From: Alphaproteobacteria bacterium | GTDB lineage: Bacteria; Pseudomonadota; Alphaproteobacteria; JAUXUR01 | Direction: 5' to 3' | NCBI GenBank assembly: GCA_030696155.1 | Contig: JAUYSY010000088.1 | Coordinates: 7,014-71,013, forward strand | DNA: 64,000 nucleotides | Shown: one piece after another, positions 1 to 64,000 of the stretch | How positions within the stretch are numbered: the stretch's first letter is position 1 | Layout of the letters: the number at the start of each line of letters is the position of its first letter | The notes under the pieces: model-generated | Told to the model about the DNA's origin: nothing | The model's database searches: none | Seen by the model: the letters and a program-made list of their open reading frames with translations, nothing else | Made by a program: the position numbers and the translations under genes

Positions 1-104
1 TGAAATAACTTTAGATTCAGACAAGGAATGACGCGCGATGTGTAGTCTCTTCCTACATGAGAAAGGTTTGACGATGTATCAATTTGAAGTTATTTCACTA
101 TACA

Positions 105-1664
105 TTAATGTTCAGAATAATTTACACTAATTGTATTTATGTGATCAAACATTTTATAGCTATAACGTACAGGAATCTTTATAGAACAATTTTTCAACGT
201 CTTTATAATAATATCATCAACATAAAAGTTAATTTTATTTAAAGAATTTAATATCTCAATCTTAATTTTAATAACACCATCCCTTTTATTAACATAAAAA
301 GCATATTGACCATTAATTTTAATTGAGTGAATTCTTCCATATTCATTTAAATCAATGTTGCCACTTCCTTCAGCTTGATTCCAAAGATCTCTAAAATTAC
401 CGCTCTTTCCAGAAGTGGATATAAACATATATTCGTCAAATGGCACCATATGATACACTCTTTGTCCAAATTCATTGTATTCAAATTTCCATTCATGTCT
501 TTTGATAATATTTGCATAGGGTGCTTCTAATTTATTGAAAGCCGGATAGGTAAAACAACGCATTTCAGGGGTCCAATCCAAGGTATTTATATCTTTTTTA
601 TAAACCTCTCCCCAAGGCCAAATTCCAACATATATTGATCCGCCATAACGAACCATAACCATCAATTCTCTCTCGTTTTCTGAAACAGGATTAAGAATAG
701 GTGGTTCCATTGTATCTATTTGTTTATCATCTATTATTTTATGGATGTGTCCTGATGGATAATGTCCATATAGCATTTCACCGTCGAGTTTTAAAGCACA
801 GTAAAGTTGATTACTGATTCTATCGTAATTAGTACCTATACACTTTATTCCATTTTCGGATGCTTTATATATCCATCCATGAGAAGTGCATAAAATAAAT
901 TTATTAAATTGACAAGAAATACAATATAAAAAATCATCTTTATCTTGAAGTCTTGATGCAAATAAAAATTTCCATTTGTTTCTAGCAACGTTAAATTTAT
1001 AAATTTTTAATGCAGAAAATCCAATACCATCGGGATCAGATTCTGGATTCACAACAACATTTAAACAAACATAATCTCCAGATAATAAATACTTACCTAT
1101 TATTCCTGGTGAACCTTCTTTCAAATCTGGAAAGTCAGTGAATTGAATAGTCTTTCTGTTTTGAGTTAAAGTCGTATCATTAGAAAATGTATAATAAGGG
1201 CTAAATTGTATTTCATCTAAATTAAAAAATCTATTTGTGTCTATGTCGTATTGAGACAAAAAGACATTTTTTTTAGTTGATAATGGATAAGCATATAAAC
1301 GCCCATCCTGAACCATAAGGCCAGTTCCCGTTGAGTCTTCAAAGGGATTATTATATAAAAAACAATCTTTAGTTATTATATTTAGAAATTCAGGATGAAT
1401 AGAAAAAATAATTCCATATGGATTTGAGGATCTGGTTGTTTGCCAAGAAAATAAATGAGAAATCGAAAAAATAATTTTATTGTTCATATCCACAAAATCA
1501 AAGATATTATCTATCTTATTTTCTGATAAATTTTTATTATCAATTTCAAATTCAATAACAATATCTTTAACAGCAAAAACATTAAAACTAAAACTAAAAC
1601 TAAAAAATAAGATATATAAATATTTAAACATTAAAAACCTCAACAAGTTATATTGTAAATACAA
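105..1664 (-). CDS. Family-A paralog 1: hypothetical, probably secreted protein (~500 aa); function unknown
   Basis: Long ORF. The N-terminus after internal Met (~1631) is hydrophobic and signal-peptide-like (MFKYLYILFFSFSFSFNVFA). It shares conserved blocks (WQTTRSSNPYGI, SPYYTFSNDT, LYGHYPSGRIH, QQIDTMEPPILNPV, GIWPWGEVYKK, EFGQRVY, NEYGKIHSIKINGQY) with ORFs 9793..11280 and 32392..33915. Confidence 0.6.
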   Translation of the reverse strand: MYLQYNLLRFLMFKYLYILFFSFSFSFNVFAVKDIVIEFEIDNKNLSENKIDNIFDFVDMNNKIIFSISHLFSWQTTRSSNPYGIIFSIHPEFLNIITKDCFLYNNPFEDSTGTGLMVQDGRLYAYPLSTKKNVFLSQYDIDTNRFFNLDEIQFSPYYTFSNDTTLTQNRKTIQFTDFPDLKEGSPGIIGKYLLSGDYVCLNVVVNPESDPDGIGFSALKIYKFNVARNKWKFLFASRLQDKDDFLYCISCQFNKFILCTSHGWIYKASENGIKCIGTNYDRISNQLYCALKLDGEMLYGHYPSGHIHKIIDDKQIDTMEPPILNPVSENERELMVMVRYGGSIYVGIWPWGEVYKKDINTLDWTPEMRCFTYPAFNKLEAPYANIIKRHEWKFEYNEFGQRVYHMVPFDEYMFISTSGKSGNFRDLWNQAEGSGNIDLNEYGRIHSIKINGQYAFYVNKRDGVIKIKIEILNSLNKINFYVDDIIIKTLKNCSIKIPVRYSYKMFDHINTISVNYSEH

Positions 1665-2096
1665 ACTATTTTACAAAATAAAGAATAATAATTTATTTAT
1701 TGTATACACAACAAAAAGAAATGTCAATAAAATTGACATTATTGCTAAGGTATGCTTATTAAAAATTTTAATAAACGTTTCTTTTTTGCAAAAATTCTTC
1801 CGCATATATCGGTGAGTGCATTTTCAAAAATTGCTAAAAGGAAGATTATCAAGAAAAGTTCAGGAGTAATTTCCGGAACTTCGAAAAAATTACTGAGGGT
1901 ATCATTTTTATGATAGAGAATTTTTTAGCACTACCAGAGATAATGTTGCAGACAATATTATCAATAACCATATCGACAATCTTCAAACGCAAAAAAGTCA
2001 TCTAATATGAAAATATTTCATTAGAATGATACAGACTTCCAGCAAAGATTCTAACCTGCCAGATTCAGGCGGTATGGGAATTCATAATTTTTTTAA

Positions 2097-3419
2097 TTAT
2101 TCAATTTCAATTTTTTTAATTATTATATTTTTTGGATAGTCAACACATAATTTTATTAATACATTATGCTCCCAATTATTTGTTATAATAATTGTTCGTT
2201 CTTTTCCATTAATACCAAAAAGTTTATTTTTTTTAATTGGTATTTTCTTTTTTTCTAGTCCAATTTTTTCTAAAAATAAATCAAAAATACTTCTATTAGA
2301 ATTATTTTTTGGCATAAAATTTATTTTAATACCTCCAATTCCACCAACAACTAGTTTAATTTTTTTTGCATTTTCAATTTCTATTGTTTCATCAGCGAAT
2401 ACAACACCATCCAAAGTAGAATTGTTCCATAAATCTTCAGATCTGCTATGTATTTTAACAAATGGTTTTTGGTAATCAATATTTTTTGAAAATTCTAATC
2501 TATCTGATATTTTTGTACTTAAAATTTTCAAATCTAAATCTAAATTATTTTCTTTTTTTGAAGTAAACATTAACCTAAACGGTTCTTCTGTTTTTATAAA
2601 TGAATCTTTTATTTCATTAATGCCTTTTTTAATATAAAAGGTATTTAATTTACTGGATGAAATAATTTCACCTAATTCATTGTAGCTTAAATAATAAGAG
2701 AATAATTTGTAATCACTATTAGAATATACTTTAGTTGAATATGTATAATTATATTTACCTTTTTGTTTTAATTGGTAATTTTCGTAACTATTTGGAGAAT
2801 AATAATAATCCTCATTTTCATTGCTTAATGAAAATGATTTTTTAGAATAATCCATTTGATTTAAAATTTCTTCAAATATTTTTTTTATTGATGGTTTAAT
2901 TTTTTTTATTTTGATGTTGTCGACAAGCTGTTCATTAAAATTTTTATTTAATTTTATAATTTTCCAACCCGCTTGATTGAAAACAACTTGAGACAAATGC
3001 GGATCGTTCAACAAATCGTATAATTTTGTAGAATACAAAGTAGGGTCATTATAATCATTAATCAAAAAATAAATAAAATCGTTTTCTATAAATTTATTGA
3101 ACAAATCTTCTGTGCTTTTATTTGATTTATTTAATATTTCGTATATTTGTTGACTATATAAATGAAACGGTGTTGGTTTCATGTATATAAGCTCTGCTTG
3201 TCTCATTGCTACTACTTTATTTTTACCAATAATAGAATTAACAGCTTTAATTACAAAAGATAAAGAATTATTTCCATGTAAGATTTTATGAAAATCCGAA
3301 TTATAAAAGGCATACGATTTTATATTTTTATAAAAATGTATAATGGGTATACTTGATAAAAGTACCACAAAAAAACAAAAAACAATGTATTTAAGTTTTT
3401 CTAAAACGAATGATGCCAT
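2097..3419 (-). CDS. Single-pass membrane protein with large extracytoplasmic domain; conserved partner of the GT-C-like gene (paralog of 19497..20777)
   Basis: One N-terminal TM helix. NDYNDPTLYSTKLYDLLND and AGWKIIKLNK motifs are shared with 19497..20777 and with the C-terminal domain of 29002..31029. The start overlaps the upstream GT-C gene by 29 nt. Confidence 0.6.
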   Translation of the reverse strand: MASFVLEKLKYIVFCFFVVLLSSIPIIHFYKNIKSYAFYNSDFHKILHGNNSLSFVIKAVNSIIGKNKVVAMRQAELIYMKPTPFHLYSQQIYEILNKSNKSTEDLFNKFIENDFIYFLINDYNDPTLYSTKLYDLLNDPHLSQVVFNQAGWKIIKLNKNFNEQLVDNIKIKKIKPSIKKIFEEILNQMDYSKKSFSLSNENEDYYYSPNSYENYQLKQKGKYNYTYSTKVYSNSDYKLFSYYLSYNELGEIISSSKLNTFYIKKGINEIKDSFIKTEEPFRLMFTSKKENNLDLDLKILSTKISDRLEFSKNIDYQKPFVKIHSRSEDLWNNSTLDGVVFADETIEIENAKKIKLVVGGIGGIKINFMPKNNSNRSIFDLFLEKIGLEKKKIPIKKNKLFGINGKERTIIITNNWEHNVLIKLCVDYPKNIIIKKIEIE

Positions 3420-4830
3420 ATCTAGAAAATACCTTTTCAGTAAATAATGATCCTATTAAAGCCATATGCAAAATAGGCTGTAGCATGTATCTATGGTTAT
3501 GTAAGAAGATATCTATACCTATAAAAGAGGCAAAAAGAACACCGAGATAAAACATAAAAACTATTAAAATTGAAAAATCTAAAAAAGTATTAATTTTAAA
3601 AATAGTATTAATTTTTCTTTTAATATAAATGATACATGCAGGAATGGTAATAAGATAGAAAAATCCAAAATTTCTATATTCAAAAAACATTTTTCCAAAT
3701 CCATAAAAGAATTTTTCAGAGAAAGAAGACACATCTCTATCTAGTTTTCTAAAATGAGTAAAAGCTTCTTTGTTTTCTTTTGCAATATCCATTGTATAAA
3801 GATCACCGAATATAGATCCTAATACGTCATATATTTTTATAAAATCAAGAATAACAACAGATAAACATACTAAAAAAGAAACACAAATATAAGTTATTGT
3901 TTTTATTAATTTTTTTCTATTTTTTATAAATACTATTGTAAATAAAATAAACAATGTTAGAATCCCAGAGCTGTGGACAAACCATGATAAACCTATTGAT
4001 AAACCCAATAATATGTAATTTGAATAATTATCTCTTTTGATGGTTAAGTAGGCAAATAAAGAGGCTGAAAAAAATGTTAAACACCTTATAGGGTCAATAT
4101 GAAAACCAAAAGACATCAAAAAGAAAAATGGAAAACTTAATACAAGAAATGTTGCAATAAAAGGATTTTTTATATGTTTCTGATAGGTTGATATTTTTAT
4201 TAAGATAAATGAAATAATAATAGGAACCATTATTACAAAAAATTTAGAATTTAAATTTTGAATATCAACATCAAGTAAGACTGCACCAAATGCCAGGTAT
4301 GAAGGAAAACCAAGGGGATGTGTAAGGGGTAGAACAAAACCTTTTATAGCATCTTTAGAAGGATAATCATATATAAAGCTTTTGCCTAAGATCAATCTTG
4401 AAATATGAAAATACTCTATTGAATCGTTTTCGATAACTGGAAAAAAAACACAAGATAAAATTAAAAATAAAAGCAAAACAACAACAAAAAACAAAACAAA
4501 AATATTTTTCAAATTATATTTTAAAGGTAAAGTATAATTATTAACAATAAACAATTTTAATTTTTTTAAATAAAATAAAGAATAAAAAAAGAATGGAAGT
4601 GTCGTTATAGAAAACAATGTATAAAAAGATTGTTCATTAAGAATTCTAGTGAATAACAAAAAAACAAAAGAAACAAAAGGGATTCCAATACCTAAACATG
4701 CACAGAACAAAAATCTTTTTTCTATTTTTGTTGCATCATAAGGAATACATATATTATAAAATGTAAATGGTATAAATATTGTTATAGCTAATATTTTTGA
4801 TATTTGAATTAGTATATCAATAAAATTCAT
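3391..4830 (-). CDS. Polytopic membrane protein, GT-C fold glycosyltransferase-like (ArnT/PMT/Gtr-type); paralog of 18097..19539 and 29002..31029
   Basis: More than 10 predicted TM segments. The first loop carries an acidic ENDSIEY motif followed by a conserved HPLGFPSYLAFG block. The same arrangement recurs in two paralogs (GNDPLQY...HPLGYPGLLAWG and ENDALEY...HPLGYPSLLVFQ). Confidence 0.55.
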   Translation of the reverse strand: MNFIDILIQISKILAITIFIPFTFYNICIPYDATKIEKRFLFCACLGIGIPFVSFVFLLFTRILNEQSFYTLFSITTLPFFFYSLFYLKKLKLFIVNNYTLPLKYNLKNIFVLFFVVVLLLFLILSCVFFPVIENDSIEYFHISRLILGKSFIYDYPSKDAIKGFVLPLTHPLGFPSYLAFGAVLLDVDIQNLNSKFFVIMVPIIISFILIKISTYQKHIKNPFIATFLVLSFPFFFLMSFGFHIDPIRCLTFFSASLFAYLTIKRDNYSNYILLGLSIGLSWFVHSSGILTLFILFTIVFIKNRKKLIKTITYICVSFLVCLSVVILDFIKIYDVLGSIFGDLYTMDIAKENKEAFTHFRKLDRDVSSFSEKFFYGFGKMFFEYRNFGFFYLITIPACIIYIKRKINTIFKINTFLDFSILIVFMFYLGVLFASFIGIDIFLHNHRYMLQPILHMALIGSLFTEKVFSRYGIIRFRKT

Positions 4831-5001
4831 TTTGACCCTGCAAAAAAACCATCCTTATTGTTTTACATGATTAATATCAATGTTTCAAGGTTAAAATAAA
4901 TTTCATAATTTTCTGGTTTTTCGATTTGGTAAAAACTGAATGTTAAAAACAAGTGAAACTCCATGGGGCAACCCCCGTGGTGTTTCGTTAGAACAATAAA
5001 T

Positions 5002-5532
5002 CTAGATTATTGTTTTTTTCATTATTATTTTTTTTCCACTAGAAAAAAAAATAATTTCGTTAAATAATAGTTTATTATATAAAAATCTAGCATTATTAGC
5101 ACTGTTAACAATTAAAAAAACATTCTTCTTTTTTGTTTTTTTTAAAACATCTTCAAGTGCATAACTTAAAAGCTCTTTTCCTAGCCCCTTATTTTGATAT
5201 TCTTGTACTATACTCGTTGAATAAAGCCATAATTTTGTAGATAATCTAAACGTTGCATATCCTATAATTTTATTATCAACATACAATATATATGTTAGAT
5301 CAGGTGTTTTTAAAAGATAATTTTTTAATTCTGAATCAAGAGAATCTTTGAAATTATTTCTATAAATTTTTAAAATTTGCTCTATATCATCATATGATTT
5401 TACATAATCAATTCTTTTTTTATTTTCTGTGCATATTTTTAAATTTTTAATTTTATTTTTTTTAAAATTATTCATAAAATTATGTAAAATAATTTCAGAA
5501 TAACTTATAAATAAAAATAAAATTTTAAACAT
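5002..5532 (-). CDS. GNAT-family N-acetyltransferase
   Basis: Acetyl-CoA binding-like motif QNKGLGKELLSYALE at the expected position in a 176-aa protein. Confidence 0.7.
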   Translation of the reverse strand: MFKILFLFISYSEIILHNFMNNFKKNKIKNLKICTENKKRIDYVKSYDDIEQILKIYRNNFKDSLDSELKNYLLKTPDLTYILYVDNKIIGYATFRLSTKLWLYSTSIVQEYQNKGLGKELLSYALEDVLKKTKKKNVFLIVNSANNARFLYNKLLFNEIIFFSSGKKIIMKKTII

Positions 5533-6569
5533 TATACACCTTCCTTTAGTAAGGAAGGTCCAATCATTTCATTAACCCATTCAGGTGATTTACGTATAAC
5601 AAAAGAAACTATTTTTCCTAAAGAGCCATCTCTTTTTATACTTTTTTGTTTTTTACAATGTATAACGCTTGTTGGAATGTCATATATATTTTGTGTAAAT
5701 TGTTTTTTGAAGTTTATTAAACCTGTATGAAATTTTGGTGCTGAACCTAAATCAAAAACTGAATGCTGTTGATTAAAAGAATATTTAATGGCTTCCCAAA
5801 GCAATAAATTCATTGGTCTCTGTAAAATGGCTTCAGGATTATCAAATGACCCGCCATAGGAATATAACGCTTTATTGTTATGATAAAAAATCATTATAGA
5901 TGCGCATAATCTATTATTATGAAATGCATTAAATATTAAAGTTTCTTTATTCAATTCACTATGAATTTCAGAAAATAATTTTTTTGGATATAAAGGTGAT
6001 CCTTGTCTTGTGCGTGTTTGTCTAATTATTTTGTAAAAATTTTCATAATCTTCGACCGAATTACCAATTTTAATTTCGATATTCTTGATTGCTTTTTTAA
6101 TATTTCTTTTATTAGTATCAGCAAGAGATTTAAAATATTCATCCGATGATTTAAAATCTTTGATAGAGACGACAGATATACAATTTTCGTTAGAAATTGT
6201 AACGTTTTCAGAAAAATCTTTAATATTATCTCTAAATTCAATATAATTGTATTTATTTGATAATGTTGAAAGTAAATTATTAATAGACTCTTTTTTTATA
6301 AAATCATTTTTACTTATTATTGGAACAGAGTGTGAAAATGGAATCGAAATTAATCTTTTTCCTTTTAATAATCCATTAACCTCAAACAAATTAAAAACAC
6401 ATGAAAATTCATCATTTTCTTCAGATAAAAAATACAAGGGTTTAAAATTATAAGTATTTTTTGTTACATTCATCCATCCAAGCGTATGATATATTTCTGA
6501 AATTTCAGATTCATATATAAATTTATTATATTTTTCTATATTTTTAGGATTTAAACTTAATAAATTCAT
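5532..6569 (-). CDS. FemAB/CelD-like (Acetyltransf_6-type) acyl/aminoacyl transferase; start reassigned to internal Met (TAATG coupling with upstream gene)
   Basis: Segment KRNIKKAIKNIEIKIG...FYKIIRQTRTRQGSP and overall size resemble FemAB-family / CelD-like GNAT-fold proteins. The ORF-track start at 6665 would overlap the upstream gene by 97 nt, whereas Met at 6567..6569 abuts its stop. Confidence 0.45.
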   Translation of the reverse strand: MNLLSLNPKNIEKYNKFIYESEISEIYHTLGWMNVTKNTYNFKPLYFLSEENDEFSCVFNLFEVNGLLKGKRLISIPFSHSVPIISKNDFIKKESINNLLSTLSNKYNYIEFRDNIKDFSENVTISNENCISVVSIKDFKSSDEYFKSLADTNKRNIKKAIKNIEIKIGNSVEDYENFYKIIRQTRTRQGSPLYPKKLFSEIHSELNKETLIFNAFHNNRLCASIMIFYHNNKALYSYGGSFDNPEAILQRPMNLLLWEAIKYSFNQQHSVFDLGSAPKFHTGLINFKKQFTQNIYDIPTSVIHCKKQKSIKRDGSLGKIVSFVIRKSPEWVNEMIGPSLLKEGV

Positions 6570-7375
6570 TATTTTTTCCGCATATATTTTATTGTATTCT
6601 TTAAAGCCACAGATGCAATATCCATTGAAAAAGATAATATATGTGAAGAAAAAGAATGAGACCATCTTTCTGGATGAGTTTGGATGATAATGTTATTAAA
6701 TTCTACATTATTTTTATTTTTGTAAATAAAGTCGATAAGACTGGACGTGCTTTTTAAGTTTGATAAGTCTAATCCATTTTTTTGAACATTATCTCTTAAG
6801 TTCGATTTTGTATTTCCCCAACTACGTGATGTATCTGTAAAATATTGAACTTTTTTATAATCAATCGAAATATAAGGTTCAGCAATAATTCCATTGTTTG
6901 TAAAGTCAAATTTTTTCCACAAATCTCTATTATCATATTTTGATAATGGACTACCGTGCATACATATTGTTTTTATACCTACTATTTTTCTAAAATTTTC
7001 AAGTTCACTTTTAAACAAATCATATGCTTTGGAGTAATCTCCTTTTGACTTTGAAAGTGTTTCGTAATGATACCCAATTTCATGCCCCAGAAGTTCAATT
7101 TTTTTAATAAGTTTTTCATTAAAAACGATAGGAATATGCCTAAAATAATAGGTTGATTTAATAGAAAATTCATTTTCTAATTCAGCCATTTTAAATGCAT
7201 TATAAGGAATTCTATCAACATCATGACGCATAATGATGCATTTCTCATTTTTTAATTCATTATAATTTTCATAAAATGATTTAAAATCAAAAAATTTATA
7301 CCCCATTTTTTGAAGGGAAAGGAAAAGGACTTTGTATTGATCAAGTGTAAAATCTTTAATATAATTTTGGGGCAT
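6569..7375 (-). CDS. Putative polysaccharide deacetylase-like (CE4-like) protein
   Basis: MRHDVDR motif near the N-terminus and downstream GHEIGYHYE His-containing block resemble divergent NodB-homology deacetylases. Weak. Confidence 0.35.
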   Translation of the reverse strand: MPQNYIKDFTLDQYKVLFLSLQKMGYKFFDFKSFYENYNELKNEKCIIMRHDVDRIPYNAFKMAELENEFSIKSTYYFRHIPIVFNEKLIKKIELLGHEIGYHYETLSKSKGDYSKAYDLFKSELENFRKIVGIKTICMHGSPLSKYDNRDLWKKFDFTNNGIIAEPYISIDYKKVQYFTDTSRSWGNTKSNLRDNVQKNGLDLSNLKSTSSLIDFIYKNKNNVEFNNIIIQTHPERWSHSFSSHILSFSMDIASVALKNTIKYMRKK

Positions 7376-9176
7376 TTTTTATAATTTCTATTGCATGATT
7401 TAAATCAAAGCCAACAACGCCTGCATATTCTTTCATAGACTCAAACCTTGGTTTGTTATCAATATTAATTTTGTCCATAGCCTCTTCTCTTGTAATAAGA
7501 CCTTGACGAATCTGTGAGCTTCTAAAGGTATCGTTTTCACTAAAACCAGCCATCTCCATATAAATATAATTGTAAAAAGCAGCAGTTCCGTCGCCTATTC
7601 GCCAAGTAGTATCAGAAGATTTTTCTGTTTCCCAATTATAATTATTTTTTAAAACATCAATAAGATGTTTTTCATCCCAATCTATATAATCGTAAATGGA
7701 ATGTATATTATGTTTTAATATATACGCACAATAAAAAGCAAATGCAGTATCGTATAAAGAAGAATTAAAATATCTCACATTTTTTAAATATTCTAAAAAG
7801 AAATATTGAACCATTTTAATTTTTTGAAGCTTAGGAACATATGTATACCAGCCATTTGATTCTTTTACACCACAAAATCCTGATTTAAATCCACTTTGCT
7901 CCATCTTATTTCCAGCAAAAAAGACTAAATCTATATTTAGATTTTTTGAAATAACTTGTGGATGGTAAAAATATTCTTTATCACCTGCCATTAATAATGT
8001 AACCATTCCTAATGATGGTCTCTTAAGCCAGGCTAATAAATTCTTTTGAACATATTTTCTTTTTTTTGGAATATCTGCTGAAACAAGTATATTTTCAACA
8101 CCAAGCTGACCGCACATTCTTGCAATATTACGTCTAGCAAGATCTGTAACCATGCCCCAGTCATAAGTATAAGTAACGGGATTCATACCGAGCTCTACTT
8201 TTAAGACATGAAGGGCGTAAGAGCTATCACGGCCACCACTAAAAGCAAGTATACAATCAGGCGATCCATCATTTTTCTTATGTTTATCACATAAAGCCCT
8301 TAAAGCATCAATACCTAACGGTTTGTAAGGAATATAGGTATTGCAAATAGAACAAACACCATGCGCATCAAATTTAATTCCTGGAAAAGTTTCAGGAAGT
8401 ACGCATTTAGAGCACCTTTTAAGATTTATTTTTTTTATGTTATTTTTGTTTATATCTATTAATTGGTATTCTTCTTTTTTTAATTCTATTTTTTTAATAT
8501 CGCCTTTTTTTAGTTGATGTACATTTATATCGTTAAAATATTTTTTAGAAATATTTTTGATAAATGTTTGCTGAGAAGCAAAAACAACCGCATTATTTTT
8601 ATCTTCTAAATAGTATAAAGATCCAGTATTTGTGCTAAGTGTTAAAATGTTTTCTTTTTTAAAAAGGCACGCTAAGGATGCATCTCCCTCAATTATTGAG
8701 TAGAAATCATTTAAAGCACTCTCAATTGATGTTTCTTTAATTTTTTTATCTAAAAATTCTGGAATTACGGCGGTGTCAAGTTCTGATTTTGGAGATTGAT
8801 TTAAATGATCTTTCCAAATTTTTTCATAATTGCAAATTATACCATTATGAATTACTACTATATCTTTTTCTAAAACGGGTTGATTATTAAAAACATTAGA
8901 ACGATCGCCATTCGTGCAAAGCCTTGAATGTCCTAAAATCAATAAATCTCCGTTTTTTATATTAACTTCATCTAGAAGGTTTATTAACTCCTTCTCTTTC
9001 ATTAGCTCTAAAACAGATCCCTTGTGTCTTAAGATTTTAATTTTTCCTTGATGGCGTATTGCTATACCACTTGCTTCTTTCCCACGAGAGTTGGAAAGTT
9101 TAGCCAGATCAAATAGTAACTTTTTCCACTGTCCATCAAACTCTTTATCTATATAAAACCCAAATACGCCACACAC
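7356..9176 (-). CDS. Fusion amidotransferase: class-II (Ntn, Cys2) glutaminase domain + zinc ribbon + PP-loop ATP pyrophosphatase of the WbuX/PseA N-acetyl-sugar amidotransferase type
   Basis: Starts MCGVFGFY (Cys2 nucleophile). Then CSKCVLPETFPGIKFDAHGVCSICN (CxxC..CxxC). Then AFSGGRDSSYALHVLK (SGGxDS PP-loop). Paralog of 20777..22612. Confidence 0.6.
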   Translation of the reverse strand: MCGVFGFYIDKEFDGQWKKLLFDLAKLSNSRGKEASGIAIRHQGKIKILRHKGSVLELMKEKELINLLDEVNIKNGDLLILGHSRLCTNGDRSNVFNNQPVLEKDIVVIHNGIICNYEKIWKDHLNQSPKSELDTAVIPEFLDKKIKETSIESALNDFYSIIEGDASLACLFKKENILTLSTNTGSLYYLEDKNNAVVFASQQTFIKNISKKYFNDINVHQLKKGDIKKIELKKEEYQLIDINKNNIKKINLKRCSKCVLPETFPGIKFDAHGVCSICNTYIPYKPLGIDALRALCDKHKKNDGSPDCILAFSGGRDSSYALHVLKVELGMNPVTYTYDWGMVTDLARRNIARMCGQLGVENILVSADIPKKRKYVQKNLLAWLKRPSLGMVTLLMAGDKEYFYHPQVISKNLNIDLVFFAGNKMEQSGFKSGFCGVKESNGWYTYVPKLQKIKMVQYFFLEYLKNVRYFNSSLYDTAFAFYCAYILKHNIHSIYDYIDWDEKHLIDVLKNNYNWETEKSSDTTWRIGDGTAAFYNYIYMEMAGFSENDTFRSSQIRQGLITREEAMDKINIDNKPRFESMKEYAGVVGFDLNHAIEIIKNAPKLY

Positions 9177-9792
9177 ATCTATTCTCTGTAATTTTAGTTA
9201 TAAAACGATATCGTCAATCTATACAAAAACAAAAAAAAATCAACTAAATTCTCTAAAATTAATACTTAAAAAGTTTTATATAAAAAAATACGCACATTTA
9301 ACAGTTAAGTGCACAATCAGGATTTATTTTTATAAGCCAAGTAACTCAAGATTACCCTAGCAAAAAGGAGAACATCTTATAACGAATTATCACCACCTGA
9401 TCTATGAAAAACGTTGCCAGATTTATGCACTTTTGAAAAGATGTATAGGAGTATTGTCTATAGCTAAAGAGTTGGAACATAGTGCGTCTACTTTTCTTAT
9501 TGAAGAAAAATTAACAACAGAGCAATAAAGTCCGAAACAAATTTCAGGTTCGCTTAAAAATAACACGAAACATCAATAAGCTATGAATCTATTTTTCTTG
9601 AGCTTGTTTGAATGCTCTTTTTTTATAATTATTTTAATTTTTTTTCCAATAATCTTTTTTTAATGCTACAATCAACCTGGAAGGTCTCAGTTTTATCATG
9701 TATTTAAATCTAAAGATTTAAATACTAAAATTATACGGGATATATATGACTAGTTTTTTAAAAAAATTATATATTTTACTACCATTAACATA

Positions 9793-11280
9793 ATGTTAAT
9801 TTTGAATTCATTTCAAAACAATGCTGAGTGCAATGATTTTGTTATTAAATTCGAAATTAAAACAAAAAATTTAATTAAAAACAAAATAAATAACATATTT
9901 GAACTAACGGATGAATTTGGTAAAAAAATAATTTCTATAGTTCATTTAAGCACCTGGCAAACAACTAGATCTTCAAATCCATATGGAATCATTTTTTCTG
10001 TTCATCCCGAATTTCTAGAAGAAGCAATTGAAGAGCATTTTATATATGATAATCCATTTAAACATTCAACCGGAACTGGCCTTATGGTTCAAGATGAGTG
10101 TTTATATTCATATCCAATTAATAGCACATTAAATGAAAACAATGTGTTATTAAAGTATGATATAAATCAAAATAAGTTTTTTAGTTTAGATGAAATACAA
10201 TTTAACCCTTATTACACATTTTCTAATGATACTATATTAAGTGGCGATAGAAAAAACATTAAATTTACCAATTTTCCAGATTTAAAAGAATCCTTATCTG
10301 GAGCAATAGGTAACTATTTATTATCTGGAAATTTTATTTGTTTGGATTTTATTGTTGATAAAGAATCCGATCCAGATGGTATTGGATTTGTTGCATTAAA
10401 AATGTATAAATTTAGCACTGATGAAAATAAATGGAATTTTTTGCATTTATCTAGATTAAAAAATAAAAATGATTTTTTATATTGTATTTCCTGTCAACTT
10501 AATGAATTTATTTTATGCACATCTTATGGATGGATATATAAAGCATCTGAAAATGGAATAGAATGCATAGGTACTAATTATGATGGAATCAGCAATCAAC
10601 TTTATTGTGCTTTAAAATTCAACGATGAAGTGCTGTATGGACATTACCCATCAGGGCGCATTCACTTAATAACAGATACGCAACAAATAGATACAATGGA
10701 ACCTCCCATTCTTAATCCTGTTTGGCCAAATGAAAGAGAATTAATGGCCATGTGTCTTTATGCTGGCTCTGTTTATACTGGCATTTGGCCCTGGGGTGAA
10801 GTTTATAAAAAAAATATAAATACATCCGTTTGGGCCCAAGCAATGAGATGTTTTGATAAACCAGATTTTAATCAATTTAATGAAGCACCTTATAAAGATG
10901 TTATAGAAGCCAATGGGTTAAGTTTTGTTTATAATGAATTTGGACAAAGAGTTTATCATATCGTTCCCTATGATGAATATTTATTTTTATCAACGTGTGG
11001 AAAAAGTTCTTGTCCAAGAGATTTATGGAAAAATGCAGAAGATCATATTAATTTAGATGAATATGGAAAGATCCATTCAATCAAAATTAATGGCCAATAC
11101 ACACTTTATATTAAAGCATCAAGTAAGTTTACCTTGATTAAAATTGAAATACTTAATTCTTTACAAAAAATTAATATTTACATTGATAAAATACTTATAA
11201 AAACGCTAGAAAATTGCGTTGTTAAAATTCCTGATAAATATAATTATCAATTTTTTGATGAAAGCCGCATTAGAAGCTGA
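9793..11280 (+). CDS. Family-A paralog 2: hypothetical protein (no obvious signal peptide; possibly N-terminally truncated)
   Basis: Same conserved blocks as 105..1664 and 32392..33915. The C-terminal half shares long near-identical nucleotide stretches with 32392..33915. A stop lies a few codons upstream of the first Met. Confidence 0.6.
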   Translation: MLILNSFQNNAECNDFVIKFEIKTKNLIKNKINNIFELTDEFGKKIISIVHLSTWQTTRSSNPYGIIFSVHPEFLEEAIEEHFIYDNPFKHSTGTGLMVQDECLYSYPINSTLNENNVLLKYDINQNKFFSLDEIQFNPYYTFSNDTILSGDRKNIKFTNFPDLKESLSGAIGNYLLSGNFICLDFIVDKESDPDGIGFVALKMYKFSTDENKWNFLHLSRLKNKNDFLYCISCQLNEFILCTSYGWIYKASENGIECIGTNYDGISNQLYCALKFNDEVLYGHYPSGRIHLITDTQQIDTMEPPILNPVWPNERELMAMCLYAGSVYTGIWPWGEVYKKNINTSVWAQAMRCFDKPDFNQFNEAPYKDVIEANGLSFVYNEFGQRVYHIVPYDEYLFLSTCGKSSCPRDLWKNAEDHINLDEYGKIHSIKINGQYTLYIKASSKFTLIKIEILNSLQKINIYIDKILIKTLENCVVKIPDKYNYQFFDESRIRS

Positions 11281-11579
11281 GCGTATTTCGCAAAACTGTA
11301 CCATTCGCTAAAAAGATGGTTAAATCAAAATACAAATGGCCTGGTTCAACGACACCTTACAATACAGAAGAAAAAATATTAGAAGTTCAGAACAAACCAA
11401 AGAACAGACCACGAAAATCGTTAAGCTATAAAAAAACGTAGAGAGTTTTTTTATAGCCCATTAAAACAAATCCTGATTGTACATATCACTGTCGATTTAT
11501 CATTTACTATAAATTTAATTGGTTAAAAATGTCATTTTCTATGTTGTCTTTTACACAATTATTTTAACAACAAATTTTA

Positions 11580-12413
11580 CTAAATAGAACCATCAAGTGA
11601 TTCATCAATTTCGTCGATTAATTTATTTAAATTATCCTTAATCACAATTTTCTGTTGCAATGTAAGCTTTGAAAGAGATTTTTTTTGAATTTTCAATTCA
11701 TTTTCATTAAAAGCAAGCCTAAGAACTGAAAACGTTTTTTTTATCTTTTTAAAAGAAGCGTTCCCACTCATCCCTTTTATAAAATCAGCTTGCTCATCTT
11801 GTGAAGAAATATTGAAAAGTTTTCTTAGATTTTCGCGGCCGCGAAAATCTGTTTCCAAAATTAAATTCTGCACATCTGGATGAAGTGTGTTTAATTTAAT
11901 CAATTCTGAAATTTGAGAATTAGAAAGACCAACTTTAGACTTAAGTTCTGTCTGCCCTCCCCACCCAACTCTATCTATTAACGATTTTAAAGCACGCGCA
12001 ATTTCCATTGGATGCAAATCCTGACGTTGGACATTCTCAATAAGAGCAATTTCTTCCGCTTTGGCAAGATCCTCAACAATTATACATGGAATTTTTAACA
12101 ACCCAACAAGTTTTGCTGCTCTTAATCTACGCTCACCACTAATTACCTCAAAAACCAATTCATCACTTGAGCTTCTTAGTACAGTTAATGGTTGCCTAAT
12201 ACCATGCTCTTTTATAGTAACGGCAAGTTGTTCGATCTCCTCTTCGGAAAACAATTTTCTTGTTTGTTTATTATATGGCTTTAATTGATCAATAGAAAGA
12301 TACGCAACTTCATATCGTTTATCATCACTAAAAACACTTACTCTTTTTGAAACCGATGTATTTGAATTAAATTCATTGGATGTTATTCTAATTTTTGCAT
12401 TATCTATTTTCAT
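11580..12413 (-). CDS. parB: ParB/Spo0J-family partition protein
   Basis: ParB box ISGERRLRAAKLVG. Position immediately downstream of a ParA gene. Confidence 0.8.
   Translation of the reverse strand: MKIDNAKIRITSNEFNSNTSVSKRVSVFSDDKRYEVAYLSIDQLKPYNKQTRKLFSEEEIEQLAVTIKEHGIRQPLTVLRSSSDELVFEVISGERRLRAAKLVGLLKIPCIIVEDLAKAEEIALIENVQRQDLHPMEIARALKSLIDRVGWGGQTELKSKVGLSNSQISELIKLNTLHPDVQNLILETDFRGRENLRKLFNISSQDEQADFIKGMSGNASFKKIKKTFSVLRLAFNENELKIQKKSLSKLTLQQKIVIKDNLNKLIDEIDESLDGSI
11829..11848. promoter_or_regulatory. Candidate parS centromere site: 20-bp perfect GC-cored palindrome ATTTTCGCGGCCGCGAAAAT (inside parB)
   Basis: Perfect palindrome read directly. GC-rich core in an AT-rich background. 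A near-identical copy lies in the parA-parB intergenic region. Confidence 0.45.
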
Positions 12414-12428
12414 ATAAAACCCTAAAAC

Positions 12429-12444
12429 TTTCGCGGCCGCGAAA
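12429..12444. promoter_or_regulatory. Candidate parS site: 16-bp perfect palindrome TTTCGCGGCCGCGAAA between parA stop and parB start
   Basis: Perfect palindrome read directly. 18 of 20 positions match the 11829..11848 copy. Confidence 0.45.
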
Positions 12445-12445
12445 A

Positions 12446-13426
12446 TTAAGCAGCCACTTTAACATTACTATTTTTAGAACTTTGCTGTACAAGCTCATGA
12501 ACTAAATCCATTACATCTTCAAAAGCAGCAGACCTTGATTTGCAGAAAGCAGAAATTGGAAGTCTCATTTTTGCAGCAATGTTTATATCTTCTGATTTTC
12601 TCACGACAGATCCCATAACATGGTTTCCATAATTCACCCTAAGAGCACCCAACACCTCTTGAGCGATGGCCGTCTTAATCTCATACTTATTAGGTATAAT
12701 ACAATAATTGGGATTTAACCCCATGTCATGATAAAAATTATTCATCTCATTAATAAAAACACCCAAACCATTAAGACTGAACGGCTGTGTTTCACATACA
12801 ATATTAAGCCTATCACAAGCAACAAGAGCATTAAGATTAAGCGTACTAATTGTAGGGTTACAATCCATAATGATAAAATCATAATCTTCACACAGTGGAT
12901 CTAAAATGAGTTTTAGCTTTTCTTCTCTCTTATTTTTAGAACTTAACGGAACCTCGATCCTTGTCACCGATATATTTGAAGGAATAAGATCTAATCCAGG
13001 CATAACTTTTACAATAGCATCATCAACAGAAACACCATTTATCATAATATCATATATTGTTGGACCACTCCAATCTTCTGGAACATTCATTACATTTGAT
13101 AAATGTCCCTGAGGATCTAAATCAATGCATAAAACTTTAAAACCCAAAAGAGATAAATGCGTAGCAACCTGATAACACATACTTGTTTTACCAGTACCAC
13201 CTTTAAAATTATAAAAAACATGTATTTTTTGAAAGATTGGTCTTTTGTGACTGGCATAAACCAAATCTGTAATTTCACGCGTAACTGAAAATGGATAACG
13301 CTTTGTATAATTATTATCATTATGAATTGGCTGAATATTTTGAGACACAATTAACCTTGACACAATAAGTGGTGTCGCTTGGCAAAGCTGTGCAATCATA
13401 GCTTGATTATAGGTGATGTTTTCCAT
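12446..13426 (-). CDS. parA: ParA/MinD-family partition ATPase (with N-terminal extension)
   Basis: Deviant Walker A FKGGTGKTS, followed by CIDLDPQG. 326 aa with ~70-aa N-terminal extension typical of type Ia ParA. Confidence 0.9.
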   Translation of the reverse strand: MENITYNQAMIAQLCQATPLIVSRLIVSQNIQPIHNDNNYTKRYPFSVTREITDLVYASHKRPIFQKIHVFYNFKGGTGKTSMCYQVATHLSLLGFKVLCIDLDPQGHLSNVMNVPEDWSGPTIYDIMINGVSVDDAIVKVMPGLDLIPSNISVTRIEVPLSSKNKREEKLKLILDPLCEDYDFIIMDCNPTISTLNLNALVACDRLNIVCETQPFSLNGLGVFINEMNNFYHDMGLNPNYCIIPNKYEIKTAIAQEVLGALRVNYGNHVMGSVVRKSEDINIAAKMRLPISAFCKSRSAAFEDVMDLVHELVQQSSKNSNVKVAA

Positions 13427-13678
13427 TTTTATCTCTTAATCTAGTCTTATTGGATAATTACATAAATTTTTACAAGATACAAGTTATATTCAATTAAATC
13501 AAAAAACGTATCATGCTTCTTTTTTAGCTTTTAAGCATAATCCAAAAAATAATAACATTTTCTTTGATTGTTAAAAATTCCCCCTTGACAAGAAGAGTTG
13601 ATTTGTTGGTTAATAGGATATGAATTTTGGGAAAGTTTAAAAAAACATTTTCGTAAAATTTAAATTTTAAACACAAAC

Positions 13679-13711
13679 AAAAAAAACCTTCTGCTATAAC
13701 AGAAGGTTTTT
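13679..13711. other. Perfect stem-loop flanked by an A-run and a T-run (AAAAAAAACCTTCTG-ctataa-CAGAAGGTTTTT) in the parA/rep divergent intergenic region
   Basis: 7-bp perfect stem and 6-nt loop with A8 upstream and T5 downstream. Bidirectional terminator-like, but not at the 3' end of either flanking gene. Confidence 0.4.
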
Positions 13712-13839
13712 CTTACACATGAGCTTCAACACGCTCAAGATCACACAAAGTATCTTGAGTCTATAACAAACAATACGTAATGTCAAACAAATGTTGTTGC
13801 TTGTATGTGTATTAACTTATAAAGAGTTGGATCACACAC

Positions 13840-14943
13840 ATGATAAAATCTAAAGTTTTATTACAAGAAGATAAGTGTCTTGTTATGCAGCCGGAACTTA
13901 TTAAAATTGCGGGCAAATCAGCAGCATTATTATTACAACAAATTCATTATTGGATTAGTAATGAAAATGTTCAGGGTAAAATTCATAACAAAATGAAGTG
14001 GATTGCAAATTCCTACGAAGCATGGACTTCTGACATTAAAATAATATCAAGAAGCACTATTGGAAGATCAATAAATACATTAAAAAACTTAGGCATTCTA
14101 TTTGTTGAAAAATTGTCTGATTTTAAAAACAATAGAACAAATTGGTATACAATCAATTATAATCGTATTACTGAAATATTATCTATCCCTAGTATTGATC
14201 ATTCCGTACAAACTTCTTCGCATTTAAACGCTATCCCTGATCAAAATGTTATAGATGAACAATTCAAAATGAGCCCATGTTCAATTCAAAATGAGCCGAT
14301 GTATATAGATAAGAAAACAAACAAAGATATCTTAATAAATCTTAATAAATCAATAAATAATTCTTTTTCTGTAATTAAAAAAGAAAAAATAAAAAAGCCG
14401 TTGACAAAACAAATGATTGATATTTGGAATGAAATAATTAATCCGGATGTAAATTATGAACTTACTAAAAATAGATGTAAGTTTCTTGTTGCAGCTCTTA
14501 AATATAAGTTTAATTATGACATAACACAATGGAAAAATTATTGTTTTAAAATAAGTAGCAGTGATTATTTAATGGGAAAAATTAAAAATGGATTTAAAAT
14601 TTCTTTGGATACTATTTTAAAATTTGATTTTATTCAAAAAATTTTTGAAAAACAATTTGGTGTTAAAGATTTAAAAACTTCTTTTGAAACCGAAGAAAAC
14701 ATTCATCAAAAAATTGATGATACTAAATTACCATACGAAATAAAAGAAATACATCATAAAATTTGTGAAAAAATAGGTACTGCAAAATATATTTCTTGGT
14801 TTAAAGATACGAAAATATTTAAATTATCAAATTCAATAGATATTTTTGTTGATAATAATTTTAAAAAACAATGGATAGGAACAAACTATCAACGTGATCT
14901 TGAGAATTTATTTGGCATAAAAATTAAGATTATTATTAATTAA
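13840..14943 (+). CDS. Putative replication initiator / wHTH DNA-binding protein (divergent from parAB)
   Basis: N-terminal winged-helix-like segment (ISRSTIGRSINTLKNLGILFVEKL), as in DnaD/RepA-type initiators. The position opposite parAB across a 413-bp AT-rich spacer supports the call. The functional assignment is inference. Confidence 0.35.
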   Translation: MIKSKVLLQEDKCLVMQPELIKIAGKSAALLLQQIHYWISNENVQGKIHNKMKWIANSYEAWTSDIKIISRSTIGRSINTLKNLGILFVEKLSDFKNNRTNWYTINYNRITEILSIPSIDHSVQTSSHLNAIPDQNVIDEQFKMSPCSIQNEPMYIDKKTNKDILINLNKSINNSFSVIKKEKIKKPLTKQMIDIWNEIINPDVNYELTKNRCKFLVAALKYKFNYDITQWKNYCFKISSSDYLMGKIKNGFKISLDTILKFDFIQKIFEKQFGVKDLKTSFETEENIHQKIDDTKLPYEIKEIHHKICEKIGTAKYISWFKDTKIFKLSNSIDIFVDNNFKKQWIGTNYQRDLENLFGIKIKIIIN

Positions 14944-15075
14944 AAAGGTTATACAGGTTTAAAAATATGATGTTTATAAATAAGTATCAATTATTTTTTT
15001 GTTTAAACTTTTGAAAGTGTATCATATGATCTTTAATCTAGTTTTTATTCTGCAGTAAATGTGATATAAAAAAAT

Positions 15076-16239
15076 ATGAAAATTTTATTAACCGCAGGCA
15101 TTAATATAAATCAAAACAACGCATGTTCAATTAATTTTTTAAGAACAGCAAATTCTTTTTCTTATCTATCAAATGATGAAATCATTATTTTTACTGCTGA
15201 AAAAAATTCAAAATTATTTTCAATATTAAAAAAAAATAATATTATTAAAAAAAGTGGTTATTTTAATAAAAAACTTCCAAATTCAATAAATTTTCTTATT
15301 AATATTCCTAAAATTTTAAATATTGTTAGAAAAGAACATATTGATATTGTTTATATACGTTATAATCTTATGAGCTTTTTTCTAGTATTTTTTATAAGAT
15401 TTTTTTCAAATACTTTTATCGTAACAGAACATCACGGATGGGTTGAAGATGAATTAAAATCGAACAAAAAAAGTAAACTTGTTTCATTTTTATTTAAAAA
15501 ACTTCAAATATTAGATGTTAAAATGGCTCACTTAGCACGTGTAGTCGTGGATGGTATAAAAGAAAAATTTGTTAATAATGGAATAAGACAAGAAAAAATA
15601 GTTGTTTTTCAAAATGGTACCGATATTGCTTCTTTTGAAGATAAAAAGAATTTTAAAAAAATAAAATCAGATTATTATAAAATAGGATTTATAGGAAATT
15701 TAGCTGCGTGGCAAGGTGTACATATTGCGTTAATGGCAATGCCTATCATTCTTAAACATAGAAAAGATATAAAATTAATAATTATTGGAGATGGCCCTGA
15801 AAAGAAAAATCTTGAGCAGCTGTCTCATTCTTTAAATTTAAAAAACAATGTTGATTTTTGCGGGGAAGTTTCTTTTCAAGATGTTCCTTTAGTGTTGTCT
15901 GATTTTGATATTGCTATTGCACCTTTTACCTCTGAAAGAAATAAAAAAATTGGATTAAGTCCTATTAAAATTAGGGATTATGCAGCATCAGGGCTTGCAA
16001 TCATCTCTTCTGATATTAAAGGGATTTCTGATTATGATTGGCTTATTAAAGTGCAGCCAGATGATCCGGAAGCCTTGGCAAAAAATATTTTACATTTGGT
16101 TGAAAATGAACCCCTTAGAAAGAGTCTTCAAGAAAAATCAAAAAATTACGCTTTTGAGCATTTTGATGTAAAAATAATAGGTGCAGCCATTATGGCTGAA
16201 ATTACAAAAATAAAAAACAAACAATTAAGTGGCAAATAA
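15076..16239 (+). CDS. Glycosyltransferase family 1 (GT-B, GT4-like)
   Basis: C-terminal GT1 signature region IGFIGNLAAWQGV...IIIGDGPEKKNLEQL...FCGEVSFQDVPLVLSDFDIAIAPF. Confidence 0.85.
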   Translation: MKILLTAGININQNNACSINFLRTANSFSYLSNDEIIIFTAEKNSKLFSILKKNNIIKKSGYFNKKLPNSINFLINIPKILNIVRKEHIDIVYIRYNLMSFFLVFFIRFFSNTFIVTEHHGWVEDELKSNKKSKLVSFLFKKLQILDVKMAHLARVVVDGIKEKFVNNGIRQEKIVVFQNGTDIASFEDKKNFKKIKSDYYKIGFIGNLAAWQGVHIALMAMPIILKHRKDIKLIIIGDGPEKKNLEQLSHSLNLKNNVDFCGEVSFQDVPLVLSDFDIAIAPFTSERNKKIGLSPIKIRDYAASGLAIISSDIKGISDYDWLIKVQPDDPEALAKNILHLVENEPLRKSLQEKSKNYAFEHFDVKIIGAAIMAEITKIKNKQLSGK

Positions 16240-16245
16240 TATAAA

Positions 16246-18096
16246 ATGTGTGGTATTTGGTTTTCATTTTCACGAGAAATATCATCAAATGTAATTGATA
16301 TCATTAAACACCGTGGTCCAGATGATGCAGACTTTTTAAAGTTCGAATCTTCATTCGGCCCAATTTTTATGGGGCATAGACGTCTTTCAATTGTTGATGC
16401 GTCTTCTGCGGGTCATCAACCTATGGAAGATACAATTCATTCGTTGTGGATTACGTATAATGGAGAGATTTACAATTATAAAGATTTACGCCAAGAACTT
16501 GAAGGATTTGGACATCAGTTTAAAACTAATACAGACACAGAGGTTATTTTAAAATCTTATGTTCAATGGGGCGAAACATGTCTTCATAAATTTTCTGGGA
16601 TGTTTTCTTTTGTAATTTATGATAAAAAATCAGACCATATTTTTGTGGCAAGAGATCCATTTGGCATAAAGCCACTATATTATTATCAAAAAGGAAATTT
16701 TTTAGCTTTTGCATCGGAGATAAAACAATTTACGTGTTTAGAAGATTTTGAACGGCGTATTCACAAAAAACGTGCTTATGATTTTTTAAAAAATGGTATT
16801 TTTGATCATCGCGACGACACTCTTTTTGATGAAGTGAAGCAAATAAGGGGCGGGGAGTGTGCGTTTATTTCTTTAAAGGATTTTAAAAAGACACACTCTT
16901 TTAAGAAAAAAAAATGGTATGTGTTACCACATCCTGATTCAATTCAAATAACACTCAAAGACGCAATTGATCAATTTAGAGAAAAATTCAAAAAATCAGT
17001 TCAAGAACATCTTATGTCTGAGGTGCCTATTGGTTTTTGTCTTTCGGGTGGGTTGGATAGTTCGTCAATTGTAGGTATGGCCGATTATTTAAAAAATACA
17101 AAAGAACTTGTTACGATTAGTGCATGTTATAATGATAAATTTTTTGATGAAAGAGAATTTATTAAAGCTGTTGTTGATAAAACAAATTGTACTTCTCATT
17201 TTATTTTTCCAAAAGAAGAAGATCTTTTGGCTGATATCAAAAAAATAACATGGCATCAAGATGAACCATTTGGAAGCATGAGTATTTTTGCTCAATGGTC
17301 TGTTTTTAAAGAGGCGCATCAACATGGTTTAAAAGTAATGCTGGACGGGCAAGGTGCTGATGAACAACTTGCAGGTTATCTGTTTATGATGCCGCATTAT
17401 ATGAAGTGGCTTTTAGCGCGTCATCAATATATTGATTTTGCAAGTTTTGCTCTTAATTTTTCAATGAGCGAGCCTGTTTTTGTTTTAAGGTCACTAAAAA
17501 GATTATTTAACAAAAAAAATAAATCAAAAGAATTAATAATTAATAATAATTATTTTTTAGAAAATGAAGAAAATTATTCAACAGAAAAAAATGCATTAGA
17601 CTATTTAGATCTATCAACTTCTTCTGATATTGGTAATTTATGTTCTGCTTACGTTCAGTCTCTTCATTTACCAATGTTATTGCATTATGAAGATAGAAAT
17701 TCCATGGCACATTCGATAGAAGCACGTGTTCCATTTTTGGATCCAAAACTTGTTGAGCTTTCTATTGCTCTTGGTAATTCATATAAATATAAAAATGGGT
17801 ATACAAAAGTACTTATAAGAGAAGCAATGAAGGATATTTTACCATCTAAAATTTATAAAAGAAAAAGCAAATTAGGGTTCTCTGTTCCTGAAACAAAGTG
17901 GATTAGGGGTACCTTAAAGAATTTTATAAAAAATTCAATTGGTAAAGCATGTAATAAATTTCCAGAATTTTTTGACAAAAGTTCATTAATGGATTATTTA
18001 GGAGAGAGCTTAAATGGATCACACCATTTTGATTTCACTTTATGGCGTATAGCGAGTTTTGGAGAATGGTCTGATATGTTTGATGTTAAATTATAA
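16246..18096 (+). CDS. asnB: Asparagine synthetase B-like glutamine-dependent amidotransferase (WbpS-like, as found in polysaccharide loci)
   Basis: MCGIW N-terminal Cys2, HRRLSIVD, and PP-loop SGGLDSS. 616 aa. Confidence 0.9.
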   Translation: MCGIWFSFSREISSNVIDIIKHRGPDDADFLKFESSFGPIFMGHRRLSIVDASSAGHQPMEDTIHSLWITYNGEIYNYKDLRQELEGFGHQFKTNTDTEVILKSYVQWGETCLHKFSGMFSFVIYDKKSDHIFVARDPFGIKPLYYYQKGNFLAFASEIKQFTCLEDFERRIHKKRAYDFLKNGIFDHRDDTLFDEVKQIRGGECAFISLKDFKKTHSFKKKKWYVLPHPDSIQITLKDAIDQFREKFKKSVQEHLMSEVPIGFCLSGGLDSSSIVGMADYLKNTKELVTISACYNDKFFDEREFIKAVVDKTNCTSHFIFPKEEDLLADIKKITWHQDEPFGSMSIFAQWSVFKEAHQHGLKVMLDGQGADEQLAGYLFMMPHYMKWLLARHQYIDFASFALNFSMSEPVFVLRSLKRLFNKKNKSKELIINNNYFLENEENYSTEKNALDYLDLSTSSDIGNLCSAYVQSLHLPMLLHYEDRNSMAHSIEARVPFLDPKLVELSIALGNSYKYKNGYTKVLIREAMKDILPSKIYKRKSKLGFSVPETKWIRGTLKNFIKNSIGKACNKFPEFFDKSSLMDYLGESLNGSHHFDFTLWRIASFGEWSDMFDVKL

Positions 18097-19539
18097 ATGA
18101 CATATATATATTTAATAATAAAAATTTTAAATATATTTTTTATAGCTCCAGCAAGTATATATGCTTTTTTATGCTCTACTCAAATTAAAATTAGATATAA
18201 TATTATATATTCTTATGTTTTTGCTTTTGGTTTAATTCCATGGTTTTATATATTATTATTAAGAGTATTTCCATACCAACATTCTGGATTTTATATATTA
18301 TTAACCATTATTCCTTTTGTCTCTTTGTTGGTTTTGAAAGCTAAATTCTTTAGGTTTTTTTTGAATGAATTTTGTATGCTAAAATCAATTGCAAAAAAAA
18401 TAAATAAATTTTCTTTTTTTTGTTTTCTTTTTATGATTTTTTTCATTATGTTATGGTTTTTAAAAAAACCATTGCTTGGAAATGATCCATTGCAATATTT
18501 TTATCTTTCAAATCTTATAGATAATTTAAAGGAAATTTCTTTCTATCCATCAACGACTGCTGTTGATGAAAGAGGGTTTGTTGTACCATGGTCTCATCCT
18601 TTGGGATATCCAGGTCTTCTTGCCTGGGGTAGGCTTGGATTATCGAAAGATATTGGTCTTTTCTTTGCAAAGATATGTTCATTTTCAATGACATTTTTTC
18701 TTGCTTTAGCGCTTATTATTGTTCTTTATAAAGAAACAACTCGTTTTAATTTTTGGGCCTCTTTGTTGTTACTAACAACACCTTTATGTTTAAGTGGTGC
18801 ACTTGAATGCCATATTGATTCAAGTCGTATGCTTCTTTTTTTTGCTTCTTTTTTGCTTGTCTATGAATATCTTAAAAATGTTTCAGAAAAAATTATTTTT
18901 CAGAAAGATGTCATTTATTTTTTAATTTTAGGTACTTCATTTGGCTTTTCTTGGTTTTATCATTCATCTGGCATATTAACATATGTTATATGTATGGGGG
19001 TGTTTTCAATCATTTTTCTTTTAAATCAAAGGAAAGAAATGTCGTTTTATGTAATGCTAAAAAAGTATATTCCTTTGATTTTTTTGACGACTTTGACAAT
19101 GGTTTTAATTGTTTGTGTTGATTTATATAATTCGTTTAAGGTTCATGGAAAAATTTTAGCAGATTTAGAAAATATAAAAATAATTAATTTTATGTCAGAT
19201 GAATACAAAATGTATTTTGATTTAAGTAGAGGTATAAAGACTTTATGTGATAAATTTGTATTTGGTATTTTTAAAATATTTACAGAAATAAGTATATTTG
19301 GTATTGTTTATTTTTTATTTATTATTTCTTTGTTTTTGTCTATAAAAATGATAAAAACTAATAATATTTTAACTATATATAATTTTTCAATATTTTTTGT
19401 TTTTATCTTTTATTTGTTTGTTGTTTTTGCAACAATTGCTGGCGTTGGTACATTTGCATTTAATCCAAGGTATTTACTTCAAATTCATCCTATTGTTTGT
19501 CTCGTCGTAGCGCTTCAGATGAAAAGGATATGGAGATGA
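18097..19539 (+). CDS. Polytopic membrane GT-C fold glycosyltransferase-like protein (paralog of 3391..4830)
   Basis: GNDPLQY loop motif and WSHPLGYPGLLAWG block. Multi-TM. Start abuts the asnB stop (TAAATG). Confidence 0.55.
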   Translation: MTYIYLIIKILNIFFIAPASIYAFLCSTQIKIRYNIIYSYVFAFGLIPWFYILLLRVFPYQHSGFYILLTIIPFVSLLVLKAKFFRFFLNEFCMLKSIAKKINKFSFFCFLFMIFFIMLWFLKKPLLGNDPLQYFYLSNLIDNLKEISFYPSTTAVDERGFVVPWSHPLGYPGLLAWGRLGLSKDIGLFFAKICSFSMTFFLALALIIVLYKETTRFNFWASLLLLTTPLCLSGALECHIDSSRMLLFFASFLLVYEYLKNVSEKIIFQKDVIYFLILGTSFGFSWFYHSSGILTYVICMGVFSIIFLLNQRKEMSFYVMLKKYIPLIFLTTLTMVLIVCVDLYNSFKVHGKILADLENIKIINFMSDEYKMYFDLSRGIKTLCDKFVFGIFKIFTEISIFGIVYFLFIISLFLSIKMIKTNNILTIYNFSIFFVFIFYLFVVFATIAGVGTFAFNPRYLLQIHPIVCLVVALQMKRIWR

Positions 19540-20777
19540 TACGTTTTTTAAAAAAATCATTAATTTTTATATTAATTTTTTATGGTATTTTTTATTATAT
19601 ATTGCAAATTGATTATTTTTCATTTAACGATTTAAGGTTAAATGATTTTAATAAAAAAGATCAAAATTATTTTTTAAAATTATTTTCTTTTTTAGAAGAA
19701 CGTAATTATAAAAAAGCTTTTGTATTACGAGATGGTGAGTTTTTAACATATTCTAATTTAAATATACAGCATATTTTTGATGATAAAACAATTGATTTTA
19801 CGAATGATATAAATAAAATATATGATTTTGATTGTATTATTAGTAATCATTATAATGATCCAATATTTTATAAAACAAAATTAAATGATATTATAAATCA
19901 ATATGATAAAAGTTCATTGGTATTTGATGATCTTGGGTATAAGGTTTTTGAATTAAATAAAACCAATAATACAATTAATTCAGAAGGTTTTAAATTTGAT
20001 GTATCTGAAATAGATTTTTTGAAAAATAGTTATTTTTATTTAACACATAAAAATGAATATCCATCATTGTTGGCTAAGCCAGATATAAAATATGATGAAT
20101 TTCCCATTTTAGAAGATGGATTTTATGATTGTATATGTGATATGGAAATAATAGCTAATGAAGATTCTATTGTTTTGTTTTCAATTTTAAATTACGAATC
20201 TTACAGAAATAATTATATTCTTAAGGATACTTTATATTTAAAAAAAGGAAAAAATAATATTTCAACACGGTTTTTAACTACGAGCAAACCCTTTAGATGT
20301 TTATTTTCGTCTAAAAAACATCCTATTTCTATTGAAAATTTTAAAATAAATTTTTATAAAAAAGAAAATAAATTTTATGATTTAAATCAAATTTATCCAA
20401 AAACATATTCTATGTTGTTTGATGGTGGTAATATTAAATCAAATACACTTATTTTTTTTCAAAATAAAGATAAAAATTTTAAGTTAATCAATATGGATTT
20501 AGTTGGAGATGGTGAAGTTTTTTTATCAACGTTGAACTTAAATGGTATAAATAAATTTTTATTAAAAAATTCTTTTAATAATTTTTTAATAAAAATTTTA
20601 TTATTTTTTAATGGAGATAGTTCTGTTTTATCTATTGGCCAAAAATCAAAAATAATAGAAAAAAATATACCTCCGAACTCGATTCTTTTTTTACAATTTA
20701 AAAAGAATCATATGAACGAAAATGCAAATTTTGTTATACAAAATATCAAAATTATAAATGGAAGCGAGAACGATTAA
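19497..20777 (+). CDS. Single-pass membrane partner protein of the GT-C gene (paralog of 2097..3419)
   Basis: N-terminal TM. NHYNDPIFYKTKLNDIINQ and LGYKVFELNK motifs. Overlaps the upstream GT-C gene by 43 nt. Confidence 0.6.
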   Translation: MSRRSASDEKDMEMIRFLKKSLIFILIFYGIFYYILQIDYFSFNDLRLNDFNKKDQNYFLKLFSFLEERNYKKAFVLRDGEFLTYSNLNIQHIFDDKTIDFTNDINKIYDFDCIISNHYNDPIFYKTKLNDIINQYDKSSLVFDDLGYKVFELNKTNNTINSEGFKFDVSEIDFLKNSYFYLTHKNEYPSLLAKPDIKYDEFPILEDGFYDCICDMEIIANEDSIVLFSILNYESYRNNYILKDTLYLKKGKNNISTRFLTTSKPFRCLFSSKKHPISIENFKINFYKKENKFYDLNQIYPKTYSMLFDGGNIKSNTLIFFQNKDKNFKLINMDLVGDGEVFLSTLNLNGINKFLLKNSFNNFLIKILLFFNGDSSVLSIGQKSKIIEKNIPPNSILFLQFKKNHMNENANFVIQNIKIINGSEND

Positions 20778-22612
20778 TGTGTGGAATATTTGGATTTTAT
20801 ATTGATGAAAAATTTACAGGCAAATGGAAGAATCTTTTAGAAGATCTTGCAAAACTTTCTCATTCACGTGGAAAAGAAGCAAGTGGTATTGCTATTAGAC
20901 ATCAAGGGAAAATTAATGTATTAAGGCACAAAGATTCAAGCCTTGATTTAATTAAAGATGATGAATTTAAGTCTATTTTAAAAGAAATTGATATTAAAAA
21001 AGGAAATATATTGGTATTGGGTCACGCCCGTCTTTGTACAAATGGTGATCGTTCAAATATATTTAACAATCAACCTGTTTTGGATAAAGAGATTGTTGCT
21101 GTTCATAATGGTATTATTTGTAATTACGAAGATATATGGAAAAACTATCTGAATTCCTCATCTAAATCTGATCTTGATACCGCAATTATACCACCATTTC
21201 TAGACGAAAGCCTTAAAACGCTTTCTATAGAGGAATCCCTACAGAAATTTTATGACGTAATAGAAGGTGATGCATCCCTTGCTTGTTTATTTGCACGTCA
21301 AAATGTATGTACGTTAACAACTAATACTGGATCGCTTTATTATCTTGAGGATTCAAATGGGTCAATTGTTTTTGCTTCACAAAAAACTTTTATAAATACA
21401 ATTTCTAAAAAATATTTTAATAATATAAAAACACATCAACTTAAGCCTGGCGATATAAAAAAAATAGAATTACCACCTTCTATTAAAACTATTTTTCAAG
21501 ATTACAATAAAGTTGCAAAAAATTCTGTCGAACTCAAAAGATGTACTAAATGTATTTTGCCACAGACTTTTCCTGGAATTGCTTTTGATGAAAAAGGCAT
21601 TTGTAATATTTGCAATGAGTATAAATCGTTCAAGCCTTATGGTCGTTATGCCTTAGAAGAATTGTGTGACAAAAATCGTAAGAAAGATGGATCGCCTGAT
21701 TGTGTTTTGGCCTTTAGTGGTGGTCGTGATAGTTCTTATGCGTTGCATTATTTAAAATGTGAGCTAGGTATGAATCCTATCACCGTCACCTATGATTGGG
21801 GTGTTGTAACTGATTTAGCGCGCCGAAATATAGCGCGTATGTGTGGTAAATTGGGAGTTGAAAATATTCTTGTATCTGCGGATATAGATAAAAAAAGAAC
21901 CAATGTTAGGCTTAATTTAAATGCATGGTTTAAAAATCCAGATTTAGGTATGGTTAGTTTATTAATGGCGGGGGACAAACAATTTTTTTATTATCCTCAA
22001 AAAATTAAAAAAGAGCTTGATATAGGATTATTGTTTTTAGCCTCTCATAGAATGGAGCAAAGTAACTTTAAATCTGGATTTTGTGGTGTACATGAAAGAA
22101 ATTCATGGTATTTTGATGTAAAAATTACACAAAAAATAAAAATGATTTGGTATTTTATATCAAATTTTATAAAAACACCATCTTATATTAATAGATCATT
22201 GTTAGATACGGCTTATTCGTTTTATTGTTCTTATATGATGAAACATGATCTTACTGTTTTTTATGATTATATTCAATGGGATGAAGATGTTATTAATTCC
22301 GCATTAAAAGAACATTATAATTGGGAAACGGCAACTTCAACCACAACTACTTGGCGTATAGGTGATGGAACAGCTTCCTTCTATAATTATATCTATTCAA
22401 CAATTGCTGGATTCACAGAGCATGATACATTTAGAAGCACGCAGATAAGAGAAAATATAATTACGCGTGATGAAGCATTATCAATGGTAAAAAGAGACAA
22501 TGTTATGCGCTTTGAGGCTATGAAAGATTATGCAAAAATGATAGGGTTTGATTTAAACAAAGCCATTAATATTATTAATGAAGCACCTAAACTATACTCA
22601 AACGTAAAATAG
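20777..22612 (+). CDS. Fusion amidotransferase: Ntn glutaminase + zinc ribbon + WbuX/PseA-type PP-loop (paralog of 7356..9176)
   Basis: MCGIFGFY start. CTKCILPQTFPGIAFDEKGICNICN. AFSGGRDSSYALHYLK. TAATG overlap with the upstream gene. Confidence 0.6.
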   Translation: MCGIFGFYIDEKFTGKWKNLLEDLAKLSHSRGKEASGIAIRHQGKINVLRHKDSSLDLIKDDEFKSILKEIDIKKGNILVLGHARLCTNGDRSNIFNNQPVLDKEIVAVHNGIICNYEDIWKNYLNSSSKSDLDTAIIPPFLDESLKTLSIEESLQKFYDVIEGDASLACLFARQNVCTLTTNTGSLYYLEDSNGSIVFASQKTFINTISKKYFNNIKTHQLKPGDIKKIELPPSIKTIFQDYNKVAKNSVELKRCTKCILPQTFPGIAFDEKGICNICNEYKSFKPYGRYALEELCDKNRKKDGSPDCVLAFSGGRDSSYALHYLKCELGMNPITVTYDWGVVTDLARRNIARMCGKLGVENILVSADIDKKRTNVRLNLNAWFKNPDLGMVSLLMAGDKQFFYYPQKIKKELDIGLLFLASHRMEQSNFKSGFCGVHERNSWYFDVKITQKIKMIWYFISNFIKTPSYINRSLLDTAYSFYCSYMMKHDLTVFYDYIQWDEDVINSALKEHYNWETATSTTTTWRIGDGTASFYNYIYSTIAGFTEHDTFRSTQIRENIITRDEALSMVKRDNVMRFEAMKDYAKMIGFDLNKAINIINEAPKLYSNVK

Positions 22613-22622
22613 AGATTAAATC

Positions 22623-23570
22623 ATGTACAAAAACAAAAAAATAGCGGTTGTTGTTCCTTCTTTTAACGAAGAAACACAAATATCAAAAGTTATTACGACG
22701 ATGCCTGATTATGTTGATCATATTATTATTATTGATGATAAAAGCACAGATAATATGGCGGCTGTTGTTGAAGAGCATTGTAAAACAAACCCTAAAATTG
22801 TGCTAATTCGTCATGAAATTAATCAAGGTGTTGGCGGGTCAATTGCAACAGGTTATAAATGGGCACGTGATCATGAATGTGATGCAACGGCTGTTATGGC
22901 TGGTGATGGTCAGATGGATCCAAATGATTTAGCAGAGCTTTTAGACCCGGTTGTATCTGGCGAGGTTGATTATTCTAAGGCAAATCGTTTAATTTATGCA
23001 AAAGCTTACGAAATTGTGCCCAAGGTTCGTTTTTGGGGAAATGCTATTTTATCATTACTTACAAAAATAGCATCTGGCTATTGGCATATATCTGATTCAC
23101 AAACAGGTTATACAGTTATTAATCTTAAAGCGCTTCAAATAATCGACTGGGATTTAATGTATAAACGTTATGGCCAACCAAATGATTTGCTAGTAAGGTT
23201 AAATATTCATAATTTTAAAGTGCGCGATATTCCTCAAAAACCTGTTTATAACGTTGGGGAACAATCAAAACTTAAAATTAGAAAAGCCATTTTTACAATA
23301 AGTATTTTATTACTGAAAAAGTTTTTCTGGAGATTAAAAGAAAAATACATTATAAGAGATTTTCATCCTCTTGTTTTTTTCTATTTTTTCGGATTTTTTT
23401 CACTAGGCTGTTCTTTTTTGTTTTCAATTCGATTTTTCAGATTATGGTTTGTTAATGGAGAGGTGCCAGAGGTCACATTGATTTTGTTATTATTCATGCT
23501 TGCTGGCGGTGTTCAAGCCATTTTTTTAGCCATGTGGATGGATCAAGATTATAATAAGGAATTAAGGTGA
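22623..23570 (+). CDS. GT2 polyprenyl-phosphate sugar synthase (GtrB/ArnC/DPM1-like) with C-terminal TM helices
   Basis: IAVVVPSFNEE...IIIIDDKSTD N-terminal GT-A signature. 315 aa with 2-3 C-terminal hydrophobic helices, as in GtrB/ArnC. Confidence 0.85.
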   Translation: MYKNKKIAVVVPSFNEETQISKVITTMPDYVDHIIIIDDKSTDNMAAVVEEHCKTNPKIVLIRHEINQGVGGSIATGYKWARDHECDATAVMAGDGQMDPNDLAELLDPVVSGEVDYSKANRLIYAKAYEIVPKVRFWGNAILSLLTKIASGYWHISDSQTGYTVINLKALQIIDWDLMYKRYGQPNDLLVRLNIHNFKVRDIPQKPVYNVGEQSKLKIRKAIFTISILLLKKFFWRLKEKYIIRDFHPLVFFYFFGFFSLGCSFLFSIRFFRLWFVNGEVPEVTLILLLFMLAGGVQAIFLAMWMDQDYNKELR

Positions 23571-25384
23571 GATTATTTTTTTTAATTTTTTTTTCGTTAT
23601 CATTTGGTTATAATGTTAAAGCTGAAGATTATGAAAAATCTTGGCATAATGTTCCTTTTGTTTCATTTGATAACGAAAAAAAAACAAGTCTTGAGTTTAA
23701 ACCACAAGATATTCTTTTCAGAATAAAAAATGAAAATGATTATATAAATCTTGAGCCCAAAAATCTTCCTTTGAAAATAATTGAACACAAAGAAAATAAA
23801 ATTATTTTTTCAAAAAAATTATTTGATGGAGAAAATCGTATTTCTATTTTTAATAAAAATACTTTTTTAAAAGATATTGAACTCCCAAAAAATTTAAAAA
23901 AATTCTTATTTATGAATGCAGCAATTGGTGAAAAAGAAATTGTTGTTATTTATTATAATCCTGTCTCTTTTAGGCACTTTTTCTATCGAATTAATCTATC
24001 TGATTATTCTTTTGATGAGTTATGGGTAAGAGAAGCTGATTGGGGTAATAAGCATATTTCGAATCATTCATTATGTATTAATGCATTTCATTTTAATGAT
24101 CCAGAATATGGTAATAAAAAAGCTATTCATTTTATAGCTGGAAATGTTGTTTATATTTATAGAAACATTATAACACCAAGTTTTGATCGATTTGAATTTC
24201 CAAAAAATTATGAGTTTTTAACATATCGGCAAGAGGGTGATAGATTCATAGGGTTTTTTAAAAAATCTAATTTTTCAGATAAAATAGATAATACAAAATT
24301 AATACAATCTATTGATTTAAAAACACGTAATGAAACGAATGATACTTTTGAATTCTCAAATGATAAAATTGAGCATTTTTTTGAGTCTTTTGAGCCATCT
24401 GGTATTCTTAATATGGGGTGTAATAATGAAGAAGGTTTGGTGCCATGGTCTCAAACATATTATTTAAACGGTCTTATTAATTTGGTACAAAATTGGCAGA
24501 TGTTTGAAAAACATCTTTCTGATGAAATAATCTTTAAATTAAAAAATAGATTAACAATTGAAATATATTTGTTAGATAGACTGATAAATGAATATGGTCT
24601 TATCTCTTTTAGGTATTCTGTTGATCGTTTTCCAATTTTAGGAACGCTGCATTGTGCTAGGATTTATAGAGTATTAAGACGATATGAAGAACTTCTTATA
24701 TCTCCGTTTAAATTGACATCAAAAAATTATATTGATGATTTATTTTCACAAAAAATAGATCAAAAATTTTTTGACACTATAGTTAGATCAAGTGATGATA
24801 ACACGGGTCTTAAAAAGGGAGAATGTTATTTAACAGCAAAAAAAAATGCGCCTTTTCCACATGATGGATTGAATCTACCCTATAATTATATGAACTCTCT
24901 TACAAGTGAATTTCCCTATATGAATTTAAAAAAGGACTCTCCTCAAGAAAATTTTATTAAAGATGCATCCATTATTTTTCTTAGAAATGAAGAATTTTAT
25001 AAACATTTCCCTCAAAATTTCGAATGGCACTATTCTTGGGGTAAAATGAGGGAGGGAAGAGAGGCAAAAGAAGATCTTTCAATTAATTTACCTTCTTATC
25101 CCCCTGATAATTCAATGGCGCATATATCCTATAAATCTATTGATTTAATAGGTCTTTTGACAGTTTTGAAATTTCATCCAGATGTTTTTCCAAAAGGCTT
25201 TAAAGAATATGCGCTTGATGCCGTTAAAAAAGGGGGTGTATATCCTTTTGTCTATGAAGAATTAAAAGATTATAAATGTGATTTAGATCAAGATGTTGCT
25301 CATTATTATTCTTTTCCATTGGCACCATGGGAATTACAAAGTGCTTCTATTGCTTGGCTTTATTTACTAAATAAAACAAAATGA
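23567..25384 (+). CDS. Hypothetical secreted protein (605 aa)
   Basis: N-terminal signal-peptide-like MRLFFLIFFSLSFGYNVKA. Translationally coupled to GT2 upstream and to the flippase-like gene downstream (4-nt overlaps). Confidence 0.55.
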   Translation: MRLFFLIFFSLSFGYNVKAEDYEKSWHNVPFVSFDNEKKTSLEFKPQDILFRIKNENDYINLEPKNLPLKIIEHKENKIIFSKKLFDGENRISIFNKNTFLKDIELPKNLKKFLFMNAAIGEKEIVVIYYNPVSFRHFFYRINLSDYSFDELWVREADWGNKHISNHSLCINAFHFNDPEYGNKKAIHFIAGNVVYIYRNIITPSFDRFEFPKNYEFLTYRQEGDRFIGFFKKSNFSDKIDNTKLIQSIDLKTRNETNDTFEFSNDKIEHFFESFEPSGILNMGCNNEEGLVPWSQTYYLNGLINLVQNWQMFEKHLSDEIIFKLKNRLTIEIYLLDRLINEYGLISFRYSVDRFPILGTLHCARIYRVLRRYEELLISPFKLTSKNYIDDLFSQKIDQKFFDTIVRSSDDNTGLKKGECYLTAKKNAPFPHDGLNLPYNYMNSLTSEFPYMNLKKDSPQENFIKDASIIFLRNEEFYKHFPQNFEWHYSWGKMREGREAKEDLSINLPSYPPDNSMAHISYKSIDLIGLLTVLKFHPDVFPKGFKEYALDAVKKGGVYPFVYEELKDYKCDLDQDVAHYYSFPLAPWELQSASIAWLYLLNKTK

Positions 25385-26607
25385 ACAAGGCCTTTATTTA
25401 TAATTTTGGAAGCATTGGTGTATTAGGCATTGTTGGTCTTTTGCTTAATATTCTTATGCCTATTTTTTATGGACCAGAAGGATTGGGTCTTTTTAACCTG
25501 ATTATGGCTCTTTTTATTGTAGCCTCGCAATTTTCAGTATTTGGCCTTCATTATTCAACGCTTAAATATACGGCCGAACATACTGAAAACTATATCTTAC
25601 AAAAAACAATTTTAAGTACGGCTCTTTTGAGTTGTGCCATTATGTGTGTTCCCTCTCTACTTTTTTGTTTTGTTATTCCATTCATTATTCCTGGACTTTT
25701 TAAATTTGAAAATGCACAATTTTGTTGGTTTATAGCAATTCCAGGTCTTCTTTTTTTTAGTTTTAATAAAATCTTTCTTTCTTTTATGAATGGTCAAAAA
25801 TTTATGGAGCGATATGCTATTGGTATATCGCTCAGATATATTTTTATGTTACTAACATTTTTGCCATTTATGGTGTTTAGTCTCGATTTAAAATTTATAT
25901 CTTTTGTTTTTTTGATTCCTGAAGTTTTGCTATTTATTTGGTGCATATTTTATAATTATAAATATATAAAAATATCCTATTTAAATTTTGATTGGATTCA
26001 AAAACATTTTACATTTTCTATAAAAAGTTTTTTAGCAGGCGCATCAATTGAGCTCAATAGCAGGGTAGATGTTTTAATTTTATCTTATTTTCAAACAGAA
26101 AAAGAAGTTGGTATATATAGTTTTGCACTTTTTTTTGTAGAAGGTATTTTACAAGTAATTTCAGTTTTTAGAAATATATTAAATCCATATTTAACAGAGC
26201 TTTATTATAAAAAAGATATTGATGAATTATCAAAAAAAATAAAAAAATTTGGTAAAAACTCACTTCTAATATCTTTTGTATTATCTATTTTGTGTGTGCC
26301 ATTATTTTTAATACTTTATTATTTTTTTAATGAAGAATTTTATTTAGAATCTTTGAATGTTTTTTTAATAATTATATTTGGAGTTACAATATCATCATTT
26401 TATCTACCCATTCAATTTTTTGCAAATCAAATAGGTAATCCTGTTCAACAGACAAAGATAAATCTTTTTATATTAGGATCTAATATCATACTTAATATGA
26501 TTTTTGTTTATTTTTTAGGCCTTTATGGTGCTGCTATAGGAACATCACTTAGTTTTGTTTCTTCATTATTTATTATTAGAAATTACATGAAACGGTTTGT
26601 TTCTTAA
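25381..26607 (+). CDS. Polytopic membrane protein, Wzx/MOP-type oligosaccharide flippase-like
   Basis: ~12 predicted TM segments. The C-terminal GLYGAAIGTSLSFVSSLFII region is typical of polysaccharide-biosynthesis (Wzx-like) flippases. The assignment is inference. Confidence 0.45.
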   Translation: MNKAFIYNFGSIGVLGIVGLLLNILMPIFYGPEGLGLFNLIMALFIVASQFSVFGLHYSTLKYTAEHTENYILQKTILSTALLSCAIMCVPSLLFCFVIPFIIPGLFKFENAQFCWFIAIPGLLFFSFNKIFLSFMNGQKFMERYAIGISLRYIFMLLTFLPFMVFSLDLKFISFVFLIPEVLLFIWCIFYNYKYIKISYLNFDWIQKHFTFSIKSFLAGASIELNSRVDVLILSYFQTEKEVGIYSFALFFVEGILQVISVFRNILNPYLTELYYKKDIDELSKKIKKFGKNSLLISFVLSILCVPLFLILYYFFNEEFYLESLNVFLIIIFGVTISSFYLPIQFFANQIGNPVQQTKINLFILGSNIILNMIFVYFLGLYGAAIGTSLSFVSSLFIIRNYMKRFVS

Positions 26608-27557
26608 TTTTTGATCATTTTAGAAATGATTTTATTACCTATGATAGGTGAAAAATGTGAGTAATCAAGCCAATTAGTTCCAGGTTCTGTTTTAAAAAAT
26701 TTTAAAAAATCATTTGAAAAATCAATAAAATGTATATTGTTTTTAGAGCAAGAAAGTGAAATTGATTCTTTCCATTCATTAAATTTATTAAAATTTTTAG
26801 AATTAAAATAAGATAATAACGTTTGAAAATGAATAGGGGATATATAAATAGCTAATTCAATATTTTTTTTTGAACATAATTTAATAATTTTTTCTATAAA
26901 ATTAATAGAGATTTTTTTATAATTAAAATCTTTAAGATAGGATGTGTATCCATCCAACATTAATATTGATGTTTCAGTCTCTCTCTTTGTTGTTTTATGA
27001 AAACCATTTTCTTTCCAACTACCCTCTGTTGATTCAATATCTTTGGTTTTTTTTCTAGAATCTTTAAATGCGGAATAACTTAAAAGAGATCCAATTAAAT
27101 TGTTTATATAAAAATAAATATAATTTTGTTTTATGGTGTCCTCTTTAAAATCTTTTTCTTTTAAAGAGTCAATATTAAACATCCAATAATCAAGACCAAT
27201 TACTATTTTTTTTGGATGATTAATTTTAAAATGGTTTTTCAATATATGATACATTTCATATATTTTAAGGGACGAAATACCTAAATTATAAGGTTTTTTA
27301 TATCCATATTTTAGAAATTCATCTGGATCTATACCTCTATATACTCTTGATGAGCCTATTATAAGCAAATCTGCATTATATTTAATTGCTTTGATTGGCT
27401 TTATAAAGCGCTGTTTTGTATCAAGGGAAAGAGAATGTTTCCAATTTGGTTTATCAGTCCAAAACCAATATGGATCTTTATAAAAATTATAAATACTAAG
27501 TGAAAAGCTTAATATTAAAAAAGTGGAAAATAGGTATAAAAAAAATGAATAACGCAT
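26604..27557 (-). CDS. Periplasmic partner of the MBOAT O-acyltransferase (AlgJ/DltD-like role)
   Basis: N-terminal TM anchor then a soluble domain. Located immediately downstream (same strand) of the MBOAT gene, as in algI-algJ / dltB-dltD pairs. Sequence similarity is not verifiable here. Confidence 0.35.
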   Translation of the reverse strand: MRYSFFLYLFSTFLILSFSLSIYNFYKDPYWFWTDKPNWKHSLSLDTKQRFIKPIKAIKYNADLLIIGSSRVYRGIDPDEFLKYGYKKPYNLGISSLKIYEMYHILKNHFKINHPKKIVIGLDYWMFNIDSLKEKDFKEDTIKQNYIYFYINNLIGSLLSYSAFKDSRKKTKDIESTEGSWKENGFHKTTKRETETSILMLDGYTSYLKDFNYKKISINFIEKIIKLCSKKNIELAIYISPIHFQTLLSYFNSKNFNKFNEWKESISLSCSKNNIHFIDFSNDFLKFFKTEPGTNWLDYSHFSPIIGNKIISKMIKN

Positions 27558-27565
27558 TTTCTCTC

Positions 27566-28963
27566 CTAAAAATTAAAATATAAAAAAGAATCTGTTTTGG
27601 AAATTTTTAAAACAGATAAAAAACAAATGATTCCAAATATGATTCCAAAAAATTTATATAATTTTTTATTTTTAAGTAAATTAAAATGTAAAAATTCAAA
27701 TGAATTAGGTGAAATTGTACAAAATAAAAATACTAAAATTAAATAAAAAATAGTAGATAGGTTGTTTTTAATGTTTTCAATTGCAATGAAATCTATATTT
27801 AAAAGACCTTTATATATATCAAAAGCTTGATATAGGTCTTTTGATCTAAAAATAACCCACATTAAATGTACAATTAAAAAAGTAAACAAAATTTTTAATA
27901 TTTTTGGTAAATTTATATTAAAATTATCTCGTATAATATGATTTATTGTAATTAAAACGCCATATAATAAGCCCCAAACAATAAAATTATAGCCTGCGCC
28001 ATGCCATAAACCAGCAATTGTCATGGTAAGGATTATATTAATGTATTTTCTATATGTTCCATATTTATTGCCACCTAAATTAAAATAAATATATTCTTTT
28101 ATAAAATTTGAAAGTGTTATATGCCATCTTTGCCAAAATTCAATAATTGATGCTGATTTATAAGGAGAATTAAAGTTTTTAGGGAGTTTTATACCAAATA
28201 GATATCCCAATCCAAGAGCCATTTCAGAATAACCTGAAAAATCAAAATAAATTTGAAATGTGTATGATAATGTACCAATCCAGTGATCTAAAAAATTTTT
28301 ATCTATGAATGGTTCTGAAAAATATGCATCTGCTAAAATTGAAAAAGAATCAGCTATTATTACTTTTTTAAATAAACCAATTGAAAAAAAAAATAAACCT
28401 ATATTGATATAATTGATTGTTGGATTTATAGAGCTCGCTTTTTCTATAGAATCTCTATATTCTCTGTAATAATAAATTGGTCCAGCGATTAATCTTGGAA
28501 AAAATGTTATAAAAAAAAGATAATTAGAAAAACTTTTTATTGTTGTTTTTTTATTGTATATATCTGATAGAAAAGATATTTGTTCAAATGTAAAAAACGA
28601 TATACCCAAAGGAAGAATTACATTAACAAATGTAAAATTTTCAAATAAAGATGACGATATAAAATTAAAATATTTAAAATAAAATAATAATGATAAATTT
28701 AAAAATATGGATACAAAAAATATTGTTTTTTTTAAATATTTTTTTTTAAATGAAGAAATAGATATTCCTGATATGTAATTGAATAAAATAGATATTACGA
28801 ATATTTTTAGATCAAAAAAAGACCAAACACTATAGAAGATCAATGAGATTATAGAAATTGTATATTGTTTGATTTCTATCTTTTTTAAAGAATTCACAAT
28901 TCTATATAGAAAAATAGAAATTGGTAAAAAAATATATATAAAGATATATGAATTGAATAGCAT
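27566..28963 (-). CDS. Membrane-bound O-acyltransferase (MBOAT; AlgI/DltB family)
   Basis: Signature WQRWHITLSNFIKEYIYFNLGGNKYG ... LWHGAGYNFIVWGLLYG with the conserved catalytic His. Confidence 0.9.
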   Translation of the reverse strand: MLFNSYIFIYIFLPISIFLYRIVNSLKKIEIKQYTISIISLIFYSVWSFFDLKIFVISILFNYISGISISSFKKKYLKKTIFFVSIFLNLSLLFYFKYFNFISSSLFENFTFVNVILPLGISFFTFEQISFLSDIYNKKTTIKSFSNYLFFITFFPRLIAGPIYYYREYRDSIEKASSINPTINYINIGLFFFSIGLFKKVIIADSFSILADAYFSEPFIDKNFLDHWIGTLSYTFQIYFDFSGYSEMALGLGYLFGIKLPKNFNSPYKSASIIEFWQRWHITLSNFIKEYIYFNLGGNKYGTYRKYINIILTMTIAGLWHGAGYNFIVWGLLYGVLITINHIIRDNFNINLPKILKILFTFLIVHLMWVIFRSKDLYQAFDIYKGLLNIDFIAIENIKNNLSTIFYLILVFLFCTISPNSFEFLHFNLLKNKKLYKFFGIIFGIICFLSVLKISKTDSFLYFNF

Positions 28964-29001
28964 AGATCCTCGTGGTATGGTTTTTTTTTAAAAAGGCCTA
29001 A

Positions 29002-31029
29002 TTGATGAGTTTATATACCACAATTTTTCTATCTTGTATGTTTTTTTTCGTTTTACCTTTTTTTATGTCTTGTATTTTCGATCAAAAAAACAGATTAAAA
29101 ACAATCATTTCATTTGGTTTGATGCCTCCAATTTTAGGACTTATTGTTTATTATTTATTCTCTCTTTTGCCAGGGAAAGAAACATATTTTTATTTAAATT
29201 CAATATTATTGATATTCATTTTTGCTTTATTAGGTTTTTTCTTAAAAAGAAAAAAAATAACTTTTGAACGTGAAATATATGCAGGAATTCTTTTGTTTGT
29301 AATATTTTTTGTTATGTTGCTAGGGTTACCTCTTTACGAAAATGATGCTCTTGAATATGCCAATATGGCTAATATTTTTTTTAGAGATAAAAGTTTTTCT
29401 ATATATCCTTTTGTAGAAGCAGATCCAATAACTGGATTTTATACACCGATTCGGCATCCTTTAGGATATCCTTCTCTACTTGTATTTCAATTGCTTATAG
29501 GATTTAAGGTAGAATTAGCGGTAAAATTTACTAATGCTTATTATATCGTTCTTTTTGTCTTTTTGATTTCTAAATATGTTGGGCGTTATGGGATATTATA
29601 CATATTATCAGTTCCACTATTTATTTATGTTTTTTCGACATGTCAAATTGATGTTTATCGTATTTTCTTATTCATCTTATCAATTTGTATTTTGTCCGAA
29701 TTTTTTGAACGCAAACAAAGTATTTTTTGGACGTCTTTAACACTTGGATTAACGCTTCTGGCACACTCTATTTCTGTTTTATGTCTAATGTTTATAGGGT
29801 TTGGCTTTGTTTATATGCCTAAAAAAGAATGGTGGAAATTAGCCATTGTTTGTATTGGATCAATTTTGATTGGAGGTGAGGTCTATATTAAAAACTTTCT
29901 TGAATTTGGAAAAATAGTAACAGACACTAATCCAGTATGGGAGCTTGATAATATTAATGAAAAAGCAGATCTTGCTTTTAGAAGGCGTATAGATACGACA
30001 TTTAATTGGATTTTATTTGGTCTTCTTCAGGGGTTTACGAAAATACATTTTTTTGGGATTCATTTTTATTTAGCATTTTATGCAATAATCAAAAATGGGT
30101 TTAAAAAAAGGTCAATTCTTTACACGATGTCTTGCTTTGGCGTCTTTTTGTTTTTTTTGATTATTGTATTTTCTGGAAATCTAGGCGCTAAAAATCCAAG
30201 GTATTTTTTAACGATAATTCCTTTATTATTTTTTATATATCAACCTGTTATAAGCAATTCATTGCGTAATATATATATTGTTTTTACGTTGTTTTCTTTG
30301 TATGGGTTTAAATTTTTTTCCAATTGGTCAACATATTCGATTAATGATCCTATTCATCAACATGTAAGTAAAAAATTCTTTGATCAATTGAATGTATTAA
30401 AATTAGATGGAAAAGTATTGGCTTTTGAGCAAGAGCTTTTTGTGTTTTACGGCAAAAGTAAAATTCTAAAGGATTTAGATCCTGTTATGATAGATTTTTA
30501 TAAAATGAATACAAAAGAAAATGCACTTAAATTTTTAGAAAAAAATGATATAAAGTATATATATTTATCACCATATATGCCGGCAACTTTCTATAATTCA
30601 TATATAGGTGAAATTGCGGGAAATCCTACATATTCTAAATTACTCATAGATGAATCGGGATATAGGCTTTTTAAAATAGATAAAATAAAAATGATAAGTC
30701 CTGTTGTTGAGTTGAAAAATAACCTTATTATTGAAGACGTTAATAATATATTTTTTAAAAATATATATCAAAAAAATCAAATTTATAATTTCAAATATAT
30801 AGATAATTATGATAGTAATTATGACGTATGTATGAATTTAGAATTTGATGGTAATGGATTTGCTGAAATTTATGTAGGAGATGTCAGTTATGGGCGTGTG
30901 GGCGTGCTTAAAAAGAAAAACTTTTATCTTCAGTTTAAGCAAAAAAATGGGCTGGATCATTTAACAATTTCTACTTATAAAAATACTTTAATGAATAAAC
31001 ATAGCATATTATATTGTAAACATGATTAA
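29002..31029 (+). CDS. GT-C fold membrane glycosyltransferase-like protein fused to a C-terminal partner-type domain (third paralog)
   Basis: ENDALEY + RHPLGYPSLLVFQ in the N-terminal membrane part. The C-terminal soluble part carries NPTYSKLLIDESGYRLFKIDK, which matches the DUF partner motifs of 2097..3419 and 19497..20777. Confidence 0.55.
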   Translation: MMSLYTTIFLSCMFFFVLPFFMSCIFDQKNRLKTIISFGLMPPILGLIVYYLFSLLPGKETYFYLNSILLIFIFALLGFFLKRKKITFEREIYAGILLFVIFFVMLLGLPLYENDALEYANMANIFFRDKSFSIYPFVEADPITGFYTPIRHPLGYPSLLVFQLLIGFKVELAVKFTNAYYIVLFVFLISKYVGRYGILYILSVPLFIYVFSTCQIDVYRIFLFILSICILSEFFERKQSIFWTSLTLGLTLLAHSISVLCLMFIGFGFVYMPKKEWWKLAIVCIGSILIGGEVYIKNFLEFGKIVTDTNPVWELDNINEKADLAFRRRIDTTFNWILFGLLQGFTKIHFFGIHFYLAFYAIIKNGFKKRSILYTMSCFGVFLFFLIIVFSGNLGAKNPRYFLTIIPLLFFIYQPVISNSLRNIYIVFTLFSLYGFKFFSNWSTYSINDPIHQHVSKKFFDQLNVLKLDGKVLAFEQELFVFYGKSKILKDLDPVMIDFYKMNTKENALKFLEKNDIKYIYLSPYMPATFYNSYIGEIAGNPTYSKLLIDESGYRLFKIDKIKMISPVVELKNNLIIEDVNNIFFKNIYQKNQIYNFKYIDNYDSNYDVCMNLEFDGNGFAEIYVGDVSYGRVGVLKKKNFYLQFKQKNGLDHLTISTYKNTLMNKHSILYCKHD

Positions 31030-32254
31030 TGAAAATATAAGCATTTTTTCTGAAAATTTATTAAAAATAAAAAATATAAATCTTATATCGATTGGTTTGT
31101 TTTTTAATAAAATATTAACATCGATAAGTTTATTTTTTATAGCTAAATTCTATTCTCCACAAGAATTTGGTGAGTTTGGATATTATATGTCGATCTTGTC
31201 AATATTATTTCCATTTTCAATATTAGGAATGGAAAATTTTATATTTATAAACAAAAATAAGTCAAAAACAATAAATAATTTTATTTATATTCATTCTTTT
31301 TTCTTTTTTTTATTTTTATCTATAATGTTTTTAGTTTTTTTTAGTGAAAAAAATTATCTATTTCTTATTATGCCGTTAAATTTATTTTTAATGACTATAT
31401 TTGATGTGATTTTAAATAATTTTATAAAAGATAAAAAGTTTAGTTTAAATTTATTATATAATTTTTTGTTTTGCATAATTACAATTGCCATTCAAATTTC
31501 TAGTGTTTTGTTTTTTAATAAAAATGTTGCATATTTAATTATTGGTTTTATGGTTGGTTATTTATTACCATTAAGCTTTATTTTTTTTATAAAAGAAAAC
31601 TCGTTTTCATTTAAAAAAAATAATATTCTATTTTTTTATAAAAAATTTTTATTAAAAAATAAAAATTATATTTTTATGTATTTAATTCTAACAACATTAG
31701 ATTGCTTAATTCAGTTTTTTCCATTTTTTTATATTAAAAATACATTCGGATTTGAAGATTTAGGGTCATATTTCTTATGTAACAAAATTTTTTATTTACC
31801 AATAGCAATTATTGGTATGTCTCTTTCTAAATATTTTTTAATTGAAATGAGTAATCCTAAAATTGTTATAAAAAATATTTATTTTTTTATAATAATTTCA
31901 TTATTTCTAGCAATTTTAATTTATGGATCATTGTTTATTTTTAATAAAATAGGTTTGTTTGTTTATTTTTTAGGTCAACAATGGATAGAATTAGAATATT
32001 TGATAAATATCAATATATTAAAATTTATTTTTGAATTTTTTGTTTTTCCATTTATTGGAATATTTATTATTAAAAATCAACAAAAAAAACTAATTTTTAT
32101 AAAAGTATTATTTTTAATAATATTATTCTTAGGGTTTTTGTTTATAAAAGAATTAAGTTTTATTGATGGTATAATATTTTTGAATGTTTTAAATATTATA
32201 TTTTATATAACAATATGTTGCTATTGCTTCAAAATTTTATTCAATAAATCTTAA
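31022..32254 (+). CDS. Polytopic membrane protein, possible second Wzx-like flippase
   Basis: 410 aa with ~12 TM and a size and layout similar to 25381..26607. Low-complexity, AT-driven sequence. Confidence 0.35.
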   Translation: MINENISIFSENLLKIKNINLISIGLFFNKILTSISLFFIAKFYSPQEFGEFGYYMSILSILFPFSILGMENFIFINKNKSKTINNFIYIHSFFFFLFLSIMFLVFFSEKNYLFLIMPLNLFLMTIFDVILNNFIKDKKFSLNLLYNFLFCIITIAIQISSVLFFNKNVAYLIIGFMVGYLLPLSFIFFIKENSFSFKKNNILFFYKKFLLKNKNYIFMYLILTTLDCLIQFFPFFYIKNTFGFEDLGSYFLCNKIFYLPIAIIGMSLSKYFLIEMSNPKIVIKNIYFFIIISLFLAILIYGSLFIFNKIGLFVYFLGQQWIELEYLININILKFIFEFFVFPFIGIFIIKNQQKKLIFIKVLFLIILFLGFLFIKELSFIDGIIFLNVLNIIFYITICCYCFKILFNKS

Positions 32255-32391
32255 GGATTTTAATATTTTTTTCTTTGTTAACTTTTCATATTTTTTATAT
32301 TACGATGAAAGCATGTGTTAAAAAATGAACATTCTTGTAATGTCATACGCACTTATAAAAATATAAGAAAAATTAATGATAGTGGGTTTGT

Positions 32392-33915
32392 ATGATTAAA
32401 ATAGTAACTGTAATTTTTTTTTTCATAATTTTTCAAGCAGTTGCAGTCAAAAATCTAACAATTGAATTCAAAATAAACAGCCAGGATTTAATAGATAATA
32501 AAGTTGAAAATATTTTTGAATTTACAGATGAATTTGGAAAAAAAATAATTTCTATTTTTTATTTATTTTTTTGGCAAACAACAAGAGCTTCAAATTCATT
32601 TGGTATTACCTTTTCTGTTCATCCTGATTTTATGCAAAACGTTTCTGAAAATAATTATTCCTATAACAATCCTTTTGTAGATTCAACTGGCAATGGTCTT
32701 ATGGTGCAGGATAGAGATTTATATACTTATCCTTTAAGTACTAAACAACAGGTTTTTCTATCAAAATATGATTTGGTTAATAATGTTTTTGTTAATTTAA
32801 ATATATCTCCTTTTAGTCCTTATTACACGTATTCTAATGATACAATATTAAGCGGAGATAGAAAAAATATTACATCTAATATATTTCCAACATTGACAGA
32901 AAATACTCCTGGTGTTATTCAATCGTATCTTTTGTACAAAGATTATATTTGTTTGAGTGTTCTAGTTGATGCAGCGCATGATTTAGTTACTGGTACAGGA
33001 TTTTGTGCCATCAAATTGTATAAACTAAATACTGATCGTTGGTTATTTTTATGGGCATCTAGACTTCAAGATGATGATGATTATCCATATTGTATTGCAT
33101 ATCAATCTAATGCTTTTATTTTTTGTACACACCTTGGTTGGATATATAGTGTTTCTGAAAGCGGCGGCATAAAAAATATAAAACTAAATTATGAAAAAAT
33201 TAGCAATCAAGTATATTGTGCTTTAAAAGTCAACGGTGAAATGCTGTATGGACATTATCCATCTGGTCGTATTCATTCAATAACAGATACGCAACAAATA
33301 GATACAATGGAGCCACCTATTCTCAATCCTGTTGGATCAAACGAGAGAGAATTAATGGCCATGTGCCTTTATGCTGGCTCTATTTATGCTGGAATTTGGC
33401 CTTGGGGTGAAGTTTATAGAAAAAATATTAATACATCCGTTTGGAGCCAAGCAATGAGATGTTTTAGTAAACCTGCTTTTAATCAACTTATAGAAGCGCC
33501 TTATGCGGATACTGTTAGAGAAAAGGGATGGACATTAGATTATAATGAATTTGGGCAAAGAGTGTACCAAATGCTTCTTTTTGATGAATATCTTTTTATG
33601 TCTACTTGTGGAAAAGATGGTTATTTTAGAGATTCTTGGAATGAAGCTGAAGGAGATAGTGATATTGATTTAAATGAATATGGAAAAATTCATTCAATTA
33701 GAATTAATGGACAATATACTTTTTATCTTGATCCATTAAACGATTTTACAACAATTAAAATTGAAATATTAAACACTTCAGGAAATATTAATTTTTATAT
33801 TAACAATATTCTTTCAAAAACATTAGAAAATTGTGTTGTTAATATTCCAGATAATTATAATTTTAAATTTTTTAATTACAGTAACCCAACTAATGTTTCT
33901 TTAAGTTCAGATTAA
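32392..33915 (+). CDS. Family-A paralog 3: hypothetical secreted protein
   Basis: Signal-peptide-like N-terminus MIKIVTVIFFFIIFQAVA. Same conserved blocks as the other two paralogs. The C-terminal half is ~80% identical to 9793..11280. Confidence 0.6.
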   Translation: MIKIVTVIFFFIIFQAVAVKNLTIEFKINSQDLIDNKVENIFEFTDEFGKKIISIFYLFFWQTTRASNSFGITFSVHPDFMQNVSENNYSYNNPFVDSTGNGLMVQDRDLYTYPLSTKQQVFLSKYDLVNNVFVNLNISPFSPYYTYSNDTILSGDRKNITSNIFPTLTENTPGVIQSYLLYKDYICLSVLVDAAHDLVTGTGFCAIKLYKLNTDRWLFLWASRLQDDDDYPYCIAYQSNAFIFCTHLGWIYSVSESGGIKNIKLNYEKISNQVYCALKVNGEMLYGHYPSGRIHSITDTQQIDTMEPPILNPVGSNERELMAMCLYAGSIYAGIWPWGEVYRKNINTSVWSQAMRCFSKPAFNQLIEAPYADTVREKGWTLDYNEFGQRVYQMLLFDEYLFMSTCGKDGYFRDSWNEAEGDSDIDLNEYGKIHSIRINGQYTFYLDPLNDFTTIKIEILNTSGNINFYINNILSKTLENCVVNIPDNYNFKFFNYSNPTNVSLSSD

Positions 33916-34107
33916 CAAATTCTATAAGTTATATTTTAGTATCATCAAACGGCCGTTTTTTGATACTAAAATATCGATATTAAAAAACGACTGAATCAAA
34001 GATATATAGAGTGCTTAAAATTATCATTAACTTATATCATAAATCAATATATCATAAACTCATCAATACTAACCATTTATGATATAAAAATAAGGAAGCT
34101 ATTCTTA

Positions 34108-34677
34108 ATGAGCAAATTAATCGGATATGCACGTGTTTCAACATCAGGTCAGGAACTCAATCTTCAGATCGATGCGCTTAAAAAAATTGGATGTGAAAAA
34201 AAGAATATTTTTACGGATGTTGTCTCTGGCTCTAAAACGGATAGGCCTGGATTAAATGAGTGTTTAGAAACTTTACAATCAGGCGACACACTTGTTGTTT
34301 GGCGATTAGACCGTTTAGGGAGGTCAATGTCTCATCTTGTTTCAACTATCGAAAATTTGATTGCCAAAAAAATTGGATTTAAATCTATTTCAGATGGACA
34401 TATAGATACAACGACGGCATCAGGAGAGCTTATATTTAATATATTTTCGTCTCTTGCTCAATTTGAACGACGCCTTATTCAAGAAAGAACAAAATCAGGA
34501 TTAGAGGCAGCACGAGCAAGGGGCAGGGTAGGGGGCAGAAAACCAATAAGCAAATATAACTCAAAAGTATTAGCGGCTCAAAAATTACATCACGATAAAT
34601 CAATGCCAATAGAAAATATTTGCAAGGAGTTGCAGATTTCAAAACCAACTTTATATCGCTATCTTAAATTGAAGTGA
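34108..34677 (+). CDS. Serine recombinase (resolvase/invertase family)
   Basis: GYARVSTSGQ catalytic-Ser motif and C-terminal HTH. 189 aa. Confidence 0.9.
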   Translation: MSKLIGYARVSTSGQELNLQIDALKKIGCEKKNIFTDVVSGSKTDRPGLNECLETLQSGDTLVVWRLDRLGRSMSHLVSTIENLIAKKIGFKSISDGHIDTTTASGELIFNIFSSLAQFERRLIQERTKSGLEAARARGRVGGRKPISKYNSKVLAAQKLHHDKSMPIENICKELQISKPTLYRYLKLK

Positions 34678-34983
34678 AGAATCTTACTTCAAAAAATCTC
34701 CAAAATCGATTATTTTTGTAAAAAAATCACTTTCGGCTACTTCTTCTGACACACCATTTATATGAATAAAAACAGGGCGGCAGGAAAAGTTTTTCAGAAA
34801 AAATTGGATTATTATTCTCCGTAAAATGATAAATGTCAATTTTTGGAGATTTTTTTTAAGCTAATTTTATAGTACAAGCGCAAAACCATGGGGCTTGCCC
34901 CGTGGAGTTTCACTATTATTAAAATATTTTTTGAATATTAGATTTATGATAAGTCAGATCTTCGAAAAAGGGTAGAAGGAATT

Positions 34984-35793
34984 TTATACATTAATAACCT
35001 CTTGAATCTTAGGCTTAGTGTATTCAGCAGCTCCCGCTTTAACGATCAGATTGTTACATGGCTGCCAGTTGGCTTTGCTATGTGTATGACCGCAAAGTGC
35101 TAAAAATTCAATATCAGTATTTGCTTGAGCGATTTGCATCAGCACATCGCCTGTTATTTTTGATGAGAAGAATGGAAGAAAATCATCGTTGCTTATTTTA
35201 CCTTCATGCATACAGGCTTCTTTAAATGGTGGCACATGAATCAAAATAATAACTTTTTTAGGACGATTATTGCTAATGGCATCAGACAATCTCGCTTTCA
35301 AATGCTGGGCATCTTGATCGGCTAATTGCTGCATTTTCTCAAGTAACATGTATTTACCAAAAATGTTGCTTTGAAACAGATCGATGATCATTCGGCTGTC
35401 ATTTAGGGTGACACAACTATTGGTATAATCCCCATATCTGCCATCGGCCCAACAATCTTCACCGAGCAAAATAGTTTGACTCCCTAGATCGTGCACACCA
35501 GACGCTGGAAGCCAATGAAGTAACGGTTCATTTTTGGTTAGATCGCGCATTTCTTGGCGTAATGAATCCACTTGGCCGCGGTAATAATCATGGTTGCCGA
35601 GCACAAAATATATTGGTTTTTGAATTTCTTTGACCATTTCCTTTAGAATTTCTGAAACTGATGGCGCTTCAGCAATATCGCCGCTAATCAAAATCATATC
35701 ACCGGATATCGCTATTACTTTTTTGTAAAACTCCATTCTGCGCTCTGGCCCTAGAAAGTTAAGATGAATGTCTGTTAGCCAAATCAATTTCAT
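34984..35793 (-). CDS. Calcineurin-like metallophosphoesterase
   Basis: LTDIHLN, ISGDIAE and VLGNHDYY motifs. 4-nt overlap with upstream AbiEii-like gene. Confidence 0.8.
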   Translation of the reverse strand: MKLIWLTDIHLNFLGPERRMEFYKKVIAISGDMILISGDIAEAPSVSEILKEMVKEIQKPIYFVLGNHDYYRGQVDSLRQEMRDLTKNEPLLHWLPASGVHDLGSQTILLGEDCWADGRYGDYTNSCVTLNDSRMIIDLFQSNIFGKYMLLEKMQQLADQDAQHLKARLSDAISNNRPKKVIILIHVPPFKEACMHEGKISNDDFLPFFSSKITGDVLMQIAQANTDIEFLALCGHTHSKANWQPCNNLIVKAGAAEYTKPKIQEVINV

Positions 35794-36575
35794 GGGAGCC
35801 TGCTAATAATCTTATCTATAACGAGTTGATAAGCTTCTTCGAAGTTCCAGTGCAATTTGGAAGGCAATAAAATGCTCATATCCATATGGAAATCACGATG
35901 ATTTTTCTTCTGATCGAGATTTTTTATGAATTCTTCCCGTGAGATCTTCACATCGTTATAAATGCAATATTTAGAAAAAATTTCAAAAACTCTATCCAAG
36001 TTAATCAATTCTTGCTTTGTAACGTACCATAAATCAAATAAATCTCGCCCTTTTCGACGTTGGTATAAGGCGCGCAGTTTAGTTGCTATAAGCTCATCAA
36101 TTTCATAGGTGACAATATCCGCAGAGCCATTAAACCATTCAGATTGCACATCTAATTTCTCTAAGCGAAAAGGTAATACCTGAAAATGCTCAGTGGTGTT
36201 TATTTCAATTTTTAGTTTTGCTGGTAGTGTATTAATAGCCTCGTATTTATAAATTAATTTGGCACTGCGTTCGGTAATTTTCCATTTTGGATCACCAAGC
36301 CATGGTTTTAGAAGCGCTCTGATTGCATCAATTGTTTTTCCGATAGGTTCAGATCTTTTTTGTACGAAATCAATGTCTTCACTATATCTTGCTGGTGGCT
36401 TTAGAAATAGTTTATTGAGTGCGGTACCGCCACGAAAAACAAGTGCATCTTTTATGTATGGCTCGTTATACAAATCAACCAGAGCCCGGCTAATAATTAA
36501 ATCTTGTTCTATTTGTTCAAGTGTCTGCCATTTGACAGTTTGACGCCAATGTTCAATGAAAATTTCTGGAATCAT
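35790..36575 (-). CDS. AbiEii/AbiGii-family nucleotidyltransferase toxin (type IV TA)
   Basis: FRGGTALNKLF...RYSEDIDFV signature of the DUF1814/AbiEii family. 4-nt overlap with the upstream antitoxin-like gene. Confidence 0.7.
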   Translation of the reverse strand: MIPEIFIEHWRQTVKWQTLEQIEQDLIISRALVDLYNEPYIKDALVFRGGTALNKLFLKPPARYSEDIDFVQKRSEPIGKTIDAIRALLKPWLGDPKWKITERSAKLIYKYEAINTLPAKLKIEINTTEHFQVLPFRLEKLDVQSEWFNGSADIVTYEIDELIATKLRALYQRRKGRDLFDLWYVTKQELINLDRVFEIFSKYCIYNDVKISREEFIKNLDQKKNHRDFHMDMSILLPSKLHWNFEEAYQLVIDKIISRLP

Positions 36576-37378
36576 AAATCGCTCTCTATTTCTGTATTAT
36601 TAATAATTCTCCACTTTTTACATCTGGGATAGCCGGTTTTAGGTATTTCAGAAGCAAGTGGGAGATATTTTAGTTTGTGCTCTGCGACATACGAAGCAAG
36701 AGCATTAATAATTATTTCAGCATGGTTATCATCTATAATTTCAATATTGTCTAGGATATAACCAATGCGTTGCAATTGATGTTCAGCTTTGATATCCTTC
36801 GCAAGTTTTATAAGCTTGGTAGCATCTAAGTTTTCAACCAGCTCTGATAAAACCGTTGCTATATGGTTTAAGCCACCTGCATGGTTCGGGTAATTCAGTA
36901 AATCAAGCGCTATCAATTCAGGGGTTGCTATTTTAAGGTAACCGGTACTAACAGTAAAATTTTGGATCGGTAAAGCTGATATGGATTTTTTATAAATAAA
37001 CTCTATCTCTATATCACCAAAAGTTAATGAATGTTTAATTCTTTTGTCTGATATAACCTGGAATCTAGCAGGTTTTTGGTGCGTAGCTCCATGGAACAAC
37101 CCTGCGGTTAGCAACGCAACATAATAATTAGCACCTAAATATTGCATCATCAAAGGAACTAATTCTTTTGCTGGTATAGAACCATGCGGTTGATGTTCAG
37201 GTGGAATGATGACATACAAACCTCTGGCAGGTGAAATCACATCCCTAGTTTTAAGTAACCGATGTAAGGAAACCCTCGCATGGTTGTGTGAAACGTGAAA
37301 TTGCGCAACGATATCCTCGATGGTAAAGCAGCGTTTTCCATCTTTTCGGATATCTTTTATGTATGATTGTAAATTCAT
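36572..37378 (-). CDS. AbiEi-family antitoxin / transcriptional regulator
   Basis: 268 aa with N-terminal wHTH-like region. Operon position upstream of the AbiEii-like toxin. GC-richer than flanks. Confidence 0.5.
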   Translation of the reverse strand: MNLQSYIKDIRKDGKRCFTIEDIVAQFHVSHNHARVSLHRLLKTRDVISPARGLYVIIPPEHQPHGSIPAKELVPLMMQYLGANYYVALLTAGLFHGATHQKPARFQVISDKRIKHSLTFGDIEIEFIYKKSISALPIQNFTVSTGYLKIATPELIALDLLNYPNHAGGLNHIATVLSELVENLDATKLIKLAKDIKAEHQLQRIGYILDNIEIIDDNHAEIIINALASYVAEHKLKYLPLASEIPKTGYPRCKKWRIINNTEIESDL

Positions 37379-38684
37379 AGCTTTTCATGTCCTTAAAGTT
37401 ACTAATAACGTAACTATAGAGACACGATAAGCTTGTTTTTTGTGTAAGTCAAGCGCAACGCATTATTATGAGCTCTTCATGTCCATAAAGTTACTGATAG
37501 TGTTATTATTAGGACATACGAAGATGTTAATTTGATTATTTTGCGAAATGTCAAAAGGTTCTATTTATATAAAAGAAAGGCCACCTTTCTAAGGCCTTTC
37601 TTTTAAAAAAGATCTAAATAAGATTACGATATCTTTCTTTGAATCCTTGAAAAACTTCTCTGATAGTTGCAATAATTTTACCTTCATTAAGCTCATTATT
37701 TTCCCAGAGATTGAGATCAATATTCGTTGGCTTCAACATGTCTTGAAGATCAATAAGAAAATTATAATTTACATAATAAAAAAGATCATAAAAAGGGAAA
37801 TCAAACAATGCATCATTCTCTACGTTTTTTGTATATTTAATATAACGATCACAAGGAATTTTCGGACCTTTTGAATTCTCAGCTTTGATAAAATCATAGA
37901 TCGTTAATAAATTTTCAGGATGTATATGCGTTTGGATGTCAGTTTCGTTGTTGTAAATATCTTCAGTTTTTTCGCCCTTATCATTGAGTTATTAATTGTT
38001 TTAAAGAACACCCAGAAATAAGATTGAATACGCAACGAATAGCAAATGAAACTGGACTTCCTTTAAGGACGGTTGCATATGCACTTTCAGGTCTGTTTAA
38101 AAATAATCTTATACAAAAATCTGGACAAGGCTCTGCAACAAAATATCAAATAACTTTTTAATATTTAGGCGAATAAATAGGTTCTATTTTATCTGTATAT
38201 TTTTTATGCCATAAAAGTGATATTTTTTGCTATTTATAGGACATGGAGATTTTATTTAAGCTCCTTATAGAAAGCATTATAAATGATAACGACTATTATA
38301 AAAGGCGTTAAAATTAATCTGTAATAACGTATTGATATGTTGTTTCTATGGGTTTTATATAAAATTTTTTAGATTTGGTTTTTCGTAAATATTGATTTCA
38401 ATGGTTCTGTCGTATTTGTGTGATTTGTGTAAGACAATCGAATTTACCTCTAAGGCATTCTTTTGATATTATTTTTTGTATGTTTTAAACATATTTATCC
38501 CCAGAAAATGGGGATAACATTTTTTTATTTTTTAAGAAGTTGTTATTAATTTTTTTCCTTTATCTCTCCAAATATTTAATTGTTGTTCATGATCTCGCAT
38601 TTCAGAATGAAGTTCATATACAGCTCCTAACAGGATCGATATACAATTGTAAACGCCAATATTTCAAGTGGTGATAAAGAAGAT

Positions 38685-41600
38685 ATGCGTCTTCTTGGCA
38701 ATGATGATGCCGCGTCCACTTTCATTAAGCTCCCTAACATTTTGAAAATATTAGCCAATACCTTTGGCGTCCCAGCCATTAACGCCCAAATAAAGCAAAT
38801 CGCTGATCAAATCGTCAAAGGCGTGTTCCTAGAAACAAACTGGGCGGGCTTGCCTTATACGGGTAAATTACGCGCGGATATTCTGTCTATCCTTAAAATG
38901 TTCGGGTTTGCAGAAGAATTCGACGACCAATTGGTGTTGGGCGATGCAGTTGTGATTGCCCGTGTGCTTGAAGATGCAGCACTTCGACTTGTGGGCAAAC
39001 CCTATTTCCATGATGCGAGTCGTGGGCAAATGCCCGAACAGCAAGTCAAGGATTTGCTGGTTAATATGGTGGCGTTTTCCCGCCAATATTGGGCGCAATT
39101 GGATTTCAAAAAGCCGTTCCCTGAACATATGCGCCATCTTGTTACCGAACCAATGTTATGGCTGGTGCAAGAAGATCTGACGGTTGGTGCTATTAGCTTA
39201 AAACTGCTCATGCCCTATATCGTTTTTCCAAATGCGTATTTGGCGGAAATTGATGATCAATTGAATGGAATTGCTACTTATAACAGTATTGATGTGACGG
39301 TTTCGGATCTTGCTTATATTGAAGCGCCTCTCATTGTAAAAGAAAGCTCGAGTTTCGATTGTAAAGACTTTATAACCCGTATGCGTCGTGATTACGGCAG
39401 CAAGACTTTATACAATTCAAGCGTTAAAAATGGTGTAACAACTATTCATGATGCTTACACAGTGCCCACCATTACGTTCCATGATCATGAGAAATTCCAT
39501 TTTGGGAAAAAATTAAACGTCAAAGCCAGCAATAATATTGTTAATGATGCGGGTCGCATCTTCGCAGATGTCATGCATTTCCAAGCAAAAGGCGATATGT
39601 ATAATAGCGGCCAAATGTGTTTTGTGGATTCTTTAAAAGCGAATATTAACGGGTCTTTCAGCAATGACATTATTGTTGTGACTGAATATGACGAAGTCAA
39701 CGGCGTTAAAGGAACCAGAACCTATACGGGACACGCGGCACGCAATGCAATCAAAGCAAATTCAGGACAAATACTTGCGATCGGCGACGGCAAAGGTCTG
39801 TTCGATGTTAAAACAGGTAAAGACTTCAACCATCGCGGTATTATTGACGTTAATGACGTTAAAATAGTAGCAAATGGAAATCTTAAGATTGAAAATCTAC
39901 CTGACCAATTTGTTGTTCGCTGGGATCCTGGGGCTGGATCTAAAAAAGGCATGGATTGTTTCTCGATCGCCTCCCAATTTACACCGTCGGAAATCCGAGC
40001 ACGCGATGGCTCTGTAAAGCTTGTCGTGGGCGGAGATGCTACGGTGTATGCGTCTTTATTAGCTGCTGCTGACGATATTATTGTTGAGGCAAAGGGTTTC
40101 ATAAAGGCGGAAGCCAAGGGCGAGTCTTATCTAGGTAATGTCAGCATTGAAAACGGCAGACGAAATCGCACTATCAAACAAGAATCGGACATCATCATCC
40201 AGAAAGTGCAAGTTGTTGCAAATGGCAATGTCCGCATGATTGCGCATAAAAATGTTAATATTAAAGGTGGTGATATTGTGGCCGGCCTTGAAGTTGAAAT
40301 TGTTGGCGAAAACATCAATCTAACGCCGATTCAACTCATTGCAGAAAATAAAGTCAAAGAATATGGTTCACGTGGTTTTTCTTATTACAAAAACAATATG
40401 ACTTATTCGACTTCCAATGTTGCCACAACCGATATTCACGCGAATAGTATTAAGCTTTCCGCTAAACATGATGTGAATATTAAGGCATCGATGCTGATGG
40501 CGATGGAAGACATTACGATTAATGCCGGCAATAATATTACAATTGTTGAGGAACTCGTCGAACATTATGTGCACAGCAAAAGCTTTTCAGCACATTTGAA
40601 TTTCTTTGGCAAAAGGGCGATGGATCGCGTTTTAAAGAAAGACATGCGTGGGGCGACACGTGCTTTCGCGCAGGAATTTGGGATTTTAAACCAAATGAAT
40701 CGCTTGATCAAAGCGAAACATGGGCCCGATGTGGCAATTGAAAGCGTGAAATCCATCCTTGATTTATATAAAGAATATCAAGCCATTGATAAAATGGGTT
40801 TTGTTAATTATTGCAAGAAAGCGGCTGTTGAAAAGCTTTTAAGTTCAAGTGCTTCTCTTGAATTTAGTCAAGAAAAACAACAATGGTTTGAAGCGATTTT
40901 GCCCGTGATGCGCGCGAAAAATATTCTGATGAAAGCGGGGAATAATATCAATTTGCGTGGCCTTCAAGCTAAAGCTGAGACGATGAGTCTAGAGGCTAAA
41001 GGCAATATTGATATTCGTGCCGCACAAGAATATTATAATTACCATAAAAAAATACGCACATTAGAAGTGCATACAAGTGCGAATTTTGATCCGGTCAATA
41101 ACGAGTTCTTACTGCCTAATGTTGGTTTTTCGGCTGGCTATCAAAGTTGCTCAAATCATGGCGTGAGACATAAAAATTCACATATTGTTGTGGATAGATT
41201 CGAAGCCCGAACACCCAATACATTGACGTTGGAAGGCGCTACAATCAAAGCAACAGATGTCAAAATCATTGCCAATGCGTTGTTGATGAAATCCTTGGTG
41301 GATACTGAATCTGGGCGCAATAAAGCAATTTCTGGCGGGTTGGATCTGAATTTGGCAAATGGTCAGTTAAGCGGCCATGTTGAGGGCAGCAAAGGGTCTT
41401 ACAGCAAAGCTAAAGTCAACGAACAAACAGGCATCACGGCTTTGGGCGAGTTCATCGCAGAAATCGGCGATTTAACGCATTTGCAAGGGGCATATATTGA
41501 TGCTGTGAACAGTACATTAAAGACGGCGCGTTTTCTTCATAATAATGTTGAAGAATATGACCGATCGAAGCAAACGAGTTTCGATACAGGCAGCTTCAAT

Positions 41601-42911
41601 ATTAAGAAATTCGATATGCCTGGTTCAAAGAAGGATGCGCCAGCAAAACAAGATCAAAATAATGCACCGAAAACGGATTTCGGCATTACGGATGTAGGCT
41701 TCTCGAGGAACTCGTTATTTGCTTTAGTGGATGCTTCCTATCAAAGCAAAAACCAAAAAGGCGTGCTCAAAGCTGGTGCTTCGTCTGGTGTGCAAATCGT
41801 CACGCAATCGGATATTGGCAATTTAAATCGTGATTTAAGCCAAGCGCGCGAATTGGTCAAAGATCACAAGCATTATGTGCGGGTTTTAGTACCTGTTGGT
41901 GATCCAAGTGAATTTATTGAAACCCTCAAAGAGATGTTCAGTGATGTTCAAGGATTGTTTCAATCGGCTGAAACGAAAAGAGAACGCCAGGAAATCAAAG
42001 CGTATAAACAGATTTTTGACGCTATCGAAGAACGCGATGATTTAACGCAAACTGAAAAAGTACAAGCGTTTCAAGCAGCAAGTAATGTGTTGAATCAAAT
42101 GAAGGAAATTCAGCGCGAAACAGCTTCATTAGAAAAAGATATTTCTAAAATTGAAGATAATTTCTTTTCAAAGACAAAAGAAACGACGCCCCATGTTCCT
42201 GTTGAAATAAAAGTTGAAAATCAACCTGGTTGCAACGGTGAGGATGGATGTTATGAAGTACACATTACACGAGGTCATTATGATTATACGAAAGGCACCT
42301 TACATTCAGTTGCCAAGAAAATACGTTATCTTCAAAATGCGTATGAAGATTTTAAAGAAAGCCAACCCAAATGGTTGCGTAATACTTTAAATGCGGCCAT
42401 GGGTGTCGCAGGCTTTTGTGCAGGTGGACCCCTTAAGAAGATTGGTCAAAAACTTGCCACGATTGCGGTTGCTGAAGGTCTTCATATTGGTGCAGATGAT
42501 TTATTAGATCATATCGAGCATAGTGATAGTGATCGAATAGCAGATATGGAAAGCTTCCTGCGTATTACTAGAAAAGATACGCTTACTTTTACTGGATTGT
42601 TCTTAGGTGTCGCGATTTACAAAGCAACACCTGGCGGCACGTCAAAAGCGGCACTCAAGGCAAAAGAACGTAAGTTTGCACGTGAACAACATGGTGATAC
42701 GCATATTGATGGAGGAAAAGCACATAAAATAAATCCCGCACTTCTTACGGGTATTGCGAAAATCCGGTATGATTGGGAAAACTTCGTACGTCAAAAATTG
42801 GTGGAAGGATTTAAGTTTGAACGGCATCATATTGTGCCAAAAGAATATGCAAAGCACGATGCTTTTAAATTAGCCGGTACGCATGTTGATGATAAAATGA
42901 ATCTTGTGTAG
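38685..42911 (+). pseudogene. FhaB/CdiA-like polymorphic toxin fragment (no N-terminal secretion/TPS domain) with C-terminal AHH/HNH-type nuclease domain interrupted by in-frame TAG at 42909..42911; reading frame continues to 43172
   Basis: Haemagglutinin-type beta-helix repeats (VVANGNVRMIAHKNVNIKGGDIV, IHANSIKLSAKHDVNIKASM, ITINAGNNITIV). C-terminus ERHHIVPKE...NLV-TAG-LPRKG...THRGKHYQPY matches the AHH nuclease pattern. A stop codon lies 18 codons upstream of the first Met. GC noticeably higher than surrounding DNA. Confidence 0.55.
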
Positions 42912-43122
42912 CTTCCCAGAAAAGGAACAGAAGCTGAATTAAAAACAGGTGCGACAACGCATCGTGGAAAGCATTATCAACCATATAAGAAGGAAGTTAA
43001 TGAAGCTTTGGATAAAATAAGGGATGAAGGTCTTGCTAAGGGATGGACACAGTCCCAATTTAAAGAAAAGCTTCATCATTTTATGGATGATTTTGGTGAG
43101 CAATTATTAAAAGGTAATAAAC

Positions 43123-44025
43123 ATGTCAATACATCAGGAGAAAGGTTTCATCATGAAATCCATCCAAAATAATAAACCATATAAATGGGGTGTATTAGAA
43201 AAATATCCTGAAAAATATTTTGCAAATTATGATTCTGATAAAAGTCCTGATGCGTTTTATTTAAGACGATGTTTTAAATGGCCTGATGATTTACCTGAAA
43301 AATTGAATAATATTTGGAAAAAAAAAGTAAACCCTCCTTATGTATATTATTATGATGTAAAAGGGGATAAAGAACGACTTTTAATTTATGATTATATATC
43401 AAATATTACAAGTGTGCCTATTGTTAATAAAAGGACAAGGATTTTATTAGAAGAGTTTTGTCCTAATGATGTGCAATTTATAGACACTGAAATTCAAACA
43501 AAAAATGGCATTATTAAAGATGAATATTATGTGATTAATATTTTGAATAAAGTAGATGCCATTGATATGGAGAAAAGCGATTATTCTTATGAAGAAGATG
43601 GTGCTATAAATTTTAAAAAAGTATATTTTAAAGAAAATTCTATGAAAGGCCATTGGATTGCGCGTGATCAACAAGAATTTGGTATTATTTTAGTTTCAGA
43701 CGCATTAAAAAAATTATTTAGAAAACATAAAATTAAAGGCCCTGCTTTTTGGACAGATGTTGAGGCTTATCGTTATACGCCTACCTATGAATCAATTCCA
43801 AGATTTTTTGAAAATAATTTTAAAATTGCGCTTTCATATTTTCAAAGTGATTTAGAAGTTGATAGTAGTTTTCAGATATTAGTGCGTCGGTTGGATCGGA
43901 TACCACTTCATATGTTGGATGTTTTAATTGAAAAAGTTTCTGATTTATCTGATGAAGGCAAGAAGCGTTTGGAAAAAATAAAGGTTTTGGTTGAAGAATT
44001 ACGTCAAAAGCAAATGGGTGGCTAA
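43123..44025 (+). CDS. Putative immunity protein for the upstream nuclease toxin domain
   Basis: Intact 300-aa AT-rich ORF starting within or overlapping the end of the toxin reading frame, the classic toxin-immunity arrangement. No recognisable motif. Inference from context. Confidence 0.4.
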   Translation: MSIHQEKGFIMKSIQNNKPYKWGVLEKYPEKYFANYDSDKSPDAFYLRRCFKWPDDLPEKLNNIWKKKVNPPYVYYYDVKGDKERLLIYDYISNITSVPIVNKRTRILLEEFCPNDVQFIDTEIQTKNGIIKDEYYVINILNKVDAIDMEKSDYSYEEDGAINFKKVYFKENSMKGHWIARDQQEFGIILVSDALKKLFRKHKIKGPAFWTDVEAYRYTPTYESIPRFFENNFKIALSYFQSDLEVDSSFQILVRRLDRIPLHMLDVLIEKVSDLSDEGKKRLEKIKVLVEELRQKQMGG

Positions 44026-44312
44026 GATTTTACGAGGTTAGAGGGCATTGCGTCACAGTAAAACTGTGCCAAGAAATTCATGCGAATGTGAAAATCAATA
44101 ATAAAAGCATCGTTGAATTTTTTTGTTTTTTTTGCGGGGCCTTTCTTTTTAGGCCCACTCAATGTCCTCTTTCAAGGCCCTCCTTCTTCTTTTTTTGTCA
44201 TCTGTGGGAAGGGGGGTTCTTTTAATATGAATATAAAAACCGATCTTAGACAAGTGAATTTTAAATCGACATTTATCGGCCTAACAGCCAGCAGATGTTT
44301 GAGTGGGAGAAT

Positions 44313-44427
44313 GGCATTGCGTCGCAGTAAAACTGCGGCAGAAATTCATTTGAATTTCTGGGGCTAAAGCCCACGCAATGCCTTTACCTCCACCCACATC
44401 TTTTTTTTACGGCTAAATTCCGCGAGC
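44313..44427. repeat. Palindromic cloverleaf-like repeat element, copy A: 70-bp core with 10-bp terminal inverted repeats GGCATTGCGT/ACGCAATGCC and three internal hairpins, plus ~45-bp conserved tail
   Basis: Read directly. ~90% identical to 45474..45590. Partial copy at 44046..44090. Confidence 0.7.
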
Positions 44428-44573
44428 TGTTAAAACCAGGAGCGAGGTTCTATTCATTTTGTATAAAATTGTTAAAATTCGATATGTACTCTAGGTTTTA
44501 TTTGCTATAATGATCACAATTTATATCTTCTGATGATGTAATCGGATAAAATTAAATATAATAGGATAAAAAC

Positions 44574-45440
44574 ATGCGCGAACTTATTGATCCAAGGGTT
44601 GATTTGGCCTTTAAAAAAATTTTTGGCGTTGAAGAAAATAAAGATCTTTTAATTTCTTTAATTAATTCTGTTGTATCTCAAGAAGATCAAGTTCAAGATG
44701 TTGTACTTTTAACTCCTTATAATCCGCAAACATTTCGAAGTGAAAAATTATCAATTCTTGATATTAAAGCTGTAGGGCTGGATGACAAACGTTTTAATAT
44801 TGAAATTCAGATTAGTGATGAAGCGGATTATGATAAAAGAGCCCTTTATTACTGGGGTAAATTATATACAGAACAATTAAAAACAGGTCAAGATTATGGT
44901 ATTTTATGTAAAGCGATTGGGATTCATATCCTAAATTTTATGTCGATTCCGGATTCTAAGAAATATCACAATATTTTTACGATTAGAGAAAAAGAACTCG
45001 ATATTGAATATTTTAAAGATTTAGAACTACATACGATAGAACTTTCAAAATTTAATGCCGATGAACGTTTTACACAAGTAAAAACGGCTCTTGACAGGTG
45101 GGTTGCTTTTTTAACGCGTCAATCGTTGATCAATCGTGAAAATGTACCTGATCCGATGAATCAGCCCGATTTAAAAAAAGCCCTAAATGTATTGGATGTC
45201 ATGAATTTAAATGAAGAGGAAAGAAATTCTTATGATGACCATTTAAAATGGTTGCGCATAGAAGCCAATACACTCAAAAAATATAAAAAAGATGGATATG
45301 TTGAAGGTCTTGAAGAAGGTATTAAAAAAGAAAAATTTGACATAGCTAGTGCAATGATTAAGCAAAAGTTTGATGATACTGTTATTATGCACTTAACAGG
45401 TCTTTCTCAAGAAGAAATAGAAAATTTAAAAAGAAGTTAA
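44574..45440 (+). CDS. Rpn/YhgA-family recombination-promoting nuclease / putative transposase (PD-(D/E)XK)
   Basis: N-terminal DPRVDLAFKKIFG motif. C-terminal GLEEGIKKEK...LTGLSQEEIENL tail typical of the family. 288 aa. Confidence 0.75.
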   Translation: MRELIDPRVDLAFKKIFGVEENKDLLISLINSVVSQEDQVQDVVLLTPYNPQTFRSEKLSILDIKAVGLDDKRFNIEIQISDEADYDKRALYYWGKLYTEQLKTGQDYGILCKAIGIHILNFMSIPDSKKYHNIFTIREKELDIEYFKDLELHTIELSKFNADERFTQVKTALDRWVAFLTRQSLINRENVPDPMNQPDLKKALNVLDVMNLNEEERNSYDDHLKWLRIEANTLKKYKKDGYVEGLEEGIKKEKFDIASAMIKQKFDDTVIMHLTGLSQEEIENLKRS

Positions 45441-45473
45441 TTAACTGTTTTTTGTGTATTACTAAAACAGAGA

Positions 45474-45590
45474 GCATTGCGTCGCAGTAAAACTGCGGCA
45501 GAAATTCTTTTGAATTTCTGGGGATAAAGCCCACGCAATGCCTTCTCTTACCCCACATCTTTTTTTTACGGCTAAATTTCCCAAGCGGAT
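45474..45590. repeat. Palindromic cloverleaf-like repeat element, copy B (direct repeat of 44313..44427, flanking the Rpn-family gene)
   Basis: Read directly: AGCATTGCGTCGCAGTAAAACTGCGGCAGAAATTCTTTTGAATTTCTGGGGATAAAGCCCACGCAATGCC followed by the conserved tail ...CACATCTTTTTTTTACGGCTAAATT. Confidence 0.7.
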
Positions 45591-46223
45591 AATAAAAAGA
45601 GACGGAGACCATAAGCATTTGATAGGGTTGAGAGAAAAAAGAGATCGAGAACCTGGGCAAATAAAGCTATAAATTAATAATAAAGTGAGAGAAAATAAAT
45701 AGTCAAATATAAGCACAGATAAAAAAATTGAGATCGAGAGAATAAGCATTAAAAAAAACGAGACCGAGAAACTAAGTAACCGCCTATCATATTTATATTT
45801 ATAATAAAAACATGTGCAGTTTTATCTACCGTTTCAATCTCCAAACGCATTGCCCTATTAGGGGTATCAAGCCCATCTTAATTCAAAAGATTTAGAAAAT
45901 CTCTTATCTATCAAATCAATGACTTTAAGAAATCTTAGGCCTCCAATTGAGAGGATATACAAAATTGCAGCTTTTCACTGACCTTAACGGGATCCTGTGG
46001 AAGAACCCCATAAGGTTCAATCAACAACCAGAGCGATGCCTTTAGCTGTTTGTTCAGCGATTCGTCTTAGCTTTTCATTGAAGGGAAGAACATCAAAGGT
46101 GTTAGTATATTTTAATGAAGCAATGCGTTTTGAGTCGAAAACAGTAGAAGTTATCCTAAGTTTTTTAAAAACAATTGTATCCTTAATCATGGATAAATAT
46201 TAAAAAAAATATATATTTTTTTA

Positions 46224-47663
46224 TTAAATCAGAAGTAAATCTTCTATATTTATAATTTTATAAAAATAATTTTTTTCATAAACTCTATCTGATACATCGC
46301 CTAAATGAAAAAGAACCGGTGCAATCCCAAATCCTTTTGGAATAGAAAAACGACTTATTTTATCTTGAACAGATTCAATAATTTCAGGACCAATATTACG
46401 GCGTTTAAATTTAAATTCGCACAAAAACAAATTATGACTCCTCGTTTGTACTAAATAATCAATTTGGCATCCGCGTTGTCTTGTTGTTTTATGCTGAATA
46501 TAAGGATTATCATTTGCAATATCTGCAGGATTTATACTCAGAAATTTCAACAAAAGAGGACGATTTTGTAAAAGCAAACTCTCAACTTGAATACCCATCA
46601 TAGATTCCCATCCTGCTAATTGATTAATGGATAAATCTTGATAAGTTCCTTGCTCAATTTTCAAGCGATTCGGTTCTATGTATTTTATATAAAACCTTAA
46701 ATAACAGTCTGTTAATCTATAAATACTTTGTTTGCTAATATGCCCCGTTTTTAAAGACCATTGATAATGTTTTGTTACAAAACCGCAAATTATTAAATCT
46801 TGCAGCAATTCACTAAAAGTACCACTTCTTGGATAATCAATAGATTCGCGTAAAATTGACAATGTTTTACTTCCATCACCTAAAGAATGAATAATATCTT
46901 TATGGGTTTTACCATGTCCACCAAATAAATCACTAAAAATACGATCAAATTCACCAATTAAAATACCATCTTTTACAAAACACAAACGCTTAAGATTCGC
47001 GTCTGCCATTTCCATTGGATTGATTTTTTCTAAATACCAAGGAATTCCGCCTGTAATAGAAAGAATTTCAAAAATTTCATAGGTCGAACCTTTAAATCCT
47101 ATGGTTTTAAGAAATTGAGCACATTCAGGCAATGATAAAGGAGCTAAATCAATTTGAAGTGAAATACGTCCAAAAAAAGCAGTACTATTAATAATGTTTT
47201 TTTCAATCCATATTGATACAGAACCGCAAAAAACTAATATTAATTGTGAGAATTTCTGAAGATATAAATCCCACCAAATTTTTAATTTTGGAATAAAAGT
47301 TGGATCTTTGTGTCCCATCCAAGATATTTCATCAAATAAAATAACAGTCTCTATTCCTTTAATATGAAGGGAAAGATGATTAAAAGCATCACTCCAATCC
47401 GTAAAACTTAAAGGTGGCACTTTAAAATGTTGTGCAAATTGACGTGCAAAAGCATCACGTTGATCTTGCGCTGTTATAGCTTTTGTAGGTGCAAGACCAG
47501 AAAAACTAAGAAAATGTTTATTTTTTGAAAATTCTTCAATTAAACGACTTTTGCCAATGCGTCGACGCCCCTTAATAACAACAAGCTTTGGACCTTGCAT
47601 TTTAGCAATTTGCTTTAGATTATTAAGTTCATTTTCTCGTCCAATAAAAGTCTTCATCAACAC
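46224..47663 (-). CDS. AAA-type ATP-binding protein (archaeal-ATPase/DUF234 family)
   Basis: N-terminal FIGRENELNNLKQ...LVVIKGRRRIGKSRL Walker A region, characteristic of the PF01637 + DUF234 family. 479 aa. Confidence 0.7.
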   Translation of the reverse strand: MLMKTFIGRENELNNLKQIAKMQGPKLVVIKGRRRIGKSRLIEEFSKNKHFLSFSGLAPTKAITAQDQRDAFARQFAQHFKVPPLSFTDWSDAFNHLSLHIKGIETVILFDEISWMGHKDPTFIPKLKIWWDLYLQKFSQLILVFCGSVSIWIEKNIINSTAFFGRISLQIDLAPLSLPECAQFLKTIGFKGSTYEIFEILSITGGIPWYLEKINPMEMADANLKRLCFVKDGILIGEFDRIFSDLFGGHGKTHKDIIHSLGDGSKTLSILRESIDYPRSGTFSELLQDLIICGFVTKHYQWSLKTGHISKQSIYRLTDCYLRFYIKYIEPNRLKIEQGTYQDLSINQLAGWESMMGIQVESLLLQNRPLLLKFLSINPADIANDNPYIQHKTTRQRGCQIDYLVQTRSHNLFLCEFKFKRRNIGPEIIESVQDKISRFSIPKGFGIAPVLFHLGDVSDRVYEKNYFYKIINIEDLLLI

Positions 47664-48062
47664 TCACATTTTGCGCATTACCTACATATGTATAACATGC
47701 GCAGTAAAAATTACAAATAATTATTGCTCAAATTAAACATATGTGCGTTATGCGCAAAAAAAATTTGTTTTCGTTATTTTATTTGGGTTTCCCAGCATAT
47801 CCAGCCCAAATTGGCAATTACATCAAAAGAATCACTATTCTCCAGCTTAAAAGCGGATTATAAACAAATGGAATTAATGATATACGGGTGCTAATCAACA
47901 AAAGGAGATAAAGTATCATAGAACACATAAGGATGACAAGCGAATAATCTTAGAAAATCGTTTTTTATCAATATGTTATTAGGTGTTTTTAATTCCCAAT
48001 GTCCTATTTTTACACGTTTAGGCCCAGTAGTAAGATCTGTGCTATTTAGTGCCACTTTCTAA

Positions 48063-48236
48063 AAATCATGTCTTTCTCAAGAAATCTCTCCACATAAACT
48101 AAGACATTTTTTATTCACGTGGCTCAAAAAACAAGGCATAGATGATGCTCTTATTCAGCCGTATTCTGGTCACAAAAGCAGGCAATCCCTAGAGATTTAC
48201 TCAAAACTCTCCATCACAGATGCTTAAACTGGATAT
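48063..48236 (+). pseudogene. C-terminal fragment of a tyrosine recombinase (integrase) gene, flanked by 37-40-bp perfect inverted repeats (48017..48056 / 48281..48320)
   Basis: Translation ...[38 protein letters not shown] matches the integrase C-terminal R...H...LGH...Y motif region. The flanking IRs were read directly. Confidence 0.45.
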
Positions 48237-48386
48237 GAGAGCGTTATCAAAAAATTACCGATTTAAGCTTACATTTTACCTAAGTGGCACTAAATAGCAC
48301 AGATCTTACTACTGGGCCAACACCACCCCTATTATGTTCAAAGTGGACATAAATTCCTTAAGTCGGTTCCTTGTTCCATTACTCCC

Positions 48387-48746
48387 CTAACGCCTAATTC
48401 CAAAAATTAGAAAAGCATACCTTTTAAGTGTAGACAAAAAAGAAGGAGGTTTCTTAGTCACAGAAATATACCGAGGTAAATTATCATCACAGGGGGCAAG
48501 GTTATTGCGCAAAATCCACCCTCCTGGACCATCAAGGGAGGACAACTCTTTTTGAAACGCCGGATTATAAAATTCTTGCCATTTTAAGGGAGCATCCCAC
48601 TCTTTAAGGTAGGCCTGACGTTCGATGTCATTTAAAGAAACCCAAAAAGGCAACCAGACCCCAAGAGCCCAAACTTCACCCTCTTGACGCCAAAATATAT
48701 CCGAAGGCAAAAAACCAGGATACTCAATCCAAGGGGGATTACACAT
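48387..48746 (-). CDS. Hypothetical protein (119 aa), GC-richer cargo gene
   Basis: Intact ORF with non-AT-biased, Trp/Pro-rich composition. No motif recognised. Confidence 0.4.
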   Translation of the reverse strand: MCNPPWIEYPGFLPSDIFWRQEGEVWALGVWLPFWVSLNDIERQAYLKEWDAPLKWQEFYNPAFQKELSSLDGPGGWILRNNLAPCDDNLPRYISVTKKPPSFLSTLKRYAFLIFGIRR

Positions 48747-48764
48747 CTTCTTCTTTTTGTTCCT

Positions 48765-64000: not shown

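Follow-up and report, generated by a model that had tools for sequence, protein, structure and literature searches.

The 64,000-nt stretch of DNA analyzed here (the window), from an uncultured alphaproteobacterium, contains three diverged paralogs of an exported beta-propeller protein (A1, A2, and A3) in a surface-sugar gene cluster (Table 1). The first-pass annotation had located three homologous ORFs, and all three were borne out, with 58–64% protein identity among them. Recombination among the copies is real, and the mosaic that it left dates from old gene conversion in genes that are under purifying selection and do not form an antigenic-variation system. With a probability of about 0.55, the preferred reading is that A1–A3 are exported beta-propeller duplicates acting on the polysaccharide of the locus, shaped by old conversion and purifying selection, with A2 being dispensable.

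Table 1. Coordinates of the propeller genes, their conversion tracts and neighboring features in the window.
Feature	Position	Strand	Description	Basis or remark
A1	105..1631	-	First paralog, exported beta-propeller; 508 aa with ATG 1631 as start	ORF and translation
A2	9746..11280	+	Middle paralog	ORF as called 9793..11280, 495 aa, without leader
A3	32392..33915	+	Third paralog, 507 aa	
A1/A2 conversion tract, A1 side	747..1100	-	Alignment codons ~169–300	Maximal segment, dS, inverted repeat
A1/A2 conversion tract, A2 side	10306..10659	+		Site patterns, dS, maximal segment
A2/A3 conversion tract, A2 side	10576..10875	+	Significant core codons ~328–372	Direct repeat, maximal segment, dS
A2/A3 conversion tract, A3 side	33187..33486	+		Identity, dS, direct repeat, maximal segment
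440-aa protein	2097–3419	-	One N-terminal hydrophobic segment	Just upstream of A1
GT-C/PMT_2-like membrane protein	3391–4830	-	~8 TM	Just upstream of A1; PMT_2 E = 7.5e-5
Second AsnB-like paralog	7356..9176	-	Divergent neighbor of A2	65% identical to 20777–22612
Short ORF fragment	9380..9530	+	Upstream of A2	Read by eye as ...YHHLIYEKRCQIYALLKR...
T6A7 homopolymer tract	9754..9766	+	In A2 leader	A7 here (out of frame), A8 in L093 (in frame)
Core cassette common to other lineages	18097..26607	+		Pfam, TM counts, orthologs in L003 and L073
GT-C2	18097–19539	+		Core cassette
426-aa protein	19497–20777	+	One N-terminal hydrophobic segment	Core cassette
AsnB-like protein	20777–22612	+		Core cassette
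GT2	22623–23570	+	Two C-terminal TM helices (residues 251–294)	Core cassette; Glycos_transf_2 at 3e-20
605-aa protein	23567–25384	+	No assigned family	Core cassette
Wzx	25381–26607	+		Core cassette
GT-C-like protein	29002–31029	+	~10 TM and soluble C-terminal part	Just upstream of A3
12-TM protein	31022–32254	+		Just upstream of A3

Each of the three copies was a full-length ORF with a start region of its own, and within the window tblastn gave no sign of a fourth copy or of gene fragments. In a neighbor-joining tree with 76 other family members they formed a separate long-branched clade, and the best explanation is that they are lineage-specific duplicates of one gene, with a mature protein of ~490 residues. 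As read from the sequence, A1 probably starts at ATG 1631 and not at TTG 1664; a GAGG motif lies 8 nt 5' of this ATG, and a 99% identical ortholog of A1 (P0002) begins at its Met. The A1 leader, MFKYLYILFFSFSFSFNVFA followed by VKD, forms a single N-terminal hydrophobic segment, while the A3 leader, MIKIVTVIFFFIIFQAVA followed by VKN, has a T10 run inside it at 32414. Before the VK the two hydrophobic leaders end in VFA and AVA, respectively, giving cleavage sites of the AXA type, not a lipobox. The A3 protein was identical to a hypothetical protein in GenBank (MDP3533147.1). A Cys-rich YCISCQ...CTSxGWIY segment, described earlier as conserved among the copies, was carried by A1 and A2, but A3 has YCIAYQ...CTHLGWIY in its place and keeps three of the five cysteines; none of the segment's cysteines were present in the consensus of a 44-sequence family alignment.

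The first-pass annotation assigned signal peptides to two copies and none to the middle one. The leaders of A1 and A3 were confirmed, but the A2 ORF lacks one because of a 1-nt difference in the T6A7 tract. Phase variation of A2 was tested by comparing tract length with a second, independently made assembly of this strain (L093), which over 10,624 nt showed no mismatch and a single gap, A7 versus A8 at this tract, one of 41 A/T runs of at least 7 in that stretch. The L093 gene call for A2 starts, with one extra A, at the ATG equivalent to 9746, and with A8 this ATG reads via a signal-peptide-like leader into A2. The A1 protein also aligned by tblastn to the A2 frame from 9769, upstream of ATG 9793. 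The native start of A2 is likely ATG 9746, one base out of frame in the present assembly, and the discrepancy between A7 and A8 might stem from an error in assembly. In another strain, the 5' end of A2 is removed at an insertion junction. A2 is probably the dispensable copy; a single base of the T6A7/8 run would decide whether its leader is in frame. By eye, the short ORF fragment upstream of A2 resembles the HTH at the N-terminus of IS30-type transposases.

Judged by sequence, A1–A3 belong to an unnamed, uncharacterized family with members in several phyla, most of them predicted to be exported, by a signal peptide or as lipoproteins. No housekeeping enzyme or other family was matched by A1, A2, or A3 in Pfam or NCBIfam, nor was any PDB sequence at E ≤ 1. 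A word-indexed search covering 5.8 billion clusters yielded the three orthologs and nothing else; an exhaustive HMMER search gave 229 cluster representatives at E ≤ 1e-3, with a conserved core at profile positions ~230–460. Among GTDB species genomes, 295 loci encode a relative, and the family is found mostly in Planctomycetota and Hydrogenedentota. A hydrophobic N-terminal leader was present in 35 of 44 aligned members, several of them with lipobox-like sequences. Some distant members were fused or adjacent to GHL10, acetyl-xylan-esterase-like, LamG_3 or 3-keto-disaccharide hydrolase domains; the fusions were heterogeneous and also included peptidase M14, RidA, and DUF7133-HEAT-cytochrome c.

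The AF2 model (pLDDT 88.8) was a generic beta-propeller, as had been guessed, with repeated four-stranded antiparallel blades predicted around a central axis. The propeller would have about seven blades, and the ~10 N- and C-terminal strands that the model places beyond it probably form an additional beta-sandwich. Family motifs were GHYPxG, REAQT, GVWPWGE, NxWGQR, and STSxK. Invariant or nearly invariant polar residues (A3 numbering) were Q273, Y275, E320, Q322, E340, R356, Q389, R390, and K408, with which W336 and W338 were grouped. In the model these residues lie at strand starts or ends of three consecutive blades, which would place them on one propeller face, going by secondary-structure order only. 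Three assignments were rejected. For the Kelch repeat family, no Kelch model matched A1, A2, or A3 at E ≤ 1, and faint matches (E ~1e-3) occurred in one or two of 44 members. For BamB, TM-scores were 0.34–0.46 at 10–12% identity, there was no BamB or PQQ match in NCBIfam or Pfam, and A1 and A3 have AXA sites in place of a lipobox. No known carbohydrate-active enzyme, lectin or CBM was matched in Pfam, NCBIfam or PDB sequences, and the top structural matches were generic propellers.

Divergence was not uniform along the three genes. At the protein level A2 and A3 were 51% identical over the N-terminal part and 69% over the last 250 aa, a smaller contrast than the ~45% and ~80% reported at first. 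Likewise, the nucleotide runs described as near-identical (A2 10681–10860 versus A3) were 89% identical, with 33 nt as the longest exact run, and the best shared tracts overall reached 88–91% in DNA. A repeat search revealed a direct repeat between A2 and A3 (10576–10875 versus 33187–33486, 88% over 300 nt), and an inverted repeat linked A1 and A2 (529–1250/10156–10877, 79% complementary). The pair grouping switched along the alignment (chi-square over 30-codon bins with permutation; p = 2e-4 for all sites, p = 0.006 for third positions). Two tracts were individually significant by maximal segment with permutation: A1 with A2 at codons ~169–281 (82 sites for, 47 against; p = 5e-4), and A2 with A3 at codons ~328–372 (29 for, 11 against; p = 5e-4). 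Within these tracts dS fell to 0.35 for A1–A2 and 0.49 for A2–A3, respectively, compared to ~0.8–1.2 elsewhere and to 0.7–1.0 for the other pairs in the same two segments. Gene conversion is concluded because the topology switches along the gene and dS falls inside the tracts. After duplication, conversion would have copied short stretches between A1 and A2 at about codons 170–300 and between A2 and A3 at about codons 300–390. These events are old, since the tracts have diverged by 10–20% in DNA and their dS is about 0.3–0.5. The mosaicism proposed by the first-pass annotation therefore stands, but it is weaker and older than was claimed.

Could the uneven identity arise without recombination, by stronger constraint on the conserved C-terminal core alone? 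The core is conserved family-wide, alignment columns 281–360 showed higher similarity in all three pairs, and part of the elevated C-terminal identity is indeed ordinary constraint. However, constraint alters rates and not pair grouping, the switch in grouping persists at third positions, and the drops in dS are pair-specific; this explanation was given hardly any credence. Scarcely more credible is antigenic variation, i.e., surface proteins diversified by ongoing conversion among paralogs and possibly switched by homopolymers or a nearby recombinase, in line with the variable surface-protein families to which the copies had been likened. Different donor pairs do occur in different mosaic segments, homopolymers lie in the leaders of A2 (A7/A8) and A3 (T10), a serine recombinase gene is located 190 nt downstream of A3, and an A3 patch at 33000–33299 is polymorphic and common to two other strains. 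Yet each of the four A3 variants seen kept the T10 run in frame, and the three genes are full-length, rather than an expression site with silent cassettes. Orthologs from other strains were 98–99% identical, kept the same mosaic and differed from the window copies by scattered point changes, with no recent conversion or new tracts in those compared. dN/dS was ~0.3 among the paralogs and 0.16–0.46 between strains, where the neighboring GT-C and partner genes were the most variable, not the propellers. Neither variability under diversifying selection, nor recent conversion, nor silent cassettes could thus be recognized in A1–A3, and the candidate assignment to an antigenic-variation family was rejected. 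It is the dS of about 0.3–0.5 in the tracts, the dN/dS of ~0.3 and the nearly identical strain orthologs with the same mosaic that argue for old conversion under purifying selection, and the analogy to variable surface proteins was abandoned.

The surrounding locus is a glycan locus as annotated, with genes for GT1, GT2, three GT-C/PMT_2-like, three AsnB-type, Wzx, MBOAT, GNAT, and FemAB-like proteins. However, the impression that the propeller genes bracket it is partly an artefact, because no more than 104 nt separate A1 from the beginning of the window, and two independent assemblies likewise end 30–65 nt past this gene. The genes at 2097..4830 on the minus strand possibly form one operon with A1, and those at 29002..32254 on the plus strand may likewise be cotranscribed with A3. 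The former are paralogous to 18097–19539 and 19497–20777, and the GT-C paralogs at 18097–19539 and 29002–31029 have 9–10 TM segments each. The GT-C paralogs are mutually 26–34% identical, far more diverged than the propellers, and therefore either the two were not duplicated jointly as modules or the propellers were later homogenized. A2 has no adjacent GT-C gene.

The link between the family and glycan genes recurs in other lineages, which supports the association made by the first-pass annotation. Family members occurred beside AsnB-like genes in three lineages, and in two of these also with GT2, Wzx and GT-C genes. The locus of the closest outside homolog (L003) contained the family member, GT2, a gene without assignment, AsnB-like, DUF218, Wzx and GT-C, with orthologs of the window's GT2 (64% identity), AsnB-like proteins (38–50%), Wzx (33%), 605-aa protein (25%), and GT-C. 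In an Acidimicrobiia locus (L073) the genes were Wzx, the family member, a PMT_2 GT-C whose ORF overlaps it, GT2 and AsnB-like, and in Legionella londiniensis (L067) the family member was accompanied by AsnB-like and ATP-grasp, UDP-sugar dehydrogenase, oxidoreductase and aminotransferase genes. Most members in other phyla lay amid unrelated housekeeping genes, and only 3 of ~80 outside loci contained parts of the polysaccharide cassette.

In the preferred reading, the target of A1–A3 would be the polysaccharide that the locus produces; outside the cytoplasm they would bind, cut or modify this glycan at a conserved polar pocket presumed to lie on one propeller face. The GT-C glycosyltransferases whose genes neighbor A1 and A3 may act alongside them. 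Set against this proposal are the lack of a match to a characterized carbohydrate-active protein or lectin, the housekeeping surroundings of most outside members, the heterogeneous fusions, the position of A2 away from any GT-C gene and the greater divergence of the GT-Cs. A more elaborate version, judged unlikely, would make the family an unrecognized extracytoplasmic component of polysaccharide assembly or modification pathways, a free-standing beta-propeller that binds or processes the acceptor for the GT-Cs, with three specificities matching the three GT-C paralogs and A2 switched by slippage in T6A7/8.

Alternatively, much as in protein O-mannosylation, the neighboring PMT_2-like GT-Cs might use the propellers as protein substrates: once exported, these would receive sugar from a polyprenyl-phosphate donor that the GT2 synthesizes. 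A1 and A3 are indeed closely preceded by GT-C genes on their own strand, the family member in L073 overlaps the start of a PMT_2-like gene, protein mannosyltransferases are the best Pfam match of the GT-Cs, and the GT2 has two C-terminal TM helices, like polyprenyl-phosphate sugar synthases. However, the PMT_2 matches are weak, that in the window (3391–4830) scoring 23.4 bits under a Pfam cut-off of 26.1, and the profile is also matched by GT-C enzymes whose acceptors are lipids or polysaccharides. Moreover, the family is kept across phyla, mostly without an adjacent GT-C, its dozen or so polar residues invariant across phyla would suit binding or catalysis better than the role of a passive substrate, and no Ser/Thr/Pro-rich acceptor region was evident by eye in the three translations; the substrate role was considered improbable. 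Rather improbable, too, is that the propellers are envelope scaffolds for protein–protein contacts like BamB, organizing assembly or export machinery without touching glycan. BamB chains in BAM complexes were the best Foldseek matches, and export leaders and multi-pass membrane proteins encoded next door would suit a scaffold, but the BamB scores were no better than those of eukaryotic WD40 proteins, the set of acidic, basic and aromatic residues invariant across phyla is not usual for a scaffold, and glycan-active domains are fused to, or lie next to, some of the relatives. A role of A1–A3 on the glycan itself remains the preferred reading.

Among solved structures, the closest propellers were BBS7 (6vbu_7), virginiamycin B lyase (2z2n_A) and BamB in 9p1u_B, all generic Kelch, WD40 or PQQ-like propellers. 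Sequence identity to them was 10–14% with TM-scores ≤ 0.58, no propeller HMM matched A1–A3, and the family differs by its ~10 extra strands and its own motifs. Neisseria pilE/pilS, Borrelia vlsE, and Anaplasma msp2 are gene-conversion-driven surface antigen families, with which A1–A3 share several paralogs per locus and segmental exchange. Unlike these, A1–A3 have neither an expression site with silent cassettes nor a hypervariable region, they are under purifying selection, their tracts are old and strains are almost identical. AlgL, PslG, and BcsZ are polymer-processing enzymes encoded inside exopolysaccharide biosynthesis clusters, and PL11, PL22, and PL24/25 are beta-propeller polysaccharide lyases. 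None of these matched A1–A3 in sequence or appeared among the top structural matches; like AlgL, PslG, and BcsZ, the A proteins are exported and encoded within a polysaccharide biosynthesis cluster. Clusters bearing the family also hold uronic-acid or amidation-type genes (AsnB-like, UDP-sugar dehydrogenase, aminotransferase), comparable to those of polymer-processing enzymes and propeller lyases, and a propeller with conserved Arg, Lys, Glu, Tyr, and Gln recalls polysaccharide lyases.

A precedent for the preferred reading is offered by GT-C enzymes acting on glycans outside the cytoplasm, which have beta-rich modules for acceptor binding (PMC11127046). The three-component systems (GtrABC type; Citrobacter youngae GT136) consist of synthase, flippase and GT-C, to which an epimerase and a CBM fused to the GT-C are added in some cases, and it is the beta-rich periplasmic module of the GT-C that binds the acceptor polysaccharide (PMC11127046). 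The published description and its list of components include no free-standing exported beta-propeller, and A1–A3 were not accepted as a recognized part of such systems (PMC11127046). GT-C assignments in the window are weak (PMT_2 at 7.5e-5, below cut-off, with 9–10 TM segments in the paralogs); the L073 neighbor matched PMT_2 at 3.7e-7. Nevertheless, the locus resembles GtrABC-type and GT136 systems in its predicted GT2 with two C-terminal TM helices (22623–23570), its multi-pass putative flippases and its three GT-C-like proteins.

The three open reading frames stood where the first-pass annotation had placed them (Table), and their translations aligned along the full length. Pairwise identities over this alignment were 64%, 58% and 60% for protein and 70–74% for DNA, confirming that A1, A2 and A3 are paralogs. 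A search of the window by tblastn with all three proteins, and with an HMM of the wider family, revealed no copy beyond these three, nor a fragment or related exported protein. In a neighbour-joining tree of the family they occupied a long branch of their own, and are therefore duplicates born within this lineage. GenBank MDP3533147.1, a protein of a 73,471-bp contig that is annotated as hypothetical, has the sequence of A3 exactly, and the source of the window is a metagenome-assembled genome labelled 'Alphaproteobacteria bacterium'. The start of A1 is likely the ATG at 1631 rather than the TTG of the listed ORF; GAGG lies 8 nt upstream of this ATG, and a 99% identical ortholog (P0002) begins at its Met. 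Simple repeats occur in two of the leaders: (AGTTTT)3 at 1577–1594 in A1, of which another strain has two copies, an in-frame loss of Ser-Phe, and T10 at 32414–32423 in A3, one of only three A/T runs of at least 10 in the window, which keeps the frame open in each of the four A3 variants seen.

Features of the window, with coordinates where available
Feature	Position	Strand	Remark
A1 ORF as first listed	105..1664	-	TTG start
AsnB-like paralog	7356-9176		65% identical to the other
AsnB-like paralog	20777-22612		65% identical to the other
A2 ORF	9793..11280	+	ORF calling
ParB	11580-12413		middle of glycan locus
ParA	12446-13426		middle of glycan locus
367-aa protein, C-terminal DnaA_N domain	13840-14943		middle of glycan locus
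GT1	within 1-34000		Pfam
Canonical asparagine synthase	within 1-34000		Pfam
GT2	within 1-34000		Pfam
Wzx-type flippase	within 1-34000		Pfam
MBOAT	within 1-34000		Pfam
GNAT acyltransferase	within 1-34000		Pfam
FemAB-like acyltransferase	within 1-34000		Pfam
Three mutually homologous multi-pass proteins	within 1-34000		one weak PMT_2 (GT-C family) match
A3 ORF	32392..33915	+	ORF calling
Serine recombinase/resolvase	34108-34677		start 190 nt after A3
1408-aa protein with haemagglutinin repeats	38685-42911
Imm11 immunity protein	43123-44025		after haemagglutinin-repeat protein
Rpn-family nuclease	44574-45440
747-aa protein ending in YoeB-like toxin domain	50389-52632
Tn3 transposase fragment	57973-58776

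Every available assembly reaching the left end of the window stopped just past A1, at 30–65 nt in two assemblies other than that of the window. Window positions 1–96 are flanked by an 11-nt inverted repeat (TGAAATAACTT ... AAGTTATTTCA), and the segment just past A1 in another assembly (L091, 3677–3738) matched window 61276–61337 at 97%, not window 1–103. There are hints here of a repeated or mobile element adjoining A1.

Identity between A2 and A3 was uneven, as first noted, but the contrast of ~45% with ~80% was too strong, the measured values being 51% over the N-terminal part and 69% over the final 250 residues. Similarly, the tract at 10681–10860, described as nearly identical to A3, did resemble it but at only 89% DNA identity, with a longest exact run of 33 nt; a repeat search of the window aligned 10576–10875 with 33187–33486 at 88% over 300 nt. 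Uneven identity between paralogs does not by itself make a mosaic, and a topology or synonymous-site test is needed first. At alignment columns ~281–360 all three pairs were more alike than elsewhere, and these columns fall within the core conserved across the wider family; plain constraint thus accounts for part of the C-terminal similarity. Because constraint cannot alter which two copies group together, the grouping was tested directly, using sites at which one copy departs from a base common to the other two. Informative sites were nearly equal overall for the three groupings (199, 165, and 167), and site-pattern counts showed A1+A2 to be dominant at codons ~169–300, A2+A3 at ~300–390, and A1+A3 at ~420–450. 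The grouping was uneven along the gene (chi-square in 30-codon bins; permutation p = 2e-4 with all sites, 0.006 with third positions alone), while maximal-segment tests gave p = 5e-4 for each of the A1+A2 and A2+A3 tracts and 0.065 for the A1+A3 tract. Values of dS were 0.35, 0.49, and 0.29 in the three tracts vs about 0.8–1.2 elsewhere, and in each tract the decrease was confined to the pair concerned, with the other pairs unchanged. By both tests divergence was not uniform along the three genes. The conserved core is what a reading by constraint only, without recombination, would lead one to expect, but the switch in grouping and the synonymous sites speak against that reading, which is disfavoured. 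The proposal of recombination was borne out: segments of the paralogs have undergone gene conversion or recombination with one another.

The conversion tracts are themselves 10–20% diverged in DNA and therefore old. Orthologs of each copy in other samples had 98–99% protein identity and the same mosaic, with no new tracts, and dN/dS among the paralogs was ~0.3. On these grounds the analogy with variable surface proteins was abandoned; a variable antigen could account for mosaic paralogs, but it has the lower probability given the age of the tracts and the stability of the orthologs. Between strains, dN/dS was 0.16 (A1), 0.27 (A3), and 0.46 (A2), with few changes behind each value, and allelic differences checked against the other paralogs for recent conversion were scattered single changes, none of which copied another paralog. 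The only local departure was a patch of A3 (33000–33299), which was 95% identical between strains vs ~99% around it, and 15 of the 21 A3 differences from the ortholog in L092 lay within codons 217–306. The same variant residues recur in two other strains (P0003 and P0155), so the patch has the look of an allelic segment passed from strain to strain. The mosaic itself is ordinary and gives no sign of a new mechanism of variation: paralogs kept in tandem under purifying selection commonly show gene conversion of old date.

The middle copy, A2, had been described as devoid of a signal peptide, a statement that hinges on one base and was overturned. The ATG at 9746, upstream of that at 9793, begins a short ORF (MTSFLKKLYILLPLT*) that is in a different frame and crosses a T6A7 tract at 9754–9766, and the A2 frame continues upstream of 9793, where it can be aligned with the A1 leader. 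An independent assembly (L093, run SRR13727522) matched the window over 10,624 nt with 0 mismatches and a single gap, which is an eighth A in this tract. With A8, the ATG at 9746 reads MTSFLKKIIYFTTINIMLILNSFQNNA followed by EC... directly into A2, and the gene call in L093 begins exactly at the corresponding ATG. In the compared stretch there are 41 A/T runs of at least 7, this tract among them, so the A7/A8 difference reflects either a mistake of assembly or genuine slippage. Where a metagenome assembly is AT-rich, a signal peptide can thus seem to be missing on account of one homopolymer base. In another strain (L001 and L002), similarity to the window started only at 10048, with different sequence upstream, and the A2 counterpart was called as a 398-aa product. 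Read by eye, the sequence replacing the A2 5′ end (L001 1–250) encodes an apparent C-terminal transposase end, and a short fragment upstream of A2 in the window (9380–9530) is similar to the N-terminal part of IS30-type transposases. In the family alignment A2 retains every invariant residue, which argues for a recently dispensable or switchable copy, not a long-dead one.

No housekeeping family was matched: Pfam and NCBIfam gave no meaningful match to A1, A2, or A3, and a profile search of PDB sequences gave none at E ≤ 1. A word-indexed search of 5.8 billion clusters returned three strain orthologs only with a single sequence, and the identical three proteins with a 44-sequence alignment. 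An exhaustive HMMER search with the three-sequence profile recovered 229 cluster representatives at E ≤ 1e-3 (149 at E ≤ 1e-10), mostly of 500–530 aa, with matches centred on profile positions ~230–460. Scanning GTDB with patterns from the three paralogs alone gave no match; scanning with the motif GVWPWGE, taken from the deeper alignment, led to 295 confirmed loci in GTDB species genomes carrying G[VIL]WPW[GA]E[LV][WY]. The 80 loci listed were mostly from Planctomycetota, Hydrogenedentota, Latescibacterota, Verrucomicrobiota or Armatimonadota, and one was from Legionella londiniensis. Functional names were absent from the source records except for one fusion protein, which owes its label 'family 10 glycosylhydrolase' to a GHL10 domain. 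A hydrophobic N-terminal leader was present in 35 of the 44 aligned members, several being lipobox-like. The paralogs belong to a mildly interesting, unnamed family of exported propellers across several phyla, found in about 300 species genomes with no name, Pfam model or solved structure.

The guess of a beta-propeller was supported by AF2, which gave a pLDDT of 39 with the three-sequence alignment, and an all-beta model with a pLDDT of 88.8 and a pTM of 0.91 with 44 sequences. Judged from the secondary-structure order of this model, residues ~86 to 445 would make up about seven blades, and the approximately five strands at each end (21–76, 452–506) may form a separate sandwich. Residues invariant or near-invariant across phyla (Q273, Y275, E320, Q322, W336, W338, E340, R356, Q389, R390, and K408) were mostly polar or aromatic in the 44-sequence alignment, and sit at strand starts and ends in three consecutive blades of the model. 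Propeller residues in such positions usually lie on one face around the central channel, where the invariant residues are predicted to cluster.

Glycan genes surround the paralogs, as had been claimed, in the part of the window with a G+C content of 21–32% (1–34000, vs 28–41% further right). Two TM helices are predicted at the C-terminus of the GT2, a layout shared with polyprenyl-phosphate sugar synthases. A1 is preceded by a GT-C-like gene and by a gene for a 440-aa protein with a single N-terminal hydrophobic segment, and A3 by a GT-C-like gene and a 12-TM gene; because the three genes share a strand in each case, either set may form an operon. The neighbour of A2, transcribed divergently from it, is an AsnB-like gene. 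The AsnB-like paralogs have a glutamine amidotransferase domain and no Asn_synthase domain match, and may amidate a uronic acid. Between the GT2 and Wzx genes, 23567–25384 encodes a 605-aa soluble protein for which Pfam gave no match; its 1030-aa relative in L003 (4199–7291; 25% identity) has the same cassette position. The 605-aa protein is a second conserved unknown of the gene set. Compared with L001 and L091, strain variation was maximal in GT-C-like genes and adjoining exported-protein genes (18148–20847, 2204–3403), where identity between strains was down to 76–85% in places. The 440-aa gene (2204–3403 region) was 90–93% identical with a dS of 0.22, the L001 counterpart of the GT-C-like gene at 18097–19539 was called as only 368 aa, and the adjoining propeller genes were 98–99% identical. 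This variation looks like that of serotypes.

Glycan genes also accompany the family elsewhere. P0004, the nearest outside homolog (33% identity; 51% G+C), is flanked in L003 by a GFO-oxidoreductase/hexapeptide-acyltransferase fusion, with a GT2 (64% to that of the window), a large unknown, AsnB-like (38–50%), DUF218, Wzx (33%), and GT-C-like (27%) genes downstream. In L073 (Acidimicrobiia) Wzx is followed in turn by the family member and by PMT_2-like GT-C, GT2, and AsnB-like genes, with the family-member ORF overlapping the GT-C ORF. In L067 (L. londiniensis) an AsnB-like gene (42% identity), two ATP-grasp genes, and a transglutaminase-like gene precede the member, which adjoins UDP-sugar dehydrogenase, oxidoreductase, and aminotransferase genes. 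AsnB-like genes thus recur beside members in all three loci, whose members are scattered in the family tree. A neighbour census of ~80 loci revealed no conserved single partner gene for the wider family, the neighbours being heterogeneous, with few glycan-active neighbours or fusions (LamG_3, GHL10, acetyl-xylan-esterase-like, and 3-keto-disaccharide hydrolase). Most other members lie among unrelated genes, and the glycan link is therefore recurrent, not universal.

The contig could represent a plasmid or else an integrated element. A 15-kb plasmid of Candidatus Paracaedibacter acanthamoebae encodes a hypothetical protein with 27% identity to the DnaA_N-domain protein, megablast against plasmids gave no match for window 34000–58900, and Rfam and tRNA scans gave none anywhere in the 64 kb. 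At about 34000 the G+C content steps from ~25% to ~35%, and beyond the recombinase are a metallophosphoesterase and an AbiEii/AbiEi toxin-antitoxin pair; the stretch 34000–37400 resembles the border of a mobile segment. The right half (38685–63990) is rich in mobile-element and conflict genes. Between-strain dS was 0.35 for the recombinase vs 0.03 for A3. Shuffling of the paralogs by this resolvase beside A3, acting as an invertase, was unsupported and rejected: long inverted repeats were paralogous gene pairs only, plus two short AT-rich pairs, and the recombinase sits at the GC-content boundary among other mobile-element genes.

Taken together, the evidence favours A1, A2, and A3 being exported propellers that would bind or process the polysaccharide made by the locus, possibly working beside its GT-C enzymes. 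Roles as a substrate of protein glycosylation or as an envelope scaffold are given lower probability than binding or processing of the polysaccharide. If the favoured function is true, the family would fill the place of a missing accessory component in extracytoplasmic glycan modification and would be a useful marker for locating such loci. One member occurs in the culturable L. londiniensis, so the idea is genetically testable. In the extracytoplasmic 'three-component' glycosylation systems, the GT-C enzymes have beta-rich modules that bind the acceptor glycan (PMC11127046).

Follow-up and report, generated by a model that had tools for sequence, protein, structure and literature searches.

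A putative three-component periplasmic glycosylation island with split GT-C transferases and fused amidotransferases in an uncultured alphaproteobacterium

The island at 1-34 kb of the window (the whole stretch of 64,000 nucleotides that was analysed) is best read as a three-component periplasmic glycosylation system, consisting of a polyprenyl-phosphate sugar synthase, a flippase, and a GT-C transferase, with three paralogous GT-C units and extra donor-tailoring enzymes; we give this reading a probability of about 0.6. The membrane sugar-transferase system of the island probably supplies a polysaccharide at the cell surface with chemically tailored amino sugars. The pathway type is known, and the cassette, though uncurated and uncharacterised in detail, can be placed as a variant of it and not as a novel kind.

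The cassette of GT2, flippase, GT-C, fused amidotransferase, and CE4-like protein was conserved across independent genomes, as counted in eight independent GT-C loci (L003, L004, L008, L009, L011, L013, L018, and L019). A GT2 ortholog with 57-82% identity was located beside the GT-C in all eight, the fused enzyme was present in seven, a CE4-like protein or a Pfam-recognised deacetylase in seven, and Wzx in six (L003, L004, L008, L009, L018, and L019). The minimal form, found in L013, was GT2 - GT-C - CE4-like protein.

The GT-C cores and their C-terminal halves

The low-GC island of this uncultured alphaproteobacterium carries three GT-C copies. A preliminary description had reported a three-gene module, repeated twice, made up of a GT-C membrane transferase, a single-pass partner, and a fused amidotransferase. 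All six open reading frames of these modules A and B exist at the positions and on the strands that it gave, and the two modules are homologous far beyond chance, with 34% identity over 342 aa between the GT-Cs (E 2e-42), 28% over 230 aa between the partners (E 8e-16), and 66% over 607 aa between the fused enzymes, the genes of which form inverted repeats of about 70% identity at the DNA level. The divergence to 28-66% identity marks the modules as old paralogs and not as a recent duplication. Moreover, the unit occurs three times, with the third GT-C paralog at 29002-31029, and module A is not contiguous, its fused enzyme being separated from its GT-C by the CE4-like, FemAB-like, and GNAT genes.

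GT-C A (3391..4830, minus strand; 479 aa) and GT-C B (18097..19539, plus strand; 480 aa) are polytopic GT-C-fold cores, and in GT-C C (29002..31029, plus strand; 675 aa) a single chain joins the core to a shorter C-terminal domain that is periplasmic. GT-C C matched GT-C B at E 6e-18, its C-terminus resembled the N-terminal domain of the partner, and its ortholog in L003 was 46% identical. The GT-Cs of the window are polytopic membrane proteins with the GT-C fold, which places them in the GT-C superfamily. In HMM searches, GT-C A (in which the family-invariant residues are present) scored 23.4 bits for PMT_2 against a gathering score of 26.1, GT-Cs B and C gave no match, and none of the window's GT-Cs reached a curated family threshold. 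Within the family, 21 of 63 members matched PMT_2 at E <= 0.01, and an 800-aa relative in L009, which aligned to the window's GT-C family at E 4e-30, scored 33 bits, above the gathering score. The best structural match to the island GT-C was ArnT, and the family profile aligned with E. coli ArnT in hhalign at E 6.5e-6, with NDpLEY opposite PDETRY. As expected of a GT-C, an acidic residue, D130, occupies the first extracytoplasmic loop of the conserved core, and it was invariant among 63 and among 70 family members. Checked against Wzy and O-antigen ligase, the GT-Cs showed neither the Wzy_C domain (PF04932) nor a WaaL/Wzy-like fold.

The partners had been described as single-pass proteins, translationally coupled to the GT-Cs. 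Partner A (2097..3419, minus strand) consists of an N-terminal TM helix and periplasmic domains, and partner B (19536..20777, plus strand) consists of a TM helix, an alpha/beta domain, and two beta-sandwich domains. The sequences show that the GT-C is split and that each partner is its C-terminal half, not an independent accessory subunit, since the partner HMM matched long GT-C forms: residues 484-883 of the 889-aa P0139 were matched at E 2.5e-53, and many other long forms were matched too. Among the best representatives, 88 were short and 51 long. Basic residues end the core and R/K residues precede the partner TM helix, a charge pattern expected if the break sits in a cytoplasmic loop. The 29-nt overlap of partner A with the stop codon of GT-C A stands, but the 43-nt overlap reported for module B was an artefact of taking the longest ORF (TTG at 19497); NCBI annotates the gene (P0012, 413 aa) from the ATG at 19536, and this start lies 7 nt after an AAGGA and reduces the overlap with the stop codon of GT-C B to 4 nt (ATGA). 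The periplasmic part is about 400 aa long, and its two beta-sandwich domains are CBM-like.

Enzymes for loading and tailoring the donor sugar

Fused amidotransferases A (7356..9176, minus strand) and B (20777..22612, plus strand) both combine a class-II (Ntn) glutaminase with a NASAT/WbuX-type PP-loop domain, in agreement with the preliminary description. GATase_7 was matched at 40-42.5 bits (42.5 for enzyme A), above the gathering score of 25, and the glutaminase domain aligned with the GlmS glutaminase domain 1xff. The WbuX model TIGR03573 gave 140.7 bits for A and 133.3 bits for B, both below the cut-off of 203.2, and enzyme B matched the solved Legionella NASAT (LpNASAT, PDB 8WEX) at E 1e-17 over about 310 residues. 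The N-terminus reads MCG, and the Ntn residues Cys2, R85, N111-G112, and D134 were at least 97% conserved among 121 homologs. The same level of conservation was found in these homologs for CTKC at 256, CNIC at 276, and SGGRDS at 314-319 of enzyme B, including each of C256, C259, G274, C276, and C279 in the tetracysteine motif CxxC...[GN]xCxxC. The PP-loop SGGxDS and the tetracysteine motif are the hallmarks of NASAT enzymes (PMC10607449). With scores below the TIGR03573 threshold, the fused enzymes are assigned to a distinct, divergent, and very large NASAT subfamily. Since their WbuX scores of 133-141 were well under 203.2, acetamidino chemistry is not assured. Asparagine synthetase proper was tried as an identity and rejected, with PF00733 absent and 26-30 bits for TIGR01536 against a cut-off of 267. 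A genuine AsnB-type, amide-forming glutamine amidotransferase is encoded separately at 16246..18096 (plus strand; Asn_synthase 251 bits, TIGR01536 437.8 bits, above 267), and its ortholog in L003 was 60% identical. Fusions of this Ntn-WbuX kind are widespread in bacteria and archaea, and their association with the GT-C is facultative, since the fused enzyme also occurred with no GT-C nearby in Solidesulfovibrio, Agrobacterium, and Patescibacteria loci.

Module A contains three further tailoring genes on the minus strand. The 268-aa cytoplasmic protein encoded at 6569..7375 is a putative de-N-acetylase with weak CE4/NodB-like similarity. It matched PgdA at a sub-threshold E of 0.002 to 0.02 (0.002 for 2c1g), eight of its 11 weak PDB profile matches were CE4 deacetylases, and the Pfam search gave no match. 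Its family has the invariant motifs RHDVDR, HEIGYHYE, and HPERW, with non-canonical spacing between HDVD and HEIGYH, and the canonical second His of CE4 motif 2 was not evident. Orthologs with 38-54% identity were found in six independent loci (L004, L008, L009, L011, L013, and L018). The FemAB-like transferase (5532..6665), which may use aminoacyl-tRNA, matched the Pfam models FemAB, FemAB_like, and Acetyltransf_6, and scored 104 bits for NCBIfam pepcterm_femAB, under the cut-off. Alignment of its orthologs in L004, L011, and L012 (36-37% identical) began at residue 33-42, so the true start is probably Met33, near 6569. The gene overlaps by 1 nt with that of a GNAT N-acetyltransferase (5002..5532; Acetyltransf_1 46 bits, E 6e-12), which may also tailor the donor.

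The GT2 with C-terminal TM helices (22623..23570, plus strand; Glycos_transf_2 73 bits) is a putative polyprenyl-phosphate amino-sugar synthase of the GtrB/ArnC/PpgS type. Its best NCBIfam matches, PpgS and AglJ, were both far below cut-off (60.6 against 370 for the PpgS HMM). As in three-component systems, this GtrB-type enzyme, anchored by its C-terminal TM helices, shares a locus with the GT-C. The candidate flippase at 25381..26607 (plus strand) is a Wzx-like member of the MOP superfamily (Polysacc_synt 45.4 bits, gathering score 28.2).

The sequences show the folds, the domain composition, the catalytic motifs, the splitting of the GT-C gene, and the conservation of the cassette; the donor sugar, its acceptor, and the sequence of steps proposed below are inferred, and tailoring may take place on either the nucleotide sugar or the lipid-linked sugar. 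The presence of the amidotransferase and the CE4-like enzyme in the cassette points to a donor that is an amidino or re-acylated amino sugar and not simply a hexose or pentose. A point against this scheme is that no genes for diamino-sugar nucleotide synthesis occur in the window. At the cytoplasmic face, the GT2 would take an N-acetylated amino sugar off a nucleotide carrier and attach it to undecaprenyl phosphate. Before or after this loading, the Ntn domain of the fused enzyme would hydrolyse glutamine and pass ammonia to the PP-loop domain, which would adenylate an acetamido carbonyl and so turn it into an acetamidino group. The CE4-like protein of module A would free a second amine for re-acylation by the FemAB-like and GNAT enzymes. 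The Wzx-like flippase would then bring the lipid-linked sugar across to the periplasmic side of the membrane. There the GT-C core, with D130 in a periplasmic loop, would transfer the sugar to a glycan of the cell surface, with LPS O-polysaccharide or core as the likeliest acceptor. The split-off C-terminal half, with its TM helix and its alpha/beta and beta-sandwich domains, would work with the core and probably hold the acceptor, and the three GT-C paralogs may serve three different linkages or acceptors.

Position among known glycosylation systems

The preliminary description could not place the combination of genes in any system, and it overlooked GT-C C (29002-31029), the GtrB/PpgS-like GT2 (22623-23570), the Wzx-like flippases, and the CE4-like protein. 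Because GT2 and Wzx genes adjoin the trio, which recurs as a gene neighbourhood in other genomes, the combination fits the Gtr/Arn-type three-component system (PMC11127046), and a homologue has been studied in part in Bordetella avium (PMC12722373). Three-component systems have been described that include sugar tailoring on the lipid carrier (PMC11127046). GtrA-GtrB-Gtr* of Shigella and Salmonella and ORF15/14/12 of Citrobacter youngae (founding GT136) group the genes for a polyprenyl-phosphate sugar synthase carrying a small TM anchor, for a flippase, and for a GT-C; tailoring of the donor can occur on the lipid carrier, and paralogous GT-Cs diversify the linkages (PMC11127046). The island would share these features, with a candidate flippase. 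The island differs from the Gtr type in its candidate flippase, which is Wzx/MOP-type and not GtrA or MATE, and in its GT-C, which comes from an uncurated family, has four extra N-terminal helices ahead of the catalytic loop, and is usually split into genes for a core and a periplasmic domain. The island cassette also adds the amidotransferase and the CE4-like enzyme.

The Arn pathway (ArnC/ArnD/ArnT/ArnEF) follows the logic proposed for the cassette: once a GT2 has placed an N-acylated amino sugar on undecaprenyl phosphate, a deacylase uncovers its amine, and a GT-C transfers the sugar after flipping. Analogues of this pathway are FlmF2/NaxD/FlmK of Francisella and LgmA/C/B of Bordetella. The genes of the island are not Arn orthologs, since similarity to ArnD was undetectable and similarity to ArnC generic; the flippase type also differs, Arn has no amidotransferase, and ArnT is not known to have the large periplasmic domain. 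In mycobacteria, the GT2 PpgS (Rv3631) makes polyprenyl-phosphate-GalNAc, and the GT-C Rv3779 puts GalN on arabinogalactan outside the cytoplasm. The relation of PpgS to the island GT2 is at the family level only, and the mycobacterial system is not known to have an amidotransferase or a split GT-C. The NASAT enzymes WbuX, WbpG, and AglX obtain ammonia from separate HisH/HisF-like partners; in the island, it would come from the fused class-II (Ntn) glutaminase, and the score is below the TIGR03573 cut-off. These NASAT enzymes occur in glycan loci and share the PP-loop and the Zn tetracysteine motif with the fused C-terminal domain (PMC10607449).

The acceptor, alternative readings, and accompanying genes

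The nearest studied relative is the putative O-antigen cluster BAV0081-BAV0089 of B. avium (L008; PMC12722373), which contains five true homologs in one cluster: the GT-C core (hhalign E 5e-18), GT2 (59% identical; BAV0086, confirmed by primer match), fused amidotransferase (43%), CE4-like protein (38%), and Wzx (30%). The split into core and partner was also observed there, with marginal similarity of the partner-like 342-aa gene (E 3.5e-4). The B. avium cluster differs in its single GT-C unit, shorter partner (342 aa), DUF218 gene, and hexapeptide acyltransferase where the island has FemAB/GNAT. A phenotype has been published for the GT2 only: the S159L mutation of BAV0086 resulted in rough LPS with complete loss of O-antigen, smooth LPS was restored by the wild-type allele, and the authors regarded the cluster as the probable O-antigen cluster (PMC12722373). 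Rough LPS is a stronger phenotype than side-chain decoration predicts, which points to backbone synthesis or a step required for ligation.

A less likely reading is that the GT-C and its partner polymerize a homopolymeric amino-sugar polysaccharide, residue by residue in the periplasm from undecaprenyl-monophosphate-linked monosaccharides, with the cassette as a complete O-antigen/EPS pathway. The mycobacterial Emb/Aft enzymes build arabinan in a comparable way. The B. avium cluster, with two Wzx-like genes and GT-C, partner-like, DUF218, GT2, fused-enzyme, CE4-like, and acyltransferase genes, lacks a Wzy_C protein, an ABC transporter, and any other glycosyltransferase. Its O-chain was reportedly found by Larocque in 2003 to be a homopolymer of 2-acetamidino-3-(3-hydroxybutanamido)-2,3-dideoxy-glucuronic acid, which would suit an amidotransferase, a deacetylase, and an acyltransferase, and the CBM-like domains of the partner would suit a polysaccharide acceptor. 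However, a sugar needed as primer, cap, or ligation site could explain the rough phenotype equally well. In addition, the cytoplasmic GT4 and AsnB-type enzyme of module B suggest that a conventionally built glycan is also present, and the presence of three GT-C paralogs within the island is more in line with several separate additions than with a single polymerase. Slightly more doubtful still is that the split GT-C acts as polymerase in a fourth route to O-antigens or surface homopolymers, with no Wzy, ABC transporter, or synthase, in which the GT2 would load single amidino/acyl-amino uronic sugars on undecaprenyl monophosphate and, after flipping, the GT-C would assemble the chain in the periplasm. 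If so, the B. avium O-antigen would be a tractable prototype, with about 700 protein clusters as members.

Modification of lipid A or core in the manner of Arn, Lgm, or Flm is improbable. On this reading, lipid A phosphates or inner core would receive a cationic sugar (amidino or free-amino) from the GT-C, giving a less negative surface and resistance to cationic peptides; acetamidino and de-N-acetylated sugars are both cationic. The minimal set of L013 mirrors ArnC - ArnT - ArnD, and in L015 the neighbours of the fused-enzyme cluster include an msbA-like gene, kdtA, and lpxK. However, the CE4-like family had no detectable relation to E. coli ArnD (hhalign probability 2%), the GT2 matched ArnC over the generic N-terminal 110 residues only (30% identical), and re-acylation by FemAB/GNAT in module A would cancel the positive charge. 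We know of no ArnT counterpart of the periplasmic part with its two beta-sandwich domains, and modification of lipid A phosphates would not cause the loss of O-antigen seen in the B. avium GT2 mutant. Protein O-glycosylation by the PMT_2-like GT-Cs, with secreted or surface proteins such as the three ~500-aa paralogs as targets, is very improbable: three GT-C units and three copies of this family do share one island, but the family is absent from every related cassette-bearing locus, which makes the co-occurrence contig-specific, PMT_2 also includes ArnT-type lipid and glycan transferases, and in B. avium the phenotype concerns LPS.

Several other genes accompany the preferred three-component system. 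The three ~500-aa paralogs bracket the modules, two of them with a signal-peptide-like N-terminus. The module B operon opens with a cytoplasmic glycosyltransferase of GT-B fold (GT4-type; 15076..16239, plus strand; Glycos_transf_1, Glyco_trans_1_4), which in L003 has its ortholog, 46% identical, at the matching position. The same operon includes a 605-aa protein (23567..25384, plus strand) with a hydrophobic, signal-peptide-like N-terminus, which overlaps each neighbouring gene by 4 nt; Pfam and NCBIfam searches gave no match, and its one ortholog (52% identical) was found at the same position in L003. A DltB-like MBOAT (27566-28963, minus strand; MBOAT 94 bits, LTA_dltB 162 bits, below cut-off) and a DltD/DUF1574-like protein (26604-27557, minus strand; weak DUF1574 match) form a candidate O-acylation pair (26604..28963), which is absent from this position in L003. 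The 410-aa polytopic membrane protein encoded at 31022..32254 (plus strand), which overlaps GT-C C by 8 nt and had no Pfam or NCBIfam match, is possibly a second flippase; its ortholog in L003, 40% identical, follows the GT-C C ortholog.

Paralogous modules and the GT-C family

The six open reading frames of the preliminary description (7356-9176, 3391-4830 and 2097-3419 on the minus strand as module A; 18097-19539, 19497-20777 and 20777-22612 on the plus strand as module B) were all present in the ORF listing, and the paralogy proposed for the two modules was borne out by significant alignment of all three protein pairs. GT-C A (3391-4830, minus) and GT-C B (18097-19539, plus) were 34% identical over 342 residues (E 2e-42), the partners encoded by the genes overlapping them were 28% identical over 230 residues (E 8e-16), and the fused amidotransferases were 66% identical over their full length, with their genes forming inverted repeats of ~70% identity at the DNA level. 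A recent duplication of the modules was ruled out by these protein identities of 28-66%. Module A, described as a trio, was instead a tightly packed operon of six genes in the order fused enzyme, 268-aa protein (6569-7375, minus), FemAB-like protein, GNAT, GT-C A and partner A. Its 29-nt overlap held. The 43-nt overlap assigned to module B was an artefact of the mechanically longest ORF, since the NCBI model of partner B (P0012, 413 aa, 100% identical) begins at ATG 19536, with AAGGA 7 nt ahead of it and an ATGA overlap with the stop codon of GT-C B. Nor was the repetition limited to two copies, because a third paralog, GT-C C (29002-31029, 675 aa), aligned with GT-C B at E 6e-18. The gene inventory was right for the trio genes and incomplete for GT2 (22623-23570) and the Wzx-like gene (25381-26607), both of which proved central.

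The polytopic proteins are predicted to be GT-C enzymes, as had been suggested, and not Wzy or ligase proteins: the family profile matched E. coli ArnT (E 6.5e-6), with the D130-containing NDpLEY facing PDETRY of ArnT, and Wzy_C was matched by none of the 63 sampled members. PMT_2 was matched by 21 of these 63. GT-C A scored 23.4 bits on PMT_2 (gathering score 26.1), direct Pfam or NCBIfam scans of GT-C B and GT-C C gave nothing usable, and no match to solved structures was obtained by sequence with the family profile. Residues D130, Y150, P151, H167, H289, R458 and Y459 were invariant among 63-70 members. Because five helices precede the D130 loop in the model, family members seem to be extended at the N-terminus by about four helices, placed ahead of the canonical GT-C core. 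An exhaustive profile search returned 728 clusters (50% identity) at E <= 1e-3 and 562 at E <= 1e-10, while a word-indexed search, with 11 hits, understated the family size. If this reading is right, the result is a sizeable GT-C family missed by all Pfam and NCBIfam models at their curated thresholds.

The family fell into two size classes, with 88 of the top 146 representatives at most 560 aa long and 51 longer than 750 aa. When nine partner sequences were combined into an HMM, its positions 12-407 matched residues 484-883 of P0139, a long GT-C protein of 889 aa, at E 2.5e-53, and the GT-C core profile spanned residues 3-459 of the same protein. Other long forms were matched as well, namely P0141 (3.5e-34), P0144 (3e-22) and about 30 more at lower significance. 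These matches to the C-terminal halves of long forms show that the partner, described as a separate subunit, is the other half of a split GT-C enzyme; a novel accessory subunit was ruled out by the same matches. Direct Pfam and NCBIfam scans of partners A and B gave nothing usable, and the fold search returned generic beta-sandwich/CBM matches only. The GT-C core ends in basic residues, in the partner initial R/K residues lead into a TM helix, and such terminal charges are what a break within a cytoplasmic loop would produce. GT-C C and its ortholog in the related locus L003 were intermediate forms, in which the first periplasmic subdomain was still fused to the core. Several MAGs and Bordetella avium share the split between core and partner, which is therefore functional and not a sequencing artefact. 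Were this assignment correct, the recurrent "hypothetical" gene beside this GT-C family would be the enzyme's own detached periplasmic half.

The fused amidotransferase and the conserved cassette

The N-terminal domain of the fused enzymes is a class-II (Ntn) glutaminase: it matched GATase_7 at 40-42 bits, above the gathering score, began with MCG and aligned with the glutaminase domain of GlmS. The C-terminal domain scored 133-141 bits on the WbuX model TIGR03573 (cut-off 203.2) and matched the Legionella N-acetyl sugar amidotransferase (NASAT) structure 8WEX at E 1e-17. The hallmarks of the NASAT family are the PP-loop SGGxDS and a Zn-binding tetracysteine motif (PMC10607449, the paper on 8WEX). 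Among 121 fused-enzyme homologs, Cys2, R85, N111-G112 and D134 were at least 97% conserved, as were C256, C259, C276, C279 and S314-S319. No PF00733 match was found in the Pfam scan of the fused enzymes, which agreed with the earlier view that they are not asparagine synthetases; the neighbouring ORF 16246-18096 is a genuine AsnB-type enzyme.

Novelty of the fusion was ruled out by more than 5000 matches, and full-length matches at 40-45% identity came from Bordetella avium, Patescibacteria, Anaerolineae, Methanoperedenaceae and Woesearchaeota. The usual annotation of the homologs was GlmS, AsnB or hypothetical, and that of one plasmid copy was QueC. On pDCAR1 of Solidesulfovibrio carbinolicus (L001, 10912-20320), the fused enzyme was annotated as 7-cyano-7-deazaguanine synthase and had two asnB genes and a GT2 ortholog (43% identity) at its flanks; this locus is an example of systematic mis-annotation of the glutaminase-NASAT fusion family. 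If our reading is right, a widespread fusion, in most cases mis-annotated as GlmS, AsnB or QueC, is tied to a lipid-linked periplasmic glycosylation route.

Neighbourhoods were compared at eight GT-C loci and at eight loci sampled via the fused enzyme, which together are a sample and not a census. Four of the GT-C loci (L003, L004, L011, L013) came from GT-C relatives, and four (L008 of B. avium, L009, L018, L019) were reached independently via the fused enzyme. The GT-C, split or whole, and a 315-aa GT2 with a hydrophobic C-terminus (57-82% identity to the window protein) were found in 8/8 independent loci, the fused amidotransferase in 7/8 and a Wzx-like protein in 6/8, which confirmed that the module recurs in other genomes. 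Seven of the eight loci also encoded either a 254-268-aa protein (six orthologs, 38-54% identity) or, at L019, a Pfam-recognised deacetylase. The minimal cassette consisted of GT2, a full-length GT-C and a 263-aa protein (L013). A GT-C lay within 10 kb of the fused enzyme in four of the eight loci sampled via that enzyme, the others being those of Solidesulfovibrio, Agrobacterium, Patescibacteria and L015, so that the cassette often includes the amidotransferase but can do without it. The best curated matches of GT2 were the polyprenyl-phosphate sugar synthases PpgS (60.6 bits) and AglJ (57.8 bits), both far below cut-offs.

At L015 (3216-15076, one MAG), the fused amidotransferase was accompanied by methyltransferases, an ATP-grasp protein and a HAD protein, and the cluster adjoined an msbA-like ABC exporter, DUF374, kdtA and lpxK; the GT2, GT-C and CE4-like trio of that sample was on a separate scaffold (L013). 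A DUF218 gene stood beside the GT-C and Wzx genes at L008 (8111-8722) and L018 (12377-13105), and one GT-C family representative carried a fused DUF218 domain, which hints at a functional link; the window contained no DUF218 gene.

The 268-aa protein can be called CE4-like only weakly. It matched PgdA at E 0.002, CE4 deacetylases made up 8 of its 11 weak PDB profile matches, and its invariant motifs were RHDVDR, HEIGYHYE and HPERW. Direct Pfam/NCBIfam scans gave nothing usable, no relationship to ArnD was detectable, and comparison with the deacetylase of L019 was not significant. Downstream of its gene lay FemAB-like and GNAT genes in the window and in L004/L011, and a hexapeptide acyltransferase gene in B. 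avium; the corresponding place in L009, L015 and L019 was taken by ATP-grasp, methyltransferase and HAD genes. Release of an amine by the 268-aa protein, with re-acylation left to lineage-specific enzymes, would be expected to produce such variation.

Proposed pathway and the Bordetella avium cluster

The domain calls of the preliminary description were good, but the system, which it could place nowhere, matches by its GT2, its candidate flippase and its GT-C the three-component periplasmic glycosylation systems, in which a GT-C is combined with a flippase and a polyprenyl-phosphate sugar synthase and the sugar can be tailored on the lipid carrier before transfer (PMC11127046). It is a new variation on these systems, centred on an uncurated, usually split GT-C family and on the fusion, which is common but mis-annotated. 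In the best-supported reading, with a probability of about 0.6, GT2 would form an undecaprenyl-phosphate-linked N-acetyl amino sugar. With ATP and ammonia from glutamine, the fused enzyme would turn an acetamido group into its acetamidino form, and the CE4-like, FemAB-like and GNAT enzymes would remodel a second N-acyl group. The donor would be flipped by the Wzx-like protein, and the split GT-C would move the sugar onto a surface glycan, with the acceptor held by the detached periplasmic half. The three GT-C paralogs would represent three specificities.

The closest studied relative is the B. avium cluster (L008) next to the wlb genes. BAV0086, placed at L008:8971-9921 by a published primer sequence match, shared 59% identity with the window GT2. 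Selection for phage resistance had yielded a BAV0086 S159L mutant with rough LPS; the wild-type allele restored smooth LPS, and the authors regarded the cluster as a probable O-antigen locus (PMC12722373). Besides the GT-C homolog (hhalign E 5e-18) and a partner-like gene, the cluster encodes two Wzx-like proteins, the fused enzyme, the CE4-like protein and an acyltransferase; Wzy, an ABC transporter and a second glycosyltransferase were all absent from it. The main rival, that the GT-C itself polymerises the glycan from monophosphate-linked monomers, would account for both the complete loss of O-antigen in the mutant and the absence of another polymerase from the cluster, and we consider it unlikely. 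The B. avium O-chain is reportedly a homopolymer of 2-acetamidino-3-(3-hydroxybutanamido)-2,3-dideoxy-glucuronic acid, a composition that would match an amidotransferase, a deacetylase and an acyltransferase. Modification of lipid A or core of the Arn type is less likely still: the logic of the Arn pathway is the same and includes a deacylation step, and among structures the GT-C matches ArnT best, but orthology of ArnC and ArnD to cassette genes failed, by which orthology to the pathway was ruled out. Protein O-glycosylation is very improbable. If transfer of a tailored sugar by the split GT-C is the right reading, BAV0081-0089 offers a concrete, genetically tractable test bed for the route by which amino sugars that are cationic or vary in their N-acyl groups reach the cell surface, and for the question whether O-antigen can be polymerised by a GT-C, with bearing on phage receptor biology, serotype diversity and glyco-engineering.

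Other genes of the contig

The GC content was 22-30% up to ~34 kb and 31-41% beyond, and the shift at ~34000 coincided with a serine recombinase/resolvase gene (34108-34677); the glycan island and the remainder of the contig may differ in origin. GT-C B and partner B were identical to proteins encoded on a 73-kb contig of a MAG from an uncultured alphaproteobacterium. Between modules A and B (11580-14943) lay genes for ParB, ParA and a Rep-like protein with a DnaA_N domain. At 64-71% identity, the ParA/ParB DNA resembled plasmids from Candidatus Bandiella numerosa and Candidatus Megaera polyxenophila, both protist symbionts, and the contig may be a plasmid. Three ~500-aa paralogs (105-1664, minus; 9793-11280 and 32392-33915, plus) bracketed the glycan modules, with 72-88% DNA identity over long stretches and a hydrophobic, signal-peptide-like N-terminus in two of the three; searches of Pfam, NCBIfam and the plasmid collection found no match for them, and all related loci lacked them.

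Within the module B operon, a 605-aa protein with a hydrophobic N-terminus (23567-25384) was encoded with 4-nt overlaps on both sides; it had no family match, and its same-position ortholog was found in L003 only (52% identity). A DltB-like MBOAT and a DltD/DUF1574-like protein (26604-28963, minus) make up a candidate O-acylation pair. Compared with the syntenic L003, this pair was an insertion in the opposite orientation, with the Wzx gene on one side and the third GT-C on the other. The region 38685-44025, a 1408-aa ORF followed by small ORFs, resembles a large toxin of the secreted or polymorphic kind that has immunity-like genes downstream, and transposase/recombinase fragments lay past it at 52893-53201 and 57973-58776.

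Follow-up and report, generated by a model that had tools for sequence, protein, structure and literature searches.

The window, meaning the whole 64-kb stretch of DNA that was analysed, contains two genes that each encode a glutaminase domain followed, in the same chain, by a NASAT-like synthetase domain (Table 1). The two proteins are paralogs with 66% identity over their full length, and no transmembrane segment was predicted in them. Copy 1 starts with GTG, the earliest possible start after the upstream stop codon, and its product opens with MCGVFGFY. Copy 2 starts with an ATG that overlaps the preceding stop codon as TAATG, and its product opens with MCGIFGFY. In both copies a Cys residue is located right behind the initiator Met at the first possible start codon, and MCG formed the N-terminus of nearly all homologs. 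An earlier note on this DNA had described two paralogous reading frames opening with MCG(V/I)FGFY, each with a CxxC..CxxC ribbon and then SGGRDSS; both frames were recovered at the positions given there, with both motifs in each. The minus strand and the GTG start of copy 1 had not been mentioned there.

Table 1. Positions of the fused genes, their domains and motifs, and neighbouring genes in the window
Feature	Position	Strand	Basis or remark
Fused amidotransferase, copy 1	7356..9176	-	606 aa; GenBank MDP3533129.1 'hypothetical protein'
Copy 1 Ntn (class II) glutaminase domain, aa 1-215	8532..9176	-	GATase_7 42.5 bits; GlmS profile alignment; Foldseek 1xff
Copy 1 NASAT-like synthetase domain, aa 251-606	7359..8426	-	TIGR03573; 8wex by sequence and Foldseek
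Copy 1 zinc ribbon, C255..C278	8343-8414	-	Motif coordinates
Copy 1 PP-loop, S313-S318	8223-8240	-	Motif coordinates
Fused amidotransferase, copy 2	20777..22612	+	611 aa; MDP3533139.1 'glucosamine 6-phosphate synthetase'
Copy 2 glutaminase domain	20777-21421	+	
Copy 2 zinc ribbon	21542-21613	+	Motif coordinates
Copy 2 PP-loop	21716-21733	+	Motif coordinates
GT-C-like membrane protein, copy 1 operon	3391..4830	-	PF13231 PMT_2 E 7.5e-5, below gathering score; cluster 5
GNAT acetyltransferase, copy 1 operon, downstream	5002..5532	-	
FemAB-like transferase, copy 1 operon, downstream	5532..6665	-	
CE4/NodB-like putative sugar N-deacetylase, 268 aa	6569..7375	-	20-nt overlap of its ORF with the end of copy 1
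GT4 glycosyltransferase, first gene of copy 2 operon	15076..16239	+	
AsnB-type amidotransferase (GATase_7 + Asn_synthase), copy 2 operon	16246..18096	+	PF00733 251 bits; TIGR01536 438 bits
GT-C-like polytopic membrane protein, upstream of copy 2	18097..19539	+	Cluster 5, PMT_2-like
GtrB/ArnC/DPMS-type polyprenyl-phosphate GT2, C-terminal TM helices	22623..23570	+	PF00535; 10 nt 3' of copy 2
Wzx-like flippase (Polysacc_synt)	25381..26607	+	Pfam; same cluster in 31/68 related loci
GT-C-like paralog	29002..31029	+	Cluster 5

The glutaminase domain

The Pfam models GATase_7 and GATase_6 matched residues ~79-206 of the two proteins above their gathering scores, which upheld the Ntn glutaminase of about 200 aa that had been proposed at the N-terminus. 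GATase_7 scored 42.5 bits (gathering score 25, copy 1) and GATase_6 scored 28.2 bits (gathering score 27). GlmS was matched at E 1e-15 in a search against PDB sequences, and Foldseek of the copy 1 AF2 model against the GlmS glutaminase 1xff gave a TMt of 0.75 with an rmsd of 3.4 Å. In the profile alignment with 1xff and 4amv, residues Cys2, R85, N111-G112 and D134 of copy 1 aligned with Cys1, Arg73, Asn98-Gly99 and Asp123 of GlmS. Conservation was assessed in 93 homologs with 44-66% identity to copy 1; C2, G3, R85, G112 and D134 were invariant and N111 was conserved in at least 90%. The glutaminase domain of GlmS is the nearest relative, with the catalytic set fully matched. The two nevertheless differ in that the channel residue Trp74 of GlmS is replaced by Leu, and in that the fused proteins have no counterpart of the SIS isomerase domain. 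Using the glutaminase domain alone as the query, many matches of 200-500 aa were obtained; these may represent stand-alone glutaminases or genes cut off at contig ends.

The synthetase domain

The NCBIfam model TIGR03573 (WbuX) matched residues 253-581 of copy 1 (E 8e-41) and 254-588 of copy 2 (E 1e-38), but the scores of 140.7 and 133.3 bits were below the curated cut-off of 203.2. The expected annotation of GATase_6/7 plus TIGR03573 was thus borne out for the glutaminase models in full, and for TIGR03573 as a match under its cut-off. Seven further fused homologs scored 134-151 bits with this model, and canonical unfused NASATs scored 257-325 bits. Based on the sub-cut-off scores and an identity of ~22% between the synthetase domain and canonical NASATs, the fused proteins form a separate sister family. 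Since the kinship is this distant, their substrate need not be that of the canonical enzymes, and the chemistry may differ too.

NASATs are defined by an SGGXDS PP-loop together with a CXXCXn[GN]XCXXC tetracysteine motif (PMC10607449). The tetracysteine motif is present as C255-C258...G273-x-C275-C278 in copy 1 and as C256...C279 in copy 2, the corresponding zinc-ribbon sequences being CSKCVLPETFPGIKFDAHGVCSIC and CTKCILPQTFPGIAFDEKGICNIC. The PP-loop follows as SGGRDS at residues 313-318 and 314-319, respectively. All four Cys residues of the predicted zinc site, G273 and S313-G-G-x-D-S318 were invariant in the 93 homologs.

The Legionella NASAT structure 8wex was matched by sequence in the PDB search (E 4e-14) and by profile over chain residues 78-390 (E 5.7e-21). 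It also ranked first in Foldseek for the copy 1 model (E 8e-15, TMt 0.57). The model had a pLDDT of 92.8; its pTM was 0.69, leaving the orientation of the domains uncertain. The interdomain linker was variable, with a pLDDT of 63 at residues 241-250.

Comparison with GlmS, AsnB and QueC

Homologs were found in public records under the names 'hypothetical', 'GlmS' or 'glucosamine 6-phosphate synthetase', 'AsnB' or 'asparagine synthetase B', and 'QueC' or '7-cyano-7-deazaguanine synthase', QueC being the RefSeq name of one homolog. Matches to the GlmS models were confined to residues 1-248 and reached 61-76 bits, the cut-offs being 381-418 (TIGR01135: residues 2-243, 69 bits against 418), and no SIS domain was detected. 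The QueC model TIGR00364 gave 14 bits against 150. For AsnB, TIGR01536 reached only 26-30 bits where 267 are required, PF00733 was absent, and full-length superposition gave a TM of 0.26-0.31; the possibility raised in the earlier note that the whole protein might be an AsnB was accordingly dismissed. By these profile scores the three database identities are already refuted.

The AsnB family, including the WbpS-type members of O-antigen loci, does resemble the fused proteins in layout, with an N-terminal Ntn glutaminase (Cys1) ahead of an adenylating synthetase domain of the PP-loop type, and both occur in glycan clusters, the 64-kb window among them. The synthetase domains differ, that of AsnB being PF00733 and that of the fused proteins carrying the zinc ribbon and the NASAT match. 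The copy 2 operon itself contains a genuine AsnB-type gene, with which the fused proteins can be contrasted inside the window.

HisH/HisF partners

No PF00117 or PF00977 domain was detected by Pfam in any ORF of at least 120 aa in the 64-kb window, and E. coli HisH and HisF as phmmer queries matched none of the window ORFs of at least 80 aa. These searches agree with the statement that the locus has no HisH/HisF (wbuY/wbuZ-like) genes. HisH/HisF were likewise absent from 75 of the 80 related loci. In the remaining five, the gene directly downstream of the pair was a stand-alone, unfused NASAT-like gene (439 aa as called in L050, 376-384 aa in the other four loci) and not the fused gene. Three additional unfused NASAT loci, two of which are places encoding the same protein, showed the same arrangement, so that HisH/HisF adjoined all eight unfused NASATs examined.

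HisH2 and HisF2 have been proposed as the ammonia suppliers of WbpG, and an interaction of WbpG with HisF2 was observed by co-IP (PMC11445079). A cluster of WbuX, HisF2 and HisH has also been described in Sphingomonas (PMC11340318). The synthetase fold, zinc ribbon and PP-loop are common to the fused proteins and the canonical NASATs (WbuX, WbpG, LfnA, PseA and LpNASAT/8WEX). Both kinds are encoded in polysaccharide loci and presumably use the same ATP-to-AMP activation chemistry. They differ in that canonical NASATs have a separate class I HisH and a HisF cyclase-like subunit, whereas the fused proteins have a class II (Ntn) glutaminase in the chain. The typical neighbour differs as well, being HisH/HisF for a canonical NASAT and a GtrB/ArnC-like GT2 for the fused gene. 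Several loci hold both a fused gene and a canonical NASAT with HisH/HisF, so the one is not a plain functional substitute for the other.

Gene neighbourhood

The commonest neighbour of the fused genes was a GtrB/ArnC-like GT2, present in 44 of 68 loci from at least seven phyla and directly adjoining 20 of 69 fused genes. Its family profile matched GtrB 5ekp (1.5e-40), DPMS 5mlz (8e-34) and ArnC 9bhc (8e-31) over the full length. The GT2 occurred together with the flippase in 27 loci, and with both the flippase and a GT-C-like protein in 12. Within the GT-C-like cluster, weak, sub-threshold PMT_2 matches were obtained for the copy 1 operon member and the member from locus L013, and the cluster profile had no match among PDB sequences. 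The gene order of the copy 2 operon recurred in Ca. Puniceispirillum (locus L001).

The CE4-like protein retained invariant HDVD and HExGxH motifs and matched CE4 deacetylases weakly by profile, PgdA 2c1g among them (E 1e-4). Its gene adjoined the fused gene in nine loci. ATP-grasp ligases were encoded in nine related loci, and a UDP-sugar 6-dehydrogenase in only 9 of 68. The rarity of the dehydrogenase fits a HexNAc-like substrate, for which no dedicated uronic-acid pathway would be needed.

Arn and Lgm are lipid-carrier glycan decoration pathways. The Gtr (GtrA/GtrB/GtrC), Arn (ArnC/ArnD/ArnE-F/ArnT) and Bordetella Lgm systems resemble the fused-gene loci in having a GtrB/ArnC/DPMS homolog. 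In the fused-gene loci this homolog is often joined by a flippase and by a putative GT-C-like protein, the latter recognised here by weak PMT_2 matches. The CE4-like deacetylase of nine fused-gene loci, including that of copy 1, recalls ArnD/LgmC. The flippase of the fused-gene loci is Wzx-like, in place of the GtrA or ArnE/F of Gtr and Arn. We know of no amidotransferase in the described Gtr, Arn or Lgm systems.

Spread of the family

At least 564 stretches encoding the fusion were found in species-representative genomes of many phyla. Cultured strains with a fused gene include Pseudomonas abietaniphila ATCC 700689 (WP_074752914.1), Legionella londiniensis ATCC 49505 and Solidesulfovibrio carbinolicus DSM 3852 (WP_129355994.1, on plasmid pDCAR1). 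The architecture had been called unusual; the fusion of a NASAT-like domain with its own glutaminase is real, but it is not rare. In a second fused subfamily (603-605 aa) no GtrB-like neighbour was present, and some 603-aa members adjoined WbpA/B/D/E-like genes for diacetamido uronic acid synthesis. In the open-access literature searched, no account of a NASAT fused to a class II glutaminase was found.

Discussion

That the fused protein is a glutamine-dependent, ATP-driven amidotransferase is well supported. As the glutaminase is fused to the synthetase, the enzyme probably makes its own ammonia rather than taking it from HisH/HisF. The self-contained glutamine-dependent enzyme envisaged in the earlier note gains support from the conserved glutaminase set and from the occurrence of HisH/HisF only beside unfused NASATs. 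We consider it probable that the protein is a soluble bifunctional amidotransferase converting the acetamido group of a HexNAc to an acetamidino group, with the fused glutaminase in place of HisH/HisF.

In such an enzyme, removal of the initiator Met would expose the thiol of Cys2, and glutamine would be hydrolysed to yield ammonia. The C-terminal zinc-ribbon PP-loop ATP pyrophosphatase, of the WbuX/WbpG/PseA type, would adenylate the carbonyl oxygen of the sugar, and ammonia would then displace AMP. The reaction would most likely turn the acetamido substituent on a sugar of the HexNAc type into an acetamidino group, the fused glutaminase taking over the ammonia delivery of HisH/HisF-like proteins. 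As the earlier note had put it with due caution, the product may be an acetamidino or a carboxamide form of the putative sugar substrate; ammonia may be channelled, and the modification may take place on either a nucleotide sugar or a lipid-linked sugar.

The synthetase domain might instead amidate a carboxylate, giving a uronamide from a uronic acid or an amidated amino acid on an amino sugar, with no acetamidine formed. PP-loop enzymes such as NAD synthetase, AsnB and QueC often adenylate carboxylates, and the domain is a distant sister of NASATs. Copy 1 is followed by genes for a deacetylase, a FemAB-like transferase and a GNAT protein, which could point to an aminoacylated sugar; the ATP-grasp ligases of nine related loci and the WbpA/B/D/E-like genes beside some 603-aa subfamily members are in keeping with a carboxylate as well. 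However, uronamides are usually formed by AsnB-type amidotransferases, and dedicated enzymes of that type are already encoded in the same operons. The scarcity of UDP-sugar 6-dehydrogenase genes, and the fact that the nearest profile and the nearest structure are both those of NASATs, also argue against it, and carboxylate amidation is judged unlikely.

A substrate other than a sugar (a lipid head group, peptide or nucleotide), with the glycan locus as an incidental setting, is harder still to credit. The family is divergent and its pocket is unreadable from sequence, but its members are encoded in polysaccharide clusters in ~70 loci of many phyla, often adjoining a polyprenyl-phosphate GT2. 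It is slightly less credible again that the glutaminase domain is a relic or has a regulatory role, the enzyme relying on free ammonia or on an unlinked partner. The variable, poorly predicted linker would suit such a role; against it stand the catalytic residues, invariant or at least 90% conserved across the sample of 93, the N-terminal Cys kept directly behind the start codon, and the lack of HisH/HisF beside fused genes. The least plausible reading takes the protein for what its database names say, GlmS, asparagine synthetase B or QueC. These names do stand in public records and the N-terminal domain does resemble that of GlmS, but all three models scored far under their cut-offs and neither SIS nor PF00733 was present.

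For the HexNAc-modifying amidotransferase that we favour, the company of a GtrB/ArnC-type GT2, and often of a Wzx-like flippase and a GT-C-like protein, suggests a lipid-carrier route. Once loaded onto the carrier, the modified sugar would be flipped and then joined extracytoplasmically to an envelope glycan. More speculatively, and with considerable doubt, these four components may constitute an unrecognised multi-phylum pathway that adds a lipid-linked, permanently cationic acetamidino sugar to envelope glycans on the outer side of the cytoplasmic compartment. The Ara4N, GlcN and GalN charge modifications would be a parallel to such a decoration, proposed here from Alphaproteobacteria to Patescibacteria. 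Cationic sugar decorations influence interactions with phages, complement and antimicrobial peptides.

If the proposed function is correct, hundreds of bacterial species would make amidino or amide sugars with one self-sufficient enzyme, and the frequent GtrB/ArnC-like pairing would point to an unexplored route of lipid-carrier decoration. A dedicated family model would mend the GlmS, AsnB, QueC and 'hypothetical' labels, and would give glycobiologists a marker of cationic sugar decorations. Canonical NASAT chemistry has never been reconstituted in vitro (PMC10607449). A single polypeptide should lend itself more readily to reconstitution than the WbuX/HisH/HisF system with its three proteins, and could therefore settle the NASAT mechanism.

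No Tannerella protein was among the best 120 matches listed for a Bacteroidales fused protein as the query. The family might nonetheless explain acetamidino sugars in species without pseA or wbuX homologs, such as Tannerella forsythia, in which the 605-aa 'AsnB' Tanf_01265 has been proposed for Pse5Am formation (PMC6120980, PMC5378307).

Domain composition and catalytic residues

Translation of the window confirmed the two paralogous ORFs described in the earlier note, with their MCG(V/I)FGFY openings. The proteins are 66% identical over their full length, no hydrophobic segment was found in them, and they were deposited as 'hypothetical protein' (copy 1, MDP3533129.1) and 'glucosamine 6-phosphate synthetase' (copy 2, MDP3533139.1). 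The anticipated domain annotation was also obtained. Pfam GATase_7 and GATase_6 matched residues ~79-206 above gathering scores, matches to the NCBIfam GlmS and PurF models were confined to the first ~210-250 residues, and the NCBIfam model TIGR03573 (WbuX, N-acetyl sugar amidotransferase, NASAT) matched residues 253-581 (E 8e-41).

Coordinates of the fused genes and other features
Feature	Position	Strand	Comment
Copy 1	7356..9176	-	606 aa, opens MCGVFGFY; start GTG, the earliest possible after the upstream stop
Copy 2	20777..22612	+	611 aa, opens MCGIFGFY; start ATG overlaps the previous stop as TAATG
GT2	22623..23570		10 nt 3' of copy 2; member of the commonest neighbour cluster
AsnB-type gene	16246..18096		TIGR01536 438 bits, PF00733 251 bits
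ParB	11580..12413		between the two glycan sub-clusters
ParA	12446..13426		between the two glycan sub-clusters
367-aa protein, C-terminal DnaA_N domain	13840..14943		between the two glycan sub-clusters
Weak DUF1574 match	26604..27557	-	inside the glycan cluster
MBOAT acyltransferase	27566..28963	-	inside the glycan cluster
Serine resolvase	34108..34677		just before the AbiEii/AbiEi region
AbiEii toxin and AbiEi antitoxin	34984-37378	-	adjoin a calcineurin-like phosphoesterase
1408-aa protein, then Imm11-family protein	38685-44025	+	filamentous-haemagglutinin repeats in the former
747-aa ORF	50389-52632	+	YoeB-like domain at aa 687-745
603-605 aa subfamily member	L082:8783-10600
603-605 aa subfamily member	L085:9001-10812
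603-605 aa subfamily member	L086:2710-4521
603-605 aa subfamily member	L088:8851-10665
Kapabacteria fused homolog	L036:10001-11944
Unfused NASAT	L050:7600-8919

Asparagine synthetase (AsnB), considered previously as an identity for the whole protein, was rejected: the fused proteins scored 26-30 bits on TIGR01536 against a cut-off of 267, with no PF00733 match, and full-length structural superposition of the AlphaFold2 model was poor (TM 0.26-0.31, Foldseek). The best solved-structure sequence match was the Legionella NASAT 8WEX (E 4e-14 with the single sequence, 5.7e-21 with the family profile); GlmS glutaminase domains came next. The model, built with 93 homologs (mean pLDDT 92.8, pTM 0.69), has a low-confidence linker at residues 241-250; Foldseek ranked 8wex first for the C-terminal half and gave a TMt of 0.75 (rmsd 3.4 A) against the isolated GlmS glutaminase domain 1xff.

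When 23 and 93 full-length homologs sharing 44-66% identity with copy 1 were aligned, C2, G3, R85, G112 and D134 were invariant. So were all four cysteines and, in the PP-loop, the serines, glycines and aspartate; N111 was conserved in at least 90%. The family profile pairs C2, R85, N111-G112 and D134 with Cys1, Arg73, Asn98-Gly99 and Asp123 of E. coli GlmS, which are the nucleophile, glutamine-binding residues and oxyanion hole of class II amidotransferases. MCG opens nearly all homologs, the exceptions being mechanically chosen upstream starts in ORF calls. The 8WEX paper (PMC10607449) takes two signatures as defining for NASATs, SGGXDS in the PP-loop and CXXCXn[GN]XCXXC for zinc binding; both were located in copy 1, as SGGRDS at 313-318 and C255-x2-C258...G273-x-C275-x2-C278.

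At the start of copy 1 (window 9168-9180, minus strand) the sequence is aATGTGTGTGGC. The GTG at 9176 is the start that lies in frame; the ATG at 9178, two bases further upstream, does not. Loss of one unit from the (TG)4 run here would give the canonical ATG-TGT-GGC, which leaves three readings: a site prone to slippage, an assembly detail, or a plain GTG start.

A sister family of the canonical NASATs

Canonical unfused NASATs from related loci scored 257-325 bits on TIGR03573, whereas all fused proteins tested scored 134-151 bits (about 133 at the lowest), under the curated cut-off of 203.2, and they are therefore missed by annotation pipelines. The synthetase domains of fused proteins share 57% mean identity with each other, but only 22% (maximum 27%) with a sample of canonical NASATs. 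The two groups have some two dozen positions in common, the zinc and PP-loop residues among them, and many others are class-specific. Based on these sequence comparisons, the score gap, low identity and class-specific positions place the fused group as a discrete sister family, outside NASAT by NCBI's criterion. A simple motif scan found no CxxC pair in the Kapabacteria fused homolog or in the unfused NASAT of locus L050, both of which retain the PP-loop; some members may be able to do without the zinc ribbon, or the ORF boundaries may be wrong.

Relatives with the same fusion, which the earlier note had proposed to look for, were encoded in at least 564 stretches when each GTDB species was represented by one genome in the scan. 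The 80 best loci were from Alpha-, Gamma- and Betaproteobacteria, Myxococcota, Planctomycetota, Verrucomicrobiota, Bacteroidota, Chloroflexota, Patescibacteria, Nitrospinota, Omnitrophota, Bacillota and one Woesearchaeota MAG, with cultured carriers including Legionella londiniensis ATCC 49505 and Pseudomonas abietaniphila ATCC 700689. The best 120 database homologs all had ~100% query coverage and 600-700 aa, and were named 'hypothetical', 'GlmS' or 'AsnB'; plasmid-borne members in cultured bacteria were named '7-cyano-7-deazaguanine synthase', 'glucosamine 6-phosphate synthetase' or 'hypothetical protein'. The N-terminal domain alone retrieved 611 clusters at 50% identity (E <= 1e-10). No NCBIfam or Pfam model names the fusion and no description of it was found in the open-access literature; the fused proteins form a large family without annotation. 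In Solidesulfovibrio carbinolicus DSM 3852, a cultured strain that would serve as a convenient experimental system, the 133-kb plasmid pDCAR1 (region 6612-15821) carries an epimerase, GT2, the fused gene (annotated as QueC), asnB, a GT and asnB, in that order.

A second fused subfamily of 603-605 aa, very conserved and ~40% identical to the window proteins, was found in Trichlorobacter, Pusillimonas, Agrobacterium plasmids and Bacteroidales. The 72-91% identity among Bacteroidales, Trichlorobacter, Pusillimonas and Burkholderiales MAG members suggests recent horizontal spread. These genes lie in Wzx/Wzy-type clusters with PglC/PglD/DegT-like or WbpA/B/D/E-like genes, from which the GtrB-like GT2 is absent.

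Ammonia supply and genomic neighbourhood

As previously noted for this locus, HisH/HisF-like genes are absent: no ORF in the window matched PF00117, PF00977 or E. coli HisH or HisF. A HisH-HisF pair lay within 10 kb in only 5 of 80 related loci, each time directly 5' of an unfused NASAT-like gene, with the fused gene elsewhere in the locus. Four of these unfused genes encode 376-384 aa, and the one in L050 encodes 439 aa as called. Three further unfused-NASAT loci, two encoding the same protein, likewise had GATase and His_biosynth neighbours, and one of the three also bears a 605-aa fused gene. Published work agrees with this arrangement: HisH2/HisF2 have been proposed as the ammonia source for WbpG, with the WbpG-HisF2 interaction confirmed by co-IP (PMC11445079), and a Sphingomonas polysaccharide needs a WbuX, HisF2 and HisH set (PMC11340318). 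The pattern, with the HisH/HisF pair beside the unfused NASATs of these loci and not beside the fused genes, is as expected if the fused Ntn domain takes the place of the HisH/HisF supply line. Since both systems coexist in some loci, the substrates of the fused and canonical enzymes probably differ.

ORFs of all loci were clustered and counted over the 68 loci in which the fused gene was called cleanly (69 fused genes). The commonest neighbour was one GT2 cluster (44/68 loci), within three genes of the fused gene in 33/69 and directly adjacent in 20/69. Its profile matched GtrB (5ekp, 1.5e-40), an archaeal dolichol-phosphate mannose synthase (5mlz, 8e-34) and ArnC (9bhc, 8e-31) over their full length, and its members bear C-terminal hydrophobic helices, which together indicate a polyprenyl-phosphate sugar synthase. 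A Wzx-like flippase was present in 31 loci, GT-C-like membrane proteins with weak PMT_2 or DUF6056 matches in 13 and 4, and a 268-aa protein with CE4-like HDVD and HExGxH motifs in nine. GT2 and flippase co-occurred in 27 loci, and both with GT-C in 12, the window among them.

The copy 2 operon (GT4, AsnB, GT-C-like, unknown, fused gene, GT2, unknown, flippase) is syntenic with a Ca. Puniceispirillum locus whose fused protein is 70% identical. The copy 1 operon (fused gene, CE4-like deacetylase, FemAB-like, GNAT, GT-C-like) resembles another related locus, L002. The MBOAT and DUF1574 genes look like an AlgI/AlgJ-like glycan O-acylation pair.

Proposed reaction

The fused proteins combine two intact catalytic modules in one soluble polypeptide, in a glycan locus without HisH/HisF. 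Judging from the families, Cys2 would hydrolyse glutamine, the ammonia would move to the PP-loop site, and there ATP would adenylate the substrate carbonyl oxygen, with AMP then displaced by ammonia. Conversion of acetamido to acetamidino on a HexNAc-type sugar is favoured, because the closest family is NASAT and no gene for a special precursor occurs in the minimal conserved module; we give it about an even chance overall, and consider it fairly likely if the architecture model is correct. The main rival, carboxylate amidation, appears rather improbable; a UDP-sugar 6-dehydrogenase is encoded in only 9/68 loci. The enzyme would act either ahead of GT2, with the nucleotide sugar as its substrate, or following GT2, on the lipid-linked sugar; ArnD acts on a lipid-linked sugar.

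PP-loop synthetases are well known to have acquired glutaminases of different types during evolution (AsnB, GMP synthetase, NAD synthetase), so the architecture is a new variant on this theme and not a new kind; less expected is how often the gene is linked to a GtrB/ArnC-type enzyme. Tannerella forsythia makes Pse5Am7Gra without pseA/ptmG homologs (PMC5378307), and its 605-aa 'AsnB' Tanf_01265 has been proposed as the amidino-forming enzyme (PMC6120980). As a lead, Tanf_01265 is a candidate member of the fused family.

Mobile and toxin genes in the window

The right half of the window holds a resolvase, Tn3 and PDDEXK transposase fragments and toxin-antitoxin genes, and the contig may be a plasmid or mobile island. 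The glycan cluster has a GC content of 21-32%, against 28-41% further to the right. The haemagglutinin-repeat protein followed by Imm11 suggests a contact-dependent toxin/immunity pair. In the 747-aa ORF the YoeB-like toxin domain occupies only the extreme C-terminus and the rest gave no Pfam match, making this an unusually large carrier for a YoeB domain.

Follow-up and report, generated by a model that had tools for sequence, protein, structure and literature searches.

Two conserved palindromes at the parAB genes of an alphaproteobacterial plasmid and their prediction as its parS centromere

The DNA analyzed here, a stretch of 64 kb referred to as the window, carries two copies of a GC-cored perfect palindrome at its parAB genes, and we consider it very probable, judging from sequence comparison, that both copies are the parS centromere of the plasmid's own ParABS system. 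The sites are non-random, their conservation as DNA exceeds coding need, and they are tied by position and phylogeny to this ParB family. The sequence contains a Walker-type ParA beside parB, a ParB with a GERRxRA motif and a helix-turn-helix domain (HTH), and palindromes in cis that are conserved together with their cognate ParB, as in ParABS systems. Centromere-like sites in general are recognized by incompatibility, binding of protein B and stabilization in cis (PMC9040568). The features of the locus are as follows.

11580..12413, minus strand: parB, 277-aa protein of ParB/Spo0J/Noc type (Pfam ParB_N 1.3e-21, HTH_ParB 1.3e-10)
11827..11850, unstranded: predicted parS copy 2, 24-bp perfect palindrome AGATTTTCGCGGCCGCGAAAATCT within parB
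12429..12444, unstranded: predicted parS copy 1, 16-bp perfect palindrome TTTCGCGGCCGCGAAA in the 32-bp parA-parB spacer
12446..13426, minus strand: parA, 326-aa Walker-type ATPase (Pfam AAA_31 7e-41; AAA_31/CbiA)
13427..13839, unstranded: parA-rep intergenic region with probable promoters and origin, as suggested by GC skew, a repeat, promoter and terminator scan, and conservation
13840..14943, plus strand: rep, 367-aa plasmid replication initiator, divergent from parAB

An exact search of the window finds TTTCGCGGCCGCGAAA at 11831-11846 and at 12429-12444, that is two copies in 64 kb compared to a chance expectation of 0.08, and two or more copies occur in none of 100 dinucleotide shuffles of the window. 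There is no third copy at up to three mismatches in the 64 kb, which represent the larger part of a source contig of ~73.5 kb (73,471 bp). The ParB of the window is identical to one encoded on this contig, which belongs to a metagenome-assembled genome of an "Alphaproteobacteria bacterium". The replicon count of the 16-mer that had been suggested along with the original prediction yields, for these 64 kb, two copies, both at parAB. The GC core CGCGGCCGCG, ten base pairs of G+C, is likewise confined to these two places within the window, and the surroundings of the locus have a GC content of 22-32%, in agreement with the AT-rich background described before. The spacer copy sits, exactly as had been proposed, in the 32 bp between the parA stop codon (12446-12448) and the parB start (12413), and its center lies 23 bp upstream of the parB ATG. 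The copy inside parB had been given as a palindrome of 20 bp (11829..11848); it is real, but its perfect symmetry extends over 24 bp (11827-11850). It encodes D-F-R-G-R-E-N, residues 189-195 of ParB. No other repeated or palindromic centromere candidate was found in the 64-kb window. A permissive detector returned a third palindrome at ~40526, which is TAATGCCGGCAATA in a haemagglutinin gene and an unrelated chance match. The canonical chromosomal parS TGTTNCACGTGAAACA is absent from the window, with four matches at three mismatches compared to 1.9 expected by chance and none of them at the locus, and the departure of the palindromes from this sequence had been recognized correctly.

The assignment of parA and parB in the original prediction holds, given the Pfam domains listed above. 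ParB scores 129 bits against NCBIfam parB_part (TIGR00180), above the cutoff of 58, and it contains GERRLRAA (CTP-binding), ENVQRQDL and an HTH; both motifs align to the structures of Spo0J and Noc, and the best solved relatives are 4UMK (H. pylori Spo0J-parS), 6SDK (B. subtilis Spo0J) and Noc 7NFU. GERRxRA forms the CTP-binding pocket of ParB clamps (PMC10786196). By sequence inspection the canonical LG-R/K-GL motif for interaction with ParA (PMC10786196) is missing from the N-terminus of ParB. The parA gene lies immediately upstream of parB in the same orientation, and its product has an N-terminal extension of ~65 aa and the deviant Walker A motif KGGTGKT. ParA matches the PHROG ParA-like family at 2.6e-49, and its top NCBIfam match, partition_RepA, reaches 84 bits, far under the cutoff of 348. 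The initiator combines a C-terminal Pfam DnaA_N domain (8e-9, aa 304-358) with an N-terminal part matching PHROG DnaD-like and replication-initiation families (1e-22, aa 7-208). The cumulative GC skew of the window has its minimum at about 12-14 kb, in the parA-rep intergenic region. As a separate observation, a candidate small antisense RNA is located on the minus strand at ~13677-13786 (fold -29 kcal/mol, z = -5.5).

Scans of the window for tRNAs and Rfam families gave no tRNA, rRNA or Rfam match. The open reading frames scanned are accessory, coding for polysaccharide and glycosylation functions, a haemagglutinin-repeat toxin with Imm11, AbiEi and YoeB, and they include transposases of the Tn3 and PDDEXK types. 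An apparent second parAB pair at 59404-61162 (open reading frames of 265 and 326 aa) is actually an ion channel and a TerC protein. The layout with parB following parA on one strand and a divergent DnaA-like gene is also found on complete plasmids of Candidatus Megaera and Candidatus Bandiella (Rickettsiales), with 41-48% identity of ParB and ParA. Taken together, the missing RNA genes, the accessory content and the layout shared with Megaera and Bandiella identify the replicon as a predicted DnaA-like/ParAB plasmid of the Rickettsiales/Holosporales type, with an AT-rich, probably intracellular alphaproteobacterium as its host.

Both palindromes recur at the same two positions in contigs whose ParB is 93%, 78%, 59% and about 52% identical to that of the window, and the junction position is occupied in the loci L124-126, L129, L132 and L134-137. 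For footprinting, six parA-parB regions were aligned, whose nucleotide sequences are between 93% and 62% identical to that of the window. While 38.6% of the alignment columns are invariant, the two longest invariant runs are the 14-nt cores TTCGCGGCCGCGAA of both palindromes, and the next longest run has 11 nt. We then consider a larger set, in which a scan of metagenome contigs with a ParB profile contributed 80 further loci, leading to 89 related loci in all and 90 with the window. The sequence NTTCGCGGCCGCGAAN is present in 38 of these 90 loci, always at one of four places: ahead of parA by 15-92 bp, at the parA-parB junction, within parB at nucleotides 574-598, or 9-30 bp 3' of the parB stop codon. 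The core is conserved beside ParB homologues down to ~38% identity. In the lineage L127 (69% ParB identity) both palindromes have been lost. The bare 14-mer, searched across the genome-contig collection, gives chance matches in GC-rich genomes only, none of them in AT-rich DNA or beside a ParB homologue.

In many of the other loci these places are taken by symmetric variants, among them GGTCGCGATCGCGACC, TATGGCGGCCGCCATA, TATTGCGGCCGCAATA, ATCCGCGGCCGCGGAT and TTCGCCATGGCGAA. Counted with a single detector, GC-cored 16-bp palindromes amount to 78 sites in 54 of the 89 related loci, compared to 4.7 +/- 1.8 in shuffles, and 70% of these 78 sites fall into four zones that make up 5.7% of the DNA. 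The variants alter both arms symmetrically, their center is always self-complementary (GGCC, GATC, CGCG or CATG), and they cluster by clade on a neighbor-joining tree of ParB. On a single contig with two parAB modules (L203 and L208) each module has its own type of palindrome. The complete Megaera plasmid CP113871.1 (55,656 bp) contains, with up to three mismatches allowed, a single copy, located 11 bp after the parB stop codon, and the co-resident plasmid CP113872.1 contains none, as would be expected if compatible plasmids need different centromeres. For about 35 loci out of the 89, among them the L127 lineage and the complete, well-covered plasmids of Bandiella and Megaera unnamed5, no GC-cored palindrome is detectable.

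The positions of the sites bear on the question of whether they could act as transcriptional operators alone, by which a KorB-like ParB or the extended ParA would autoregulate parAB, the true centromere being located elsewhere. Both sites of the window lie within the parAB transcription unit, some relatives have the site 15-92 bp upstream of parA, which is an operator-like place, and the N-terminal extension of ParA resembles that of autoregulatory type Ia ParAs and might hint at the same function. However, neither site of the window is located in a promoter, and the commonest position in the surveyed loci, just 3' of parB, would be useless for a promoter operator. An alternative centromere is also hard to place, as the 64 kb offer no other candidate and the complete Megaera plasmid has a single site. 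Regulation and centromere function can moreover coexist in ParB systems; in repABC systems RepB bound to parS also contributes to autorepression. We therefore regard operators without centromere function as unlikely, and an operator role as conceivable in addition to that of a centromere.

The same palindromes could in principle be read at the level of RNA, as hairpins that terminate, attenuate, stabilize or process the parAB mRNA, since any palindrome can fold. The intragenic copy gives a 10-bp stem (-14.1 kcal/mol, z = -2.9), and in many relatives the position 9-30 bp after the parB stop is terminator-like. The minimum-free-energy fold, in contrast, does not include the spacer copy (z = -0.95), both copies are devoid of a T-tract, and a terminator between parA and parB or within parB would abolish parB expression. 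Across ParBs that are 38-100% identical it is the sequence that is conserved and not pairing alone, and the four bases at the center, where a hairpin would have its loop, are self-complementary throughout, which is expected of a duplex recognized through dyad symmetry and not of a hairpin loop. Some copies are even located upstream of parA promoters. This is an argument that a function as RNA hairpins is very unlikely.

The copy within parB allows for a comparison between the constraint on the DNA and the constraint on the protein. It reads TTT CGC GGC CGC GAA AAT, coding for F-R-G-R-E-N, and the R-G-R part is written in the rare codons CGC GGC CGC, for which a probability of about 0.0025 follows from the codon usage of the long open reading frames in the window. 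The peptide x-R-G-R-E is limited to the subclade that bears the site; in distant ParBs its place is taken by I-K-S-R-D or similar residues, with the second Arg alone being conserved. The flanking residues follow the outermost base pair of the palindrome and occur as F...N (TTT...AAT), V...H (GTT...CAT) or I...Y (ATT...TAT). In L127 the peptide is retained as FRGRD, encoded by TTC CGT GGT CGT GAC, and the palindrome is gone; the ParB protein thus needs none of those nucleotides. The restriction of the peptide to the subclade with the site and the covariation of its flanks indicate that the DNA site constrains the protein and not the reverse, and the intragenic palindrome is accordingly predicted to have imposed x-R-G-R-E on ParB.

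That the two copies are a coincidence, arising from a coding constraint on FRGRE together with a chance copy in the spacer, or that they are the target of a NotI-like restriction-modification or homing system, is extremely unlikely: a conserved peptide is indeed encoded in frame by the copy within parB, and the core does contain the NotI site GCGGCCGC, but the peptide is conserved solely where the DNA site is present, the codon choice is improbable as given above, the spacer copy is non-coding yet equally conserved, the part of the window's open reading frames that was scanned includes no methyltransferase or endonuclease, and conservation, along with covariation with ParB, extends into the flanks past the 8-bp NotI core. 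The reading as coding constraint and chance is largely refuted.

A further hint arises from the residues of ParB that could contact the DNA. Using a HMMER alignment to Noc we assigned the four specificity positions defined for ParB and Noc (PMC7383237) to N165, L171, T176 and R193. Within NBS, Noc R186 reads a guanine of the G+C core and Noc Q158 an adenine 7 bp from the dyad (PMC7383237). R193 aligns with Noc R186 and is Arg in almost all members of the ParB family. The position equivalent to Noc Q158, residue 165, is Gln in all six loci with TAT... sites, where an A stands 7 bp away from the dyad, and in none of ~50 other site-bearing loci, a count that comprises two clades and ignores phylogeny. 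The alignment suggests that the site variants co-vary with the HTH specificity residue 165.

Footprinting, the conserved positions, the co-diversification with ParB, the uniqueness of the site in a related replicon and the rare codons all favor the palindromes as candidate parS, as had been proposed originally. As predicted centromeres, each dyad-symmetric site would be recognized by a ParB dimer via its helix-turn-helix domains, in analogy to the family. CTP bound at the GERRLRAA pocket would then shut the N-terminal gate, and ParB would leave parS as a sliding clamp. Repeated loading could spread a partition complex across the parAB-rep region, and this complex might stimulate the ATPase of nucleoid-bound ParA, by which the plasmid copies would be moved and separated. 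As both sites are located within the parAB transcription unit, at a distance of ~1 kb from the parA promoter, the complex would probably also feed back on parAB expression and act as an incompatibility determinant.

A more far-reaching proposal, which we put forward tentatively and with considerable doubt, is that NTTCGCGGCCGCGAAN and its symmetric variants may represent an unrecognized class of centromeres, one that belongs to a large DnaA-like/ParAB plasmid family from intracellular members of the Alphaproteobacteria (Rickettsiales, Holosporales and relatives) and links parS of the repABC type to a chromosomal or Noc-like ParB. In one subclade the site would have been written into parB, where it would dictate x-R-G-R-E, including the Arg aligned with the base-reading Arg of Noc, and force the dyad-symmetric F/N, V/H and I/Y covariation. 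It might also couple the clamp loading of ParB to the transcription of its own gene, as a feedback device.

The palindromes themselves are, by prediction, an ordinary kind of plasmid centromere, and the known picture of how ParABS works is unchanged by these findings. Within the searchable literature, the novel aspects appear to be the sequence class, its breadth over endosymbiont-type plasmids and the predicted shaping of ParB by the intragenic copy; the 14-mer is found there in NotI cloning primers alone. Shuttle vectors for obligate intracellular Alphaproteobacteria are built from dnaA-like and parA modules, and a defined 16-bp candidate centromere could aid the design of such vectors as well as the prediction of incompatibility groups. 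For the binning of plasmid contigs from metagenomes, a list of the symmetric variants together with their ParB clades could be of use. The ParB family also provides a natural data set for the diversification of ParB/parS specificity, for example with the covariation of Gln and adenine that mirrors the Noc code, and the intragenic copy could illustrate clearly how a site on DNA restricts the amino acid sequence of the very protein that binds it.

Among the known systems we first regard repABC plasmids. Their parS consensus is 5'-GTTNNCNGCNGNNAAC-3' (PMC9040568), the palindromes diagnostic of their compatibility groups follow the pattern TTNNCNG|CNGNNAA and are present as two or three copies (PMC11107812), and the known locations are the region before gene A, the interval from A to B, the 5' part of B and the region after B (PMC9040568, PMC11107812). 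The comparison with parS consensus sequences that had been suggested originally was carried out, and it reveals a closeness to this repABC type which had been missed. The sites studied here are 16-bp perfect palindromes as well, with TT/AA at positions 2-3/14-15, C6/G11 and a central GC. Of the 10 positions that the consensus specifies, the window site agrees at 8 and the commonest form in the family, GTTCGCGGCCGCGAAC, at all 10. The locations of the window sites match the known placements, a module has two or three identical copies, the hosts are Alphaproteobacteria in both cases, and the family variants diversify symmetrically in the way of compatibility groups. In contrast to repABC, the outermost pair in the clade of the window is T/A and not G/C. 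The replicon itself is not of the repABC kind. The window has no repC and no rep-like gene downstream of parB; its initiator is DnaA_N/DnaD-like, divergent and upstream of parA. Neither protein comes near the models, with 84.4 bits of ParA against RepA (TIGR03453, cutoff 348.45) and 37.9 bits of ParB against RepB (TIGR03454, cutoff 201.5), and ParB is closer to chromosomal ParB/Noc than to RepB.

The chromosomal ParB/Spo0J-parS system shares the domain architecture of ParB, the GERRxRA motif and a 16-bp palindrome that nucleates the complex. Its parS TGTTNCACGTGAAACA differs from the window site, which has an 8-bp half-site with a G+C core in place of GTTTCAC, and the window differs further by its plasmid context and the longer ParA. 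Lin and Grossman reportedly located a parS inside the B. subtilis spo0J gene in 1998, which would be a precedent for a centromere within the gene of its own binding protein.

Noc is the top NCBIfam match of ParB, and its 134 bits are to be seen against a cutoff of 315 (TIGR04285). The Noc site NBS ATTTCCCGGGAAAT resembles the palindromes in having A/T-rich arms around a G+C core, and within the family Gln at the equivalent of Q158 co-occurs with an A seven base pairs from the dyad, as in the recognition of NBS. Differences to Noc are the pairing of parB with ParA and a plasmid initiator, a site of 16 bp compared to 14 bp, and the lack of any sign of membrane targeting.

In gene organization the locus resembles the DnaA-like and ParA plasmids of Rickettsia and other Rickettsiales, along with the DnaA-like replicons of Rhodobacterales, which likewise combine parA and parB in this order with a divergent DnaA-like rep, on AT-rich plasmids of endosymbionts. 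Partition and incompatibility of the rickettsial plasmids have been called "largely unexplored" (PMC9004397), and the descriptions consulted define no centromere for them (PMC1800911, PMC9004397). In this respect the window differs, as it provides a candidate site that is common to at least one Megaera plasmid.

The two GC-cored palindromes, predicted to form the parS centromere of the parAB locus, are both lost in one lineage of related loci (L127, positions 3940-4840, and L128), where the ParB protein is 69% identical to that of the window. The peptide FRGRD, the counterpart of the FRGRE encoded by the palindrome inside parB, is written there with other codons (TTC CGT GGT CGT GAC), and the only remnant is TGCGGCCGCA, which now codes for the AAA at the C-terminus of ParA. 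No GC-cored palindrome that could replace the lost ones was found within 8.8 kb in this lineage.

A GC-cored site was likewise not found in the Megaera plasmid unnamed5, where one other palindrome was the sole notable one near parAB:

L213 (CP113872.1) around 34165, and L003 2482-2495: palindrome TTTAGCTAGCTAAA, about 620 bp 3' of parB

It is similar to the KorB operator (TTTAGCSGCTAAA) and may represent a diverged centromere. The metagenomic contig Ga0307987_1000494 (23,695 bp), the source of both L203 and L208, carries two adjacent parAB modules of the same family, one with CTTCGCGGCCGCGAAG-type sites and the other with GGTCGCGATCGCGACC sites, an arrangement that suggests a cointegrate combining two different centromere specificities. 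The ParB encoded by plasmid H11 (CP101108.1) of Candidatus Cardinium sp. is 43% identical to that of the window, and its occurrence on the plasmid of a Bacteroidota endosymbiont suggests that the partition module transfers between unrelated intracellular bacteria. The host is an endosymbiont of mites.

Further along the window, the G+C content is raised to 34-41% between 34000 and 45500, compared to 21-31% across most of the upstream 34 kb. This region looks like an acquired toxin/immunity island and contains:

within 34000-45500: metallophosphatase gene
36572-37378: AbiEi antitoxin
38685-42911: haemagglutinin-repeat protein, 1408 aa
43123-44025: Imm11 immunity protein
44574-45440: PDDEXK_2 transposase

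A 747-aa reading frame at 50389-52632, with a 30-bp perfect A/T palindrome just 5' of it (50274-50303), encodes an unusual and long fusion protein, in which the YoeB-toxin-like domain is confined to the far C-terminal end (aa 687-745). The 24-bp perfect palindrome TATATATATACATGTATATATATA (57730-57753) precedes a truncated Tn3-family transposase of 267 aa (57730-58776 including the palindrome), which covers 234 positions of the 389-position DDE domain model.

Upstream of parA, the conserved block ATATAACTTGTATCTTGTAAAAATTTATGTGATTAT (approximately 13465-13500, 40-75 bp 5' of the ATG) is a candidate for the promoter or an operator of parA; its AACTTGT core is unchanged even in a relative of 59% identity. 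The region separating parA from the divergently transcribed rep gene holds a further element:

13677-13786, minus strand: candidate small RNA with promoter, stem-loops and U-tract hairpin

It is headed by a sigma70-like promoter (TTGACA-17-TAGACT, 13786..13758), followed by stem-loops and a hairpin with an 18-bp stem and U-tract (13716..13677). The 90-nt fold reaches -29 kcal/mol (z = -5.5), and no Rfam match was obtained for the element. It is also conserved in the related loci L124 and L126, while L127 and L129 retain the terminal hairpin and T-run with a different stem sequence. No convincing plus-strand promoter for rep was found. By analogy, the candidate RNA could act as a countertranscript controlling rep, like the ctRNA of repABC.

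Follow-up and report, generated by a model that had tools for sequence, protein, structure and literature searches.

A probable one-chain form of a two-part, GT-C-like periplasmic glycosyltransferase encoded beside two split units

A 675-aa protein encoded at 29002..31029 (+) of the window, the 64,000-nt stretch of alphaproteobacterial DNA analysed here, is probably (we put the chance at about 70%) the one-chain form of a two-part periplasmic GT-C-like glycosyltransferase, the second part of which is encoded by a separate gene in two further units. The first part would be a polytopic membrane core. The second would be a periplasmic module on one anchor helix, with an alpha/beta domain of about 91 aa, unassigned to any described family, ahead of one to three beta-sandwich domains. 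In the fused unit, a short cytoplasmic loop would link this module to the core, at the point where the split pairs divide. HMM searches find exactly three cores and three domains in the 64-kb window, the core HMM scoring 434 bits on the fused protein. The proposal in a preliminary description, that one paralogue joins core and partner component in a single chain, is borne out for the membrane-proximal part of the partner. As a fusion of the same two components it holds for the domain, but not for the partner genes as such: the 675-aa protein represents an old, separate lineage with a 116-aa tail.

The single-chain unit comprises, in order, membrane core, anchor helix, alpha/beta domain and beta tail, all on the plus strand. 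Its 675 aa are counted from TTG 29002; the likelier start is ATG 29005, and the database protein P0001 (674 aa) is 100% identical. The polytopic core (residues 1-416; 29002..30249) is recognised by BLASTP to the two paralogues, by invariant residues and by PMT_2 matches in homologues. It contains a large loop at residues 110-160 (YENDALEY...RHPLGYP; 29329..29481) that, based on the invariant D115 and H152-P153 and on the pattern of hydropathy and charge, may correspond to the first external loop in GT-C enzymes. The helix that carries the NPRY motif and a short SNSLRN loop are followed by a helix at residues 420-440 (30259..30321), colinear with the N-terminal anchor helix of the partners. Profile and alignment comparisons place the shared domain at residues 469-559 (30406..30678; hhalign span 450-564), and the 116-aa tail (30679..31026) is predicted, with low confidence, to be all-beta. 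The order at the junction (NPRY helix, short basic loop, anchor helix, domain) is colinear in the fused protein and the split pairs. The proposed periplasmic placement of the domain is based on the positive-inside pattern at this junction and on the N-in anchor of the partners; hydropathy segmentation of the core helices gave overlapping segments and does not fix helix parity. The AlphaFold model of the fused protein is poor (pLDDT 43.5), too poor for domain docking.

Split unit 1 is encoded on the minus strand, with a core of 479 aa (3391..4830; PMT_2 23.4 bits against a cutoff of 26.1) and a partner of 440 aa (2097..3419) composed of anchor helix, shared domain (residues 66-157; 2949..3224) and two beta-rich domains; the two genes overlap by 29 nt. 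In split unit 2, on the plus strand, the core (480 aa; 18097..19539) is followed by a partner of 413 aa (19536..20777; P0007) with its shared domain at residues 58-140 (19707..19955). This partner gene starts at ATG 19536, in a 4-nt ATGA overlap with the stop codon of the core and with GGAG just upstream; the TTG at 19497 chosen earlier is a less likely start. To judge from the overlaps of 4 and 29 nt, the partner is apparently translationally coupled to the core gene in both split units.

The piece common to the fused protein and the partners is the anchor helix plus the domain, which in the fused protein is 19-24% identical to the domains of the window partners. The preliminary description had aligned the C-terminal domain of the fused protein, by way of NPTYSKLLIDESGYRLFKIDK (residues 541-561), with residues 124-159 of 2097..3419 (-) and residues 107-142 of partner 2 (numbered from ATG 19536). 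BLASTP, hhalign and transitive HMM links uphold the homology to both, but the left end of that alignment is out of register, as NPTYSK pairs with NDPHLSQ and not with NDPTLYS. With compositional adjustment, BLASTP matches residues 510-561 of the fused protein to residues 109-159 of partner 1 (E 1e-4) and 103-155 of partner 2 (E 2e-3). Comparison of four fused orthologues with four partners by hhalign gives E 2.5e-6 (probability 88.7%) over 114 columns in conserved order, residues 450-564 of the fused protein corresponding to 47-163 of the partner. Among 150 window ORFs of at least 60 aa and of the same composition, the partners are the top matches of an HMM of the fused C-terminus (14.0 and 12.0 bits; next 4.3), and the reverse search places the fused protein first (13.1 against 4.7 bits). 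In a GC-richer relative, the fused orthologue P0004 matches the partner from its own genome in the same register (E 0.034). Furthermore, an HMM made from fused orthologues only gives 36-66 bits for proteins retrieved from 1.84 billion sequences with a profile of partners alone; these links pass through GC-richer sequences, e.g., P0026, P0014 and P0020, and a 25-sequence alignment of the shared domain is nearly without gaps. When the similarity was examined for being confined to low-complexity composition with no conserved block order, the hhalign result, the ranking among the 150 ORFs, the HMM links and the alignment all spoke against it. Since the partners lead ORFs of equal composition, and given the hhalign result, the HMM links and the common register in the GC-richer relative, we regard the similarity as not compositional.

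Alignment of residues ~430-675 with the two partner proteins had been suggested as a check. The anchor helix and the ~91-aa domain align, but the remaining 273-283 aa of the partners are undetected in the window's fused protein, which covers only about a quarter of the partner. Homology between the 116-aa tail and the partner tails is unproven (hhalign E 0.05-0.12); an apparent link obtained by iterative HMM searching was rejected, as the search, run on a very small database, expanded only about the short motif 'x-L-x-L-x-G-x-G-F'. Pfam and NCBIfam hold no match for the partners, the shared domain or the C-termini of long fused homologues, and a PDB profile search found none for the shared domain. 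A likeness of this domain to the C-terminal periplasmic domain of ArnT was considered and discarded (hhalign against E. coli ArnT, E 0.54). The model of partner 1 is better (pLDDT 65.8 overall, 60-85 in the tail regions) and in Foldseek matches SGBP-B, tandem CBM22, CBM4 and discoidin folds with E-values down to 2.6e-5, though with TM-scores of only 0.15-0.19. As a guess from these model matches, the partner tails might bind sugar.

Whole-partner fusions are found in other bacteria as proteins of 844-1160 aa that consist of a membrane core and a complete partner. P0012, P0014 and P0018 score 238-302 bits with the core HMM and 45-96 bits with the partner profile, and a 920-aa protein from Caedibacter (locus L010) has the same composition; P0012 is 844 aa long. 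We collected 29 units from 21 loci in Alpha-, Beta- and Gammaproteobacteria, Bdellovibrionia and Planctomycetota, in addition to the three of the window. Core and domain are adjacent or fused in every unit that is complete on its contig, the incomplete ones being L016, cut before the core, and L024, with the core truncated at the contig end; a genome scan with partner sequence patterns gave no confirmed locus. Core and domain have also diverged together (Mantel r 0.863, a value reached in 0 of 2000 permutations; r 0.66 when only core identities below 45% are considered), and paralogous units within one genome keep their cognate partners. The Rosetta-stone (domain fusion) inference of functional linkage, reportedly due to Marcotte and Enright in 1999, applies in that two separate proteins correspond to distinct, non-overlapping stretches of a single protein, both in the window and in genomes elsewhere; it differs in that the composite of the window is partial, and the complete composites occur in other organisms. 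Gene fusion argues for a functional link but does not prove that the parts form a physical complex. Because core and module are adjacent or fused in so many bacteria, they very likely work as one enzyme. The earlier claim that the two act as one unit is thus strengthened by the whole-partner fusions, the adjacency in complete units and the co-divergence.

The direction of change is a separate matter. With somewhat less than even odds, the one-chain layout may be ancestral, as in most GT-C enzymes that possess a C-terminal periplasmic domain, and the gene pairs products of fission; the 675-aa protein would then show the normal state and not a fusion, and the functional link would be unchanged. 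Half of the 26 compared units are fused and half split (13 each), with the fused forms spread over the most divergent lineages, and the 675-aa lineage is fused in every sampled member (window, L001, L002 and L010, where the protein has 739 aa). Moreover, the break between the split genes maps to a short cytoplasmic loop, where stop and start codons overlap, and among the solved GT-C enzymes STT3 and TMTC, for example, have extended luminal domains at the C-terminus (PMC6801728). However, both states also occur within single clades: the type of window unit 2 occurs as a gene pair in the window, L001 and L007-L009, and as one chain in Caedibacter L010 (the 920-aa protein), P0014 and P0018. It follows that changes went both ways or happened repeatedly.

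The assignment of the core to GT-C is less direct. BLASTP aligns the fused core with its two paralogues over ~330 residues at 24-26% identity (E 9e-13 and 6e-18), and 21 core homologues share the invariant residues D115, Y119, Y135, P136, G145, H152, P153, P205, D217, H255, G303, G352, R400 and Y401. N114 is nearly invariant, the motif being E-N-D in the fused lineage and G/Q-N-D in the others. PMT_2 is the only recurrent Pfam family, detected in 6 of the 21 cores at E<=0.01 (best 1.7e-8), and the sole homologue above threshold is from Hydrogenophaga (30.9 bits; cutoff 26.1). For the 675-aa protein itself, Pfam gives no GT-C match, and PDB sequence searches with core profiles of 8 and 21 sequences returned nothing meaningful. 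GT-C enzymes carry an acidic motif (DxD, DD, ExD or similar) where their first large external loop begins, and another large loop lies ahead of their final helices (PMC6801728). According to hydropathy and model helices, the invariant Asp here opens a loop of ~55 residues, and a further large loop lies ahead of the final helices. In the window proteins, however, the Asp loop comes after four helices instead of one. Although the fused model is of low confidence, its top eight Foldseek matches are all STT3, DPY19 or AglB entries or STT3-containing complexes; these GT-C fold matches are weak (E>=0.011, TM-score 0.15-0.19). Taken together, there is weak-to-moderate evidence that the core is a very divergent GT-C, nearest to PMT_2, with membership by transitive homology only, and D115 is a candidate catalytic base. 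Support for the label GT-C used previously comes from the PMT_2 matches in homologues and the Asp-loop pattern, and not from a family match of the fused protein itself.

Less probably, by a wide measure, the core is a polymerase, ligase or exporter of the Wzy, WaaL or EpsG type, and the partner a periplasmic co-factor akin to a chain-length regulator. Single weak Pfam matches to Wzy_C (E 0.018) and EpsG (E 0.2) point that way, the cluster has a Wzx flippase and no recognised Wzy, and PDB sequence searches do not connect the core with any solved GT-C. Yet the only family to recur is PMT_2, with one homologue above its cutoff, and the fold matches, though weak, point to STT3 and DPY19 and to no ligase or polymerase. 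Decorating enzymes would account better than polymerases for three paralogous units in a single cluster, and a GT2 resembling polyprenyl-phosphate-sugar synthases is a conserved neighbour. This 315-aa GT2 glycosyltransferase (22623..23570 (+)) has counterparts of 45-89% identity beside these units in other bacteria; it is closest to PpgS, AglJ and dolichyl-phosphate hexose transferase, with scores well short of the curated cutoffs, and it probably makes a lipid-linked sugar donor. Another conserved neighbour is a glutamine amidotransferase fused to a WbuX-like N-acetyl sugar amidotransferase (611 aa; 20777..22612 (+); matches likewise far below curated cutoffs), with a paralogue at 7356..9176 (-). 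A 410-aa polytopic protein (31022..32254 (+)) overlaps the end of the fused gene by 8 nt and is found downstream of the fused type in L001, L002 and L010 as well.

A still smaller chance is given to the three units being protein O-glycosyltransferases, like bacterial PMT, that modify three paralogous secreted proteins of ~500 aa (105..1664, 9793..11280 and 32392..33915). The numbers agree, the nearest Pfam family is that of protein mannosyltransferases, and a homologue of the secreted protein lies near the unit in L017. The other 20 loci, however, lack this protein as far as they are sequenced, the conserved neighbours are genes of glycan pathways (Wzx, GT2, GT4 and sugar amidotransferase), and PMT_2 also takes in lipid and glycan transferases. 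Finally, that the C-terminal extension is unrelated and resembles the partners by chance, through the K/N/I/Y-rich composition of an AT-rich genome (GC 21-32% in 1..34000), is hardly credible: the direct pairwise matches are short and weak (52-53 columns, 27-30 bits) and HMMER scores between window proteins are 12-14 bits, but the compositional controls, the ordered hhalign columns and the links through GC-richer sequences described above speak against it.

Under the preferred reading of a two-part GT-C-like transferase, the enzyme most likely decorates a surface glycan in the periplasm, and the partner would serve as an acceptor-binding cap. The GT2 of the cluster would load a hexosamine-type sugar onto polyprenyl phosphate; the WbuX-like amidotransferase and other neighbours may modify the lipid-linked sugar; and a flippase would export the loaded lipid (no small GtrA-type flippase was identified). 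The core, with D115 as candidate base, would then transfer the sugar to the glycan made by the Wzx-type cluster, while the alpha/beta domain would cap the core and the beta-sandwich tail would bind the acceptor and set specificity. Three co-diverged units could in this way give three different decorations. One more speculative possibility, which we consider less likely than not, is that the units are the transferase stage of an undescribed, widespread pathway, in which a PpgS-like GT2 loads N-acetyl-hexosamine, the GATase-WbuX protein amidates the sugar (acetamidino or other) on the lipid, FemAB-like and deacetylase-like enzymes make further changes, and a divergent GT-C, dependent on a dedicated, membrane-anchored alpha/beta-plus-CBM subunit to recognise the acceptor, attaches the sugar to a surface glycan in the periplasm; the ~91-aa domain would then be a new obligate accessory domain of GT-C enzymes.

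Bacterial surface glycans are decorated by GT-C enzymes, which determine serotype, phage susceptibility and antimicrobial resistance. To our knowledge, their recognition of acceptors is poorly understood. The concept of a GT-C core with a periplasmic domain is already known; new are a domain for which neither Pfam nor NCBIfam has a model and a conserved neighbourhood to which current annotation assigns no family. The units also form a natural series of split and fused versions of one enzyme, with cultured hosts including Bosea thiooxidans DSM 9653 and Hydrogenophaga sp. IBVHS1, so that the role of the periplasmic module is open to genetic test.

Among known systems, the PMT_2/ArnT-type GT-C enzymes (PF13231, clan GT-C; CAZy GT39 and GT83) share with these units a polytopic core in which a conserved Asp opens a large loop (presumed to be external here) and is followed ~35 residues later by an H-P-(L/P) motif, another large loop ahead of the final helices, a clustered GT2 gene for lipid-sugar synthesis and, in the one-chain form, a C-terminal periplasmic domain. 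They differ from the present proteins, which have three extra N-terminal helices and an undescribed periplasmic domain, often on a separate gene. Neither the core (hhalign E 0.018, probability 2.6%) nor the periplasmic domain is significantly similar to E. coli ArnT, and ArnT chains are not among the PDB sequence-search matches of the core or domain profiles. The analogy to oligosaccharyltransferases drawn in the preliminary description applies to architecture, as STT3, PglB and AglB also combine a membrane catalytic core with a C-terminal globular periplasmic domain that takes part in acceptor binding. It does not extend to the WWDYG motif, absent from the 675-aa protein (no WWD or WW.[YWF]G), or to any sequence or significant structural match; a Foldseek match of the fused model to the isolated C-terminal globular domain of AglB (3vu0_B) has a probability of 0.99 but an E-value of 0.17, and the gene context suggests glycan decoration rather than N-glycosylation. 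The mycobacterial EmbA/B/C and AftD are GT-C arabinosyltransferases with periplasmic CBM-like domains thought to hold the acceptor glycan. They are similar in having a GT-C core and periplasmic beta-sandwiches, to judge from the match of the partner model to tandem CBM-like folds, and dissimilar in that there is no detectable sequence relation and that the predicted sandwiches here follow the alpha/beta domain and may be on a separate polypeptide. In three-component periplasmic systems (GtrABC, ArnC/ArnT, PpgS/Rv3779 and GT136), a GT2 lipid-sugar synthase and a flippase work with a GT-C that acts on a surface glycan after export, and GT136 has a beta-rich C-terminal periplasmic domain (PMC11127046). 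The present units resemble these systems in their GT2, which is most similar to PpgS and AglJ, and are set apart by an extra, apparently obligatory periplasmic partner, separate or fused, and by GATase-WbuX as a conserved neighbour.

The gene at 29002..31029 (+) is uninterrupted and has 675 codons when counted from TTG. Translation more likely begins at ATG 29005, since P0001, an identical database protein from a MAG labelled 'Alphaproteobacteria bacterium', has 674 aa. Residues ~110–435 of its product align with the membrane cores of the two other units in the window, unit 1 (3391..4830 (-), 479 aa) and unit 2 (18097..19539 (+), 480 aa), at 26–27% identity (E 9e-13 and 6e-18), which argues that the three cores are genuine, ancient paralogues. 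The preliminary description quoted three sequence strings, all found in the window, and proposed that this third paralogue carries at its C-terminus the partner encoded separately in unit 1 (partner 1, 2097..3419 (-)) and unit 2 (partner 2, 19536..20777 (+)). The C-terminal similarity is borne out. BLASTP with compositional adjustment pairs residues 510–561 with 109–159 of partner 1 (E 1e-4) and 103–155 of partner 2 (E 2e-3), and P0004, a fused orthologue from a GC-richer relative, matches the partner of its own genome in the same register (E 0.034). Profiles of four fused orthologues and four partners align in hhalign with E 2.5e-6 and a probability of 88.7% over 114 columns (fused 450–564, partner 47–163), a stretch that lies right behind the last helix in the fused protein and right behind the anchor helix in the partner. 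The alternative, that the similarity is confined to low-complexity, K/N/I-rich composition without conserved block order, is refuted. Across the window's 150 ORFs of 60 aa or longer, an HMM of the fused C-terminus ranked the two partners on top, at 14.0 and 12.0 bits against 4.3 for the runner-up, and a partner HMM ranked the fused protein on top (13.1 versus 4.7 bits). A partner-only profile, searched exhaustively against 1.84 billion representatives, retrieved 21 hits, on which an HMM made solely from C-termini of fused orthologues scored 36–66 bits (P0023 65.9, P0021 64.2, P0025 62.8, P0026 62.4, P0012 35.7). Several of these intermediates are from GC-rich genomes, which rules out composition as the cause of the match; together with the profile matches, a nearly gap-free alignment of a ~91-aa domain in 25 sequences (fused 469–559; partner 1 66–157; partner 2 58–140, numbered from ATG 19536) speaks for conserved block order. 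The fused C-terminal partner domain is thus confirmed at the level of sequence, in the register first proposed except that NPTYSK pairs with NDPHLSQ, not NDPTLYS.

Of the partner, the 675-aa protein contains only the anchor helix plus the alpha/beta domain. Past the domain there are 273–283 residues in the partners versus 116 in the fused protein, and hhalign detects no significant similarity between these tails (E 0.05–0.12), with only a short G-x-G strand motif recurring. The proposed one-chain fusion of both components therefore holds for core, anchor helix and alpha/beta domain but not demonstrably for the partner tails. The junction is colinear: in the fused protein an NPRY helix is followed by SNSLRN, a helix at 420–440 and the domain. 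In the gene pairs the NPRY helix runs into a basic C-terminus (KRIWR) and the stop codon, and the partner then opens with a start codon and a basic N-terminus ahead of its anchor helix and domain. Core and partner genes overlap by 29 nt in unit 1 and by an ATGA stop/start in unit 2, with GGAG just upstream. The latter overlap is one reason why partner 2 probably starts at ATG 19536 rather than, as first described, at TTG 19497 (stretch 19497..19539); this start also agrees with P0007, the matching database protein of 413 aa, and lines up with where partner 1 begins.

The core is probably a very divergent GT-C (roughly four chances in five). No curated family matches the 675-aa protein itself, and PMT_2 is the sole recurrent Pfam family among 21 cores, reaching E<=0.01 in 6 (best 1.7e-8); a Hydrogenophaga homologue scores 30.9 bits, above the curated cutoff of 26.1. 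The 21 cores share 14 invariant residues, including D115, H152-P153, D217, H255 and R400-Y401. D115 opens a ~55-residue loop, and the loops fit the GT-C pattern (PMC6801728). For the core, neither sequence searches of the PDB nor hhalign with E. coli ArnT gave a match. The AlphaFold model of the fused protein is poor (pLDDT 43.5), and its best Foldseek matches, all STT3, DPY19, AglB or STT3-containing complexes, are non-significant (E 0.011 and worse). The partner has no match in Pfam, NCBIfam or PDB sequence searches. In its model (partner 1, pLDDT 65.8; domain region 72–90), the anchor helix is followed by a small alpha/beta domain, whose four strands alternate with helices, and by two beta-rich domains that match tandem CBM-like or glycan-binding sandwiches (Foldseek E down to 2.6e-5, TM-scores low). 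Tail lengths in the family group at about 116–196, 234–291 and 334–434 residues, pointing to one to three sandwich modules.

Other genomes hold better Rosetta stones than the 675-aa protein. In P0012 (844 aa), P0014 (889 aa) and P0018 (896 aa), the core HMM scores 238–302 bits across the first ~460 residues and the partner profile matches the next ~260–365. A scan of one genome per species gave 14 loci, to which contigs of other homologues were added; in every unit complete on its contig, core and domain are neighbouring genes or a single ORF (L016 ends before the core, and the core of L024 is truncated at the contig end). Split units occur in L001, L003–L005, L007–L009, L011, L014, L015, L017 and L021–L024, and fused ones in L001 (684 aa), L002 (691), L010 (739 and 920), L012 (785 and 1160), L013 (984), L015 (752), L018 (845), L019 (875) and L020 (853). 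Hosts include Puniceispirillum, Caedibacter, Bosea thiooxidans DSM 9653, Accumulibacter, Hydrogenophaga, Sedimenticola, Bdellovibrionia and Planctomycetota. Core and domain identities correlate strongly across 26 units (Mantel r 0.863, 0/2000 permutations as high; r 0.66 for pairs with core identity below 45%), which counts as supporting evidence only, because shared species history contributes to the correlation. Paralogous units within one genome each retain their cognate partner type. The interpretation of core and partner as one unit is supported, with caveats, by this adjacency or fusion and by the whole-partner fusions.

The units lie in a low-GC glycan cluster (1..34000) with GT4, true AsnB, GT2, Wzx, MBOAT with a DUF1574-like partner, FemAB-like and GNAT genes. 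Two genes recur next to the units across phyla. The GT2 (22623..23570 (+), 315 aa), unusually well conserved at 45–89% identity, has sub-threshold best matches to the polyprenyl-/dolichyl-phosphate sugar synthases PpgS, AglJ and DPhHxTase, and is likely the donor synthase for a lipid-linked sugar. The other is a fusion of a class-II glutamine amidotransferase with a WbuX-type N-acetyl sugar amidotransferase (20777..22612 (+), ~610–690 aa family; second copy 7356..9176 (-)), whose WbuX-type part scores 120–141 bits against TIGR03573, below the cutoff of 203. WbuX enzymes normally act with separate HisH/HisF-like proteins, so the fusion looks like a different route of ammonia supply. It recurs in L001, L003, L007–L014, L016–L018, L020, L022 and L023, adjoining a unit in most loci and several phyla; the WbuX-type family makes acetamidino groups on O-chain sugars (PMC10607449). 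A 410-aa polytopic protein (31022..32254 (+)), overlapping the fused gene by 8 nt, has no family hit, looks Wzx-flippase-like by eye at its N-terminus, and directly follows the fused type in L001, L002 and L010 (30–51% identity). The 605-aa protein at 23567..25384 (+), without Pfam or NCBIfam hit, recurs in L001 and L007 (52% identity) and matches part of a 1063-aa ORF adjoining the fused unit of Hydrogenophaga (L020). Divergent from the fused gene, with start codons only ~40 bp apart, the MBOAT (DltB-like, 162 bits, below cutoff) and its 317-aa DUF1574-like partner (26604..28963 (-); also in L002 and L014) suggest O-acylation of the same extracytoplasmic glycan. Three paralogous ~500-aa proteins (105..1664 (-), 9793..11280 (+), 32392..33915 (+); 58–65% identical) with signal-peptide-like hydrophobic N-termini and no Pfam or NCBIfam family equal the window's units in number and could be a further component or substrate. 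L017, a Burkholderiales MAG, encodes one distant homologue (24% identity) 2 kb downstream of its unit.

ParB and ParA genes, a DnaA N-terminal-domain protein, a serine resolvase and an AbiEi/AbiEii toxin-antitoxin pair are present (11580..13426 (-), 13840..14943 (+), 34108..34677 (+), 35790..37378 (-)). These genes and a GC step from 21–32% to 28–41% at about 34 kb suggest that the cluster may lie on a plasmid or mobile island; the unit in L003 is also flanked by a resolvase and a transposase. The higher-GC half encodes a 1408-aa protein with haemagglutinin repeats (Fil_haemagg_2; 38685..42911 (+)).

We infer a pathway in which the GT2 would make a lipid-linked amino sugar that is possibly modified further and then flipped, and the GT-C core would move it onto a glycan in the periplasm, with the partner capping the core and binding the acceptor. 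STT3/PglB/AglB, ArnT, Emb/AftD and TMTC are well-known cases of a GT-C core that carries a periplasmic acceptor-binding domain at its C-terminus, and the architecture of the one-chain protein is therefore conventional. Not described in the family libraries and literature searched are this alpha/beta domain, the obligatory way in which it is paired with the divergent core family, the frequent occurrence of the module as a separate, apparently translationally coupled gene, and the conserved link to the GATase-WbuX enzyme; none of the papers searched mentions an N-acetyl sugar amidotransferase together with a GT-C. This arrangement of units and conserved neighbours is similar to the three-component periplasmic glycosylation systems covered by a review (PMC11127046).

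Follow-up and report, generated by a model that had tools for sequence, protein, structure and literature searches.

The locus described here is a single toxin–immunity module of a polymorphic toxin system. Its toxin comprises an FHA-2 body that leads through a variable linker to a C-terminal AHH nuclease domain, and the toxin gene is followed by genes for an Imm11 immunity protein and an Rpn-family nuclease. The module resides in a 64-kb window, the whole stretch of DNA that was analyzed, from an uncultured alphaproteobacterial MAG of low GC content (30%), and all features discussed below are on the forward strand. The toxin open reading frame (ORF; 38685..42911) corresponds to NCBI entry MDP3533153.1, a ‘hemagglutinin repeat-containing protein’ of 1408 aa. 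The open frame extends back to 38631; the first ATG in it, at 38685, is preceded by a possible ribosome-binding site. The ORF ends at an in-frame TAG (42909..42911, codon 1409) within the non-homopolymer context CTTGTGTAGCTTCCC, and the flanking residues, ERHHIVPKEYAKHDAFKLAGTHVDDKMNLV before the stop and LPRKGTEAELKTGATTHRGKHYQPY after it, are exactly those quoted in a preliminary description of this DNA. That description had also stated that the same frame stays open to 43172, as indeed it does: the post-stop remnant (42912..43172) comprises 86 further in-frame sense codons and a TAA at 43170-43172, and it carries the distal H-x-G-x-H-Y block and three helices of the nuclease domain. Joined across the TAG, the toxin frame encompasses about 1,495 aa. 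The other five frames of the post-stop stretch contain 3-13 stops each, and the toxin frame is open in only 0.07% of composition-matched shuffles.

The N-terminal ~440 aa of the toxin (38685..40004) match no Pfam family and include neither a signal-peptide-like segment nor a TPS domain. This region is 94% identical to its orthologue in a related locus (L003; dN/dS 0.14), shows weak collinearity with a stretch in the interior of TPS-type CdiA/FhaB proteins, and yields an AF2 model (residues 1-450) with a pLDDT of 31. The FHA-2-type haemagglutinin repeat body that follows (40008..41606) is delineated by a match to Pfam Fil_haemagg_2 (PF13332; residues 745-881, positions 40917-41327, E 9.1e-17) and by the collinear alignment of residues 442-621 and 746-974 with residues 2028-2225 and 2362-2597 of a TPS-bearing Pannonibacter protein of 3067 aa, whose gene adjoins a ShlB/FhaC/HecB gene. 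Judged by this alignment, the toxin body resembles the C-terminal half of a CdiA/FhaB protein, and its likeness to CdiA/CdiB systems (PMC3150448) lies in this collinearity with the C-terminal ~1,400 aa of the TPS-type comparator. Unlike those systems, however, the toxin exhibits no TPS domain (PF05860) at E values up to 1, no NPNL/NPNG motif, no signal peptide or other hydrophobic N-terminal segment, no PT-VENN match in Pfam, and no VENN, VDNN or ELYN string; the missing TPS domain had gone unremarked in the preliminary description. Likewise, no cdiB/tpsB gene was found in the 64-kb window when it was searched by tblastn with the Pannonibacter TpsB and its ORFs were scanned.

The AHH domain (Tox-AHH, HNH/EndoVII superfamily) extends across the stop (42798..43076, residues 1372-1464). 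The joined sequence matches Pfam AHH (PF14412) with 64.2 bits (E 1.3e-17) over profile positions 11-105 of 111, whereas the annotated 1408-aa product alone scores 18.0 bits, which is under the gathering cut-off of 22.3 bits. These scores bear out the earlier proposal that the TAG splits the AHH/HNH-type nuclease domain in a polymorphic toxin with haemagglutinin repeats. The Tox-AHH signature consists of [AG]HH, N, H, H and Y (Zhang et al. 2012, PMC3482391), and the joined reading provides R1380-H1381-H1382, N1406, H1426, H1430 and Y1431. Its first signature position is thus R rather than A or G, at a site that varies in this subfamily (Q, E, R and others). The RHH motif and N1406 precede the TAG, while H1426, H1430 and Y1431 are intact but located after it, and hence are absent from the translated product. 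In an AF2 model of the joined domain (pLDDT 87.5), the stop falls at model residue 45 of 131 and the helices at 49-55, 68-88 and 92-112 are all beyond it. By this model, the truncated product would lack all three helices, or about two thirds of the domain. A sequence search of the PDB for a solved structure returned no match.

Directly downstream is an intact gene for a 290-aa protein (43153..44025) that matches Imm11 (PF07791) over residues 73-201 with 64.2 bits (E about 1.3e-17 to 1.4e-17), well above the gathering cut-off of 22.1 bits. The preliminary description had placed an immunity-like gene here that starts at 43123 and overlaps the extended toxin end. The gene and its overlap, which is 20 nt with the unbroken toxin frame, hold up, but the ATG at 43153 is more likely to be the start. 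This codon is preceded by the gene’s own ribosome-binding site (AGGAG, 43136-43140), it is the start given by NCBI (MDP3533154.1), and the Imm11 homologue in the related locus L005 uses the equivalent start codon and likewise overlaps its toxin gene by 20 nt. Imm11 genes also reside directly downstream of the AHH toxins in L005 and L003, and the AHH–Imm11 pairing is both documented (PMC3482391, PMC12077181) and experimentally established (PMC12077181). The module shares several features with known Tox-AHH/Imm11 pairs (PF14412/PF07791; PMC3482391; the Myxococcus xanthus T6SS and SitA pairs, PMC12077181), including a C-terminal AHH domain carried by a long repeat protein, an immediately downstream Imm11 gene that overlaps the 3′ end of the toxin gene, and a mosaic organization of constant body and variable C-terminal region. 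It differs in the TAG that interrupts the nuclease domain, in the R at the first signature position, and in the length of its Imm11 protein (about 290 aa), which has an extra C-terminal region past the Pfam match.

All 136 homologues recovered by an exhaustive search align across the stop. The column occupied by the TAG is hydrophobic or aromatic in 32 of the 39 aligned AHH homologues (L in 13, F in 13, Y in 6), and the N, L and P that flank it are nearly invariant or invariant, in agreement with the earlier claim that the stop replaces a conserved hydrophobic residue. Three related toxin–Imm11–Rpn loci (L003, P0003 and L005/P0004) each encode an uninterrupted AHH domain. Comparison with such orthologues had been recommended in the preliminary description, and it reveals sense codons at this position in the related loci, none of which has the same stop. 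The first gene of L003 encodes a 1491-aa protein with an AHH domain, is accompanied by Imm11 and Rpn genes, and is 78% identical to the toxin over residues 1-1071. The dN/dS of 0.14-0.20 between the two toxin bodies indicates purifying selection. L003 contains three modules in tandem (1491, 1076 and 1068 aa) that have the constant region at residues ~411-1070 in common. Downstream of the first is Imm11, downstream of the second is an unassigned ORF of 296 aa, and the contig ends after the third.

The closest AHH domain, at 49% identity, is that of L005/P0004, which has the same C-terminus (HHAIHNK there, HHEIHPK here, each followed by the stop codon). Identity to L005 is 45% before the TAG and 52% after it, and dN/dS is about 0.8-1.0 on both sides, a value that carries no information here, given that the domains of polymorphic toxins diversify in any case and the two sequences share only 45-52% identity. 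Since no homologue found is more similar than this, the AHH allele is, on the alignments at hand, novel. A word-indexed protein search with the joined C-terminus found no same-allele orthologue, two metagenome scans, one querying the C-terminal region and the other the N-terminus, gave no match, and a plasmid collection held no AHH relative. A scan of genome contigs yielded only a 168-nt fragment adjoining an IS30.

Farther downstream is a gene for an Rpn-family (PDDEXK_2) recombination-promoting nuclease (44574..45440) that is 95% identical in amino acid sequence to the L005 copy, and all related loci have such a gene linked to their toxin–Imm11 pair. It is flanked by two copies of a structured 94-nt intergenic repeat (44314..44407 and 45474-45567), which recurs between toxin/immunity modules in related loci. 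The same island contains resolvase, Tn3 transposase, SDR and HTH gene fragments. Among related toxin copies, that of L001 is broken by an IS30 and that of L006 by an in-frame stop and IS elements, and thus gene decay is common both in this island and among the relatives of this toxin.

Of the three explanations offered in the preliminary description (a disarmed toxin with retained immunity, a sequencing error, or readthrough or recoding), the disarmed toxin fits best. We consider it probable that the TAG is a very recent nonsense mutation in the AHH toxin of a CdiA-like module devoid of a TPS domain, and that the immunity gene has been retained. A single base substitution would have converted a sense codon to TAG at codon 1409. 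The nearest AHH domain is too distant for the ancestral codon to be read directly, but most simply it would have been TTG (Leu) or TAT/TAC (Tyr). From the distribution of the motifs we infer that the 1408-aa product has lost nuclease activity, and because this product is predicted to be unable to cut DNA, the toxin would be disarmed. The mutation is judged very recent since the frame contains no second lesion.

Other readings of the stop need to be weighed against this one. NCBI lists the 1408-aa coding sequence without a pseudogene flag, as would be expected if the TAG were the natural protein end and the 86 downstream codons were unrelated. This idea is refuted by the AHH profile and the 136 homologues that cross the stop, and the post-stop peptide also bears the invariant LP, H-x-G-x-H-Y and GWTQ-x-Q[FY] blocks of the family and the same C-terminus as P0004, so that we assign it a negligible probability. 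A TAG that is sometimes decoded, whether by leaky termination, a suppressor tRNA or programmed readthrough, would account for a downstream frame that is fully intact and reaches the normal terminus of the family. In such a scheme, the leaky stop would throttle the AHH nuclease, giving mostly a harmless 1408-aa carrier with traces of full-length toxin that are matched by Imm11, whose retention is in keeping with it. The base 3′ of the TAG is C, which in E. coli makes a comparatively weak termination context. However, seven of the 40 other long ORFs end in TAG and continue in frame for only 0-38 codons past it, indicating that it is not generally read as sense in this genome. Moreover, there is no tRNA gene in the window, the RNA 3′ of the stop has no significant structure (z = -1.43) and no Rfam match, and the stop is absent at this position from all related loci and so is not a conserved feature. 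With TAG serving as a normal stop, readthrough or recoding is unsupported, and we regard it as very improbable. If true, it would represent translational dosage control of the toxin, which to our knowledge has not been described for polymorphic toxins. Pyrrolysine was set aside, since homologues have L, F or Y at this site and the window showed no pyl genes.

Greater weight must be given to an artefact, either a consensus base error or the variant of a minority strain that the assembler selected, in which case the true organism would have an intact 1,495-aa AHH toxin. The TAG sequence occurs in one MAG only (MDP3533153.1, a cluster of one member on one contig) and therefore lacks independent confirmation. 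A contig index holds no record of the exact 1408-aa protein or of either Imm11 start variant, and the only Logan contig (SRR13727522), which is 100% identical to 44318-45503, covers the Rpn gene alone. All relatives are intact at the stop position, the gene body is under purifying selection, and a single lesion followed by 86 perfectly preserved codons fits a base error as well as a very recent mutation. Yet the lesion is a substitution in a non-homopolymer context, and errors of this kind are generally rare in consensus assemblies. Several genes in the same island are truncated in ways that are not attributable to base-call error, related toxin copies in other assemblies are demonstrably decayed, and even a minority variant would represent a genuine disarmed allele within the population. 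An error therefore retains some probability, given that only one assembly has the sequence, but we think it unlikely.

A nonsense mutation with retained immunity is also consistent with what is seen elsewhere. About one third of decayed T6SS auxiliary toxin clusters in Ralstonia have mutated toxin genes (PMC11481896), and these clusters resemble the present locus in combining a premature-stop toxin with an intact immunity gene in surroundings rich in mobile elements. They differ in that their carriers are VgrG, PAAR or Rhs proteins rather than an FHA-2 repeat protein, and the host here is a low-GC alphaproteobacterial MAG. Orphan immunity genes remain capable of expression (Poole et al. 2011, PMC3150448), and the Imm11 gene may have been kept because it still protects against relatives that carry an intact allele. 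Furthermore, the toxin gene may already have been a non-exported ‘orphan’ cassette before the TAG arose; losing the nuclease would then carry no cost. As in orphan cdiA-CT/cdiI modules, it has no export domain, the modules of L003 share the ~411-1070 constant region and form a tandem array, and its immunity gene has start signals of its own, including a Shine-Dalgarno sequence. In contrast to such modules, the toxin is unusually long (about 1,495 aa), it keeps an ATG and a possible ribosome-binding site, its body is under purifying selection, and it is accompanied by a constantly linked Rpn-family gene; in addition, no full-length parent gene was seen. The purifying selection relative to L003 implies that the gene family kept its function until recent times, which slightly lowers the expectation of a dead copy.

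The public record treats the 1408-aa coding sequence MDP3533153.1 as a normal protein, and the entry should rather be taken for a disrupted gene. Should the TAG be real, the locus would offer a snapshot of the first step in toxin loss, in which a single nonsense mutation has occurred with no further decay and with immunity retained. The case would then be an ordinary one of a decaying toxin with retained immunity; it would fit the accepted picture of immunity outliving toxicity and add little that is new. Of more interest is a side issue, namely the carrier itself. This ~1,490-aa protein resembles the C-terminal half of CdiA and has no TPS domain, and purifying selection has preserved it in at least two uncultured alphaproteobacteria of low GC content.

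The toxin lies on a 73-kb contig (product MDP3533153.1) of the NCBI metagenome-assembled genome 'Alphaproteobacteria bacterium', and the window has a G+C content of 30%. Its ORF runs on the forward strand from ATG 38685 to TAG 42909-42911, encoding 1408 aa with Pfam Fil_haemagg_2 repeats at residues 745-881, in a frame that is open from 38631, directly downstream of TAA 38628-38630. The preliminary description reported that this frame continues past the TAG to 43172, and the C-terminal residues and post-stop peptide quoted there match the translated sequence exactly, with 86 sense codons preceding TAA 43170-43172. The remaining five frames of this stretch hold 3-13 stops each, and the toxin frame stays open in just 0.07% of composition-matched shuffles (n=100,000). 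As a result, we concluded that the observation is real and does not reflect a chance open frame.

The proposal that an AHH nuclease domain spans the TAG is borne out by the joined sequence, read across the stop, which scores 64.2 bits against Pfam AHH (E 1.3e-17, profile positions 11-105 of 111). The annotated 1408-aa product yields a sub-threshold fragment of 18.0 bits (positions 12-52; cut-off 22.3 bits). In an exhaustive HMMER search covering 1.84 billion representative proteins, all 136 homologues recovered align across the stop position. A conserved hydrophobic residue had been predicted there, and the corresponding column of a 39-sequence alignment holds Leu 13 times, Phe 13 times and Tyr 6 times; it lies between an almost invariant Asn and an invariant Leu-Pro.

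The Tox-AHH signature comprises [AG]HH, N, H, H and Y (Zhang et al., PMC3482391). Residues R1380-H1381-H1382 and N1406 are encoded upstream of the TAG, and H1426, H1430 and Y1431 downstream of it. An AlphaFold model of the joined domain is confident (pLDDT 87.5) and places the stop at residue 45 of 131, with helices 49-55, 68-88 and 92-112 all following it. The translated product thus lacks three signature residues and approximately two-thirds of the domain and, judging from sequence and model, would be incapable of nuclease action.

The downstream ORF (43123/43153..44025) encodes Imm11 (Pfam, 64 bits), a family listed among Tox-AHH partners (PMC3482391), and the AHH–Imm11 partnership has been validated experimentally in Myxococcus (PMC12077181). 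An immunity-like gene overlapping the extended toxin end had been expected here, and this stands; its start, however, is likely ATG 43153 rather than 43123. The closest homologue begins at the codon equivalent to ATG 43153, and AGGAG lies upstream of it at 43136-43140. The NCBI annotation, a 290-aa product (MDP3533154.1, locus tag Q8S31_07705), also uses this start, with which Imm11 and the unbroken toxin frame share 20 nt.

Related loci carry uninterrupted versions of this arrangement. A JGI contig (L003), whose central part was independently assembled as an ENA contig (L004), is syntenic with the window and encodes a protein of 1491 aa that shares the toxin's N-terminus and is 78% identical over residues 1-1071. 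Its uninterrupted AHH domain is followed by Imm11, an Rpn-family gene and, further downstream, two shorter toxin modules (1076 and 1068 aa), the second of which also has an intact AHH domain. The closest AHH allele, on a contig of NCBI GCA_030683575.1 (L005), is intact and 49% identical to the window domain. This toxin ends in ...HHAIHNK* versus ...HHEIHPK* in the window, shares the 20-nt overlap with Imm11, and is accompanied by an Rpn protein 95% identical to that of the window. No relative has a stop at the TAG column, where CCA and GAT codons occur; these alleles are too distant for the ancestral codon at 42909-42911 to be read from them. TTG, TAT and TAC, which match residues usual in that column, are each one step from TAG.

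Recoding or programmed readthrough of the stop finds no support, and we consider readthrough very improbable. TAG also terminates seven of the window's 40 other long ORFs, with in-frame extensions of 0-38 codons behind those stops, and relatives do not share the toxin's stop. No tRNA gene was found in the 64-kb window and no Rfam match within 37-47 kb, and the fold of the RNA downstream of the TAG is no more stable than those of shuffled sequences (z = -1.43).

We judge that the TAG is probably a real nonsense allele, and an assembly artefact seems unlikely. An artefact would fit both the absence of a second lesion and the equal conservation on the two sides of the stop (45% before versus 52% after, relative to L005). 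The toxin protein cluster has a single member on a single contig, and exact look-ups found neither the toxin nor either possible Imm11 product in any other assembly; a 1186-nt contig from the Logan assembly of SRR13727522 is 100% identical to 44318-45503 and ends at the flanking repeats. Against an artefact, the lesion is a base substitution and does not lie in a homopolymer, and the surrounding island holds gene remnants that base-call error cannot explain, namely an HTH tail (38024-38161), a resolvase C-terminal piece (52893-53201), an N-terminally truncated SDR (55482-56111) and a Tn3 transposase piece (57973-58776). Related toxin copies are also visibly decayed. One (L001) is interrupted by IS30. 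Another, an N-terminal copy from a different metagenome (L006, 348-1675), carries an in-frame TAG (PE*MRHLV versus PEHMRHLV in the window), is interrupted by IS elements and has a Tn3 transposase fragment upstream, showing that decay of these toxin modules is recurrent.

The carrier resembles a CdiA/FhaB protein reduced to its C-terminal half. Pfam and sequence inspection revealed no TPS domain, signal-peptide-like N-terminus, VENN or PT motif in the toxin, and no TpsB homologue is present in the 64-kb window. The toxin can nevertheless be aligned collinearly with the last ~1,400 residues of a canonical Pannonibacter plasmid protein (3067 aa), which bears a TPS domain and whose gene adjoins a ShlB/FhaC/HecB gene. 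The matched segments are toxin residues 442-621 (2028-2225 in the Pannonibacter protein) and 746-974 (2362-2597 there); a weak alignment pairs 85-197 with 1692-1800 (E 0.77 by BLASTP, 0.052 by hhalign), and a fragmented Alysiella FhaB-like gene gives another weak match at comparable distance from the C-terminus. The first 420 aa (within 38685-40004) are 94% identical to the L003 orthologue (dN/dS 0.14), the AlphaFold model of the N-terminus has a pLDDT of 31, and no additional homologues of it were found in the collections searched.

Taken with the shorter modules in tandem in L003, this architecture is reminiscent of the orphan cdiA-CT/cdiI arrays described by Poole et al. (PMC3150448), in which toxin pieces lack export or initiation signals and immunity genes remain expressible. 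Three features, however, argue against a cassette that is purely silent: the window toxin retains its ATG, is preceded by a terminator-like hairpin and intergenic region, and has a dN/dS of 0.14-0.20 versus the L003 orthologue. Two readings of the carrier follow, an orphan cassette of unusual length or a stand-alone toxin that leaves the cell by another route, and the conclusion about the TAG is the same under both.

The mobile/defence island around the toxin (34108-37378 and 52893-58776) includes an intact resolvase (34108-34677), a metallophosphoesterase and an AbiEii/AbiEi type IV TA pair (35790-37378). The left half of the window (1-34000) has about 21-32% G+C, and its GC skew is steadily positive between ~14 and 34 kb; the right half (34000-64000), including the toxin (38-41%), is G+C-richer, and thus the toxin island may have been horizontally acquired. 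On either side of the Rpn gene lies a copy of a 94-nt repeat (44314-44407 and 45474-45567), with a partial copy at 44027-44087. The repeat lacks an Rfam match, and its fold is a multibranch of three hairpins with a T-run after it (dG -48.4 kcal/mol, z = -6.2). Because it recurs between toxin/immunity modules of L003, L004 and L005, it may be a module boundary, recombination site or terminator element. Repeated ends of ~38 bp occur at 48351-48396, 53954-53999 and 61667-61712, more weakly at 49621-49666, and in L003 (35-101, where one end adjoins the toxin gene, 14 nt ahead of the ATG) and L001 (2522-2602). Their reverse complement, GGGGTTAGGGGAGCAATGGAACAGGGAACCGACTTAAG, has the GGGG...TAAG form typical of Tn3-family terminal inverted repeats. 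On the forward strand, a 747-aa ORF (50389-52632) may encode a further toxin-tipped fusion protein: the YoeB/Txe toxin family matches its final ~60 residues (E 1e-7), and the other ~690 have no family. On the reverse strand, the frame of an ORF ending in TAA (48765-49496) continues beyond that stop as ORF 48387-48746 (125 open codons); neither has a Pfam family, and here too a stop may have divided one gene in two.

AHH-headed polymorphic toxins with Imm11 partners are already well described, as are premature-stop toxin genes beside retained immunity genes. Among Ralstonia T6SS auxiliary clusters, for example, 23.5% are decayed, and 34.7% of these have mutated toxins (PMC11481896). The deposited 1408-aa CDS is best treated as a disrupted gene in annotation, and the locus is a new, divergent example of a disrupted toxin with its immunity gene kept, caught with a single lesion.
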